Positions 1 to 64,000 of a stretch of 64,000 bases of DNA are shown one piece after another. Position numbers and translations under genes: made by a program. How positions within the stretch are numbered: position 1 is the stretch's first letter; each line of letters starts with the position of its first letter. This stretch comes from Eledone cirrhosa. Lineage: Eukaryota. The stretch is from contig OZ024750.1 of NCBI GenBank assembly GCA_964016885.1, positions 13,020,001 through 13,084,000 on the forward strand, written 5' to 3'. A model generated the notes under the pieces. That model did no database searches, was not told the DNA's origin, and saw only the letters and a program-made list of their open reading frames with translations.

Positions 1-125
1 TTTCTTTTTCAAGTGGTAAGCTGTGACCTTGGAACCACCATCAATCTTTGGTGCTTTCCATTGTAGAGTAACAAAGTCAGCACCAATTTTGTCATAAGTA
101 AACTTGATTGGTGGACCAGGAGGTT
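1..125 (-). CDS. Fn3 exon, partial (runs off window): [37 protein letters not shown]
   Basis: Acceptor AG at 126-127; phase 1; Fn3 motif; not in ORF track. Confidence 0.85.
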
Positions 126-3100
126 CTGATATTAGAAAATACAAACATTATATTTATTAATAAAGAACACCATTGTACAATATAGAAGTATGAAATTATT
201 TTAATATAACTTAATATGAGAAAATGTTCCAGTTAGTTAATGCTCTAAATAAGCACTAAAGTAGAATATTAAAAAAATATCTTACCAATTTTTCTAGTTG
301 GTTTGGTTATATCAGTAGCTTCAAGAGGAGCTCCGACACCTTCTTCATTTATAGCACTGACACGGAAGATGTATTCTGTATCTTCCAATAAACCAGTTGC
401 AGTGAAAGTTAAAGTTTTAGCATCAACATTGCCACATTTTCCCCATGCTGACCTAGTTGTTGTTTTGTTCTCAATGATATAACCTGTGATAGGAAGACCA
501 CCATCATCTTTAGGTTTCTTCCATTCAAGATCGGCAGAGTTTACAGTGACATTACTTATTTCCAAAGGTCCTATAGGAGCTGAAGGAACGCCTGAAAGAA
601 ACAATGCGAAATAATTTACCAAAAAATAAAGCTAGATTACATCATAGAAAGCTCATCCAGTTTTTATGTAATAACATGCAGCTAAACTGCTTCAATTTGA
701 GTGTGTTTAAATAAGAAACTATATTAAAACTGAATTCTATCTAAATTTCAATTGAGTGAAAGTCATCAACAACAGTGGTGATGTCATTTTCATCATATTC
801 TTACTATTACAATTCCTACCATCATTATCATTTTTATATCAGTAGGTCACACTAGCCTGTAAAATAACAGATTTTTCTTTAGATCATAGCAAAAATTAAG
901 ATCTTCGGCCTCATTAATACAAAAAACAATTATGCATATTAAATTATAAAAACTATGAAGGTAATATAGAATAATGTTATAGAATTTAGAATAAAAAGAT
1001 ATCTTAATTTTTAAAACATGAAAGATTTTAAAACTTACTGTACGGACTCTTGGGAGTTATTGCTTCCGTTTCCAAAGGAGGACTCTTTCCAATTTTGTTA
1101 ACAGCAGTAACTCTGAAGAAATATTCTGTATTTTCAATGAGTCTTGGAACATGAAGTTTTGTAATATTTCCCTCGACTTCATCAACAATAGTCCATCGTC
1201 CATATTTGTCTTTCTTTTCAACAATGTAACTGGTAATAGGTACACCACCAGTATCTTTTGGAGGTTTCCAGTCAAGATCGACAGATGTCTTTTGAATATT
1301 AGTAACATTAACTGGACCAAGTGGACTAGATGGAGCAGCTGGAAAACAATAAAATGTAAACAATAGTTTTTTGTTCGTTCTTATTCAAAACAATCTACAA
1401 AGTTTATATCTAAACTCCTTTCCCAAAACAAAATGATCTTTTTACAAATACTTACATGGTGGTTTACAAGGAACGATTGCGTCCCTTGTTTCACAAGGTT
1501 CACTAACTCCAATTGCATTTTGTGCAGAAACAGCAAAGTAATAGCCGATTTGTTTAAGGTTGTTTACTCTATAAGTGAGATTCATTGCTTTTGTTGTTCC
1601 AATCTTTTCAAAAGTATCAGATTTTTCTTCACATAGTTCCACAATATAATTAGTCAAAGGACTTCCACCATCTTTCAATGGTGCTTCCCATATTAATACA
1701 ACATAATCCATACCAACTTCTTTTTCTTTAAGGTTAATTGGTGGACCAGGTGGATCTGAAATGTATATAAATATTTATGAAAAGAACGAAAGAGTAAAGA
1801 TCACATAAATTATATGTACAAACACAATTATTTATAAGTAGTCAAACTATAGATACATCTTATTTTATCATTATATTAATGTCCCATTTAAACTGTGGTG
1901 GCTTTCTAATAAAACAATACTTCTATGTGTTACATAATGCTTCAAGCAAACTACAACATGATCATATAAATACATTTATCAAAAGATTGATAAAATAAAA
2001 TATATGTTGATGAAAAATACTATTTCTAAATTAATATGATTATTAGATTGACTTTCAAAGTTCTAACAATATTTAGAATATTTAATTGATGATGCTGATA
2101 ATAATTTCAAACAATATCAATAACATAAATTATACTTACTCATCTTTTTCATTGGTTTGATAGTTGCTTCAGCTTCTAAAGGTGGACTTTGACCTTGGTC
2201 ATTAACAGCAATGACATGGAACAAATACTCAGTTCCTTCAATGAGATCTAAAGCTGTAAATGTTGTAGTGTTACCATTTACACTTCCAGATTTATTCCAG
2301 GTCATTCTAGTAATTGGTCTGTACTCAATTATGAATTTGGTAATGGGACAGCCTCCATCGTCCTTAGGTACCTTCCATTCTAAATCAGCAGAGTCTTGTG
2401 TGACATTAGTAATTGTTAATGGCCCCAGAGGAGCTGAAGGTTTATCTAAAGGGAGAAAAATGATTAAAATTTCATTACACATAATGTAAAATACATAAAA
2501 TATATTATAAAAACACAGTTTTCAATTATTATATTCCTTTAATATAAAGTACTACATATTGATGAATATATAAAATATTATTTCGTTAATAAACTCCTAA
2601 TAGGTTACACACAGTGTAAAATACATAACATAAAAACATAGTTTTTAATTATTAGATTACTTTAATATGAAGTATTATGTATTGATAAATATATATGATT
2701 TTACACCCAATAGGTTATTGAAATAGATAATCATTATATCTTCCATTAATAAAATATATATATATTTTTTTATACAAGTATCTGCTATTCTGAAAAAGAA
2801 AATTATAGTTATAATTAAGTACTGAGAATTAGAATGGATTTGTATAAAGTCAAAGATAATAATTATATAAAATATATTTTAAATAAGATCACTCACCTAA
2901 TTTTAGTGATTCAATGGGGTTTTAAATTCTCAGAATAAAAGTCATTGAACATGCTAGAACATTTACTTCTAAGTAGCAAATGGAAAATGGTGTACAATAA
3001 TATTTGAAGAAAACTCCATGCAAAGAGTATTACTTACCAATGTTTTATATCATGCAGGACTTTCATGAATTGTTAGTGGGAAAAAATACAACTAAAGTTG

Positions 3101-6100
3101 CAACATTATTAAATAAACATTTTTCTTTTCTTAAAAAAAATATAAAAAGATTCAGGGTTAAACAATAATGTTCATTCAATGAATTATCAGAATACTATCC
3201 TGCACAAATAAGTTTTACACTGTTATTATAATAATAAACACTACCTTTTTGGATCAGCAGTGAAATCTTTACAATTAGATGATGCATATATGTTCATGAA
3301 TGTCTATGTGTGAATTTCTAATTATGAAATGGAATGTCAAAAAAGCAATATCACCTGGAAGCACCACAAATTCTTTATCAAAAAACAATATCAAAATATA
3401 TTATATATTAAATATCAATAGCAAACCACTCAATTGATCATTAATTTATTAATTGAAACAAACAATTATATAATCCCTTAAATAATTATTTCTAACTTAG
3501 CCATAGAACTAATTGTTAAAGGGGCATATATAGTTGGTATCATTAACACCAGTGTATTACTGGTAGATATTTTACTGAAAGGATGAAAGGCAAAGTTAAG
3601 AATGGCTAGATTTGAGATCAGAACTTAAAGGATTAAAAACTAAATCTAGTTCAATTTTCTGCCAATTTTACTGCCTTACTATTATATATATTAATGAGGT
3701 ATGGTGGGGACTACATTAAACAGCAATGCAGTAACTAAATGCTGTTATACATTTATTGATGTAGCTAGAAGCTTATATATGTCTGTAGCACAAAAAGCTA
3801 ATAAATCAAATACAAATACACAGGGATATAATTAAAATTCAGAAGAGGTAAATATAACCTCAAACATTCATTAAATCATTACAATATAAAATTCCTTAAA
3901 ATATTTTTTTCCTTTTAAACTCACCAGACCCTTCAAATTTGAACTTGTTAATTTAATATCATATTTATGGCATTAACAACCATTAATGATTAAAGTTAAA
4001 CTATTCTTAAGAAATTAAAATATATTCAAAATACTCAAAAAATATTTTTCAAATTAAAATAGGAAATATCAACTAACTTCAAAATTCGTGGATTGAAAAT
4101 AAATACTAATGTTGAAATATTTAAAAATGAAAAATAACAATAAAGTTATATCTGTATAAATACAGAGTGTTCAACCGAGACTGCAACAATGTATATATAA
4201 ATATACATATCTTTAATATGTAGATATGTAAACATGCCAGAAAATACGAATTTCCCTGAGAATTTAAATTATGTTAAACACATTTAATTGATTTTCGGAT
4301 CTAATTGAACCCTCAGAAGGTTACACATTCTGTATTGATACAGATATAATTTTATCACATACTTCAGCTGCTGGGGCACTTCTTTTTATAAATTAATAAC
4401 AAGTTTTTATATGAAGGGTATAGTGAGAATCAACATCATGCAAACACTGAAAATGAACATATAGGGAAGGATTATAATAATACAACTAGATTATTAAATC
4501 AAGGCAAAAATAACTTCAATTGCCATACTTATAAATAATCACATCACTCATGCATAAATATATGTTTTATAAATCTTAATTACCAAAAGGACTCTTGGCA
4601 GTAACTGACTTATCCATTTCATTAGGTTCTGATATTCCAACTTCATTTCCAGCAGAAACACGGAAGCAATATTCATTGCCTTCAACTAATTTGGTGTCAG
4701 TAAAACTGGTTGTTGCGCCATCTACACTACCAACTTTAGTCCACATATTTCTACCTGCATCTCTGCGTTCAATTATGTAACTTGTAATATCAGCTCCACC
4801 ATCATCCTTTGGTGGATTCCAATGAAGAGTTGCTCTGTCATGTCCAACTTCAGTTGCTGTGATAGGAGAAGTTGGTGAACTGGGGATATCTAAATATTAA
4901 AAAGTAAAAAAAGTGTTAAGAATATTTACTGAATTATTTTCTACACATTGTTATCATTTAAAAGTTCATTAGATTGAACATTAGATTTTTACACTCATGT
5001 TTAATTGACTGTGAAAAAATAATAAAAATAAACTATTTTGCTTACCAATAATTTCAACATCAAATGTTGCTGAATCTTCACCAACATCATTGATAGCTTT
5101 TAATGTGTACATGCCATCATCTTCACGAGTTATTTTTTTAATGATAAGTGTTGTAACATTTTCAAGAGTTTCTAGTGAACATCTACCATGAGCCTTCACA
5201 GGTTTATTTTCTTTAGCCCAGGTTGATACAGGTTTGGGAATACCTGTCACTTTAACAGGGATCCTTAAGTTTGTACCAACATGGAGACGAACCAAGTCTC
5301 TAAATTTATTATCATACTCAAGCTTAGGAGTTTCTACAAACAAAAGAAAAATGCATTTTAAGGTTTACAGAAAACAATCTGGCATTACAAATAGGTAAAA
5401 AGCATACAGAATATTAACAAGAATATTAACAGCAAAATATTTAATGGTAGACTAAATTGGTGAGAGAAATATTTAATATTGTTATTATAATGCAATCAAG
5501 TAAACATCGAAAACAAACTTAATAACCTTTATTTAAGAAATACACAAGAAATGTTCTTAAGTCTATTCATTGACATTTCAGTACACTTCACTAGTTTAAT
5601 TTCATTTAGGACATTTTTATATCATTGACTTCTAGTCTCTATACCATCTCATAAAACATAACTATTTACATCCCAAACACAAAGTAAATTGATACAGTAA
5701 AACATTTCTATGTTTCATAATTATTATACTGACAAGATCTGTTAATAACTTACGTTGAATGTTAAGTTTGCAAGATGTTGAAGCCTCTCCAAGAGCATTC
5801 TTTGCTTGACATGTATATGAACCAGCATCTTTTTCTGACATATCTCGTATTGTCAGGTTAGCAAATGAGTCTTTGTAGAAGAAATCGAATTTCTTAGATT
5901 CAGAAATTTCTCTCTTCTCTTTGACCCTGAAATATAAATAACATATAAATTAATATTTACCCTGAAAGTTATTTTTAAAGGAATCATATTAAACAAATGT
6001 TCTTTTTCTTATACTATTTTAACAAGAATTCTAATTATGAAAGATAGAAGTAATTGTTATTAGTTGTTATTAATTATAAGATCATGTGGACAGTGAATTG

Positions 6101-9100
6101 GTAATCTTGGTAGCATGTCGGACAGCAGGCTTTGTGGCATGTTCTGAGTTATTTCATAATTATTATTTTTTCAAAGAAAGTATTTTATACAGTTAACAGC
6201 TGTAAAAGTATGTACTATAAAGCCTAATCATAGATTCAATTAGAAAGAATACTTAATATGAAATATATACATACCAAATAATGTTTGGTGTTGGTTCACC
6301 AGTGATTTTACATTCCAGTACAGTTGTTTCACCAACAAATACTGCAGTGTCTTTTAATGGTTCCACAACCAATGGAGGATCTCCAACTAAACAAAGAAAC
6401 ATACATTTGTTAAATTTTTCTTAAACATGTTTACATGTAAGTACATATTAACTGTCAGCTGTTTTCAATTATTAGTTTCAATAACATCTTTCTTTTTACA
6501 GTGATTTAAACTAAACAAAAAACCCTCCAGTCAACAAATATTATTAAACAATGAATGTAATTGAAAAGCCATAAAAAAACAGTGATTTGATTTACAAATA
6601 ACTATAAAATTAAATATTAAAACATAATTAAGCTGATACTAAACTTGAAACAGCTTATTAAAATAATATAACTTAAAATTAAAAACATTAAGTTTATAAG
6701 AGTGTAAAAAATATGTTCTTACTGATAGGATCTCTTGCAAAGACACTCTGGGAAGGTGGTGAGGGTGGACTTTGGCCAGCCTTGTTTTCGGCAATGATAC
6801 GATATTCATATTCCAATCCTTCTGTTAATCCTTTAACAACAAAGCTTGTTTCGGGTATGTGTACGTTTTGTGAAGCACACATCCATTTAATTGATCCTAC
6901 TACTCTCATTTCAACAACATAGTTAGTAATAGGACTTCCACCATTGCTATCAGGAGGTAGCCATTTCAATGTCATTGATTCACGAGTTACATCAATAATC
7001 TCAGGTTTTCCAGGAGCTGATGGTTTACCTGTGTACATTACAGATGATCATTTAGTACAGTATTTCAATAATATCTCTTAAAAAAACATGTTATAGAATG
7101 AACCTTAAAAATTATATTTAGTTAAATCCTCAACTATTTAATGAACATTTATTAAAATCGTACTTACTGTAATAAAAATGTAAATATAATTTATTAACTC
7201 AGTACTAAATTGTTTTCTTTAAAAATCTTGTTTTGTTAATTTAATAATTTAAGGTATTATTAGAAATATTTTTAAACAATAATTTATCTTTTTAATATTC
7301 ACTGGAATATCATGGAATAATTGTATGATTTCTCTCACAAAGGAAACTTACCAAATGGAAATTTAACAGTAATTGGTGGAGTTGGTTTCGATGGTTTTCC
7401 AACACCTGCAAGGTTTTCAGCTGATACTCTAAATTCATAGACATCATTTTCAATCAAATCTGTAATTTTATAATTAAGTTCTTTCACAGCAGTCTTATTA
7501 ACTTTACTCCATCTACTGCTTGATGGTTGCTTGCGTTCAATTATGTAACCTGTAATAGGTGATCCACCATCACTCTTTGGAGGTTCCCAAGCTAAGCTGA
7601 CTGAGCAATCTGTTACTTCAGTCATTTGGACATTGATAGGAGCATCGGGAACAGCTGGAAAACATAATAATAATGACAATAGATTAAAGGATATTTTCAA
7701 TATTGAAACATATATTTTACATATAAAAATAATTGTTTCTAGTTTTGGCACAAGGCCAGCAATTACCCAGTGCATTACTGGTACTTTATTTTATCGACCC
7801 CGGAAGGATGAAAGGCAAAGTTAACCTCGGCGGGATTTGAACTCAGATCATACAGGGAGGTAACTCTATGCTTCAAAGCATGACATCCGACCCTCTAACG
7901 ATACTGCCAATCCACTGCCCTTACATATAAAAATAATGAGAGTATATACAACTGGCAATAACTTTCAACTCTGTAAATACTGTTAAAATTCTGGATGTTT
8001 AATAAATCTATAATTCTATTATATAAATACTATAAAGTTATAAATTACAGTAGAAAGTCAAGATATAATATTCCCAATGTGTAAGAATTTAAAACTAGTT
8101 ATTATATAATAAAGGTAATTATTGCACAGAAACAAGCTGTGACACAATGAAACATGGAAAATAATAGCAGGAAAAAAATCTTAATTTATTTGTTTTATGT
8201 TAACAAAATTAACAGAAAGATAAATTGGAAAGAAACTCCTAGATATCTTGAGCTTTTTTAAAGTCAATCAACAAGATCCAAAACCTCATTCGCTTACTAA
8301 TTGAGGTGAAACTCATCAAATTAGACCAAAAAAACAAGGTTTCCATTGGTCTTTCCAGACACTATTATAGTTGGTTAAAAGTAAATTGATAAAGTTTTTA
8401 ATTATTACTTACAGAATGGAAGTTTGGGTATTGTTGGTTCCTCAGTTTCAGCAAAATCACCTTGTCCAATTTTATTTTCTGCAGCCACTCTAAAGAAGTA
8501 TTCTGTTCCTTCATTTAATTTGGTAATATTGAGTGTTAATGTGGCTCCATCTACGGTGCTCACTGGGGCCCAAGTAGAACGTTTAGCATCACGTTTTTCA
8601 ATGATGTATTTAGTGATTTCACTACCACCATCAGTGGTTGGTGGTTCCCATGAAAATGTAACAGAAGTTTTCTGCACCTCACTAATCTTAAGGTTTTGTG
8701 GTGTCGCTGGTTTAGCTAAGGTAAGAAAAGAAAATATAGAGAATGAATTTAATGCTTACCAAAAATATATATATATAAATATAATGGTTTCACATGGAGT
8801 CTTTTATAACTTGACAGAATTTTCAATAGAAAAGTTATATATAGGCGAGATCAACCCTCAGCCTGCAATGGGTGTCTCCTAATCGGATCTGCACAACACA
8901 TACCAGGGCAGCATATCATCTCCATTAATAGAAAACAAAAGGCAGCTCAGCATGTGACTGTGGGGACCCTGATCAGACAGTACTGCATGTTGTTCGGGAT
9001 TGCCCCCCTCAGACGTTTTCTCAGCAGCCTGGAGGCAATTCATAATGCTGCAATTGATGCTTTGGTCAGACTCATCAGTCTCAACCTGCCTCTCTAGCTA

Positions 9101-12100
9101 CTGTGCATGTTATACAACAAGAAGGAGAAGCATGTAACTCAGTCCACAGAACATCTTCAATGCACATCTCATTCTAAATATCATCACAGAGTCTGACCAA
9201 CCTTCTCCATTCTAAAATGTCCCCTAGGTAACAAAATGCTTTTACACCTTCCATCTTCATGACATTCTCAAGACTCTACTCATCAACCTCTCTCTCTACA
9301 GCTTCCCCCATACACACTTTACATGTAAATGTAGCTGCTACATTAATTTATCATTTTCTTACCTTTCACAGCAATTTCAAAATCTGCAGCGGCTTTTCCA
9401 ACTGAATTTTCTGCAATAATGGTATATACTCCACTATCTTTAAGATCTGCATTTTTAATAGTTACTCGAGAGAGCTTTTCTGTTGTTTCAATATTAACAG
9501 AATAAGAAGTTTCAATCTCTTTTTCATTGAGCATCCATTTGATGGTAGGAGTTGGGATACCAGAAACATTAACTAAGATAACTATAGATGATCCAGCTTT
9601 GAAACTTTGAGAACTTTGCAGACGGTTATCATATTCAAGTTGTGGAGGAGCTAGAAAACAATAAAATTTTGTATAGTAGTCACTCAAAGCAACAAAGGTT
9701 TTGTAGTAAATATAGTAAATATACAAAACGAAATATATTATATAACAGCTATATTTCATTATCATACACATCTAATGTTTGATATTTTATTATCAAGATA
9801 AAATATTGAGTCTACTTACTGTGAATGGTGAGTTTTCCTTTAGTCTCACATTTTCCAAGAGCATTAGAAAATTTGCATGAATAGACAGCTGTATCAGATG
9901 GTTCTGTTTTATGTATGACAAGAGAAGCAATACCATTTTCGATTTTCATTTCATATTTAGAATTCTTCTTGATAGCAGTATCACCCTTAAACCTGTAAAA
10001 ATATTAAGATTATTTTTTGAATATTCATTCATATAAAGATGTTTTTTTAATGTTTACATATTCTATGAAAATAATAACACCAATTATATTTTCTTGGATT
10101 CAAACAGGATATTTACCATTTTATTTCAGACTGTGGCTCTCCAAGATCAACAGTGCATTCAAGAGAAGCATCATTTGGTGACACAAATGTGACATCAGTC
10201 AAAGGCTCCAAAATTTTGGGTGGTTTTCCAACTGTAAATAGAAGGTTACAAGAATTTAATTTAAGAATTTGTTTGAATATCAACACATATACCCATATAC
10301 ACATGCTCTCACACTCACACACACATATATATATATATTTATATATACAAACATACCTTAAGTTATGCAAAAACAAATATCCTAGGAATGATTTAGGGTC
10401 ACATATGTTAATGACATAAATAACTGCTTAATGCCTTAGTGACATTATTTTAATTAATGTAGAATTTTGAAGGATTTACTAAATTTATTAATTATTTCAC
10501 TATTAACATAGTAAATTAACATATATTTAATATATAAAGTTACCGTATTTCCCGGCGCCAAAGACACTTCATCCTTGAGGGCGCACCCTAATTTTGACAA
10601 CCAAAAATTTGAAAACAAATAATTGTTTCTACGTTAGGCACAAGGCCACCAATTACCCAGTGTATTACTGGTACTTTATTTTATCGACCCTGTAAGGATG
10701 AAAGGCAAAGTTAACCTCGGCGGGATTTGAAAACAAATAATAAACAACATTCGGCCTCCAGGACGCATGGTAGATTTTTTGAGACTTATAGGAAAAAAGT
10801 AGCATCTTTGAAGCCAGGAAACATGGTATGTTAGATGATTTTATTTTAAACAGGGACTCTTTAAAGTGAGTGATTTTGTTTCATAGAACCAAAGCCAGTT
10901 TTGATCGAGTTAGTAACAAAAGGCTTACACCATAACATTAATATGTAACTAGGGAATTCCCATATATGGATGGATATCTTATTATTTAAAACAATTTGTA
11001 CTCACCAAGTGGTTTTTCAACTTTGATAAGTTCTGTTGGTGCTGAAAATTCACCAACACCAGCACGATTTTCAGCTGCAACTCTAAATTCATACTCTGAA
11101 CCTTTTTTCAACTTCTGTACCCTATAGGTAAGTTCTGGAACCTTTTTGTCAATATTGGCTTGCATCCATTTTAATGAATCAGCAAGACGATATTCAATTA
11201 CATAATTAAATATAGGACTACCTCCATCATCAGCAGGTGGTGAATATTTCAGTAATACAGAGGAATCATCTGTTTCCACAACCAGAGGTGTATCTGGTTT
11301 AGATGGTTTATCTGAAAGAAAATAAACAATATAAAGATTTTAAAATATGTCGGCATCAATAAATATATTATTTGTTTAGGAAGATGGCTAATGTTTTGTA
11401 TTTTACTACTATTTACTTTCCCAATTTTGGTGAGGTGCTAATTATTATCTGGGGCCAGCCACCAAGGGAAGGTAGGGGACACTGGATGGTACTGCCCCCA
11501 CCCTCCCACTACATTTCAATTATCTAGAAAGAATTATAGCGATATGCTTATTCAGAAACCCCACCTTAGAATTACTGCAAATTAGAGACCCCTCCCAGAA
11601 TGTTCTAAACATTCTTGTACTCTTAATTACTTAACACTGATGAAACTGGATAAAATTGAAGCCAGATGACACTCTAGGTTTGTGAAACATTTTAGCTTTT
11701 TTAAACAGAAATTATCATCTTATTTAAGGAAAATACACAATTCTGGTTTTACTCACGCCAAGGATCTTGCATTTTGGCAGGATCGGATGGTTTACTTGGT
11801 TCACTTTCACCAGCTTTATTGACAGCAACCACTCTGAATTGGTATGAAGAGTCTTCCACCAAATCATTGAAAAGCATATCAAGATTTGAAGTTGGTTCTT
11901 TGTTAACACGAATCCATCGTGGGCTAAGATCTGACATTTTTTCCAAATAATATCCAGTAATAGGTGAGCCTCCATCCTCTTTTGGAGGATTCCAGCATAC
12001 CTTTGCAGATGTTTTAAATACATCTGTAACAGTTGGTGCATCTGGAGCATCAGGACGGTCTGAGGAAGTTTAGAAAACAATATATTTAATGTTTATCTTT

Positions 12101-15100
12101 CAGAAGTTTAACTAATAAAATAATGTAGTCTTATTTTTATTGTTTATTATTATCATCATCATCATCATCAATAAGAGAATTCCTTATCAATATTAAGAAA
12201 CTATTATTATTATTATCATCAGAGCGGTGGATTGGCAGTATCGGTGGAGAGTCGGACGCCATGCTTTGCAGCATAGTTACGTCCCTTTATGATCTGAGTT
12301 CAAATCCCGCCGAGGTTAACTTTGCCTTTCATCCTTAAGGGGTCGATAAAATAAAGTACCAGTAATGTACTGGGTAATTGCTGGCCTTGTGCCAAAAGTA
12401 GAAACAATTATTATCATCATAGCTATCATTATTATTACAGTGTCTGTAATTATTGTTATGGTAATATTGTTAAAGTTGTAGATGATGAGTCAATATTTAG
12501 TTGAAATACTATCAATAGTTCAATAGGAATAATCCTGACATTTGTACTTATTTTATGTACTATACACACACCTTTGATGAGTTGTAGTGCACCTGAGCAC
12601 TGTACACAATAATTTTCATTATTATTATTATAATATTGTATAATTAATTAGGATTCTTGTTATTTTATAGTAATGAGTTTAAGCAGTCTTGTCGATTTAG
12701 TGAAGATATAACTTAGAAGATATTCCTGCACTCAGCCTGAATACAGATATATTTTAATCCCATCTTTCCTGGGATTAAATGAGATGCATGTGATAGTATA
12801 TGTGAAACAATCTTACAGAAACATCTACTGTTAGGTGAATATTTTACTCCAATTAATGGTGATATGATTTAACTAGAGTAAGATGTTTTTTTCATTAAAA
12901 ACAATGAGTCTTTCCTTCTTAAATAAAAACCATTAAGTTACAATCATGAAGAAAACAAATAGAAAAACAGAATTATCATTTGTAACTTTGTATAAGATCT
13001 GTATACAGAATTATCATTTGTTACTTTGTATAAGATCTGTATTTTGTTTACAAATATGTTATTGTTTTTAAATATTAATAATTTATTTATTCTTTTACTA
13101 GTTTCAGTCAATAGACTGTCTTCATGCTGGTGCCTCAGCATGATGGAGTTTTTGTCAATTATATTGATCTTTATACTCTTTGTCACACTAATTTCAACAT
13201 CTTCATAAAATACTTCTAATACATGATGTAAAGTGGTTCGTGTTAGGAAGGGCATTCAATCGTAGAAACCAGGCAAAAAAAAAATGGATTGTATGAAATA
13301 GACATGGTGACTTGACCAGTCTAGCCCCAGAATGTGATAACCCATGCAAGCATTAGACGGTCATTAACACAATCAATTAATAATAATATCCTTCCTTACA
13401 AGTTTGATCTTGTTTTAAAATGTATTAATGGTTTTACAATATATATAAACAAATATATAGATGTAACCATACAAATAATTTACAGATATATGTATTTTTA
13501 TAAAGAGAAGTCTGTATCAGTGGAACTTTGATATAAAGAATGACCATTGATAATAATCTCTTGCTCATATGATCCATTTTGAACTTGGTTTTCTATAGCC
13601 AAATGCTCTTCCTAATACCAACCACATTACAGAATGCATTGGGAGCTTTTTCGTGACAGCAGCACTATAATCTTACAGGGTAAACTGGATGCTTTTTTTG
13701 TTGTGGCACCAGTATGACTAACCTTTTATATAAGGTGGTCATGTTGATGCCATGACCAAAAAGCACCCAGTTCATTCTGTAAAGTGTCTGTACAGTTTCT
13801 GCGCAAGTGTTGCAAAGTGGTATCAATATCAGAATATAATAATCGTTGCAAGCTTCTAAATCACACAATAATACTTCTTTATGGTAAGATTATTTAAACA
13901 TTTCATTTAATACTAAGATAGGTAATGAACCATGTTTAATAATTTTAATTAATTAAAGAAATTATCTAATTCTAATTATTTAAAGAAATTATTTTATTTA
14001 AATTAATGAAAGAATTAGTTTTAAAAGTTGAATAAAATTATTCTTGAAAATCACACAAAAATTTACACACATTCATAATCACAAGTTTTAGTGCATTTAG
14101 TGAAGCTGGTGGTTAAATCAGTTGAAACAAAATTAAAGCACATTAGAAAATATAATCTAGATAGATAATAAATGACAAAATTTTATCTACATATTTTGTC
14201 TACATACCAAATGGATGCCTTGCAAGAACTGGTTCAGGAATTTCGACGAAATCTCCAGTACCATACTTATTTTTCGCTGCAACACGAAATAGATATTTGT
14301 TTCCTTCTTGAAGATTTTCTACAAGATGCTCCAATGTTAAAGATTCACCTGCCTCTTGCCACATTCGACGGTTTTCTTCTCTTTTTTCAACAATATAATC
14401 TGTGATTGAACTACCTCCATTATCTTCTGGTATTTGCCAAGTTAATGTCATGTACTCAGCGGTTACATCTTTCACTTGAAGATCACGAACTGGACCTGGT
14501 TTGTCTAGACCAAGTAATAATATAGACCAATTATCTAACTTATGTCTAAATTCTATATTCAATTATATAACCTTGTCCATAAAATAATATTAAATTGATA
14601 TAAGTCAATAAATCAAAACCATGCAAAATCATTTTGTTAATGTTACAAAGCTTTTATTATTTCATTGCTTTTTAAATCATTGATTTGAATATTTATATTT
14701 GGTTAACTCCTTCCTGAATGATATAACATTTTACTGTGTGAGAGAGAGAAAGTGTGTGTGTGCTTGTGTGAGAGTGTATATGAATACTTGTGAGTGTGTG
14801 TGAGTGTATGAGAGTGTGTGTGTGTGAGTGTGTGAGTGTATGAGAGTGTGTGAGTGTGTGTGTGAGTGTATGAGAGAGTGTGAGTGTATGAGCGTGTGTG
14901 AGTGAGTGTATGAGATCTGTTTAAGGGTTAGTTCTCCTTATGGCCCTGGTAAGGAGGATAAAGAAGACATTGTGCTGGGACAGCCATTCTACCTCACAGA
15001 GCTTGCATTTGTAGGTAGCCAACTCTGCCCTGACAGCAGTGAGTAGCGATATGGTTCAGGAGCCAAGAACACCACAAGTCCCCACTGCCAAAAGTTTGAC

Positions 15101-18100
15101 TACAAACCTATCAGAGAGCAGCCAGTATTTTGACAGTTTGCTGTTGGAAAAAGTGTCACAACATGCAGCATCCCAGATCAGTGGGGGCTACCTCTGCAGA
15201 ATCGGAAGATTGTCATGCTGTCTGACCTTTTGTCATTCCTTCGGTCCAGCCCAGCTCGCTCAAGTTTGATATATTATGATAGAATTAGAAAGATTTCTTA
15301 ATTCCATCTCATTACAAATAATAAAATTCATTAAAGATCAAAGACAATCTAGTTTCAAAAAACTTAAGAAGTACCAATAATTATTTCTCCTTTTGGCACA
15401 AGGCCAGCAATTATCCCAGTACATTACTGGTACTTTATTTTATCGACTCCATAAGGATGAAAGGCAAAGTTAACCTCGGCGGGATTCGAACTCAGACCAT
15501 AAAGGGCCGTAACTCATAACACCATTAGTTAAGTAAAACCCCAATGTTGCTCATAATTATATACAAATAAAAATGCAATAGCTTTCGATATATAAAAACC
15601 ATAAAACCACTTCAAAATATTAACTTTCCTGTTATATAGTTATAATTTTTATCAACATTTTTTAGACTACTTTGTGTAAATATACATGTTTTATGTTAAA
15701 GACAGTATAAGCTTTTCAAACAAATTATAGCGCAATGAAAACATATGAACACACACTTATGAAAGTCAAATATTGCTGCATAAATTAAGAGTATCAGAAT
15801 CAATAAAAATATTGTAGATAAATAAAATTCTTAAGAATTAAATTCTTAAGCAGTAAACATTAATTATTTTATTTATATAAACAAATACAAATGCTATGTA
15901 GCCAATTTTTGTCACAAACAACAAATCATAATGTGAATAATATGTTGAATAATTACCTAGAACCTTCAATGTAATAGTAACATCAACCGATCCAGCAGAA
16001 TTCTCTAAACGGAGTTTATATTCACCAGAATCAGATCTTTTAACATTTTTGAAATTTATTTTGGTAGTATCTGTCTTAGTTTCAACCTGCATTCTTGATT
16101 TATCGAGTTCACTTTCATTGTGCAACCAAGTAGCTGTTGGTGAAGGAATACCAGAAAATGGTATTGACACGGATGTATTTTCACCAGCTTTAATACAAAT
16201 GACTTCCTTGTATTTATCTGCCAGAGTGTATTCAGGAGCCACTAAAAGTATAAATAATAACACATAGTTAATGATATAATATCATGAATATAGTAGAAAA
16301 GATAATGCAAATGTTTTTATATCAAATGCGGTTTCTAAAAATAATAGTAATAATAATTGTTTCTACTTTAGGCACAAAGCCAGCAATTTTGGGAGAGGGG
16401 AAAATCGATTAAACTGACCCTAGTGCATTGCTGGTGCTTTATTTTATCGACCCAGTAAGGATGAAAGGCAAAGCTAACCTCAGTGATTTGAACTCAGACT
16501 ACCAACATAATATTATTTCTTTTTTTAAATCTTTTTCTATTCATTTGTTTATTTATTTTTATTTATATATATAATAATGATATTATTAATCTATCAATTT
16601 TACCTTCAATAGATAGAGCAGCTTTTGTGGTTTGGTCTTTAACAGTCATACTATATTCAGCAACATCTTCAGGTTTCACACCCTTTATGATTAATTTGTG
16701 CACACAGCCTTCAACAATAATTTCATATTTCTTATTTGGTGTAATGGGTTTACCCTTGCAGAACCATTGAGCCTTCAGATTTGGACGGTTTATTTCACAT
16801 GTGAATGTAGTTTCACAAGGAGTCTTTTCAACCTTTTGATCTTCAAGTTCTTTGATAAACTTAACATCACCTTCTACAAAAGAAGAGAGAGTTTATTAGA
16901 AACTCATCAGATTTTATTTATTTTGCAAGCATTTATGAGAAAATATACCTTCAAGCAAATAGATTTTTTTCTATTATTATTTCATAATAATTATTTGCCC
17001 GATTTACATATACTGTGCACTAGACATATCCAATTCAACTCCAACATTAACAAAAAATAAAAAAACATGTATTCTGTATTTAAATTGTAAAATAAAGTTA
17101 AAGTAGAAATATAGTTATTGCCAATATCTTCATAGTATAGTTATTGCCAATATTATAGTATAGTTATTGGCAATATTATAGTATAGTTATTGTCAATATG
17201 ATAGTATGTAGTTATATAATGTCAATATTTAGTTATATAATGTAAATCTTTAACTATTCCAAATTTTAAATTCTATATTCAGACATCAAATATAATTATT
17301 AGGGTCTCTGCACTAGAAACAACATAATAAATATATTTAAAAGAACTATGGAAGTTTCAAAAATACTAAATTACAAACAACCCTTAACCTCTTTCTATTA
17401 CAAAATATTTCAACTAAGAAACAATCTAATTTTATTTGGTTCTGATTTAATCGTAAAAGATTAGATTATGTTATAGAAGAATTAAATCTAATTTCTAAAC
17501 CACAGTGAACCTACCTTTCACTTTTACAAAGGCTTTTGTGGATTTCTTCATTATTTTCAATTCATAGTTTGCTTCATCATCAAGCTGAGCTTTCTGAACT
17601 ATTAAAGTGTGTTTATTTTCTTCAACTGAGAAGTTAAAATGTGAGTCCTTTTCAATAACTTTGCCTGCTTTCATCCAGCAACCAGTAATGTTTGGTTTGG
17701 AGACCTCACAAACCAAGAGGATGTCATCATTTTCCATAACCTCTTGGTCTTTGAGAGGGCTCAAAAATTCTAATGGTTCTTCTGGAAAACAAAATAGCAT
17801 TTTGAATTTAGAAAATTAAATGGAAAGTTTGTATGAGTACTTAATCTAAACTGTAATAGGAATCTATAATTTTATTGCTTAAAAATAAAAATAAAAATAA
17901 AAATAATTAATATTTTTCTCAAACTTAGACTAATACATTTAGATGAAATAAATAAAGTCATGAGGATGGTGAATTTGGTGACAAACTAAATGACAGCATG
18001 AAAATAAAATAACTATGGCATAATCAAACTAATTCAAAATACAAATTGCTAGAAACTCATGCATAATTTTAACCTTAAAGAACAAATATATGTGTAACAG

Positions 18101-21100
18101 AATGAAATGAGTGGGGAGATGCTACTGCTAGAAAGAGTATGAAAATATAATCCTTGGTTATTTCATTCCTTTTAGTTCTAAAATAATTATTTATGATGTT
18201 TACATACTGGCAGAATATGATTCTAAATGTATAAGAACATATATGTCTGATAGATCATCAGAATATTGATGAATTATATAGTTCAATCTTAGGATATTCA
18301 TAATAACAGTTGTGTTAGTAATAGTAATTAACTAAACAAATTTGTGATTTGTAATTAGATAAGCTACATAGAAAGCATCAAAGCTGCTAACATGAAATTA
18401 TTTTTAAAAAATTCCAATGAACAGAATTAACGAAAATTAATTAAATAACAAATTAGAAATTAAGGAAAATATTTTATGGTACTATATTATGTTTTCTTCT
18501 TTATTAGAATTATACAAAAACTAATTGTTTTTCTGATCATATATTAATCTATTAGAGTATGTTGTTGATATAATAATTATAGGATGTTATTATTTCCTGG
18601 ATTGGCAGTATCGGCAGAGAGTCGGACACCATGCTTTCCAGCATAGTTACGTCCCTTTACGGTCTGAGTTCAAATCCCACCGAGGTTCACTTTGCCTTTC
18701 ATCCTTACGGGGTCGATAAAATAAAGTACCAGTAATGTACTGGGTAATTGCTGGCCTTGTGCCAAAAGTAGAAACAGTTATTATTTCCTGGATTGGCAGT
18801 ATCGGCAGAGAGTCAGACGCCGTGCTTTCCAGCATAGTTACGTCCCTTTACAGTCTGAGTTCAAATCCCGCCAAGGTTCACTTTGCCTTTCATCCTTACG
18901 GGGTCGATAAAATAAAGTACCAGTAATGCACTGGGTAATTGCTGGCCTTGTGCCAAAAGTAGAAACAGTTATTATTTCCTGTGTTTTGAGGATATTAGGA
19001 AATATTATCACGTGACAAACAGTAAAACCATTTCTTTGTCTTATTGGTTATATAAACAAAAACACATTTCCTTACAATATGTCAAGTAAGCTTGGAAATC
19101 TAAGGGACATAGTTTTTCATTTGGGGTTAGGGTTAATTTTGGTCATTTATAAGATCATTTTAGACAATGATAAATTGTTAAATAAGAATATTAAAACTTG
19201 CAAAAGTACGTGAAAAGTGTTTTGTTATATGTATTTAGTCAATAAAGAAAATAATTTCTTTATCTTTCTTCTCATAAGAGACAAATAACACAATTAACTA
19301 TACAAATATAAAAATATTTTAAGAAAAAGCGAAAATATAAATGAAGCAGCATGATTATTAAATATATTTCAGTAAGGTGCTCTTAAAATATATTTAGATT
19401 AGTATCTAAAAATACATCATTAATAAAGACACTTAAGTACTAAATATTTCTGAAAATTAAATATATAATAGTGAAAATAAAAATAAAAATAACAAAATAA
19501 TACTTTTGTCAATCCATTGTAAGCCATGTTTGGGATCTTGATTACTGCTATGGCCATATTCTGCATTTAGCTGAAGGCCAATGTTATGATCATTAAATTG
19601 ATCAATTGAAATGTTATGGCTAGTATGTTGCTCAACTGTTTTATTAGCTTTATTGTTAACTGGCCAGTCAACACCTTGATCAAGTTTATTAGTATCTCCT
19701 AAACTAGAGCTCATCTCATTTGATTTTCTTAATCTCTGATTTAATTCCTCGTCCATATACTCATTAGTTTTTAATGTATCTGTATCATTAGATTTAAAAT
19801 ATTCATTAGAAGTTTCTTTACGACTCAAGTCATGACTAGTTTTGTCATATTTTACTTGATAAGCATCAGATTCAAATGTATTAGTACCATCTTGATCAAA
19901 CATCTGTTGATCTGATTTAATTCTAGTGCCCATCCTGTCAGTTGAATTAATATTAAGTGTTTCATTCTCATCAAATCTTCTATGGAGATCACCAGAAACA
20001 TCAGATCCTCTATAGAAATCAGCACTAGAACCATCAAGACTACTATATAGATCACCAGAAACCCCAGATCTTCTATGATGATCACCATCAGGTCTTCTAA
20101 GTAGATCATCACCAGAAACCCCAGATCTTCCATGAAGATCACCATCAGGTCTTCTAAGTAGATCATCACCAGAAACCCCAGATCTTCCATGAAGATCACC
20201 ATCAGGTCTTCTAAGTAGATCCTCACCAGAAACCCCAGATCTTCCATGAAGATCACCATCAGGTCTTCTCTGTAGATCATCACCAGAAACACCAGATCTA
20301 TAGAAATCATCATTAGTGATTTTAGCCTCAGGACTATCCTTTAGATCGGGGTCCCTCTTAGCTTTGAATCTATTCTTTTGTTCAACATCCCTACTAATAT
20401 TTTGGTGACCCTCAAGATTAGTTTCTAGGTCAGTAACTTTTACTTGATAAGCATCAGTACCATCTTGACCAAACATCTGTTGGTCTGATTTAATTCCAGT
20501 GCTCATCCTGTCAGTTGAATTAATATTAAGTGTTTCATTCTCATCAAATCTTCTACCATGAAGATCACCAGAAACATCAGATCTTCTATAAAGATCACCA
20601 GAACCATCAGGGTTTCTATAAAACTCATCACTAGAACCATCATCTCTGCTATGAATATCACCATAAACATCAGATCCTCTATGAGGATCCCTAGAAATAT
20701 CAGATCTATAAAAATCACCACTAGAATCATCAGGTCTACTACCTTTATCTTTTGAGATTCCTGATACAGCTAATTGATTGATTTCATAACCTTGTTTTTT
20801 ATCATAACCTTTAGGCATCTTTTGTCCTATCATATTAGTAACTTGATCAATTTCAGGGATGACCTTTTTGTCAACATTCTGATCAAATTCTTGGTCAGTT
20901 GTGAGGCTAATTTGTTTATTAAAATCTGCGATTTTAGCCTCAGAACTGGCCTTTTGATCAGACTCTCTCCTAACTTTGAATCTAATCTTTTGTTCAACAT
21001 CTCTACTAATAGTTTGTTGAGCCTCAAGATTAGATTCTAGGTCAGTAAATTTGCTTGGCTGTTGATCAACGTGATAGCCACTATGATTTAGATCAAACTC

Positions 21101-21389
21101 ATTGACAATATCTTTTCCATGGCCTTTCTTTCGTTGAATGTCATCTTTAACCGGATAGTCATTATTTTGCTGCCTATTATGGCCAACATCGTGACCATCT
21201 TCTGAAAAAGTAACAATTGATATTTGTGGCAAAATGATTTATATTTCTTTGTAAATTGTTGGACTTAGAAGACAAAACTGGTACGAAATAAACAAACAAA
21301 AAAACATTAAATGATCAACAAAACTTAGGATCAACATAATAAACTTGAACACCTAAAAGAAAACCAAACAAAACTATAAACTTTAACTA

Positions 21390-21420
<31 letters not shown>

Positions 21421-24400
21421 GGCAGGCAGCTTTATTGATTTTATATATAATATTTTATATATTTGCAGAGGAAATCAAATAATTTCATATAACCTATTAG
21501 TATGGAAATCAATGTAAAGATTGATGATTTCAGTTAGAATAATTTTGATAAATCAACTGTCTTTTTATTATTTGTTAAAGCAAATATATTAAAGATTATT
21601 TATAAAGTGAAAAATCAATAAAGCTATTTATTTTATAATGATGCACTCAATAAAATTGTTAGTTAATTTATAACTGATAATTGTTCTTTTAAAAAATATA
21701 GTCAGTCTATTTTATCACAACTCTCTTCAGTTAAATCTGACTAAATGTAACAACAACTGACATGTAATATATAATCCTTCATCATTCACAAAGAATTCTT
21801 TCCATAAAACTGCTTCTCACTATTTCATTTAATAGGTGTCACTACAACATATGGTAAACTGTTAACAGAATATAACAACTTCAATATTAAAAGTTGTTCA
21901 TCTATAAATTTACAGATAAATAGCAACTAAATATGGCTGGAGAGTTATTACAATTATAAAGAGAAAATAAATTTTATAACATAAAAATGAAATATATTAA
22001 CAAGTTATAGTTAAAAATACAAAATTGATATTTTAAAACCAATTACCAGTTATAAATTAATACTTTTCTTGAATGCATTATAAAATATGATTTATGAGAC
22101 ACTTAAATTTTTCGACAGCTTTCAGAAATTATGGTTAAGCAAATAACTTATACAAAAAATATTTATTTAAATTTATGTATAAAACTTCTTGTCATATGAC
22201 ATATACATAATAGTTAGACAGGCAGATCGAAATTGGTGTGCCAGACTAAGGCATCATCTCTCTTGTCGTATGACATAAGCACAATAATTAGAGAAGATCT
22301 TAAATATTATTTACGTACTATAATATTTTTTACTGAAAACCTTTTGATTTAAAATCTCTAAATTCGGTTTTATATATAAAAGTGACATCTAATTTTGAAG
22401 CATGATTGAAAGCAATTGCAATTTCCAGATCAATAAATAAGCATCTCAACTTACAATACAAAGATATCACTATACTCATTAAGTCTATGATATAATGATT
22501 TAAAATATGATAATTAATTAGTTCAGAGACTTGATAAGTATAGTGATACCCATTAAGTCAGCCAAAAATATAAGATATGTTCAATAAGTAATGAGAAATT
22601 TTCAGGAGAGGCATTAAATATGATTCAATTAGAATGTTACTTCATGATAAAGTAAACTTATATATAATGTATAAAATAACTAACTAAATCAGAGCAGAAC
22701 GGTGTACGTGATGGAATAAGTGAGATCCGATTCACTGATCTGTCAACATGTGGTAAAATGCAAAAAAGCATGGAGCCATGTTATGCCATCAAAGTTTGTG
22801 TTAATCTTACAAAAGCCAAACAAGAAGCCTATGAAATGTCAGAGGAGACCTGTTGAGCAAAGTAAGTTTCTGCCGATGGTTTAAACGATTTTCTAAAGGA
22901 AGTGAACAGGTTGCAGCTGGAGCACTGAACTGCCTCCTTGTGCACAAGTGTGTATACGTGATAGAGGACAAAGGTTTTTAAGCTTATAAAAATAAATAAT
23001 GTCTCTCCTGATATTTTCTCATTATTTATTGAACATAATTATGTTAGTGCAATTGGTCTGGTAGTGATGACTGACTGAAAACTGCAAGACAATAAATGCT
23101 ATAAAAAAATATTTATCAAGATATTTTCAATAAAAATATTTTATCAAATTCTTAAATCTAAAAACGATAAACGTTATGCTGCAAGCTAGAAATTCACAGT
23201 ATAAAGCGAAAACCCAACTCATAACAAAATCAGCAATTTGCTTAACTATGTAAGAAATTATATGATAAATAATATAAGTAAATATGACTTACCATCGACT
23301 ATTAGAATTGCTGAGCTTTTTACACCATCAACCACAATAGAGTACTCCCCTTCATCATCAAGTTCAGAGGGTTCAATGATCATTCTGTGAATACAGCCAT
23401 CCACAATAAGTTGAACCCGTTCATTACCACTAAATGTTTCTTTTTCAAACTTCCAAACTGCCTTTTTATTTGGTTTGTTAATTTCACATTCCATGACAGC
23501 TTTCTCTTTCTCCATAATTTTGAGATCTTTAAGTGGTTTCAGGAACTGAACTGGTTTTTCTACAATGAAGAATTTAAGTTTTTATATTTAAAGAATTTCT
23601 GCAATTATTTATCCTGTAAAATTAATTTTATTAAAAAAACATCTTTTTAAAAGTTAATATATAGAATTGTGTTTGGAGAATGTATAATAGAGTCAGAAAC
23701 TAATTAGAAATAAAAAATATCAAAATAAGAGAATTTATCTGAATAATTAAAAACAAATGAAGTGCAAACTTAAATGTTTCATAATTCACTTATGATATAA
23801 TTGTTTATTAATGTATTAATTTAGATAAAATAATGACATTTACAATATAACACAGAATAATTATGGACTTCTAAAAATTAATATACTAATTGATTTTTTT
23901 TAAGGCATCCTTTGAGATATGGGCTACATGTTTATGCCAGAAGTGTAATGATACATGAAAATGAAACATAGAAAATATAAGTAGTGGAGCAGTGATGACT
24001 TTAGTGGAATAATGTGATTTTAATCAGAACAAAGTGACTAGTGGAAAGATGATACATCCTAGTTAAATGTATTATCATATGATACAAATTACACATTTAA
24101 AACTTGTGATACACACACACATGTATGCATACAAATATTCAAAAAATATTTTCTTGTTAAATAATCCTATATTGGATATCTTTTAATATTTAAGAGATTA
24201 GGAAAATATTTGTAATTTAAGAATAAATCAAATTACCATCAACAAAGAGTGTGGCTGTAGTCTCCACATCCCCAATAACACAAGAATAATCAGCTTCATC
24301 ATTTAGAGTGGCCTCTGTGAAAATGATCTGTCGTACAGAGCCATCAGAGAAAAATTTAATTTTGTCACTGGGTTTAATTTCTTTACCATCTTTTTTCCAT

Positions 24401-27400
24401 ATAATTGTAGCATTTGGTTTAGTAACTTGACACTCTAAAATAGCTTCTTGTTTTTCAGTCACATGAACATCATTCAACGGTTTCATGAATGCAGCAGGAA
24501 GTTCTAGAAGGAAAGAAATATCAAATTATAGAAGATTCAAGCATTGAAATTATCAAAGATAATTGTAGTAGTTGTGATACTCCATCAGTTACAATGACAT
24601 GTATTCCTGTTGATATAATCAATGGAACAACCTGTTGCTCACAAAATTAATATTCAAGTGGCTGAGCATTCCACAAACACAACTGTAATTTGGTATTTTT
24701 TAAAGTTTAGTGTCATAGTACAGAATTTCTTTACTCAATCATCTTATATAGTATATTTATATTTTCTTCTAAATTAAACCTGTAACTTTCAAACTAATTA
24801 TTTTTTGTATTTCTGTAAAGTTACAGAGGTATTCTACTTAATTTAAAATGTTAAGCCATTCTATTATATTTTCAGAGTTATGAAAAGGCCTATATATAAC
24901 AAAATTATCATTGGATATTATAGTTAACAGTACCTTCAATAGTCAAATTAGCTTTAGTGGAAACATCTCCACAAACACATGTATATTCTGCCTTATCATC
25001 TAATGTGGCATTGTGTATTATAAGCTTCTGAGTGAAACCATCAGTGATAATTTCAAAATTATCACTTGGAGTGATTTCTTTTCCATTCTTCAACCATTTA
25101 ACAGTTGCATTCTCTTTGGTTAATTCACATTTCAGGGTTGCTGTTTGTTTCTCCTTCACAGTTACGTCTTTCAGATTTGTCTTAAATGTTGCTGGAAGTT
25201 CTACACAAGAATATTTATTGGTAGAGAAATATTAGAATTAGAATTTGGTTTTGCACTCTAACATAATGGATACGTAAATGTATTTATGAGGTTTATATCA
25301 AATAATGATAATGTTTACTTACAAATGAATTGAATATTATTATTATTCGATATAAAACACACAAAAATTATATTTAATTAAAAAAATATTAAAAAGTATT
25401 GAAAATAAAATATTAAAAAGATTATGACCTCATTATTTTGATTTTTCAAAAGAAAATAAATATTTCATTACTGACTGAAATTGTAATTGATTAATCTAAA
25501 CGTCTTTAAAAAAATGACCAATATTTTAACTTTTGTTTTGTATTCTAACATTACCTAAGACTGTTAATTTGGCAGTCACTTCATTTCCATTTGGTAACAC
25601 ACAAGTATATTCATCTTGATCATCAAGAACAGAATCCAAAATAGTTAACTTCTGGATACACTTCTCAGTAGAAATAGTGATACGCTGACTTGATTTAAGA
25701 TTCTTCTTATTTTTCATCCATTGAACCTTTTTGTTAGGTTTGTTCAACTCACAAGTGAATTCAACTGACTCACTTTCTTTAATTGTTTTATCTTCCATGT
25801 CAGTGGTGAATACTATTTCTTCTTCTAAAGAAAGAAATTTTAATAGAAAAAATAGAAATCTTAGACATGTACTCAATGCATATATTAAAAATACTAACAG
25901 ACTATATACACTATAACCTATCTCAATACCGTTTATATATATTTTTATATATATATATATTAAATATATATATATATATTATATATATATTTAAAATACT
26001 AACAGACTTATATACACTATAACCTATCTCATCATCATCATCATCATTTCATTTTACGTCTGCTTTTTCCCTGCTTGCAAGGGTGGGACTATCTCAATAC
26101 CGTTTATATATATTTTTATAGCCTGATATTATTATTTGTACACAAATACATAAAATAAAATAAAATAAAATACTTATATATATTTTGAAATTATTCAAAT
26201 ATATTTTTATTCTAAAACATGTTTTATGGTAAAAAAAACATTAAAACAAAATTAAATATCTAGCATTAATACTATATTTAACGAATATAAAAAATTAAAA
26301 ATTATTACTTTTATTTATAACTTATTGAATATTTTAATATATGTGTAATGTAAGTTTCTAGTTTTAAACATTTAATTTAAAACTAGGAAGAAACGTTTCT
26401 TTAAAAAAAACAGAGTTATAACAATTTAACTTAATACAGACACTACTATAAAGCAATAATCAATTTATACATCATAAAGTGTGATGGGAAATCATGCACC
26501 AATGTTCATGGTGAAACTCAAGTTGTGGTAAGGAAATGTGCCATTGGATTCATCTGGAAGTTTTCATTAAAGTTTCCAATTAGAACATACATTTTGGTAT
26601 CACAGGGCAAAGGAAAATATTGGATAATTGTAAATTGTTTTGTAAGGAAAATTATAGGATTTGAGTGGTAAGTTTGAATATTTGTGTCATAAGACTGTGC
26701 AGAGGACAAAGAAATACATGAAAGTTGGGAAGAAAAGATGGTAATAAATATTTAATTTGAGAATTATTTGTAGAAATATTAGTGTTATATTCGGTTGTCA
26801 AGTATGAAATTAATTTTTTCTACAAATTTCATACTTGACGATCCAATATATAAACATGCACATAAGATATTCAATGTGGTATAAAGAGGAAAATAAAACA
26901 GACATTTACAGTTGAGTTAGGAGACATAGCATGCTTCAGAGTATGAGATTATTTAAGTGCAAGGTAAGGTATTTATCATCATCACTGGAAAATACTTCAC
27001 ATTACCCTTAACAGTAACAATTCCTTGTGTTGAGAGTTTGCCAGCCTTGAAACTATATAATCCATCATCACTAAGTTCAACATTGTGAACAATAAGTTGA
27101 AAAGTTGTTTTCTCATTATTTGTGCACTTAATTTCATGTTTCTTATTATCCATGAGCATTCTATTTTTAAAATACCATGTTATTTTGGGCTGAGGCTTAG
27201 ATATTATAACTTCAAGAGCAAATAATTCTTGTTTCTCATAGACAACCATATTATTCAATTCTTTAATGAATACAGCAGGTATTTCTGGAATAAATTGATG
27301 TTAGTATAATTGAAAAAGGGTACAGATCCTCCTCAGATGTGTACATTTGATAAGAGTTTTAAGCATTAGTTAACGAATTAAATAATAAAAAGAAAGATTT

Positions 27401-30372
27401 ACTAGTAAACAAACTAAAATGCCCTAAAACAACTTGTTACTACTTTAAATGAAATTAATAAGAAAAGCAGTTAAATAACCCTTCAAAATATGAATTACAT
27501 ATAATAAAACCCTCCTCTTCGTCATCATCGTCATCATTTAACATCCATTTTCCCACAATTGCATGGGCTGTCATGTTAAGAGACAAATCAGGTCTGGAAA
27601 CCAACATTCTCATATGGATCTGTATTGTGACTTGGTTTCTATGGCTAGATGCCCTTCTTAACACCAACCACATTACAGTGTGGACTGGGTGCTTCTTATC
27701 ATTGCACCAAAAATGTTTTATTATAACAGTGTTCCTATATATTATTTTCTACAATAAGATCCATAATGGGATAATTGTAATGGGGACCATTGTATTGGTT
27801 CCTGGTAAACCGAAGAAGTCATATCAACTAAATTATCAATATTTTGTCGGGACTGTTAATGTGATTTGTTTTATTGAAATGTAGATTAAATTATCTAAAG
27901 GCTTTTCATTACTTTCACCATTAATAGTTACTCAGAGAAACTCTTATCTCTGAGTGGTTTGTCCCTTAGTTCCTGCAGAAAGCCTGTTGTTCAGTCTCCC
28001 TTTTTCCTTTCATCAAATGGGAATTGAATTTTATCCTTCAAAGAATAATTCACCTTTTCTAAAATTTACAACACTTCTATTTACTCCATTCAAAATAGGA
28101 TGGAAATAGAAATTTCACAATACTGCAACAGCATCTCCTTGTAGACATAATTATCACTACTTTGGTATTTGTTTTCTTTCCTCCTTTAAATAATGTATCA
28201 TATATAACCATGTGAGAAGAATTGTTTTGATAGATCTCTTCCAATCTCTACCCCTGTGTTTTGTCGTATGTTACAGCAAATGTTGACTTGCAAATGAAAG
28301 TCAAAGGTAACTCAGTCTCTTGAGACATAATGCATCATTTCAAGTGTAAAAAGATAACATTTTTCTCCTGGAAGTGACCATCACTAGCATTCTTTGCAAG
28401 TCCTTCAATAGACATGTTATTTATTCCTCATTAAAAACCTGTTCTATTCTTTAGTAATAACATTAAAATTTAACTGCTTTTCTTAAGTTAGTAATAAAAT
28501 TTACTTCAGATACATAAGTGTGTAAACTTAATGAAAGATTTTCATTAAATTTAACAATGTATGTACTAAAGCTACAATAATCTATAGAAATGAAACAAAA
28601 ATCAATACAAAATTATTGAAAAATTAAAGAAAATAGCTAAAAACTTAAAATGAAGCAAACATATACATATTACAAACATTTTATTTTCTGGAAATTACTT
28701 TTAGTGCCACCATGTTGAAAACAATGTACTAATTACTCGTTATTTTCTACATAGCACAACATTAATGTTTATGTAAAGGTAATTCCATCATGATTGTAAT
28801 ATATCAAATGTGAATGCAAAATGCAAAAGAATAATTCAAGCTAAATTATTAAAGCAAATAAAATTTTTCAACTATAAGCAACAAAAATGCCTTATTTATT
28901 CTGTTAAACTTTTAATTAGGTTTAAAAAATGCTTGATGCTATAGATTTAGAAACCTGCTTTTACTTATAAACAATATTTTAGATTCAGATTTTTATAATT
29001 GTATGTCTTATTTTGTTAAAATTGAATAAATTACAAAAGTTATTTTTGTTTAAAAAATATTTCAGTATAAATTATTTAAAAAATGTTTAGATTTATATAA
29101 AATTAGAATTGTGTCTTTATATATTTTGCTTCTCATATCTATATAATGACCATATGTATATAATGACTATATGTATATAATGACTATATATATATAATGA
29201 CTATATATATATAATGACTATATATATATAATGGCTATATATATATAATGACTATATGTATATAATGACTATATGTATATAATGACTATGTATATATAAT
29301 GACTATATGTATAAAATGACTATATGTATATAATGACTATAAATATATAATGACTATAAATAAATAATGACTATATGTATATAATGACTATATGTATATA
29401 ATGACTATATGTATATAATGACTATATGTATATAATGACTATATGTATATAATGACTATATGTATATAATGACTATATGTATATAATGACTATATGTATA
29501 TAATGACTATATGTATATAATTGTTTCTACTTTAGGCACAAGGCCAGCAATTTGAAGGGGGAGGGGAAAGTAGATTAAATCTACCCAAGTGCATTACTGG
29601 TACTTTATTTTATCGACCCCATAAGAGTGAAAGGCAAAGCTAACCTCAGCGGGATTTGAACTCAGAACATAAAGGGCCATAACACTATGCTGCAAATTAT
29701 AGTGTCTGACACTCACCGATACTGCCAATATAATGATCATATGTATATAGTGACCATTCTTGTAGAATATATTTGAGTTATAATAACAAGTAATGCAGTG
29801 GACTAAATTGATGTCACAAAGTATAATTTAAAGATTAATTGTGAAAAAATTGTAAGAAAATCACCCTACAATTAGTTATTTTAAAAAATATCTTTCCATT
29901 AAATGAATAGGAAATTAGTGCTGATAAGTAATTTCCTCACTACCAAAGTATTACTAAATTAATATGAAAATTAATTTAATTGTTTCTACGTTTGGCACAA
30001 GGCCAGCAATTACCCAGTGCATTACTGGTACTTTATTTTATCGACCCCGTAAGGATGAAAGGCAAAGTTAACCTCGGCGGGATTTGAACTCAGAATAGCA
30101 AAGGCCGTAACTCTATGCATCAAAGCATGGCGTCCAACCCTCTACCAATACTGCCAATCCACCTAATTTAATAATACCTTCATAGTAGCTAACTTTGAAG
30201 AACATAACTTAAGTTTAAATCTTTTTTAAAAGTATATCACACTCATTTCTGCAGAAACATTTCAGATATCAATTTTTTTCTTTTTTAAATGAATAATAGT
30301 TTTATATTAATTTCAGTAATGTTTCAAATGTGACTGTAAAACTAAGTTATGGAATGAAACAAATGTTGCCCA

Positions 30373-30414
<42 letters not shown>

Positions 30415-33400
30415 TGAATTATATACTCAGTGAATTCTTTTATAGTTGGTACAATAAAAGAATTATAACTATTGTTTATAAGTATAAATGCTATGCAGGA
30501 TACTAAATTATGGCACTTACCCACCACTACGTTTAAATTTAGTACAATAGCAAACTGTAAGTTTCTCCTTCAAATTAACGTATAGACCAATAAATATATA
30601 AAAATCTATAAGAATCTTAGAACATAACATTTGATAAAATGTTGGGAGATAGGGCACAAAAAATGGAATGTTGACATATTTAGAAATAGATAAAGTAGTA
30701 TATAAATATATATCATGCAATTAGATATATCATGTTTCTCACCTTCAATTTTCAATTTAGCTGCTGTCTTATCATTATCAACACATGCCAATACTGTACC
30801 AGCATCACTGAAGTTTGCTTCTTTTATGATTAATTTATGTATTGTTCCTTTTGCAATTATTTCATAACGATTATCACCAAGGTTGATCTCCTTTCCACCT
30901 ATAAACCATTTGACATGAGCTCCAGGTCTAGATACTTCACATGAAAATTCTGTTCTGCCAAGTTCTTTAACACTTTTATCTCGAATCTTCTGAACAAACT
31001 TAGCAGGTAATGCTGGGAAGATTTAAAATTATTGTTAATAAACAGCCGAATTATCAGAATATTTAAAAGAGGGTAAATATAGAAAATGAATTGGATTCAA
31101 TATTTTAAGTATGAGCTTTTTTTAAGTTGATAAGTTTTCATAATTTTGATAGTAAAAATTTACTATAAAAATTTTCAACAACTTAAATGAAACAATGTTT
31201 CAATTGATACCAATATACTGAATCCATTTCATTTTTTGCCACGGGAAGGAAAAGAGAAATACAAAATATGAATGTAAATGATATTTTAAATAAGTATATT
31301 CATTTCTAAACATAAAATATATAATTATAAATATTTATTACATAGAAATGAAACACTTATTAATCTTTCCTTCCAGTGGTCTTTTAATATAAAAATATAA
31401 TGATAACCCTCGCTTTCCCTGACAACCTGTCCAGCTGACAACTGATTGATCTTGAGGTTCAATAATCTTAAACCTTCATTGTTGATGGGCTTCTTGAAAA
31501 TTGATATTAGTACAATAATTAGTAAATGAGAAATCGATGATGTTAAATAATAGTTTAATTATAAACAAAATGTTGCGTTTGATGGGAGTATGTTAGTTAG
31601 TATTGTGAAGAATACATAAAATGTATATAACTTACCTGTATTAACCATATTATTATTTTACAAGATAAATAGTTGTGATAACTATTTCTAAAATATTTCT
31701 TCCCTATGCACCATATTAGAAAGATAATTTGCATATAATTGCAAAGCAAATATCTTTGACTGTGCATTTGAAATAAATTTATTAAGATTGTATCTAAATC
31801 TAAGTAGAAAATATCTGTAAAAATGAAAGTTTTCATTTTGTTTTGAACTTGAAATCTGAAAATAAGTTTTATATAAGATTTTATTGAAATAAACTTCTAC
31901 TAACATGAAATTATATTTCTTACCTGCTACTGTTAACTTGGCTTTGCAGTCTTTCTCAAGTAATTTTGCTGTTACTTCACACTCATCAGATGGAACTATA
32001 CCCTTAATTGTAAGGGTATGGGTGAAACGATTCCACTCAGTTTTATACTTAGTGTTCTTAGATAGAGGTTTACCATTCAAGAACCATTGAACTGGAGCTT
32101 CATCGTCATTTGTTGTGCATACAAAAACAGCTTCACCTTTTTCAGGGACACTCAAATCTTTAAGGACATCAACGAAATCAGGAGGAACAGCTACAAAGGA
32201 AAATGAAGGAATAAATGGAAGTCTTTTAACATAATTTTATTTAGATTAAAAATAGTCATTTTCGAAGCCTCAACATACCAAGCATAAGTTATCAAACAGC
32301 AATTTTAAATATAATTTTCCATAATGAATATCTCATCTCTCTCCACACACACACATACACACACACATTTATATATATGTATATATGTAATATAAATATA
32401 TCTACTTACGTTCCACAAACAATTTGCCTTCAGTTGTAATTTTGCCATATGAACAAGACACGGCACCTTCATCAGCGGGACGACATTTGCTAATAACCAT
32501 AGTATGAATTTTACCATCAGCTTTGAAATTATATTTGGGGCTAGCTTCAATTTCTTCACCGTGTATTTTCCAAGCCACGATTACATCAGCAACAAAGAGT
32601 TCACATTCAAATGTTGCACATTCTCTTTCTTTTACTTCCACGTTTTCTAGTGGTCTTACCCATTTCCACTAAATATAAAATACATATATAAATGTTATAT
32701 GTTATCACAGAATCTATAGTACATATAATAACTTCATTCATTATTTTCAATATAAACATAAGTTAAGGATTAAACAATTTTGTTCACTTATGTTACTTTT
32801 TTTAGTCTAACTAATTCTGTTTTCTCAAGCAAATAATAAGTTATAATATAACATTTTAAATTTCTTTCTCTTTATATCTTCAAATTTTAATCAAATATGC
32901 TAGAGAAAGATAACTACAGAGGCATCAAATTGATGGACCAGGTCAAACTGTTACTTCTAACAATTATCTCAGTATAATTTAGTAGAAACTTTCATAAATT
33001 AAATCCTTATTTAGACTGATTGCCTATTGATTTAATATGGATTTAATAGGAAAGCCAGCTTAATTTTTAAATTCTCGTATTGAAATTTAAAACTGTTTCT
33101 AACAAATTTATAATTTTTCTCACCGTTTTCTTGACAATTTTGAAGCCACCATCTTCAATAGTAGCAGAATCTTTTTCTTTTGGTTTCTTTTCATACTTAT
33201 CTTCAGGTTTCTTTTTATCTTTCACTTTTTCGTCTTTTCCTGGTGATTTCTTATCCATCTTGACAAACTCGATATCTTCGCGTTGTTCAATATCATATGT
33301 CTTGTTTTTGAATTCATCCAACTAAAACAAGAAATACATAAAATATAAACACAAAATAGGAAATTAACAAATAAATTGTAATAATTAGTCCATTGCAATG

Positions 33401-36400
33401 TTGACTTAAAAGTTACATTACTGTTCAGTAATTAAATTATTTTTAATTTCAAATATCTATGATAATATTTTAATGAGTTTAATTCAATAATATTGTCATT
33501 TATTTTGCATTTCTTTAATAGGAAATTATCATCTTAATTTTTTTTATTCAAATAAATAAGATATATTAAACTGATCAATTATTTATATAAGCTGATATTT
33601 AAGAATTAGAATAGCAATATAACATATATAAATACATATATATCAATAGAATACAAATATTCACTCCCAAATATTTACAAATTCTACTTACTTCAGGTCT
33701 CTCTCTCTTCTTTAGATCGAATGATATTTCTTCTGATTCAATTTCCATTGTACGTTTGGTTGGTTCTTGTTTGATTGATTCTTGTTGTTCTAGTTCAACC
33801 TTACGAAGATTAATATCAATACCTTCTGCTTCTTCTAATTCGCGCTCTTCTTGCTCCCTGCATTAAATAGGTTTTTAAATTAGAAAACATAATTTCTATG
33901 CTAATTCTTTAATGTCTGTGGTTTCAAAATCTTTTTTTTCCAATAATTATTCACATAAATTTCACATAATTTATTGTATTCACCTCAGACTCTTTAATTA
34001 ATTACAAACTTTTTTACGAATATGTAAGCGTATAAATAAATATATATATATATATCATCATCATCATCGATTAACGTCTATCTTCCACGCTAGCATGGGT
34101 TAGACGGGTTTCTCCCATTTAGAGGCAAGTTGGGTCGGGTGACCGTGTCTTGCTCATATAGGAGAGTTTCTGGCTGGTTTTCTATGGTTGGATGCCCTTC
34201 CTAACACCAACCACATTGACAGTGTGTGCTGCGTGCTTTTTGCCATATCTTTTACATGTTCACATTACAGTGTGAATATATATTTACATAAAAATATATT
34301 TAGGAAAAAACACATATATATATATATTGGAAAATGTGTGAGATCCTTGGTACAGTTTTTTTAACACTACAAGTGAAGTCATTCTTTTCCTTTTTTTCAA
34401 ATATATATATATATATATAAGCGCTTTTTTCCTTCTATACACAGACACATATACAAAGAAATAATATTTTAGAACTTCAATAATTGTACCTATGTTTTAA
34501 GGCAGCTTTCCAGTCAGTTTCTTCCTCTTCCTTGTCTGTTACAATAAGAGTTGCAGGAGCAGATTCCGTGCCATGTTCATTAGTTAATGTCACAGTATAT
34601 GTGCCTGCATCACCAGGTTTGGTTTTGTCCATCTTCATCACCTCTTCTCCAGTTTTGTCATCATAGTAGATTTTAATACGTCCACCATCTTGAAGTTTCA
34701 TCCACTTTCCTTTAGACCATTCAATCTTAGGTTTAGGATCACCGTCAATCTTGCAACGGAATTCTGTGTCACCATCTTAAAATGTTAAAAAGTATAGAAT
34801 ACAAAATATTAAAAATAGTTCGGAACTAGAAACTTTTTTGATAAAATTAAATCTATGAAAATAGATATTTTTATTTTAATTAACAGTAATTTCAGATACA
34901 ATAAAGTTTCCCTTACCTTCTAAGACAGTACATTTCTGAGGTAGTTCAATGAAGAAAGGTGCTTTGCCTCTAACATCAAGATTGGATTCAGCAGTAGCTT
35001 CTCCTCCCTTGTTGGTTGCAACAGCTTTCAGTTTTCCTTTCATTTCAGGGTTAGCTTTATCAATGGTAACAGTATATTCATCTTTCTTTGGTGAATCAAA
35101 GTGGATGGTTTCACTTTCTTTGAGCTCCATGTTATTGATATACCTAAACATAACATAATTATATATTCATATTATAAAGAATAAAAGAATAATTGAAAAG
35201 AATGCTTTTATTTAAAAATACATATTCAATATTAAATTTCCAAGAACTTTTACATTTATATAAAATCCTAAAATTGTTAAAGATATTTTCAAATAAACTC
35301 TATACTAACCAGGTAACAGTAGGTGTTGGTTGTCCACTGACTTTGCACTCAAATGTAACAGAACCATTCTCAGGTACCAATTTATCAACAGGTTTCTTGA
35401 CAAAGGATGGCTTTTTAACAGCTGTCGATATAAATTTATTATATTAAAATAATGTTGAATTTTTCCATAGGAATTTATAATGAGGAGGAAAACAATGTGC
35501 ATAGAGAAAAATATATTTAGAGAATAATTTGTACAGTGTATGAGATTACAAAAATACCCCATAACCAGAAAATAAAACATATTCAAATATTAATTTAATA
35601 ATTCAATAATCTTTCAACTTGAATGAGTTTTAGTTATCATCCACTTTAAAAACATTACTAAGTTAAGCTTTTTTCAAAGAAATAAAGCAGTTTATATTTA
35701 AAAGAATCTTAATAACTCTACAGCTTATTCAAGGAAAGCTCTTCTTTATTTGCATTATCTACTCATTAAGAATTACATTAGTTAATTCTTGATTCATAAT
35801 ATCAGAAAGAAATCTTTAAAAAAATATTGATGAAAAACTAAAAAAAAAAAAACATGAAACTTACGAATAACTTTCAAACGGCCATTGCAAGCCATTTGAC
35901 CAGCAGAATTTACAGCACGAGCAGTAAATAATCCAGCATCTTCTGAAGAAACATACTTAATTTGAAGTGTATGTTTATCATCTTCAACCACAAACTTCAT
36001 GTTGTCATTCTCTGTCAATTCCTTATTGGCTTTGAGCCTAAAATATAAATTTTATATTATGTCAATTGAAATAAAATTTCCTTTTCACTTTCAAATAATA
36101 ATCAATGAATATTTATTACACCCTTTACATATCAACAACACAACTAAAAACTGCAAAATTAAATAAATTGAGATGAAAACAATGAATAAAGTTAATGGTT
36201 GAGTATTTTTTATATAATAGAAAGTCTCCCTAAAACATTGTCACAATTTTACATCACTAATGATATCTAGGGTTGATGTATAAAATATCACTTTGTTCAA
36301 TTTGTGAAGAACTGTAAGAGCCTGACAATATTTCAGACAGTGTCCAATCTTAGTCTTCACCACCATTGCCTAAACTTTCAGGGATTGCCTTCTTTGTACA

Positions 36401-38569
36401 TAAGGTTTTTCATATGAATAAATTTTATTTATAGATTTCAAAAGAAACCAGGGAAATAAAACCAAAGAAAATAAAAGCAAACATCTGGTTTTCTATTTTG
36501 GTTTAATATGAAATGTTGATGTGATCATTCTATAAATCTGCCATGAAATGAAAAGGAATAATATTTATTACTTACCAGACAACATTAGGTTTAGGTTTGC
36601 CAGTTACTATGACTTCTAGATTGAGAGTTTCTAATTCATCAATTTCATAATTTTCCAGTTTCTTAACAAATTTGGGTGTTTCTTTCTTTTCTGTAAAACA
36701 GAGTAGAATCAGTTGAAAAGAGTTTCTTAGTCAACAAAAAATTATAAAACAACTTCTTGAAAAATAATTATCTATGCAGCTTTTATTTTTTCGACTCCAC
36801 CATAAAAATTCAATTGAACTCATTTGCCACCAGCTGTACTGTATTATTTTGGGTGTCAAACAAATAGATAGAGCCAAAACTGAACAGATTCTGGCAACCA
36901 CAAAAAGAAAACATCTTATGGATATATTTATTTGCAACCAGCTTCATACTCTTGATCATTGGCTGAGAAGCCCACAAGAGACAACAGCCCACAACTATGT
37001 CTTATACACTAGAACACAAGGCAAAAATAGCAGAAGTCAAACTTGCACAACATATGCAAAGAAACATACAAAACTTCCCTGGCCTTAGCATAAATGAGAT
37101 ATATCAACATACGATGGATATGAAGGCATGTGGTCAGCAGTTTTGACACACAAGCTCCTCACTAATAAAGTACAATACAGCTTAGATGCCAAAATAAAAT
37201 TTTATTTGTGGCAAATAAATAATTATCAAAGATTTTAAACTATTATGATTTTAAAAAGAACAAAATTTACTATGACTTGTAAATAATATATAATTGATTA
37301 TTACTTTAATATTTTAATATTGTTTAATATAATTTACCTTCTACAATAAATTCTGCTTCAGTTTCTGCTTCACCAGCAATATTTTTAGCAACTGCTTTAA
37401 TAATGCCTGCATCTTCCAATTCAGCAACATCAATCTTTAGAGTATGCTGAATATCTGAAAAGGCTTTTTTAGTTTCCAACTTGAATCTTTCATTGGATTC
37501 AACAATCTTTTGGTTTATATACCAGGTAACTTCAGGTAATGGAATACCTTTAACACCAACATCAAAGGAGATTGGTCGGCCTTCACGGCAATCTTTCTTT
37601 GTAAGTTTCCTTGTAAATACAGGTGCCTCAGTTTTTTCTATAGATATAATATGATAAATATATTAAATATATACTCATAAAAATATATACTCATAAACAT
37701 ATATACTCATGAAAAATATATATACTCATAAAAATATATACTCATAAAAATGTAAGTTTAGAAATGAAAATTATTTTCAAGCATTAGGATAGAGTAAATT
37801 ACTTATGATGTCTAAATTTAATACCTTATGATGTATGAATGCACAATATTTTCAAGGATTAGGATAGAGTAAAATACTTATGATGTATGAAGTGAATTCC
37901 TTATGATGTATTAAGTGAATTCCTTATCATGTACAAAATAGGATAAATTTAATCTATTTACCTTCTACAGTAACTTGGCATGTACATTCTGCAGTTCCAG
38001 CAGGATTTGTGGCAACACATTTATATATTCCACCTTGATCTTTCTTTGATTTGGCAATTTTGACAATACAGGTAGATCCATCTTGAGTTATCTTAACATC
38101 AGCTGTTGATGTGATTGGTTTATCATCCCTAAAATAAAATAAAAATGTTAATATATGTATGCATGTGTGCGCATGTATATATATATACTTGAGTCTTTGG
38201 TAGAGTTTCACAACTATAATAAATTATACATCACTCTACTCAGGTATTGAGTATCATTTCCCCCATTTGTACAATATATACATACATATCATCATCATCA
38301 TCATTTTACGTCCGCTTTTCCCTGCTTGCAAGGGTGGGACGGGAACTGATTCTGGCTTGATTTCTACAGCTGGATGCCCTTCCTAACACCAACCACATTT
38401 ACAGTGAGTGCTGCGTGCTTTTTCCATGGCTCCTACACGTCCACTTTACAGTGGAATGATAGGGACCCCAGTCCCTATCATCTCATTTCTACAGCTGAGT
38501 AAACTGGAGCAATGTGAAATAAAGTGTCTTGCTCAAGGAAACAACACATCACCCGGTCTGAGAATTGAA

Positions 38570-38604
<35 letters not shown>

Positions 38605-41600
38605 CATATTTATACATGCCACACAAAGCCCCTTCTGCTCACAGAAACTACCAAGCTGAATAGTCTCCACTCCATTTCAACATCCTCAGTTTGCTCATGG
38701 AGTTCTCTGAATTTGGATGCAATAGTATCTGAAAACCTGGTCCTGACTTACTTATCTGTCAGTGTTTCCCACTTTATCCTGTAGGTTGAGCTGGACCTGC
38801 AGGTTGTGTGGCCATTCTTGGTTTTAGGCAGTCTCAAGTTGCAGATAACTAAATGGTAATCAGTTGATAGCTGAACCCCTCTCTTAACACAAACATCCAG
38901 CACAGAATCAAAAAGGTCAGAAACAAAAACAAAATCAATTATTGATTTCTGTCCCTGATTCCCCTTATATCATTATTATATATTTTATATATAATAAAGT
39001 TTTTATTCATAAAAGGTTTGGTGCTGTTATTAATGAAATACTTACTTAAACCATTTGATTGTTGGTTTTGGTTCACCAGATACTTTACATTTGATTTCAA
39101 CAGGCTGTACCTCCATAATTTTCTAAAATAAAATGATAATGAGTAAATATGTAATTGTAGTAAGCATTATTAACATTTACTGCAGAATAGAGATAAATTT
39201 ATTCAGATATATCATTTGTAAAAATAATGTAAAAACGAATAATGGCAGGGAAAATTAAAGTATAAATTAGTGTGTTTAAGCTAAATTGAATTAGTTAAAA
39301 CTAAATATTCTCTATATATTGGAATCTATAAGTTAAGTTGATGAGGGGTACAGGATGTCCAAAACCAAACAAAGAAAACAATATCTTACCATAGAGTCAG
39401 TAACATCTTCGAATTTAGGTGGTGTTTGAACCTTTTGAACTGGTTCCTTCTCTTCTTTCGGTTTTTCTAAAAACAAAACAATGTTTATGTGTTAGAATTA
39501 AACATTTTCAAATAGATTTATAATACAAAAATTAACTTTAATTTAATTGTAATGAACTATACATGAAGCTAAATTTGTGTATATTTTTGAAAATAAATTA
39601 AGTTAGCGAATAATCGAGCTGTATTAAGATAAGTTATTTTTAACAAGATTAACATTTTACGGAATTCTACTGACCTTCCAGTGAAACAGTAGCTTCACAT
39701 TCAGCAGAACCAGCAGAGTTTGTAGCAACACATTTGTAAACACCAACTTCATTCTTAGAGAATTTGCTGGTTTTTAATATACAAATTGTGCCATCTTGAG
39801 TAAGTTTGGTAAGTGATGTTGGTTTGATTTCTTTGTTGTCTTTAAACCATTTAATGGTAGGCTTAGGTTCACCAATAATCTTACACTTCAGTTCTAGAAC
39901 ATCATTAGATTTAAGTGATACTGGCTGAATAACTTCTTCAAATTCAGGTTTCTTCTGCTCTGGTTTCTCCTCTTCCTCTTCAGGTGAAATAGTAGCTTCA
40001 CACTCGGCAGAACCAGCAGGATTTGTTGCAACACACTTATAAACACCAATGTCGGTCTTTGAGCATTTATTGGTTTTCAATATACATATTGAACCATCTT
40101 CAGTAAGTCTGGTAAGTGATGTTGGCTTAACCTCTTTGTTGTCTTTAAACCACTTAATGGTAGGTTTGGGTTCACCAATTACTTTACATTTTAGTTCCAA
40201 AACATCATTAACTTTGATGGTTCTTGAACTGAAGATCTCTTCAAATTCAGGTTTCTTCTGTTCTGGTTTCTTTTCCTCTGGTTTCTTCTCTTCTGGTTTC
40301 TTTTCTTCTGGTTTCTTTTCTTCTACTACAGGTGAAACAGTAGCTTCACATTCAGCAGACCCAGCAGAGTTTGTAGCAACACATTTGTAAATTCCAAAAT
40401 CTGTCTTTGAAATCTTTGGTATTTTTAGAGTGCATTGTTGTCCATCTTGAGTAATAATGCTCTTGGAAGTGTTTCTTATTTCTTTGCCATCCCTGAAGCA
40501 AATGAAAATAAAATTATCAGAAGTTCATAAATATAAAATTATTAGAGGATTAAACAGGAATAAGCAACCCAGGATCATGACATCTGGCAGTATGCAGTAA
40601 TACAGAGACCTGCCTTCCATAAGTTGAAACATACATCTAGTATGCACCACTTTCCCCTACCTTCCTCCCCTTCTATACACCTCCCACGTCCTAACAATCC
40701 ACCCACATCTTAACACCCACACCCCTCACCCATGTCCCTAGATTTACCTCCCCAATCCCCATGCACCTTCCCACCCAAGCCCCCAGCCCACACCGTAAAG
40801 GGGTCGTGTTGGTGACACAACAAAAAGCACCCAGCCCACATTATAAAGTAGTTGGCATTACGAAGGGCATCCAGTCATAGAAACCAAGCCAAAGTCAGAT
40901 CTGTATAAGCAAGTCATGGTCACCGGATCTGGCTTGTCTCACAACAGGACAACTCGTCTCATCCATGCTAACATGGAAAAATGAAGATAATGTTCTATAC
41001 TTACTTGTACCATTTCACAGTAGGTGTAGGTTCACCAATAACTTTACTCTTCAAAACTATATCTTCCTTTTCTTTTAGCTCCTGAATCAAAGAAAAGAAA
41101 AAGTTATAGTTCATACCTCTGGCTAATTAACTAGACTAAATGATATTAGACATTAAAATCACTAAGACAGAAAAGATCAGGTTACTGAAAAACTTTATGC
41201 TATTTTCTGTTTCTTCCTGCTGCTTCTAATGACTAATATCATTTTAAGTGAAACATTTAGTTGTTATTATACTATAGTAAACTGTTTTACTTTACTGAAC
41301 TTAGGCACATTTAATATCAGCAGTGTTTAAACACATTACTATATTGTAACAATAATATCTTAAACAAAATGAAATTTAGCCATAGCTCAGACATGTTTGA
41401 GATAATAATCAAAAACTGTTTGATGTTATAGATAGAAAATATTGAAAGAAAATATCAAAAGGAATGTATATAGATTCTTTGATTTAGTGCTACAGTTTTC
41501 AATATAATCAATACTTACGCAAGGCTGAATAACTTCTTCAAATTCTGGTTTTTCTTCTGTTATGATGAAAAATAAAAGTTTTATTAATTATAAAATTATT

Positions 41601-44600
41601 TAATTATTTTCATATTTAACATATATTAAATCTAAAAATTAATTCTTTTCAGCCAATGGCCTATGTTATTCAATATACTGTTCTTATTTTAAAGATAGTA
41701 GGGAGTAATTTGAGTGAGATTTGGATGCTATTTCTAGCAGGTTGAGTAAGCATGCAAAGGCATTGACTTGAAGTGTATCGTTTTTATAAATATTATGGAA
41801 GATGTGAAAATTAGGTAATAATATACTCCTAATTTTATTCTGTAGTATGCAATTGAAAATAAACAAATATATTTGCTAAATTGTCAAAGTTTTCTCCCTT
41901 TCTGACCCTCTCTTGGGTCTCAGGATACATAACCTTAGTGTATCCATCCCATGCATCCCAGGGCAGATCACAGGACAATCACCAGTATTGTCAAACAGGC
42001 CCCTCTACATAAGGTCTGAATATGTCTCTTGTTATCCCACACAAAGGACTATGTGTTATGACTGCCTTTATTGTATCTAGCCATATTACATAGCTTTGGT
42101 CGTTTCATTCATGCCAGTCACTGACTAGGCTGAAAAGATTTTACTGGTAAAACTAACCAGCAAGAGACCCAGGGAGTAGACCCTGAGCAACATGGTTAAA
42201 TAACATCCATGAACTAGGTTGGTCTCACTCAGGGATCCAGGCAAATCAAGTGAAGATGGTTTCTTCTGACAGGCCCTTCTGGAACGTGTGTTTGATGACC
42301 CTGCCCCCATGATCCTCCCAGGAATAAGTGGGCCAAGAACAAGATATTAGCTAAATATTCTGTATACAATGTAAAAAGAGGTAATCATTATAACTTACCA
42401 TACATATTAACTGGTGCTTCACATTCAGCTGACCCAGCAGAATTAGTTGCAACACATTTGTATACACCACCATCAGGCTTGGCGAATTTTAGGATTTTCA
42501 AGATACAAACATTTTCTTCCATTGTGATTTTATGTTTTGTTGTAGTCTTTATTTCTTTGCCATCCCTATAAAAACATTAAACCATTATATGAGAACATAT
42601 TACATTTGCATCATGTATACATTAAATGTCTTTTTTAATTTGTAGATAGCCCAAACACTTTAATTGTCAGATATTGTGTTACTCTTGTGATAGTAAATTC
42701 TATTATGCATATCATCATCATTTTACGTCTGCTTTTCCCTGCTTGCAAGGGTGGGACGGGAACTGATTCTGGCTTGATTTCTACAGCTGGATGCCCTTCC
42801 TAACACCAACCTCATTTACAGTGAGTGCTGGGTGCTTTTTCCGTGGCGCCTACATGTCCACTTTACAGTGGAATGATAGGGACTCCAGTCCCTATCATCT
42901 CATTTCTACAGCTGAGTAAACTGGAGCAATGTGAAATAAAGTGTCTTGCTCAAGGAAACAACACATCACCCGGTCTGAGAATTGAACTCACAACCTTTCA
43001 ATTGCAAGGCCAATGCTCTAACCATAACATAACAGTAATTCAGTTGGTGAATGTGCTGCACAACTTGCTACTTCAGAGGTATAGAATATTTAGGAACAGC
43101 AATAAAGAGCTTAATCCTTTAGCATTTAAACACCTCTTTCTGTTCAAACCAGCCTTAACTGGCCACTCATACCGACTTTAAGGTATTGTTTTCAAAATAA
43201 ATAATATCAAAATCTCATAGATTCCATATTATGTGGGATAATTATGTGAGGTAAAGTATTTACCACAAGAATACAATAGTAAATATAGAGTAATATAAAT
43301 AACAAAGGGTTAAGGGAAGAAATAAGTAAGCAAGTATACTTAATAAACATCCTTAGCTCCTCTAAATACATCTACTGAGTCTCACCACACACATTTACAT
43401 CAAATAAATGAACACATTTGGTTTGCTAAGAGATGATTAGGAGCCTCTATGATCCTTTGTGTTCTTATTAAACCAATCTGTATTGAAATTCATGATTCAT
43501 ACTTTTGTATTAATTAAGTTCCATAAAATATATCTGAACAAGAGAAGTTAACTTACTTGAACCATTTCACTGTTGGGTTTGGTTCCCCATTGACCTTACA
43601 TTTCATTTCTACTACTTCGTCAGCTTTCTTTGTCTAAATTTAAAGGAAACAGAAATTCCATATATTAACAGTATTCAGTACCAATAAAATATACTAGTAG
43701 AATATACCAAATATATAAAAATAACAATAAATAATGACCGTTACCATTGTTTCTAATCATATTTAATAAAGAAACTCAAAATATATATGAAATTAATAAT
43801 AGTCAACAACTATAGATAAGTTTCCAATAACTATATAAATCGTTTTTAGAATGTACCAAAAGTTTAAATCCATTTGATTAATATTGAATATGAAAGCAGC
43901 TTTACTTACCACTGGTTGCAATACTTCTTCAAATTCTGGCTTGCGTTCTGAAATGAATATTATTTAAATTGATAAAATCAATGTCATATTTTCAGTGTTG
44001 CTTAAAAGTTAATATCTCAAAGTTTTAGCAACATGTAGCACACTCCTAAAATGCATATGTAGACTACAAACTAATATTCTTGAAAAGGAATATTGTCAGC
44101 CCTGTTGCCAAGCTTTGGCATTTGGCAGGGATCTTTGGAAAATTCTGGGTGAGCACTCTACTTCAGAATAATTCTAAGGCAAGTTTCAGAATAAGCATAT
44201 AAGCGTGTATTTTTCTGAATCTGAGGGCACACTATTGAAAAGTAGTGGGGCAATGCAATCCAATGCCCCACTTACCATAGCAATGGGTCCAGGTATCATA
44301 CCATGTAAACGAGATTCTTGCTTAAGCTTTATATAAACAATCCAAGTAATGCATTAGGTCAGGCTTCTGCCTACTGGTACCATGTAACCCAATACAACTT
44401 GCTTCATGGTGTTGTGGTCTGTGACTAAACTGGCTCCCTCACCAGACCCTGGAGGGTAAGTGGAACCCTAGCAGCACAAAAAAAAAATGAGCTGTTAAAG
44501 GGCAGATAAACTCCTCAAAATCGCCTCCCCCCCCCCCTGTAATTGGCCAAGTGTGCTGAGTATGGCTACACACTTTGAAGAAATGACCAAAACCAAAAGA

Positions 44601-47600
44601 GGTGGAGGTCAACCAAGGAGGGGATCCTCCAACAGGAGTGAGACGGCCCCTGGATTGGATTGGAATGCACAACTATTGAAATCTGTAAAGAAAATTGTTT
44701 AGCCAAATATAAATGAGTATATTGAATGAATTGTAAACTAACCATAGCATATAACTGATGCTTCACACTCAGCTGTTCCAGCAGAGTTTGTAGCAACACA
44801 TTTATATGTTCCAGCTTCTGCCTTGGTAAACTTAGGCATTTTCAGGGTGCATACAGTATCATCCATGGTAATCTTAGATTTTGAAGTGTTCTTGATTTCT
44901 TTGTTATCTCTGGAAAATAAATAAACAAACAAACTTCAGTAATTATTCATTCCTAATCTATTATGAAAATATATGTTTCTTAAACAGTTTAGAAAGTGTT
45001 AGATGTAAAAAATGATATTTATGAAGAAACGATATGCGGATTGTAAGTGTGAGAGAAAGGCAGAGCTTGGATGATTTGAGGGAGAAACTAGGTTTAAGAG
45101 GAATCCTTGGTTGTGTGTAGGAGAGAAGACTGCATTGGTATAGACATGTGATGCACTAGGGTGTCAATTTAATCAACTTTCCCCTCCCCTCAAAATATTT
45201 GACCTTGTACCAAAATGAGATGGCATTATTAAACATACATATATATTTGAATTCAACCATTGCCAATATGTAAAAGAGATTATGATGATGAGGAAGTTTC
45301 TTTTATATATAAATAGACAAAACAAAACATATATATACACACCTAAACCATTTAACTGTTGGTTTGGGTTCACCAGTTACTTTGCATTGAAGCTCTAATG
45401 GTTCATCAGTCTTCAGTGTCTGGAAAATTTAGATTTGAAAATATTTATATTTATATATATAAGCAAATGAATAAGTGTAGGAGTCGCAAGTCGTTATAAC
45501 AAAATATTTATATAATTCTTACATGATGTTTCACCCACATTAATTAATAATAATAATAATTGTTTCTACTTTAGGCACAAGGCCATCAATTAGCCAGTAC
45601 ATTACTGGTACTTTATTTTATCGACCCCAGAGAAAGTATATTTGTTAGTACAAATGTCTATCAAAGTCAATATAACCAGTCAAGCTGGGTGAAAATATAT
45701 ATATATATACATACAGCTTTATAGTTATCATTTTAACAGAAAACTGAATAACATGTATTAGCAAAATTATAATTTGATATTTGAGAAAAAATCTGTGACT
45801 TACTACTGGTTGCAGAGATTCTTCAAATTCTGGTTTTTGCTCTGGAAAAGTTAAAATTGCATATACATTAGTTAGGTACATTTATATCATTTTGTATGCT
45901 TTAAATACGTGAAATTTTAGCTCATTAGTTATAATTTCAAATTTGAAATAATACTGTTTGTTTACAGTATATACTGACCATAAAGAGTGACTGTAGCTTC
46001 ACATTCTGCTGTACCAGCTGAATTAGTAGCAACACATTTGTATATACCAGCTTCTGGTTTTGTAAATGAAGGTATTTTCAAGGAACATACATTTTCCTGG
46101 CGAGTTATTGCAGATTTGGAAGTGTTTTTAATCTCTTTACCATTTCTGTTATATAAATAAAAAATACACAATAAGAACTGAAAATAAAGTACATTAACAT
46201 TTAAAAAATTAATAATATACAACCCTACTATCTATTTAAATCTACATAATTATATAGTGATGAATGTTAGCTTATGATAGATATGAGAGACTTTTTTTCT
46301 AGATGAGAACATCATACTTACTTAAACCATTTAATTGTTGGTTTAGGTTCTCCAATGACTTCACACTTCATTTCTAAAACTTCATTTGTCTTCACAGTCT
46401 AAAATGTGAAATATAAACATTTCATCATAAATCAAATTAATAACAAATTTATTTTATTACAAATAACTAAAATATATGAAAGGTCTTCTACTTACAGTTG
46501 GTTGGAGGGTTTCAACAAATTCTGGACTCTTTTCTAAAAAATCAAATAACATTATCATATTAAGTTTGAAAAAAATACAAATATATATTATAAATTCAAT
46601 TAAAATTAAAATTTATAAATAAAATATTAGAATATTATTTTCTCTACTGAAATATCATTTTACAAATAAAAATTAAAATGTATATGGATAATATACTTTA
46701 CTTTTATATATAAAACAGTTATGATGAAGTATAGAATATATACAGAATAGTAATAGTTAAACATATTAAAGTTCTTTTTACAGAAAAACACTTTACATAC
46801 CGAATAAGGTAACTGAAGCTTCACAACTTGTCATTCCAGCAGGGTTAGTAGCAACACATTTATAAAGGCCTGCATCTGCTTTTGTAAATTTGGCCATCTT
46901 CAATGTGCAAACATCTCCCTCTTGTAATAGTTTATATTTAATAGTTGGTTTAATTTCAACATTGTCTCTGTAATGAAACACAAATAGATATTTAGTTTAA
47001 TCCTTGATCATGCATTTTGTAAAAGGAAATTATATAAAATCTCTATATAAATTATATTTCATAAAAATATAAATATATTCTGTAATCAATTTCATTCATA
47101 ATTGTGGATTATATATGAGATGCCTAAAGCCTTAAATAGAGAAGGTATTATCTGGCTGACTCATATGTGCTGGGTGGCCTGGATCTCTAGAACGGCACCT
47201 AAGCAGTAGAAATCAAGAATGATAATCCCAATTTTCAAAAAGAGAGATAAGATTGATTGTTCCAATTATAGAAGGATCTCCTTGTAAGCTGGTAAACTCT
47301 ATGTTAAGTGTCTGGCAAATAAGTGTTAGGATATTTAATGATATTTTTAAAAATAAACAAATATATTATATATGTACAAGATATACGCAGCAATAACATT
47401 ACCCAGAATTTAAAAAATACATTATTTGTTACCAATTTCTCAGTGGAGAAAATGACAGGATATTTTCATTAAACCTTTTATATATCTTAATGTAATAGAA
47501 ATATCCTAATAACTAATGTGATCCACTTGATTATTTTAAGAAAAGAAAAACTTACTTGAACCATTTGATGGTTGGTTTAGGTTCACCAGTAACTTTGCAT

Positions 47601-50600
47601 ACCAATTGCAAACTATCCTCGTTTTTGATGCTCTGAAATTATAATTAGGAATCATTAAATAGTTATCTAATTATAAACAATAAAATCTCAAACTTTACTA
47701 AAACGGGGAAAAAACAAGAAACTTCACAATTGAACATCAAATACTTACAGTTGGTTCAAGAACTTCAACAAATTCTGGTTTCTGTTGTTCTGGTTTCTTG
47801 TCTTTTGGCTTTTCTTCCTCTGGTTTCTTTTCCTTTGGTTTTTCTTCCTCAAGTGTTATAGTAGCTTCACACTCGACAGAACCAGCAGAGTTTGTAGCAA
47901 TACATTTATAAACACCAACTTCATTCTTAGAGAATTTGCTGGTTTTTAATATACATATTGTGCCATCTTGAGTCATTTTGGTAAGTGATGTTGTTTTGAT
48001 TTCTTTGTTGTCTTTAAACCATTTAATGGTAGGCTTAGGTTCACCAGTTACTTTACACTTCAGTTCAAGTCCTTCATTCAATTTAATTGTGGCTGATGTG
48101 AAGATCTCTTCAAATTTAGGTTTATCTTCCTTTGGTTTTTCTTCATCAAGTGTTATAGTAGCTTCACATTCGACAGATCCTGTAGAGTTTGTAGCAATAC
48201 ATTTATAAATACCAACATCATTCTTTGTAAATTTGTTGGTTTTTAGAGTACAAATTGTGCCATCTTGAGTAATTTTGGTAAGATATGTTGACTTGATTTC
48301 TTTGTTGTCTTTAAACCATTTAATGGTAGGCTTAGGTTCACCAGTTACTTTACACTTCAGTTCAAGTCCTTCATTCAATTTAATCGTGGCTGCTGTGAAG
48401 ATTTCTTCAAACTCTGGCTTCTTTTCTTTTGGTTTTTCATCATCAAGTGATATAGTAGCTTCACATTCAACAGATCCAGTAGAATCTGTGACAATGCACT
48501 TATAAGTACCAATATCATTCTTGGTGAATTTATTGGTCTTTAGAGTGCATATTGTACCTTCTTGAGTAATTTTGGTAACATAGGTTGACTTGATTTCTTT
48601 TCCATTTCTGAAGAAGAAAATATTATTCTCTTGTATAACACCCTATATGGCAATATGGAAATTTAATGTCTAAATTTCTATAATAAATATCAATAAATAT
48701 GAGTATTTTATATATAAACGATATATGGTATTTTTATGAATAAACATTTTGAAAGCCTTCAGCTATGAATTTTGGAAATTGATAACGTAATGCCATCTAG
48801 CAGATTCCAGTAAATGATAGTAAATAGATTCTAGAAACTGAAGAGCATAATATTTATTAATGTTGATATAAAAAGTGGTGTGCTCTTGCATGGAGATGCT
48901 ATAAAATAGAGTGTAAAGCTTTAAAAACAGAAAAAGAAGTTGCGAGGAATCAAACCCTGTATCTCTTAGATATTGGCTTGGTGTTTTGAACCATTAAGCC
49001 AAGGGTCCATGACAACTCTTTACTGTCTTAAATTAGGTAGTTAAATCACAGCTTTTAACTCTAAACAAACATGTATGTAGTTGATCTCATGGACTTTTAC
49101 TAAGTGCTGAGGGGATAAAGTTAATATAAAGAGTTGTGTACTCATGTGCAGATATATCTTTATTATTGATACATTAACATTAATATAATTTCAAATCAAA
49201 ATGGATATCAACATTTTTCTTGAATTTTTAAATGTGGAAAAGATATCTTAATAAGATACTTACTTGAACCATTTGACAGTTGACTTTGGTTCACCTGTGA
49301 ATTTGCATTTCAATTCCATGCCCTCGCCAATTTTGAAAGACTAAACATAAAAAAAACATATATATATATATATATATATAATAAATATAATCACCACAAA
49401 AAAAAACATACAATACTTAAGGAATTTTAAAATGCTTTCAATCATACTTACAGCTGAGTTAAATACCTCTTCAAATGTTGGTTTCTTCTTAATTTCTGTA
49501 AATGTGTAAAGTGTATAAGTGTGAGAAAGCAATTGAAGAGTTGAGATTGAAATCAAAATCTTATTACACATCATAAAACAGAGCAAAATAAAAGTTATTA
49601 CTTTTAAATTTAAAATAATAATTGTTACAATATTTCGCACAAGGCCAACAATCTTGGGGGAGGGGAAAGTCAATTTAATCGACCCCAGTGCATTACTGGT
49701 GCTTTATTTTATCGACCCAAAGCTAACCTCGACAGGATTTGAATGCAGAACATAATAAAGGGACGTAACTATATGCTGCAAAGCATATTGCTCAATGCTC
49801 TACCGATTCTGCCAATTCACTGCTCTTTGTAAAATAATAATGAAATATATTAAATTAAAAGGATGCCTTTAGAAATGAAACAGAAGTAAAAGCTACTGTT
49901 GCACACTATAGACTCATTTAAAATGTTTCAAACAAAGTTGATTACATACCTGTAACAGTAACTTTACAAGAAGTTGAAGAAGTACCAACACTGTTTGTTG
50001 CTTTACATGTATATTCAGCAGTGTCTTCTTTTGTAACTTTACGGACTATCATTTTGTGAGATGTTTCAGAACTTTCAATTATGAAATGTTCAGATGATTT
50101 AATTTGTACACCATTTTTGTACCTATAAAAAGAGTTAATTAAATGATTCACTTTAGTGTAGGTTACCAAACATATTGTGAACAAATAAAGAATGATTAAC
50201 CCTTTAGCATTTAAGCCAGCCATATCCAGCCAGAATTCTCTCACCTCTTTCTGTTTAAACCAGCTGTAACCAGCCCCTCATACTGATGTTAAGGTATTTT
50301 TCTCAAAATAAATAACATCAAACTTTCATAGATTCGATATTATATGAGATAATTATGTAAAATAAAAGCCTTTACCACAAAAATACAATAGTAGATATAT
50401 TGAGTAATATAAAGGCTAAAGGGTTAAAGAATAAAAACAAAAATATAATTCTAAAAGTTTAATAGGAAAAGAACAAACCATGTAATTTCAGGACTTGGTG
50501 CTCCCTCAGTGATGACAGTAAATTCAACATCGGTTCCTTCATTTGGTTTTTGATCATCCAATTTCTTGGTGAACGAAGGAGCGACTGTATATTCCACGCT

Positions 50601-51962
50601 AAGAGCTTGTATTTCACTTTCCTAATCAAAATAATTGATAACAGTTGTTTAAATTGCATAAAAAGGAATGTATAAACAACATTTTTTTTTTTCTGTTGAA
50701 GAAATAAAATATGGTAAAATATATTTGTTGATCTAATGATAAAATTATGAAATAAAATAAGTCATTAAAATGTTTATTACAATTCAGTATTATTTTTTAT
50801 TTTTAAATAATTGTAGAGATTTATATATTGATTTATATAACAATAAACATATATGAATATTTTAAAGTCATGTCTTTTTTCTTCTAAAGATACATTGAAA
50901 TATGAAGAAATGTGATAATATTAATATTTTTCATCAAACCTGAAAATAATGACTATAAAATACATAATATGAGATATTAAAGTTTAGTAGCAACTGGAAA
51001 ATATGTCTCTTTATTTAAGATGTCATCAAGTATTGTTTAAAAACTGATTTCTGCGGAATAAAAGGGTTTATGAACATTAGTTTAAAAATATAAATTATTT
51101 AATGTGAAAATTTGTATTAGCAATATTAGAAATATTATTTAATTTTAAATAGATGAATTTACTGATTAAAATGTTATTTTAAAAATATTCTCTTTATATG
51201 ATTGTTATTATTTCAAATAAGGAAATTAAAAGCAACCATGTGAATCCCTAATATACTATTTCATAAATCTATCTAAGGTTCAATGATCAGAAAGTATTTT
51301 AGATTTTATTTGAATTATTATTACAAACAACTATTAGTACTATCTCTTATATTATTGTGAAGTTTCAAAAGATTCTATACATCCACTTAACTAGTTAGAC
51401 ATAGCAATGAAGTTTGCCTCATATTTCACCTTTCCCTGAATTGTGGGAGATGACAAAATTATCCATACTTTGTTTTATTAGTTATGCCTGAAGGAAGTGT
51501 CTATGCCATCTTCTAGTCCCCCAATCCATCGATGACCAGTCAGGTTAATTTTGTTTATGTTCCTCTTGAATAGTTACAAGTTGACTTTGCTCATCTTAAC
51601 CAGTCAAACATGAAGTAGCAGTTGTACAATGTAGTTAGTAAGTTTATAACAATTACATTAAGATCCTTTGTTTAACTACACAAATTAACCCCAATAACAG
51701 AATCTAATTCTCCCCCTCACAGGAATTTTGTAAGTTATCATAACTTTGATAGGTTTCGGCTAGTATTGGCCCAGGCCATGTCTAACTTAATAGCACCACT
51801 TGGTGCTAGAAAACAACAAAATGTAATGGAGATTAATTTAAAATAACTGAATAAATAAACCTGATTCTAGAAATAACCAGACGATGAAATGGTGTTAATA
51901 CTGAAATTTTGTAAACAACCTGTGCAAATGATGATGATAAAAATGTTTTTGAAAAGAGCATG

Positions 51963-52020
<58 letters not shown>

Positions 52021-52084
52021 CATATATATATATATATATATTCATACGGATTGGACACTACCGTAAACTTTTGGTAGATTTATC

Positions 52085-52156
<72 letters not shown>

Positions 52157-55100
52157 GTAAGAAGAAGAAGAAAAAGAAGAAGAAAATAAGGAAAAGAAGA
52201 AAAAGAAGAAAAAGAAGAAAAAGAAGAAAAAGAAGAAAAAGAAGAAAAAGAAGAAAAAGAAGAAAAAGAAGAAAAATGAAGAAAAAGAAAAAGAAGAAAA
52301 AGAAGAAAAAGAAAAAGAAGAAAAAGAAGAAAAAGAAAAAGAAGAAAAAGAAAAAGAAGAAAAAGAAGAAAAGGAAAAAGAAGAAAAAGAAAAAGAAAAA
52401 GAAGAAAAGGAAAAAGAAGAAAAAGAAGAAAAAGAAAAGGAAGAAAAAGAAGAAAAAGAAGAAAAAGAAGAAAAAGAGAAAAAAGAGAAAAAGAAAAAGA
52501 AGAAAAAGAAAAAGAAGAAAAAGAAGTAGTAGTAGTAGTAATGTAAAGAGCTACAGCATTATCTTGAAAATGAAGTGATGATCAAAAATGTAATCAACTG
52601 CAAAAGATAGAAAGTCGTGAGCTTTATATTAGTAATATTAGAAAATATCTTCTCGTTCAAGTGAACAGAGTTTCAGCTTTGTTTAATATTGGATAAAGTG
52701 TTTTCCTAACAACATATGAACGACCTGTATAATGAGACTATAATTTGTCTTAGTATTAACCTCATCTTTTTAACAAATGAAACATCACTTTACAATATTT
52801 ACACCTCGTACACTACATTGTGATTGGTTTGACCATTTGATCAGCATTGGGATGTCTTATTCATGGATCTATAGATGAGCCATGACTGAATTAGAAACTC
52901 TATAGATGTTAATAGACAGTCTACAGATGTTGATAGACAGTCTACAGATGTAGACAGCAAGGAGATGTTGATAGACAGTCTATAGATATTGACAGCAAGG
53001 AGATGTTGATAGTCTATAGATATTGACAGCAAGGAGATGTTGATAGTCTATAGATGTTGACAGCAAGGAGATGTTGCTAGACACAGTCTACAGATGTTGA
53101 CAGTGTATAGATGTTGCTAGACACAGTCTACAGATGTTGACAGCGTGTAGATGTTGCTAGACACAGTCTACAGATGTTGACAGTGTGTAGATGTTGATAG
53201 ACACAGTCTACAGATGTTGACAGCGTGTAGATGTTGCTAGACACAGTCTACAGATGTTGACAGTGTGTAGATGTTGATAGACACAGTCTACAGATGTTGA
53301 CAGTGTATAGATGTTGATAGACACAGTCTACAGATGTTGACAGTGTGTAGATGTTGATAGACACAGTCTACAGATGTTGACAGTGTGTAAATGTTGATAG
53401 ATACAGTCTACAGATGTTGACAGTGTGTAGATGTTGCTAGACACAGTCTACAGATGTTGACAGCAAGGAGATGTTGCTAGACAGTGTGTAGATGTTGATA
53501 TAGTCTATAGACATTGACACAGTTTATAGATGTTGATAGACACATTCTATTTTAAAGCATTTAGTGAGGGAGGGCAGTGCACATAACCTTTTTCAGGGAC
53601 TTCTAAGTCTAATGGGAAGGAGGAAGATATCTTTAAATGGATGAACTGGCCTGAATATGTGTAACAGAATGGACTACACTAAAGGCACCCAAGAACCAAG
53701 TGATGGTGTTAAACCAGGCAATAAATTAAGCCTGCACCCCTGTCCAAGAAGGTCATAGCAGGATTTTAACAAATACAACAGGGCATCCAATCTAAAGATC
53801 TAATGAATTAAGCATAAACTAGTACTATATTTATCACCCCAGAAGGATGAAAGACACCTAAAAAATAATGGTTCCTTATCAGAATCTAGTCAAGGATGAT
53901 ATACACATCCAGGAATAAGACATCTAATGATCTGATGCCAAAGGTCAAATGAATCGAAACTTAGTGTAGGGATGTAAATATTGAAAAATAAAGCTTCAAT
54001 GTTAAAGATGCAGTTTATTGTTTCTAAAAATGATCTTATTCCCAATTTATCTCAAATTTATAGTAATCTATTAACTACGATAAAGTGTGGGGTTAAGTTT
54101 ATAGAAACGTGTATAAGTTTATTAAGAATAAGATTGACTCACAAATTAAAAAAAAAGTCTATATTAGAAAAAGATTTAATGGAAAGCTGACCCATTGTGA
54201 TTATGTAGTCATGATAATAGTAAACAAGGAAATGTCCGAACAGCAGATGAATTTACAACTCTGATACCCAAAATATAAGTTAAATTTAATCTTGATTTAG
54301 TTATACAGATATACATATAAAATTATTTTAGCAAGGGAGATAATCTATACAGGAATAAGCCTACAACGAATTTTAAATTTTAGTGAAGGTTTCATTTTCA
54401 TTCTGCTTTGCCTTTCATTTGATGAACATCTCAACAACCTAAATATAAAAGATATATATATATGTGTGTACAAGTATATGTATTTAAGATGTCAATGATA
54501 ACGAAGGCTTTTAAAACATGATACAAATATGCTAAAATAGAACAAATATTAATTATAACAATTGTAATAATAAATATTATTATCATTAATATAGATAACA
54601 GATTTACCTCAGGCAAAGTAAACGTGTCTTCAACTGTCACATCTTCTTTCTTTATATCTGAGCTATCAATACCAAATGAAACTGATAATTCTACATCTTT
54701 TTCCCTATCATCTGGCAGAGATAGAGATAAATCTGCACTAACATCTTCAGTTTTTGGTTCACCAAATACAAAGTCTGCTTCCACATCTTCAACTTCAGTT
54801 TTCTTTGGTTTCATCTCGAAGACAAAATCAGTTGAAACATCCTCGACCTCCTTAGCTTGTTTACTTTCTTCAGGTATGACAAAAGCAGCATCAACAGTAT
54901 CAGGAACCTTTTCTTCTTCTATGTGAATGGTTGCTTCAGTATCACGTGGCTTTTCTTCTTCTATGACAATAGTTGCTTCAATATCACGTGGTTTTTCTTC
55001 TTCTATGACAATAGTTGCTTCAGTATCACGTGGTTTTTCTTCTTCTATGACAATAGTTGCTTCAATATCACGTGGTTTTTCTTCTTCTATGACAATAGTT

Positions 55101-58100
55101 GCTTCAGTATCACGTGGTTTTTCTTCTTCTATGACAATAGTTGCTTCAGTATCACGTGGTTTTTCTTCTTCTATGACAATAGTTGCTTCAATATCACGTG
55201 GTTTTTCTTCTTCTATGACAATAGTTGCTTCAGTATCACGTGGTTTTTCTTCTTCTATGACAATAGTTGCTTCAGTATCAAGGGGTTTCTCTTTAGTAGT
55301 ACTATCAAGTACTAAACTAAATTCAGCATCTTCAACTTGTTCAGTTGTGTCTTCAAGAGAGAAACTGATATCATGGGCTTCTGAGGTTGTTTTCTTTTCA
55401 TCCTCTATCTCGAAGCTAGCATCAACAGAGGTATCCTCTTCAGCAAGGCTAAATTCAGCTTCAACATCTTCAGGAGTTTGTTTTTTAGATATATCTGTTT
55501 TGTCCTCTAATATTTCTACTGTAGTCATTTCTGCTACTTGTGTTTTGTATTTATCAGTAACTGATTCAGCAGCAGTCATTGTATCCTTCTGACTCTTACT
55601 GATTTCTGAAACTATATCTTGAGTGTCACTGCCAGACATGGTATCTGTTTGAATAACAGTTATATCAGATTCGGAAATATTAAGAGGCAGTTTTTGTTTA
55701 TCATCCATAACAGTTACTTTTTCAAATGAAATATCAGAAATATCAGACAAACCATTCTCTGATACTTGTTCTTGTACAAATCCAACCATAGATTTGGGGA
55801 TATCAGTAAATGTTGCTTCACTTTTCTCTGGTTTCTTCTCAGAATCAACAATGCTGACTTTCTCAACACTGACATCTGAAATATCGGAGACAATATTGGC
55901 TGTGATATCTTCATGAGCGACTCCAACCATAGATTTGGGGATATCAGTAAATGTAGCTTCACTTTTCTCTGGTTTCTTCTCAGAATCAACAATGCTGACT
56001 TTCTCAACACTGACATCAGAAATATCGGAGACGATATTGGCTGTGATATCTTCATGAGCGACTCCAACCATAGATTTGGGGACATCAGTAAATGTTGCTT
56101 CAGTTTTCTCTGGTTTCTTTTCAGAATCAACAACGTGGATTGTTTCAAAGCTGATATCTGAAATATCGGACACGATATTGGCTGTGATATCTTCATGAGC
56201 GACTCCAACCATATATTTGGGGATATCAGTAAATGTTGCTTCACTTTTCTCTGGTTTCTTTTCAGAATCAACAATGCTGACTTTCTCAACACTGACATCT
56301 GTAATATCAGAGACGATATTGGCTGTGATATCTTCATGAGCGACTCCAACCATATATTTGGGGATATCAGTAAATGTTGCTTCAGTTTTCTCTGGTTTCT
56401 TTTCAGAATCAACAACGTGGATTGTTTCAAAGCTGATATCTGAAATATCGGACACGATATTGGCTGTGATATCTTCATGAGCGACTCCAACCATAGATTT
56501 GGGGATATCAGTAAATGTTGCTTCACTTTTCTCTGGTTTCTTTCCAGAATCAACAATGCTGACTTTCTCAACACTGACATCTGTAATATCAGAGACGATA
56601 TTGGCTGTGATATCTTCATGAGCGACTCCAACCATATATTTGGGGATATCAGTAAATGTAGCTTCACTTTTCTCTGGTTTCTTCTCAGAATCAACAACAC
56701 TGATGGTTTCAACACTGACATCAGAAATATTAGCAAGACCATTTTCTGTTAAATGTTCTTGTACAAATCCAACCATTGATTTAGGGATATCAGTAAATGT
56801 AGCTTCAGTTTTCTCTGGTTTCTTTTCAGAGTCAACAATGTGGATTGTTTCAAAACCGACATCAGTAATATCGGACACGATATTTTCTGTGATATCTTCA
56901 TGAGCGACTCCAACCATAGATTTGGGGATATCAGTAAATGTAGCTTCACTTTTCTCTGGTTTCTTCTCAGAATCAACAATGCTGACTTTCTCAACACTGA
57001 CATCTGAGATATCGGAGACAATATTGGCTGTGATATCTTCATGAGCGACTCCAACCATATATTTGGGGATATCAGTAAATGTAGCTTCACTTTTCTCTGG
57101 TTTCTTCTCAGAATCAACAACACTGATGGTTTCAACACTGACATCAGAAATATTAGCAAGACCATTTTCTGTTAAATGTTCTTGTACAAATCCAACCATT
57201 GATTTAGGGATATCAGTAAATGTTGCTTCAGTTTTCTCTGGTTTCTTTTCAGAGTCAACAACGTGGATTGTTTCAAAGCTGATATCTGTAATATCAGACA
57301 CGATATTGGCTGTGATATCTTCATGAGCGACTCCAACCATAGATTTGGGGATATCGGTAAATGTTGCTTCACTTTTTTCTGGTTTCTTCTCAGAATCAAC
57401 AATGCTGACTTTCTCAACACTGACATCTGTAATATCAGAGACGATATTGGCTGTGATATCTTCATGAGCGACTCCAACCATATATTTGGGGATATCAGTA
57501 AATGTAGCTTCACTTTTCTCTGGTTTCTTCTCAGAATCAACAACACTGATGGTTTCAACACTGACATCAGAAATATTAGCAAGACCATTTTCTGTTAAAT
57601 GTTCTTGTACAAATCCAACCATAGATTTGGGGATATCAGTAAATGTAGCTTCAGTTTTCTCTGGTTTCTTTTCAGAATCAACAATGTGGATTTTTTCAAA
57701 ACTGACATCAGAAATATCAGAGACGATATTTTCTGTGATATCTTCATGAGCCACTCCAACCATATATTTGGGGATATCAGTAAATGTAGCTTCACTTTTC
57801 TCTGGTTTCTTCTCAGAATCAACAACACTGATGGTTTCTACATTGATATCAGAAATATTAGCAAGACCATTTTCTGTTAAATGTTCTTGTACAAATCCAA
57901 CCATTGATTTAGGGATATCGGTAAATATTGCTTCAGTTTTCTCTGGTTTCTTTTCAGAGTCAACAATGCTGATGGTTTCTACATTGACATCAGAAATATC
58001 TGTTGTAATATTTTCTGTTAATTGATAAGTACTTGTATCAACTTTGGTTGGGAGGGTTTCAGATGTACTTTCTTTCTTCTCATCCATAGAAACGGTCATG

Positions 58101-60117
58101 GATACGACTTCTTTTGTCATTTCAGGAGATATTTCTATGATCTCTTCTTCTTTCTGAGGCACCTCAGTTTCCGGCTTTAATAAATGTGATCCGACATTAA
58201 AGTTCAAGTGTTTAATTGGTTGTTATTTTAAAATGCAAATCATCGTGTGGGCAGCTGGTCATGCATGCATATAGAAGCAGCAATTGTCACAGACACATTA
58301 CATGTGTACAGATAGGATGAACACACATATATAAGACAAAACAACATACTGCTACATAGACGCTAATAATAAATATAAACTATAAATATCAACATAATAA
58401 GCAGCATGCTGTACAATGAAACATAGTTTTGACAATGTTTATGTTAAAACTATATAATATTTGCAAATATCATATAAATGTTATATGTTCATTTTGTTTA
58501 AAATATAATTTAATATTTGATATAGAACTGACTAAAACCACTCCTGGTTAAATACAAAACTGATTGATTTAATGTTTATATTTACCTAAAAACATTCCAT
58601 TATAATTTCCTGTAAGAATGTTAAGTTGTCTTCCAAACACCAACTTAATAATTAGAATATTAGTTATTTTCTAAATTCATAAAAATGTTGATTATTTGAA
58701 AATCATAAGTATTGTATTTCATTAGAAATATAGTAACAAATAGCTAGATAAACTCTCCAGATTTTCTGATAAAAACTATTTCAAGTTATAATGCTAAATA
58801 AAATACTTACGAATAGTCTAATTAAAGAAAGCTATAATTACTTTAGTCCTGGAGAGGAGATGGGCTTCACCATATTTTAAAAGATGCCTTAGATATGCCA
58901 TATGGCAATACAGTACCCTGACGAGTCCCTTAGGAGTTACAGATCTAAACAAACATAATTAATTTACAAAGCTAGAATATCAGGATTATATTATATATTT
59001 AATAGATTTAATTATTTTCAACAAAATATTTCATAGTATTAAAATATATAAAGGTAAGTATCGCACTATATAACTTACAAACTTGAAATAAATCATAGTT
59101 TTAACATAATTACAAATAATTTATGCATTTGACATTACGTAAAAAAAATTGTCAAAACTCTAGAAAACGATTTACAAACAACAAAAGCTGTGAAACAAAT
59201 CAACATATTTTAAAAGTGCCAAAAAAGCAGGAAGGAAAAAGGTATCTATAACTAGAGCTAATAAGCCAAACAATACGCGTAAACATAAAATCAGTAAAAG
59301 CTGTGCAAATCTGTTTAAAATAACTAAAAATATGAGCCATCCATTTAATATTTTCTCTGACATTCAACATTAGAAGTTTATATTTATGTATATATATATA
59401 TATATATTTATGTGTGTGTATATATATATATATATATATCGCAAGTAAGTATGTTTTGAAACAGTGAGCAGGTTTGAAATTAGAAAATAGAATAGCTTTC
59501 ACCGTATTTTTGACTAAAGGAATTTTAGCCTCAGATAAATGGAAAAAGATGAGTAGTACGTCAATACTCATCTTTTTCCATTTATCTGAGGGTTCTAAAC
59601 CCCATTATCAGGCTAAAATTCCTTTAGTCAAAAATACGGTGAAAGCTATTCTATTTTATATATATATATATTTATGTGTGTGTATATATATATATATAAT
59701 ATAATATTTATATATATCATATAATATATTAATATAATATAGTATATAAATATAAAATATGTTAATATAATGTGTGTGCGTGTGTGTGTGTGTTTGTGTA
59801 CAAAGTGAGAGAGGGGCATATATAAGTATATACAATATAGAGATATATGTATATATTTTTTTAAATCCTCAATGTGGGTATTTTAAGATGTGACATGCCA
59901 CAACTATCTCAGTAACTATGAGAGAATGCAAAGTATTAGTATTTCAGGATCTTTATCCATCATTAGTGATGTTACTCAATTAATAATGAGATAAAGAAAG
60001 CTAATAGCATATATATACTTAGGTATACAGCTAGGCACCAGTGATGTCACAACTCAGTTCTATAGCTGATTAAACTGAAGCAATATGAAATAAAGTGTGT
60101 TTCTCAAGGACAAACAC

Positions 60118-60188
<71 letters not shown>

Positions 60189-60321
60189 GAGGTGTTCCTC
60201 GCTTTAAGGGTATCGAAAAAGGGTGAGACAGTTACCCTTACAGGTGCAGTAGGACTGCTGCAATAGATGTGTGAATCTGAATAAAATCCAAAGCCAGCCA
60301 GGAATGTTTCAGCACACTCTC

Positions 60322-60396
<75 letters not shown>

Positions 60397-60916
60397 CACA
60401 CACTCAGTATATATATATATACATACACTCAGTGCTCCTGTGGGAGCCCCTACATGGACACATTGGAAGAGGAAGACCAAGGTTAACGCAGGAGATGGCA
60501 GCGATAATGAGGGACAGATACCGCTGGAGAGAACTCGTCCATGGGTCTCAGGAATTTTACATACACACATACACATCTATATATATATAATCTACATAAG
60601 CAACTGATGACTTAAGAAACAATGAGAAAGTTTGATATTTCAAATGTAGTCACCCCTAAGCAGAAATGGCTATAATAGTAGTCAATCACTATACAAAATA
60701 GTTGAGAAAATCTGATAAATTACAACTGGAGATGAAAAACAGTCATTGATACTTATAGTAATTTATGCGTTGAGATGATTATATTTCAAATTTCAAACTT
60801 TCAAAATGCTTATCAAATCAACAGTTTTTACACTTGTAGCTAGAGTTGGCAATCTACTCGATAGGTCATAGAAAACTTGCCAAAAGAAAGATCATTCATG
60901 TGTTTGTGTGTAAGTA

Positions 60917-60964
<48 letters not shown>

Positions 60965-63539
60965 ATTAATAGATAGATACATAGATAGACAAATATATAC
61001 GTATGTGTATATATATATAGGGGATATATATATATGTTATTGATAGATAGATAGACAAATATATATGTATGTGCATATGTATATATATATACATATATAT
61101 AGGGGATATATATATATTATTGATAGATAGATAGACAAATATATACGTATGTGCATATGTATATATATATATATACATATATATAGGGGATATATATATA
61201 TATATATAGGGGATATATATATATTATTGATAGATAGATAGACAAATATATACGTATGTGCATATGTATATATATATGTATATATATATGTATATATATG
61301 TATATATATATAATCACTTGATTAAATATTAAAACTAAAGAGTAGAAGGACATCATTTAAGGAAGCTGATAATTTTCCCTACAAATTATTCCCTATAAAT
61401 CCGCAGTAAATATATATTACAATGCTTAAACAGAGAAAAACGTCATTGACAGTCAATATATTTACATACAAGATGGCACCAAATTATTTTTAATTTCATG
61501 CTCAACAATACAATAGCCAAAAAGCAGGTTGGACAATACAACAAATATACATGAAAATACAACAAATTGACTTGTACTGGAATAGACATTTAAAGCAATT
61601 ATTATAAACAGTTACATATAAAATAACAATTACATGTGCAAATAAAAAATAACTGTGGGACAAAAAATTCATTAAACACACAATACAAAGCAACACTGAA
61701 AATAAAACTACAGCTACAAACATATAAAGCCATTCAAGCTCTGCCCATTAAATATAACACAAATAATATACAATTTTAACATGTGGAGAGTAATGTATTT
61801 TACTTGAAAATATACAATAAAGCTTTTATTTATAATTATCAAATTAACTGTCTCCACGAATTAATTTTATAAATAATATAATTTGTAAAATTTCAATTAA
61901 AATATAAAAAACCATTTCATAGGTTACAGTTTTATACAACTTATACTTTAGTTATTTATATAAAGTGTTGGCCAATGGCAACTTATGCTTCCAAGCTGTG
62001 AAAAATGAACCCACAGATTCTATATATTTGCAGGTATCTTATACAGACATTGCCTTAGAGCCATGATAAGAATATCTTAACATAACCTCATTAAAAATAA
62101 TGAGGCTATAAAAAGGCCAATTTCTGAGATACCATCATCATAAGATAGTAGATGATGCTAGACCAGATGTAATTTGACTATACATAAAATGCCAAATAAG
62201 TTTTAAATATATTCCATAAATTAAACAGAATTTCCTATTTATTTATATCCATGTACAAAATGGTCCATTTATCTTAAAACATGAACATTTGAAATTAATT
62301 TATATTTTTCTTAATAACCTAACTTCAATAGTTTAATAGTTTCTGTAAATTGAAAATATAGACACTAGAAAATTCAATCTTACCTCAAGTACGTGTACAG
62401 TTTCGAAAGAATCAACAACTGTCTTTGTTTGTTTAATTGTCTCAACTTCTTTCCTTGCCTTCAAGTAAATAAAAAAGAAATATTTTATGAAGTAAGATAA
62501 ATATTCAAATTTCTCAAAACTGTTTTTTACATAAATTACAATTAATGAAAAAAATAATCTTCTTATAAAGTAGCTCAATCAAAAAACAAATAATTATCTC
62601 AATATTAATTTTTTATAAGTGTTAAGATACATAATAAAATATATCTATACTATCTATTTTCATTTAATATGAAAAAGGATTCAATTCTCTTTAAGCAAAA
62701 ATAGGAAGAAATTCTGCTTTACCTTGAAACCTCGGTAGGCAGCTTGTATTGTGACAGCAGCCTGTTCTGCAATGTCCTCTTCTTCAGATATATCAGCAAA
62801 TTCTAAAATTAAAAAATTATGAACAAGATGCAATGAAATTTTCAAACAATTATTTTCTCAAAATAAATTATTCCTATTTCATTTGAAATAAAATCTCTCT
62901 ATATTAAAGAATATATTAAGTAGAAATAGCTATTTTTTGTTTATCATAAATACATATTAATTCTAAGATGTAAAATGAACCCACAGATTCTATATAATTG
63001 CAGGTATCTTATACAGACATTGCCTTAGAGCCATGATTAGACCATTATTAGACTATATTATGTAGTCAATGATACAGCGATACTTCTATTTCTATTCTAA
63101 AACTTTGCCTGCCTCATTCCAAATATATTTCCTTTACAACCTTTAATGTTTACAAGATTTTATTAGGCTCCTATATTTAAGAGTGCCCAGCAAAGTACAA
63201 TGTGTAATGCAAGCAATAATAAGCAATGTAGACTAAATTACCTAACACATCAAGGACACATGATGATACAATTTCTCCATAGTCATTTGCAGCTTTAACG
63301 GTGTATGTTCCTGCATCTTCTGGAAATACTTCAGGAATCATTAAAGTAGATTCATTAGCACCAGGAATTACATGATACATTTCTCCATCTTCGATGAGCA
63401 TGTTGTTATAATACCATGTAATATTAGGAATTGGTTGACCTTTGTATTTACATACAAACGATATAGATCCACCTTCTTCTACTGTTTGATCAATTAGAGA
63501 AATTTCAAAAATAGGAGCCATATCACCAGGTTGTTTGAT
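1..63539 (-). CDS. Giant titin/twitchin/obscurin-like Ig-Fn3 muscle protein gene (internal portion, 64 exons, both ends outside window)
   Basis: Minus-strand exons bounded by GT-AG with compatible phases translate to I-set Ig (W...DxGxYxCxAxNxxG) and titin-type Fn3 (WxxPxxDGGSxIxxYxxE...YxFRVxAxNxxG) domains. Confidence 0.95.
286..591 (-). CDS. Fn3 exon (306 nt, phase 1-1)
   Basis: ORF 269..622 trimmed to AG/GTAAG; VPSAPIGPL...WKKPKDDGG...[12 protein letters not shown]. Confidence 0.9.
1039..1338 (-). CDS. Fn3 exon (300 nt)
   Basis: ORF 1028..1363; ttttccag acceptor, gtaagt donor. Confidence 0.9.
1456..1755 (-). CDS. Fn3 exon (300 nt)
   Basis: [32 protein letters not shown]; AG/GTAAGT. Confidence 0.9.
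2140..2445 (-). CDS. Fn3 exon (306 nt)
   Basis: ORF 2117..2482 trimmed to splice sites. Confidence 0.9.
4146..4349. mobile_element. MITE with ~25-bp terminal inverted repeats (Tc1/mariner-like)
   Basis: ttatatctgtataaatacagagtgt at left matches reverse complement of acattctgtattgatacagatataa at right (2 mismatches). Confidence 0.55.
4584..4889 (-). CDS. Fn3 exon (306 nt): [50 protein letters not shown]
   Basis: Translated by hand; AG/GTAATT; missed by ORF track. Confidence 0.9.
5046..5333 (-). CDS. Ig exon (288 nt), Fn3-adjacent type
   Basis: ORF 4981..5343; [13 protein letters not shown]...[11 protein letters not shown]. Confidence 0.9.
5754..5926 (-). CDS. Ig C-half exon (173 nt, phase 2-1)
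   Basis: [46 protein letters not shown]. Confidence 0.88.
6275..6386 (-). CDS. Ig N-half exon (112 nt, phase 1-2)
   Basis: [37 protein letters not shown]; Trp codon split TG|G. Confidence 0.88.
6723..7028 (-). CDS. Fn3 exon (306 nt)
   Basis: ORF 6694..7038 trimmed to splice sites. Confidence 0.9.
7352..7654 (-). CDS. Fn3 exon (303 nt)
   Basis: ORF 7335..7775 trimmed; ttttccag/gtaagt. Confidence 0.9.
7734..7920 (-). mobile_element. tRNA-derived SINE, family A, full length
   Basis: Pol III A/B-box-like TGGCAGTATCG / GAGTTCAAATCCC on minus strand; 17-bp TSD ttacatataaaaataat (7717-7733, 7921-7937); about 12 copies in window. Confidence 0.9.
8413..8715 (-). CDS. Fn3 exon (303 nt)
   Basis: [32 protein letters not shown]. 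Confidence 0.9.
9363..9650 (-). CDS. Ig exon (288 nt)
   Basis: [11 protein letters not shown]...[19 protein letters not shown]...[11 protein letters not shown]. Confidence 0.9.
9820..9992 (-). CDS. Ig C-half exon (173 nt)
   Basis: [46 protein letters not shown]. Confidence 0.88.
10117..10231 (-). CDS. Ig N-half exon (115 nt)
   Basis: [39 protein letters not shown]. Confidence 0.88.
10543..10826. mobile_element. Tc1/mariner-pogo-type MITE interrupted by a 5'-truncated family A SINE (10624-10731)
   Basis: TA-ccgtatttcccggc ... gccaggaaacatgg-TA imperfect TIRs; SINE flanked by TSD atttgaaaacaaataat. Confidence 0.7.
11006..11311 (-). CDS. Fn3 exon (306 nt)
   Basis: ORF 10986..11279 extended to acceptor. 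Confidence 0.9.
11757..12059 (-). CDS. Fn3 exon (303 nt)
   Basis: [40 protein letters not shown]...[12 protein letters not shown]. Confidence 0.9.
12222..12406 (+). mobile_element. Family A SINE, full length
   Basis: A/B boxes on plus strand; 13-bp TSD attattatcatca. Confidence 0.9.
13220..13790. mobile_element. Degenerate family B SINE fragments in both orientations
   Basis: gttaggaagggcat (plus) and atgctcttcctaataccaaccaca (minus) match family B copies. Confidence 0.5.
14208..14504 (-). CDS. Fn3 exon (297 nt), first Fn3 of the gene within the window
   Basis: [32 protein letters not shown]. Confidence 0.9.
14736..14915. repeat. Imperfect (GT/GA)n microsatellite
   Basis: gtgtgagtgtatgaga units. 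Confidence 0.85.
15380..15515 (-). mobile_element. Family A SINE, 5'-truncated
   Basis: Matches 7734-7920. Confidence 0.85.
15957..16241 (-). CDS. Ig exon (285 nt), MyBP-C C5 / twitchin core type
   Basis: [38 protein letters not shown]...[11 protein letters not shown]. Confidence 0.9.
16357..16498 (-). mobile_element. Family A SINE, long subfamily with extra ~30-bp G-rich segment
   Basis: Extra ttgggagaggggaaaatcgattaaact also present at 29550 and 49650. Confidence 0.8.
16604..16873 (-). CDS. Short Ig exon (270 nt)
   Basis: [37 protein letters not shown]...DVAEYSMTV; missed by ORF track. Confidence 0.88.
17108..17245. repeat. Degenerate ~24-bp minisatellite
   Basis: tatagttattgccaatat units repeated about 5-6 times. 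Confidence 0.7.
17515..17781 (-). CDS. Short Ig exon (267 nt)
   Basis: [31 protein letters not shown]. Confidence 0.9.
18586..18981 (+). mobile_element. Head-to-tail tandem pair of family A SINEs with three copies of the TSD
   Basis: gttattatttcctg at 18586, 18777 and 18968; period 191 bp. Confidence 0.9.
19504..21201 (-). CDS. Large non-globular G/D/R/S-rich repeat exon (~566 aa), probable cassette or alternative terminal exon; donor uncertain
   Basis: 591-codon ORF in very AT-rich DNA; strong phase-1 acceptor ttactttttcag at 21202; weak phase-1 donor gtatta at 19503 keeps frame; 57-bp tandem repeats. Confidence 0.7.
22570..23042 (+). mobile_element. Internally deleted mariner element
   Basis: TIRs tatgttcaataagtaatgagaaattttcaggagag / ctctcctgatattttctcattatttattgaacata; interior relic YAIKVCV...EAYEM...RWFKRFSKG resembles mariner transposase HTH. 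Confidence 0.75.
23293..23559 (-). CDS. Short Ig exon (267 nt)
   Basis: [31 protein letters not shown]. Confidence 0.9.
24237..24503 (-). CDS. Short Ig exon (267 nt)
   Basis: [27 protein letters not shown]. Confidence 0.9.
24934..25200 (-). CDS. Short Ig exon (267 nt)
   Basis: [27 protein letters not shown]. Confidence 0.9.
25555..25824 (-). CDS. Short Ig exon (270 nt)
   Basis: [27 protein letters not shown]. Confidence 0.9.
26032..26088 (-). mobile_element. Heavily 5'-truncated family B SINE tail with TSD ctatctca
   Basis: (cat)n-tttacgtctgctttttccctgcttgcaagggtggga near-identical to 38288 and 42710 copies. Confidence 0.8.
27006..27284 (-). CDS. Divergent short Ig exon (279 nt)
   Basis: [40 protein letters not shown]...[10 protein letters not shown]; phase 1-1. 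Confidence 0.82.
27520..27710 (-). mobile_element. Family B SINE 3' part, diverged
   Basis: catcatttaacatcc...gatgcccttcttaacaccaaccaca. Confidence 0.7.
28200..28440 (-). mobile_element. Probable Helitron Pif1-helicase C-terminal relic
   Basis: Minus-strand fragments [10 protein letters not shown] and [12 protein letters not shown] resemble Helitron motifs FAMTINKSQG and GLDLxxxxFSHG; stops and frameshifts present. Confidence 0.5.
29141..29520. repeat. 17-bp minisatellite (taatgactatatgtata), about 22 copies
   Basis: Direct tandem units abutting a SINE tail. Confidence 0.9.
29521..29729 (-). mobile_element. Family A SINE, long subfamily
   Basis: Matches 16357 and 49621 copies. Confidence 0.85.
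29981..30163 (-). mobile_element. Family A SINE, full length
   Basis: TSD taatttaat; A/B boxes. Confidence 0.9.
30743..31012 (-). CDS. Short Ig exon (270 nt)
   Basis: [40 protein letters not shown]. Confidence 0.9.
31924..32190 (-). CDS. Short Ig exon (267 nt)
   Basis: [35 protein letters not shown]. Confidence 0.9.
32410..32668 (-). CDS. Short Ig exon (259 nt, phase 0-1)
   Basis: [25 protein letters not shown]. Confidence 0.88.
33124..33321 (-). CDS. Charged K/E/D linker exon (198 nt, phase 0-0)
   Basis: ORF 33067..33321 trimmed at gtgaga donor. Confidence 0.82.
33692..33857 (-). CDS. Charged E-rich linker exon (166 nt, phase 2-0)
   Basis: [55 protein letters not shown]; needed for phase continuity. 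Confidence 0.82.
34054..34245 (-). mobile_element. Family B-related SINE 3' part
   Basis: (cat)n tail, ggatgcccttcctaacaccaaccaca. Confidence 0.7.
34490..34775 (-). CDS. Ig exon with WSKGKW motif followed by DWKAALKHR (MyBP-C C1 / IGFN1-like)
   Basis: [34 protein letters not shown]...[14 protein letters not shown]; 286 nt, phase 1-2. Confidence 0.88.
34917..35143 (-). CDS. Ig C-half plus start of next Ig (227 nt)
   Basis: ORF 34876..35151 trimmed. Confidence 0.85.
35310..35421 (-). CDS. Ig N-half exon (112 nt)
   Basis: [37 protein letters not shown]. Confidence 0.88.
35865..36037 (-). CDS. Ig C-half exon (173 nt)
   Basis: [26 protein letters not shown]...[14 protein letters not shown]. 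Confidence 0.88.
36576..36690 (-). CDS. Ig N-half exon (115 nt)
   Basis: [39 protein letters not shown]. Confidence 0.88.
37338..37637 (-). CDS. Ig exon (300 nt)
   Basis: [40 protein letters not shown]; missed by ORF track. Confidence 0.88.
37962..38128 (-). CDS. Ig repeat 11, part c (167 nt)
   Basis: [24 protein letters not shown]...[14 protein letters not shown]. Confidence 0.88.
38288..38570 (-). mobile_element. Family B SINE (tRNA head truncated, CORE-like middle, (ATG)n tail)
   Basis: Near-identical to 42710-43027. Confidence 0.85.
38620..38970 (-). mobile_element. RTE-clade LINE relic, AP-endonuclease C-terminus
   Basis: [36 protein letters not shown] matches the RTE/Rex3-type SxIDF...VKRGAxLSTDHHLV motif. 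Confidence 0.75.
39046..39122 (-). CDS. Ig repeat 11, part b (77 nt)
   Basis: [26 protein letters not shown]. Confidence 0.88.
39390..39466 (-). CDS. Linker plus Ig repeat 11, part a (77 nt)
   Basis: [26 protein letters not shown]; phase 1-0. Confidence 0.82.
39675..40492 (-). CDS. Fused exon (818 nt): Ig repeat 8 part c, EEKKP linker, intronless Ig repeats 9 and 10
   Basis: ORF 39667..40200 extends in frame to acceptor at 40493. Confidence 0.9.
40790..40990 (+). mobile_element. Family B-related SINE 3' part, plus orientation
   Basis: aaaagcacccagc...gttggcattacgaagggcatccag...catgctaacatggaaaa. Confidence 0.65.
41005..41081 (-). CDS. Ig repeat 8, part b (77 nt)
   Basis: [26 protein letters not shown]. 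Confidence 0.88.
41519..41556 (-). CDS. Ig repeat 8, part a (38 nt)
   Basis: [13 protein letters not shown]; phase 1-0. Confidence 0.85.
42090..42330 (+). mobile_element. RTE/Rex3-type LINE 3' end relic
   Basis: [22 protein letters not shown]...[14 protein letters not shown] resembles the RTE ORF C-terminus. Confidence 0.65.
42399..42565 (-). CDS. Ig repeat 7, part c (167 nt)
   Basis: [24 protein letters not shown]...[16 protein letters not shown]. Confidence 0.88.
42710..43027 (-). mobile_element. Family B SINE, near full length (tRNA head, CORE-like domain, RTE-like (ATG)n tail)
   Basis: Minus strand tggttagagcattggcc...gagttcaattct head, ccttgagcaagacacttta CORE-like, ends gacgtaaaatgatgatg. 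Confidence 0.85.
43111..43313. mobile_element. piggyBac-type MITE
   Basis: TTAA ends with cctttag / aaaggg TIRs; second copy at 50196-50427. Confidence 0.75.
43557..43633 (-). CDS. Ig repeat 7, part b (77 nt)
   Basis: [26 protein letters not shown]. Confidence 0.88.
43910..43947 (-). CDS. Ig repeat 7, part a (38 nt)
   Basis: [13 protein letters not shown]. Confidence 0.85.
44743..44909 (-). CDS. Ig repeat 6, part c (167 nt)
   Basis: ORF 44738..44932 trimmed. Confidence 0.88.
45025..45156 (+). mobile_element. RTE LINE relic (post-RT region)
   Basis: [25 protein letters not shown] resembles the RTE motif RLRWFGHV. Confidence 0.6.
45343..45419 (-). CDS. Ig repeat 6, part b (77 nt)
   Basis: [26 protein letters not shown]. 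Confidence 0.88.
45559..45630 (-). mobile_element. Family A SINE 3' fragment
   Basis: ttgtttctactttaggcacaaggcc...ttatcgacccc. Confidence 0.75.
45804..45841 (-). CDS. Ig repeat 6, part a (38 nt)
   Basis: [13 protein letters not shown]. Confidence 0.85.
45979..46145 (-). CDS. Ig repeat 5, part c (167 nt)
   Basis: ORF 45962..46222 trimmed. Confidence 0.88.
46322..46398 (-). CDS. Ig repeat 5, part b (77 nt)
   Basis: [26 protein letters not shown]. Confidence 0.88.
46496..46533 (-). CDS. Ig repeat 5, part a (38 nt)
   Basis: [13 protein letters not shown]. Confidence 0.85.
46801..46967 (-). CDS. Ig repeat 4, part c (167 nt)
   Basis: ORF 46793..46981 trimmed. Confidence 0.88.
47150..47325 (+). 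mobile_element. RTE LINE relic, start of RT domain
   Basis: [43 protein letters not shown] matches the P.FKKGD...CSNYRGISL motif. Confidence 0.75.
47556..47632 (-). CDS. Ig repeat 4, part b (77 nt)
   Basis: [26 protein letters not shown]. Confidence 0.88.
47749..48607 (-). CDS. Fused exon (859 nt): Ig repeat 1 part c, intronless Ig repeats 2 and 3, KPE linker, Ig 4 part a
   Basis: ORF 47737..48378 extends in frame to acceptor at 48608; internal 297-bp period. Confidence 0.9.
49264..49340 (-). CDS. Ig repeat 1, part b (77 nt)
   Basis: [26 protein letters not shown]. Confidence 0.88.
49452..49495 (-). CDS. Ig repeat 1, part a (44 nt)
   Basis: [15 protein letters not shown]. Confidence 0.85.
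49623..49829 (-). mobile_element. Family A SINE, long subfamily
   Basis: TSD taaaataataat; small internal deletion. Confidence 0.82.
49950..50122 (-). CDS. Ig C-half exon (173 nt)
   Basis: [13 protein letters not shown]...[14 protein letters not shown]. Confidence 0.88.
50196..50427. mobile_element. piggyBac-type MITE
   Basis: TTAA-ccctttagc ... gctaaaggg-TTAA. Confidence 0.82.
50479..50621 (-). CDS. Ig N-half exon (143 nt, phase 0-2)
   Basis: [48 protein letters not shown]. Confidence 0.85.
51965..52152. repeat. (TA)n and (TG)n microsatellites
   Basis: Direct observation. Confidence 0.95.
52159..52525. repeat. ~370-bp polypurine (AAG/AAAAAG) tract
   Basis: Almost exclusively A/G on plus strand. 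Confidence 0.95.
52898..53545. repeat. Minisatellite, 40-bp unit built from ~19-21-bp subunits
   Basis: acacagtctacagatgttgacagtgtgtagatgttgatag with period 40 (53081, 53121, 53161...). Confidence 0.9.
54608..58174 (-). CDS. Giant acidic repeat exon (3,567 nt, 1,189 aa, phase 0-0); putative elastic spacer
   Basis: 1,258-codon ORF; donor GAG|gtaaat at 54607; most plausible in-frame acceptor ttattaaag at 58175; phases match flanking exons. Confidence 0.85.
54909..55290 (-). repeat. Coding 42-bp tandem repeat x9 ([14 protein letters not shown])
   Basis: Visible in DNA and protein. Confidence 0.92.
55715..58020 (-). repeat. Coding 141-bp (47-aa) tandem repeat x16 with higher-order structure
   Basis: [47 protein letters not shown]; 423- and 282-bp periodicities. 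Confidence 0.92.
59484..59657. repeat. Near-perfect nested inverted repeat (fold-back)
   Basis: 59484-59531 pairs with 59610-59657; 59529-59555 pairs with 59565-59591. Confidence 0.92.
60430..60555 (+). mobile_element. RTE LINE 3' end fragment embedded in (TA)/(CA) microsatellite
   Basis: [30 protein letters not shown] matches the RTE C-terminal GxRxRGRP...MxDRxxWR motif. Confidence 0.7.
60900..61312. repeat. Compound microsatellite array, about 4 units of ~75 bp (GATA/TA/GGGG)
   Basis: tattgatagatagatagacaaatatatacgtatgtgcatatg...tagggga repeated. Confidence 0.85.
62384..62458 (-). CDS. 75-nt exon, C-half of IQ motif ([25 protein letters not shown])
   Basis: AG/GTAAG; phase 0-0. Confidence 0.82.
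62723..62802 (-). CDS. 80-nt exon, N-half of IQ motif ([27 protein letters not shown])
   Basis: ttttag acceptor, gtaaag donor; phase 1-0 bridges flanking exons; not in ORF track. Confidence 0.85.
63242..63539 (-). CDS. Ig exon (298 nt), titin/kettin I-band type
   Basis: [36 protein letters not shown]...[19 protein letters not shown]. Confidence 0.9.
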
Positions 63540-63668
63540 CTGAAATAGAAAATAAAAATAATTCAACACCATTAATAATAAATATCATTAATTGAAAATA
63601 AATTATATACTTCCTTTTTGTATTTGTTTTACAAGATTTCGTCTCTGAAAACGTATGTTGAAAAAGAT

Positions 63669-63876
63669 ATTGTTATACTTTGGGAGGGTCATGCTGCCAA
63701 TAAAAATGCACGCACCTCTTGATGCTCACTTCAATTTATTATAAACTCCCAGTTGGTTAGTTTAATAACTAAACAACTATCAGGTTATTTAACTAACCAG
63801 CTGGGACATTATCATAAATTGATGTGAAAAACCAACAGGTCCATGTGTTTTTGGCAGCATGACAAAGTATAACAAA
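63669..63876. mobile_element. Palindromic MITE-like element
   Basis: ttgttatactttg..gtcatgctgccaa pairs with ttggcagcatgacaaagtataacaa; inner cccagttggttagtt pairs with aactaaccagctggga. Confidence 0.6.
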
Positions 63877-64000
63877 AACTGTATACTGTTTGAATTTTAT
63901 TGATTAGCTATTATTTATTCCTATTGTGACAACCTTTTTTTCTGTAACCCCCTCACCACTATAATCACTGGATATATTAAAAGCAAACAGCAGAGTGGTT

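Follow-up and report, generated by a model that had tools for sequence, protein, structure and literature searches.

What kind of muscle protein is encoded by a locus in which an IQ motif, two giant repetitive exons, arrays of immunoglobulin (Ig) domains and a region of Ig domains and domains of fibronectin type III (Fn3) appear to share one reading frame? The question is raised by a stretch of 64,000 nucleotides from the octopod Eledone cirrhosa (assembly GCA_964016885.1, contig OZ024750.1, positions 13,020,001 to 13,084,000), referred to below as the window. The original prediction regarded the product as a mosaic that combines an obscurin-like IQ motif, titin-like springs and a core resembling MyBP-C and IGFN1, possibly a connecting filament of molluscs or cephalopods with Ca/calmodulin input and a length tuned by splicing.

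The window has a GC content of 30%, and its introns are AT-rich and full of microsatellites. On the minus strand 64 exons, with splice sites placed inside coding frames, can be followed from position 63539 down to position 1; they have AG/GT ends and fitting phases, and spliced together they give 18,513 nt or 6,171 aa, free of stops and open at both ends. The frame comprises 32 Ig, 12 Fn3, one IQ motif and the two giant exons. Its upstream part runs Ig, IQ, a 1,189-aa acidic exon, Ig, an array of 11 Ig copies, three Ig and an Ig with the motif WSKGKW; its downstream part runs through a 137-aa linker, eight short Ig, a 566-aa exon and two short Ig to the series L-FFF-LL-FFF-LL-FFFFFF, in which L denotes a long Ig and F an Fn3 domain. 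The features, all on the minus strand, are as follows:

63242..63539, first exon in the window, a long I-set Ig (Pfam I-set, E 1e-19)
62802-62723 + 62458-62384, IQ motif (IQxxxRGxxxR) in two small exons (Pfam IQ)
54608..58174, 1,189-aa acidic repeat exon (16 x 47-aa and 9 x 14-aa repeats)
49950..50621, long Ig split over two exons (homology, splice phases)
37962..49495, 11 tandem copies of one Ig (Cys columns, copy alignment)
34917..37637, three conserved long Ig plus the first part of the N2A-like Ig (best matches in register, P0003 and Lingula, 38-50%)
34490..34775, WSKGKW Ig with DWKAALK motif, a titin I80-like and twitchin-like module (alignment, tree)
33124..33857, remainder of the 137-aa E/K-rich linker, without tri-helix bundle (Pfam)
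23293..32668, short Ig 1-8, a single exon each (Pfam; the first best matches titin I83)
27006..27284, short Ig 4, a divergent one, probably left out of X4 contig 9
19504..21201, frame of 566 aa rich in D/S/G/R (phases 1-1; weakest donor; passed over by one contig)
15957..17781, short Ig 9-10 plus the long Ig preceding the first Fn3 (spliced in X4 contig 9)
1..14504, Fn3x3-Igx2-Fn3x3-Igx2-Fn3x6, the final Fn3 cut by the window end (Pfam, relatives)

Pfam identified I-set in the Ig exons tested and fn3 in the Fn3 exons tested, the scan having taken in 29 frames, fewer than all 64 exons. None of 2,907 tblastn HSPs, obtained across the whole window with eight relatives and the model itself as queries, lies beyond the modelled exons; seven intronic frames contain no Pfam family, and Rfam gave no match to the window. 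The first exon begins at an acceptor and the gene must therefore extend upstream of 63539; the sole homolog found for its Ig, and a weak lead, is an insect Sallimus-type titin (34%; one among 56 candidates of 176-2,000 aa). Judged from its sequence, the window is the middle part of a real giant titin-family muscle gene that runs past both window ends, with its Z-disc and kinase ends outside, and 1..14504 is the predicted beginning of its thick-filament region.

Read contigs of two runs, X4 and X1, neither on record as RNA, were placed on positions 14950-29100 only. The X1 contigs over this interval are unspliced. X4 contig 9 (4,384 nt) falls into seven pieces that lie at modelled exons, occupy consecutive record positions and contain no mismatches, so that six joins among seven exons, four of them carrying Igs of the short Ig 1-8 set, are borne out by a single contig from one run. 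The contig behaves like spliced RNA, though formally a retrocopy is possible. The same contig links 23293 straight to 17781 (record positions 3560/3561) and thereby passes over the 566-aa exon. Short Ig 4 is probably skipped as well, because no piece is listed for 27284-27006 and a 2-nt overhang at 25826-25825 agrees with the exon whose end is 30743 and not with the one whose end is 27006. In the bins 19670-21085 X4 shows zero cover; this by itself proves nothing, and it is the bridging contig from which skipping is deduced. With the 566-aa exon and short Ig 4 removed the frame is still open, at 5,512 aa, and in view of this contig the 6,171-aa frame is taken as a maximum, not observed as an isoform. 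For 39600-48700 the X4 word share (0.26) is close to the exonic share (0.268) and was not counted as transcript evidence, and no run among those sharing sequence with this interval is listed as RNA. All the parts that the original prediction enumerates are present, among them the 11 Cys-rich Ig, the ten short Ig and the region of Ig and Fn3. Its single continuous frame of about 6,170 aa holds insofar as the 64 exons splice without a stop, and fails insofar as the one informative contig omits the 566-aa exon, an omission that in turn bears out the proposal that length can be changed by splicing.

The introns carry several repeats. A 193-nt family has five copies (7723-7915, 10613-10805, 15372-15564, 29542-29734 and 29970-30162) and a 191-nt doublet lies at 18586-18981; their copies within 14950-29100 have very high contig depth in X4 and X1, so that both are high-copy elements, likely of SINE type. 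Near-identical copies of another element, with the same spurious reading frame, lie at 38408-38656 and 42825-43178, and 38751-38969 (minus strand) resembles by eye a decayed LINE endonuclease fragment in which Pfam finds no family. Minisatellites occupy 29135-29521 (17 nt x 23) and 52925-53483 (40 nt x 14), and an AAG-rich tract 52159-52526.

The affiliation of the gene is best approached through its domain order. A search with the WSKGKW exon returned six proteins, including a Mya 'TITIN-like' protein; the comparison set combines a profile-free search with the latter (best 150 of 7,586) and a search among 3,755-11,949-aa proteins (75 matches), and relatives were annotated with profiles made from the window's own domains. 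It includes the database titins of Elysia (GFS00827.1), Pinctada (KAK3083483.1), Lingula (XP_023933258.1) and Owenia (CAH1802732.1). Lingula titin is unbroken in this part, its eight long Ig (with WSKGKW) being followed by 20 short Ig and these by the Fn3 region; Elysia titin consists of 12 short Ig, L-FFF-LL-FFF-LL, 41 Fn3, LL-F, a kinase and an Ig; the Pinctada Fn3 run numbers 43, and Owenia and Macrostomum carry variants of the order. From the last long Ig onwards, the best match falls at the same position for 11 of the first 12 Ig/Fn3 domains in Elysia and likewise in Pinctada, and for 11/16 of all domains tested in each, the misses being one in the second Fn3 triplet and another four within the repetitive Fn3 run. 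Controls in their best register reach 3 (insect twitchin), 2 (amphioxus titin) and 1 (a crinoid twitchin-like protein) of 16. Further upstream 7/7 domains are in register with P0003 and 6/7 with Lingula, and from the Ig before WSKGKW through FFF-LL-FFF-LL-F identity to lophotrochozoan titins is 38-65%. In a tree of the F-L-L-F-F module each of the two window modules groups with the corresponding modules of Elysia and Pinctada (100/98 and 97/94), and twitchins form a clade of their own (100/99) without the lophotrochozoan connectin/titin family. A period of three domains marks the Fn3 run, clearly so in Pinctada and more weakly in Elysia. No single relative spans the whole window, and continuity is pieced together from overlapping gene models in which mis-joining is possible. 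In P0192, P0195, P0232 and P0252 (annelid, brachiopod, flatworm) a block of the type (short Ig-long Ig-FFF-LL-FFF) recurs several times ahead of the Fn3 run and forms a super-repeat that resembles neither titin's nor twitchin's.

A family of this kind has been recognised by its kinase. In PMC12198301 (Hanashima et al. 2025) the connectin kinases Os_CON (XP_036371388.1), Cg_CON (XP_034304307.1), Ct_CON and Ef_CON are kept apart from twitchins, and its supplement records a separate twitchin gene in molluscs. By eye, in the supplementary alignment of that paper, the Elysia kinase is like Os_CON and Cg_CON_A1 and unlike Os_twitchin; in our kinase tree Elysia, amphioxus titin, twitchin and MLCK meet at one open fork. 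On the strength of domain order, in-register matches and this kinase likeness, the window gene is assigned to lophotrochozoan connectin/titin, a gene common to molluscs, brachiopods and annelids. The available text of PMC12198301 uses the kinase alone and gives no mollusc connectin architecture ('mollus' has 0 matches). The family thus has a name already, both in databases and in a single kinase tree, and its mollusc architecture was found undescribed in a library short of most subscription journals: a description gap rather than a new system. Earlier work on the polychaete connectin-like 1200K/4000K proteins and on squid connectin may describe part of this architecture. The original prediction was right that the product is a giant sarcomeric protein that is none of twitchin, Sallimus, obscurin and MyBP-C. 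Its uniqueness as a mosaic does not survive the register comparison, the same order being found in brachiopod, annelid, flatworm, gastropod and bivalve proteins.

The WSKGKW Ig deserves closer inspection. The motif WxKGKW occurs in MyBP-C C1 and in IGFN1. In a PDB search, with IGFN1 outside the comparison, the WSKGKW exon aligned best on MyBP-C at residues 1201-1262, the C-terminal Ig and not C1. Its identity is 65% to P0003 and 52% to Lingula, and in a fish titin fragment 35% to the I80-type Ig, the best match within that protein. An Ig followed by D(F/W)xxxLK is found in insect, nematode, hemichordate and echinoderm twitchins and in the I80-type Ig of the fish fragment; the WSKGKW Ig with its DWK..LK linker is best read as an old module common to titin N2A and twitchin and, being common to titin, is not diagnostic of twitchin. 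What had been taken for a MyBP-C/IGFN1-like core is really this module, and the tri-helix bundle known from UN2A and MyBP-C (Pfam THB) is absent from 4/4 family proteins and from both linker exons of the window; the fish fragment has a weak THB match (E 2e-4) under the cut-off. The one-residue insert that distinguishes WxKGKW is present in lophotrochozoan connectin/titin and the fish I80-type Ig and absent from 10/10 twitchin-type rows of the alignment. For the short Ig that comes first after the linker, the best single-domain PDB match is titin I83 (50 bits versus 39 for the next non-N2A domain), in a database without a twitchin equivalent; the best PDB match of the second is not N2A. In a tree of I80-like Igs the window Ig groups with twitchin Igs (96/90) and the fish I80 lies outside, and a topology that unites it with I80 is not rejected by the AU test (p 0.39). 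The N2A layout is described in PMC8042602, where N2A fragments do not bind actin, and we therefore claim no actin binding for the N2A-like region of the window.

The 11 array copies are mutually 43-88% identical. Cysteines occupy the titin B/F/G triad positions in 10/11 copies and one further Cys is present in 11/11; the Cys columns line up with titin I65-I70 (PDB 3B43), and in titin the triad allows disulfide isomerisation (PMC5766482). The counterpart of this Ig is single in P0003, P0143 and Lingula, and the array is a lineage-specific expansion of one Ig. Most copies consist of three small exons (about 38, 77 and 167 nt). Two exons, 39675-40492 and 47749-48607, each hold two whole intron-less copies whose DNA is 81-91% alike, a pattern that points to intron loss followed by tandem duplication.

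Of the giant exons, the 1,189-aa exon has a net charge of -170 and consists to 39% of P/E/V/K. With only 4% proline it is, strictly speaking, not PEVK; it is a predicted extensible spring. Its phases (0-0) make it skippable, its acceptor is the second-weakest of 64, and its one match in the ESM Atlas (0.80) is at chance level. The relative P0003 likewise has an acidic stretch before its next Ig, the one matching 50621-49950. The 566-aa frame exceeds chance, the longest stop-free run in 300 shuffles being 126 aa; its donor is the weakest of 63, it contains no Pfam family, and it is predicted to be a cassette or alternative terminal exon.

The IQ motif scores 25.1 bits against a Pfam cut-off of 20.3 in the 62684-62857 frame, and in the 6,171-aa frame it follows one long Ig and precedes the acidic repeat. 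The join of its exons to the rest of the chain is predicted from the phases, and exon 62458-62384 ends in a strong donor. On comparison the sequence is close to obscurin IQs and also to an echinoderm MLCK IQ. The label obscurin-like stands as a resemblance; the window frames scanned contain no obscurin-specific domain (RhoGEF, PH, SH3). Neither the IQ nor the first Ig has a counterpart in the fetched family members, all of which begin further downstream. The starfish MLCK model P0164 has an extra N-terminal kinase followed by IQ and Ig; that kinase groups with MLCK (99/95) and not with the Elysia kinase.

We give a probability of roughly 0.8 to the reading that the window belongs to a lophotrochozoan connectin/titin gene whose product would link the thin-filament side elastically to the thick filament, a predicted spring and a predicted myosin-binding Fn3 half being joined in one chain. 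Beyond position 1, relatives lead us to expect some 35 more Fn3, with a period of three domains, and then a C-terminal kinase. The acidic exon, the linker and the tandem Ig would extend under load as an I-band spring, the length of which would be set by the cassette exons; the Cys-triad array could stiffen upon oxidation, the IQ motif would bind calmodulin, and the Ig/Fn3 part would bind the thick filament as anchor of the spring. One Ig or Fn3 domain is roughly 4 nm long, and about 60 domains would cover about 240 nm of thick filament. Since this is all they would cover, the filament end would be gripped and the M-line not reached. Titin Fn3 domains are reported to bind myosin (PMC10862085), and according to Schueder et al. 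(PMC9886278) projectin has a 250-nm span and the role of titin is split between two proteins in flies and worms.

Three other readings have to be weighed against this one. That the exons of the first Ig and the IQ, whether joined by the 1,189-aa exon or not, form a separate upstream gene or transcript and connectin proper begins lower is unlikely, though it would agree with several observations: no read or homolog joins 62384 to 58174, the acceptor of the acidic exon is nearly the weakest, fetched family members lack the IQ, and titin loci are reported with adjacent related genes and internal promoters (PMC12198301). The exact fit of the phases and the strong donor of exon 62458-62384 speak for one gene, homology gave no further exon between 62384 and 58174, and the acidic stretch of P0003 stands directly before the Ig matching 50621-49950. 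It is very improbable that the product is a mosaic assembled in cephalopods, with the IQ taken from obscurin, the springs from titin and the core from MyBP-C/IGFN1. Besides the close likeness of the IQ to obscurin IQs, several short Igs score best to obscurin domains and cardiac MyBP-C comes first by summed score in a PDB search with the family profile; short Igs are, however, common to all these families, the WSKGKW exon matches MyBP-C best in its C-terminal Ig and not in C1, the tri-helix bundle is absent, and the in-register matches largely refute this idea.

A divergent twitchin/projectin paralog, that is a thick-filament regulator with an enlarged N-terminus and not a titin, is quite improbable too, even though twitchins share the order Ig, D(F/W)xxxLK, short Ig, long Ig and Fn3 and attract the I80-like Ig in its tree. 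Fn3 scores to twitchin slightly exceed those to chordate titin in 9/12 window domains and 48/52 Elysia domains, and the identity of the Elysia kinase to twitchin kinases of arthropods is 54-59%, against 39-42% to the amphioxus titin kinase. Chordate Fn3 also seemed nearer to twitchin, an artefact of P0191, which is titin-type by score; without P0191 they are about equidistant from the lophotrochozoan family and twitchin. Against a twitchin paralog stand the separate twitchin that molluscs own (supplement of PMC12198301), the exclusive twitchin clade in the module tree, the insert that twitchin-type rows lack, the absence of a (Fn-Fn-Ig)n core and the 10-20 short Ig in place of four.

The wider meaning of the gene concerns the history of titin, for which PMC12198301 leaves three scenarios: that protostomes split it, that chordates fused it, or that it was lost and replaced by convergence. 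A protostome gene that unites spring, N2A-type Ig and long Fn3 chain next to a separate twitchin bears on this question, and it is plausible that a protostome has retained titin unsplit in addition to twitchin. A fuller account is tentative, and we would put the odds somewhat against it: lophotrochozoans would keep the ancestral bilaterian titin unsplit beside twitchin, with spring, N2A-type Ig, tandem Ig, a run of 41-43 Fn3 whose three-domain period tracks myosin crowns, and kinase; Sallimus would be the same gene cut short at the Fn3 start; N2A would predate chordates; and octopods would have acquired, for tuning the passive stiffness of obliquely striated muscle, an 11-Ig array sensitive to redox state, a site for calmodulin and giant cassette exons. 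The window gene is also a candidate passive-stiffness filament of this cephalopod muscle, with splice and redox handles.

Compared with its lophotrochozoan relatives, the window has 11 copies where they have one Ig, and 10 short Ig where Lingula has 20 and Elysia at least 12. The 566-aa exon sets it apart from them, three Igs of P0003 are absent from it, and its IQ motif and 47-aa repeats have no counterpart in the relatives as far as these, being partial, extend. With MyBP-C/IGFN1 and obscurin it shares short N-variable Igs, and its IQ is like that of obscurin; all three differ in Fn3 order and size, the tri-helix bundle of MyBP-C and IGFN1 is lacking, and in obscurin/UNC-89 the IQ comes after a long short-Ig array and is followed by SH3-RhoGEF-PH, whereas that of the window follows one long Ig.

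The likeness to twitchin/projectin lies in the Ig, D(F/W)xxxLK linker, short Ig, long Ig and Fn3 succession and in the Ig-Ig-Fn3-kinase end of Elysia. UNC-22, bent and mollusc twitchin nevertheless have other N-terminal Igs, no WxKGKW and only four short Ig before their (Fn-Fn-Ig)n core, an order absent from the window frame. Sallimus, D-titin and I-connectin share the C-terminal series short Ig-long Ig-F-LL-FFF; in two Sallimus-type proteins 11/15 and 7/9 domains score best to lophotrochozoan connectin/titin, and the module tree places Sallimus weakly on that family's side (66/88), a grouping with twitchin/titin not being rejected (AU p 0.136). Sallimus differs by its SH3, by lacking the WxKGKW Ig and linker, and by ending after about five Fn3 without a kinase, whereas the window has no such end, nor an SH3 in the frames scanned, and its chain goes on with LL-F6.

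The super-repeats of 7 and 11 domains that define chordate titin (PMC10862085) are absent; the window and its relatives have FFF-LL-FFF-LL and then an Fn3-only run (41-43 in relatives), so that the six Fn3 at the window end are not the Ig-(Fn3)6 described there for titin's I/A junction. The A-band part, judged by relatives, is far shorter than that of chordate titin, the window lacks both the tri-helix bundle and a PEVK block after the I83-like Ig, and the Elysia kinase retains HxDxKPxN, a motif that a pattern search did not find in amphioxus titin. In common with chordate titin, the window gene has spring-type and Ig/Fn3 regions within one chain, Igs with the Cys B/F/G triad, large skippable exons, and a WxKGKW Ig followed by a charged insert and a short Ig that best matches I83 in the PDB.

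What the first reader, a model, noticed from the sequence alone, without database searches (positions are those of the whole stretch)
54608..58174. 3.6-kb phase-symmetric exon encoding a novel 47-aa repeat with higher-order organisation
Seen: 16 copies of a 47-aa acidic, Ile/Val/Ser/Thr-rich unit in variant order A-B, (A-B-C)x3, then B/C-type dimers and a final A-like unit (423- and 282-bp periods), followed by nine 14-aa [14 protein letters not shown] repeats. It is not classical PEVK: proline is low and alternating hydrophobic residues suggest beta-strand propensity, so it could be a repetitive ligand-binding ruler or an unusual spring. Phase 0-0 means skipping removes 1,189 aa in frame, a switch between long and short isoforms right after the IQ motif.
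Basis: partly seen in the sequence, partly recalled or inferred. Interest (0 to 1): 0.7.

Follow-up and report, generated by a model that had tools for sequence, protein, structure and literature searches.

The report
Orphan repeat spring in invertebrate titin
A giant titin-like muscle gene carries a 3.6-kb exon, apparently included in the one RNA data set examined, made of acidic 47- and 14-residue repeats with no relative found; it likely works as a lineage-specific floppy spring, and the proposed on/off splicing switch remains unshown.

Summary
The anatomy is confirmed: a stop-free minus-strand frame of 1,189 codons between AG and GT, 16 x 47-aa units in trimer-then-dimer order, 9 x 14-aa units, phase 0-0, just after a Pfam-positive IQ motif, in a gene with about 32 Ig and 12 Fn3 domains in the window. 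Units evolve under purifying selection (pN/pS 0.38). One public run is spliced, holds 63% of the exon's words, and its contig runs exactly 245 letters past the IQ donor, the first fork of the exon's repeat graph: inclusion is inferred; skipping was not seen. No homologue was found in the protein, Pfam, PDB or Atlas searches. Most likely an acidic, largely disordered spring or spacer like the giant PEVK-type exons of fly Sallimus and worm TTN-1, though the 47-mer array (38% PEVK, 4% proline) misses the PEVK cut-off. New here: the 14-mer resembles the last strand plus linker of neighbouring Ig domains and the core of the 47-mer. One of five AlphaFold2 hexamer models forms a beta-solenoid (pLDDT 65), a known bias for repeats, so folding stays open. 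New variant of a known kind.

The parts
54608..58174 (-). Giant exon, 3,567 nt, 1,189 aa, about 131 kDa, phase 0-0
   Evidence: 5' end supported indirectly by RNA contig length; 3' end by sequence only
58022..58174 (-). Unique acidic 51-aa leader of the exon
   Evidence: FoldIndex -0.20
55766..58021 (-). 16 x 47-aa (141-bp) array with 423-bp then 282-bp higher-order periods; net charge -4 to -6 per unit
55286..55765 (-). 160-aa acidic S/T-rich linker beginning with a decayed 17th unit
54908..55285 (-). 9 x 14-aa (42-bp) array, 49% P/E/V/K; resembles Ig last strand plus linker and the 47-mer core
54608..54907 (-). 100-aa acidic tail with spaced short hydrophobic motifs
   Evidence: likeness to the 14-mer not significant (111 of 1000 shuffles)
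62384..62458 (-). Second IQ exon, 75 nt; its phase-0 donor precedes the giant exon
62723..62802 (-). First IQ exon, 80 nt, PF00612
63242..63539 (-). Upstream I-set Ig exon
   Evidence: only named hit is an insect titin at 34% identity
49949..50621 (-). First downstream Ig domain, two exons (50621-50478, 50122-49949), phase-0 acceptor
   Evidence: boundaries from sequence only
37957..49340 (-). About 11 closely related Ig domains joined by K/P/E-rich linkers; three of their ends match the 14-mer
1..37662 (-). Rest of the gene in the window: Ig block, K/E-rich linker exons, Ig block, then Ig/Fn3 repeats running off the window

Best explanation
This is a coding exon of a giant titin/twitchin-family gene, likely spliced in after the IQ motif, whose acidic repeats likely form a mostly unfolded, extensible spring or spacer in the protein's I-band-like front part. 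Mechanism: net negative charge (about -0.14 per residue) would keep the 1,189 residues expanded; stretch would straighten them up to about 0.4 micrometre of contour and entropy would pull them back, lowering passive stiffness as PEVK exons do. The arrays grew by unequal in-frame duplication, first of single units, then of trimers and dimers; a 14-residue core shared with the end of the neighbouring Ig domains is the likely seed. Shown: frame, repeats, selection, gene context, IQ motif. Inferred: inclusion in mRNA, origin from Ig ends. Untested: disorder, elasticity, sarcomere position, skipping in other tissues, any link to calmodulin.
For: Open frame and pN/pS 0.38 among 47-mers. Ig, IQ, Ig and Fn3 context. 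Run X4 is spliced at both introns laid, has no intron cover apart from dispersed repeats, and its contig goes 245 letters past the IQ donor; 245 is the first out-fork of the exon's 31-mer graph counted from 58174; the five other in-frame AGs would put the end at 257 to 344, none a fork, and the two downstream exons have no repeated 31-mer. X4 holds 0.63 of the exon's words against 0.63-0.64 for DNA runs, more than the 0.41 that non-array parts supply. FoldIndex is negative for four of five segments and for the whole (-0.04). Nine of ten AlphaFold2 models are under pLDDT 35. [quoted passage not shown]
Against: The 47-mer array lies just on the folded side of FoldIndex (+0.04), has 4% proline and 38% PEVK, under the 40% cut, and is 32% V/I/T. 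One hexamer model folds regularly at pLDDT 65, pTM 0.61. Low pLDDT from shallow alignments is weak evidence for disorder. The letters beyond the donor were not printed, and the contig passes two in-forks (236, 238) before it ends. One RNA-like sample, tissue unknown. No orthologue to compare.
Confidence: 0.6

Rival explanations
1. Each 47-mer is one coil of a parallel beta-solenoid, perhaps folding only when calcium screens its acid ladders; 16 coils (about 8 nm) would store about 260 nm of chain and release it stepwise under force.
For: One of five hexamer models has the same three strands in every unit (pLDDT 65, pTM 0.61) and resembles parallel beta-helices (best Z 8.5, rmsd 4.1 over 163 residues). 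No indels in 16 units; FoldIndex +0.04; 21 of 27 variant residues keep their hydrophobic or polar class.
Against: Four other hexamer models score 24-32 and five trimer models 26-31. AlphaFold2 made beta-solenoids of 32 of 78 random repeats (PMC11795689). Z near 8 is common for such searches and no row stands out; Foldseek has nothing at E 0.001 or better. In-register stacking would pile -4 to -6 charges per coil. Class-keeping is not above chance (expected 0.66, p 0.14). Coordinates could not be inspected.
Confidence: 0.17
2. The arrays are strings of short binding motifs. The core that copies an Ig last strand plus linker would pair as an added strand with Ig domains opened by force, or dock on filament proteins, making a multivalent tether rather than a plain spring.
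For: The 14-mer matches three neighbouring Ig ends (best score 50, 0 of 1000 shuffles; 28 of 42 nt) and the 47-mer core (1 of 2000); that core is the most invariant part of the 47-mer.
Against: The likeness was seen by eye first and is equally explained by descent, or by convergence in E/K/P-rich sequence; the strand lacks the Ig cysteine; no partner is indicated; invariance may be recent homogenisation.
Confidence: 0.13
3. A tolerated minisatellite expansion within an exon: length and sequence matter little, and only the frame is kept.
For: No homologue found; recent, exact higher-order duplications; the window is rich in minisatellites.
Against: pN/pS 0.38 shows constraint on residues; a 131-kDa insert must alter mechanics if translated; searches lacked close relatives (control).
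Confidence: 0.07
4. Not an exon, or a mis-assembled array.
For: The acceptor has a poor pyrimidine tract (read by eye); no run was laid over the array itself; repeats in ttn-1 were collapsed in older assemblies.
Against: Open frame with selection; RNA-like run holds the words and its contig length fits inclusion; higher-order copies differ from each other by 0 to 13 nt in a consistent pattern. Copy number may still be off.
Confidence: 0.03

Closest known systems
Giant PEVK exons 31/32 of Drosophila sallimus (D-titin) (PMC12063666, PMC2185597; passages read)
   Same: Multi-kb, acidic, non-Ig exon between Ig blocks of an invertebrate titin; exon 32 codes 1,700 aa and sets protein and sarcomere length.
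   Different: PEVK content 52-58% there against 39% here; muscle-specific skipping is shown there, not here; here the gene goes on into A-band-type Ig/Fn3 repeats; no sequence likeness was found, and fly sequences were not compared directly.
Coding satellites of C. elegans ttn-1 (24, 42 and 117 bp units; PMC6210790, passages read)
   Same: Near-perfect lineage-specific tandem repeats of similar unit sizes (14 and 39 aa) inside a titin gene.
   Different: Arrays there reach 15-19 kb; no sequence match found; the paper describing their disorder (PMC2908218) was not held.
Molluscan twitchin (Mytilus: 24 Ig, 15 Fn3, small PEVK-like part, kinase; PMC12040844, passages read) and insect projectin (PMC3835035, passages read)
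   Same: Ig block, K/E-rich linker, Ig block, then Ig/Fn3 repeats, as in window 37662-1.
   Different: This gene has about 32 Ig domains in the window alone, an IQ motif and a 1,189-aa repeat exon in front; projectin's PEVK is 34-624 aa and mostly non-repetitive; kinase not in the window.
Obscurin (PMC2196875, passages read)
   Same: IQ motif in a non-modular stretch between Ig domains of a giant muscle protein.
   Different: Obscurin has only two Fn3 domains in the form described and SH3/DH/PH domains; this gene has at least 12 Fn3 in A-band-like repeats.
Parallel beta-helices (SufB/D-type, polygalacturonase, CAP C-terminal domain)
   Same: General arrangement of the one confident hexamer model (Z 7.7-8.5).
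   Different: 5-15% identity, no outstanding match, and the model may be an AlphaFold2 artefact.

Membership tests
Titin/twitchin family gene | Tandem I-set Ig domains | tested here: met
   best PDB hit of one Ig exon is titin
Titin/twitchin family gene | Ig/Fn3 repeats towards the C-terminus | tested here: met
   12 Fn3-like stretches with 4 interspersed Ig in window 14562-1, judged by motif and mutual BLAST; not scanned with Pfam
Titin/twitchin family gene | C-terminal kinase domain | not testable with these tools
   gene runs off the window; no genome held
Titin/twitchin family gene | Sarcomeric location in muscle | not testable with these tools
   tissue of the spliced run unknown
PEVK segment | More than 40% P+E+V+K in 250-aa windows (rule of PMC12063666): 47-mer array | tested here: not met
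   38%; sampled windows over the array 0.35-0.40
PEVK segment | More than 40% P+E+V+K in 250-aa windows: 14-mer end | tested here: met
   49% in the array; 102 of 940 windows pass, maximum 0.47
PEVK segment | PPAK-type repeat motif | tested here: not met
   no such Pfam family among hits for the exon or its parts
PEVK segment | Intrinsic disorder | tested here: inconclusive
   FoldIndex negative for four segments, +0.04 for the 47-mer array; 1 of 10 models folded
PEVK segment | Muscle-specific alternative splicing | tested here: inconclusive
   one spliced run, single path fitting inclusion; contigs drop rare forms
Titin Z-repeat (45 aa, recalled) | Match to the Pfam family | tested here: not met
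   not among Pfam hits
CRA repeat PF07046 | Score above the Pfam cut-off | tested here: met
   14-mer array 55.9 bits against 21.4
CRA repeat PF07046 | Common descent with the trypanosome antigen (origin recalled) | not tested
   judged a coincidence of 14-residue period and E/K/A/T make-up; the 14-mer has a local source in the Ig ends
Beta-solenoid repeat protein | Reproducible coil fold with a hydrophobic core | tested here: inconclusive
   1 of 5 hexamer, 0 of 5 trimer models; generic matches only
Obscurin/UNC-89 | IQ motif among Ig domains | tested here: met
Obscurin/UNC-89 | SH3, DH and PH domains | not tested
   none recognised by eye; no scan of all frames

The most novel reading that the evidence does not exclude
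The 47-mers are coils of a calcium- or force-switchable beta-solenoid born from a copied Ig strand: an 8-nm folded rod that unwinds coil by coil into 260 nm of chain, placed right behind a calmodulin site, giving a titin-family protein a new kind of stepwise shock absorber that is neither Ig nor PEVK.
Probability: 0.15. Interest if true: 0.75.

Novelty: new variant of a known kind. Interest (0 to 1): 0.38.

Why it matters
Giant acidic repeat exons are an established way for invertebrate titins to set stiffness and sarcomere length, so the general design is expected. What this adds is an unrecorded repeat just outside the PEVK definition, a traceable origin from the end of a neighbouring Ig domain, a readable duplication history, and a nearby IQ motif in an A-band-type titin. 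It gives a defined construct for asking how non-arthropod invertebrate muscle gets its passive elasticity. If the repeats fold, it would be a new elastic module and far more interesting.

Tried and rejected
Homologue searches: none at E 0.001 among 7,997 longer (residues 50-500) and 7,999 similar-length candidates. Profile search of 1.84 billion representatives gave 3 hits at E 1e-5 to 3e-4; all are fibre-like proteins with unrelated repeats from unnamed assemblies, rejected as chance. Control: the neighbouring Ig exon found only one protein at E 1e-8 or better among 28 candidates, at 34% identity, so these libraries appear to lack close relatives and the blanks are weak. PDB sequences: 2 hits, E 0.84 and 1.5. 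ESM Atlas: nothing usable, best 0.83. Pfam: CRA_rpt on the 14-mer and a marginal Pertactin hit on the linker (22.3 against 22 bits), both read as composition. No RNA holder listed (all four runs of unknown kind). Complex prediction of three trimer copies: no answer, controls not folded; no evidence either way. Foldseek: no match. Lag-2 hydropathy test negative. Class-keeping test not significant. Likeness of the 14-mer to linker, tail and leader motifs not significant (117, 111, 489 of 1000). No whole genome held. Acceptor strength was not compared across the gene's exons, so 'weak acceptor' is by eye. No run was laid on the array itself. Earlier findings: nothing by place or sequence. Literature searches listed no paper describing this repeat; I saw listings only for most, and subscription papers on mussel twitchin isoforms, crayfish I-connectin and TTN-1 are not held.

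Full report
Observation. The minus strand from 58174 to 54608 reads as 1,189 codons without a stop, while the other five frames hold 18 to 176 stops. AG precedes it and GT follows it. It holds 16 indel-free 47-aa units (58021-55766) and nine 14-aa units (55285-54908), with a 51-aa leader, a 160-aa linker and a 100-aa tail. Units 4, 7 and 10 are identical in DNA, and the trimer and dimer periods beat shuffled orders (p 0.004 and 0.0009 in 20,000 shuffles; ranges chosen after looking). Between units pN is 0.10 and pS 0.27, ratio 0.38, so the array has evolved as protein.

Gene context. By my count the window holds about 32 Ig and 12 Fn3 domains of one minus-strand gene: an Ig exon, an IQ motif (PF00612), the giant exon, one Ig, about 11 closely related Ig domains with K/P/E-rich linkers, four more Ig, K/E-rich linker exons, 11 Ig, then Ig/Fn3 repeats to the window's edge. 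The rear part has the layout of twitchin/projectin (PMC12040844 and PMC3835035, passages); the front part is an I-band-like extension. PMC12063666 notes such mixing in lophotrochozoan titins (section 6 and table S1 read). Which of the two invertebrate titin genes this is cannot be settled without the kinase (PMC12198301, passages, leaves the orthology open too).

Is it transcribed, and is it skipped? One search listed four holders of one study, none on record as RNA, each with 0.63-0.64 of 242 sampled words. Laid on 62100-63700, X1-X3 cover introns continuously and behave as DNA. X4 covers only the three exons and dispersed repeats and joins them at both introns with canonical ends, so it behaves as RNA. 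Its 1,446-letter contig has 746 letters upstream, from exons outside the window, and 245 letters after the donor at 62384. Those letters were not printed. Three things fit inclusion: 245 is the first out-fork of the exon's own 31-mer graph counted from 58174; the five other in-frame AGs give ends at 257 to 344, none a fork, and the two exons of the skip path hold no repeated 31-mer; and the piece stops at 62384, whereas the skip path begins with a G that the tool's greedy extension, seen at the joint before, would have taken. Also, non-array parts supply only 0.41 of the exon's distinct 31-mers, so X4 holds array words too. Against: the contig passes two in-forks (236, 238), it is one sample of unknown tissue, and the 3' junction was not examined. 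The contig does not break at the donor, so no second common isoform shows in this sample; contigs drop rare forms. The switch is therefore allowed by phase but not shown.

Relatives. None was found; the three profile hits are unrelated fibre-like proteins. The control with the adjacent Ig exon found only an insect titin at 34%, so the libraries seem to lack near relatives and the blanks say little about range. Within the window there is a relative: the 14-mer matches the last strand plus linker of three neighbouring Ig domains (best BLOSUM score 50; 0 of 1000 shuffles; 3,815 aa in 41 stretches scanned; 28 of 42 nt) and a 14-residue core of the 47-mer (1 of 2000). I saw this by eye before testing it. 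The simplest reading is that both arrays grew from a copied Ig end; convergence in E/K/P-rich sequence is not excluded.

Fold. The exon is 34% charged, net -0.14 per residue, 39% PEVK, 4.5% proline. By the 40% rule of PMC12063666, 102 of 940 windows qualify, at the 14-mer end; the 47-mer array (38%) does not. FoldIndex calls four segments disordered and the 47-mer array borderline, +0.04. Hydropathy alternation is not above chance. AlphaFold2 gave five trimer models at pLDDT 26-31 and hexamer models at 65, 32, 27, 24 and 24; the best has three strands per unit and resembles parallel beta-helices in general (Z up to 8.5; nothing by Foldseek). AlphaFold2 folds 32 of 78 random repeats this way, often with implausible charge stacks (PMC11795689, abstract and passages), and these units carry -4 to -6 each. 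The model is a lead, not support; I could not inspect its coordinates.

How it most likely works. As an expanded acidic chain between Ig blocks that lengthens and softens the elastic part of the protein: 1,189 residues at 0.35 nm give about 416 nm of contour. In Drosophila, deleting the 1,700-aa PEVK exon 32 shortens Sallimus by about 0.5 micrometre and sarcomeres by 1.5; D-titin's PEVK parts are 52-58% PEVK and lie in multi-kb exons (PMC2185597, passages); C. elegans ttn-1 has coding satellites of 24, 42 and 117 bp whose lengths older assemblies underestimated (PMC6210790, passages), a caution for the copy number here. Scallop muscles express several titin and twitchin isoforms (PMC5963113, passages), which keeps tissue-specific skipping plausible. 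The IQ motif has a precedent in obscurin, where it binds calmodulin independently of calcium (PMC2196875, passages); no link to this exon is shown. It works like a PEVK-type segment but the 47-mer array is not a member by composition or motif.

Novelty. Nine paper searches listed nothing on this repeat; most were seen as listings only, and key subscription papers are not held (the crayfish SEK repeats are recalled, not read; one search found no paper with that phrase). Of the supplements of PMC12063666 I read table S1 only. Earlier notes of this scan report other lineage-specific repeat modules in invertebrate titins; they are unchecked and suggest the pattern recurs. Verdict: a real, selected, probably expressed exon; a new variant of a known kind; interest 0.38, with a 15% chance of a folded or switchable module worth much more.

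Noticed in passing
window 19504-21201 (minus): A second large open frame (593 aa stop to stop, 19457-21238) between two Ig exons, G/D/R/S-rich, with 19-aa (57-bp) repeats, 18% PEVK and no Pfam hit; an AG before 21201 and a GT after 19504 would make a 1,698-nt phase 1-1 cassette.
   Followed up: partly
window 37957-49340 (minus): About 11 near-identical Ig domains with K/P/E linkers; most are split over small exons, but two long exons (about 48609-47750 and 40490-39675) each carry two and a half domains without introns, with 297- and 303-bp periods: intron loss or duplication inside an exon.
   Followed up: partly
window 33067-34776 (minus): An Ig exon followed by short K/E-rich exons, placed like the small PEVK-like linker of twitchin/projectin; no Pfam hit for the linker exons.
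   Followed up: partly
window 62000-62075 and 62975-63045: A roughly 70-bp stretch occurs twice in the introns around the IQ exons; DNA contigs break at it.
   Followed up: no
window 63604-63700: Edge of a very high-copy dispersed repeat; summed contig depth near one million in DNA runs and present in the RNA-like run.
   Followed up: no
window 52159-53483: Intron after the giant exon holds a 370-bp purine run and a 40-bp minisatellite of 14 copies.
   Followed up: no
window 54608-55765 (minus): Linker and tail carry short hydrophobic motifs every 13 to 18 residues among acidic residues, like decayed 14-mers, but the likeness is not significant.
   Followed up: yes
window 62314: One-base difference in DNA runs X1 and X3 but not X2 of the same sample, possibly a heterozygous site.
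   Followed up: no
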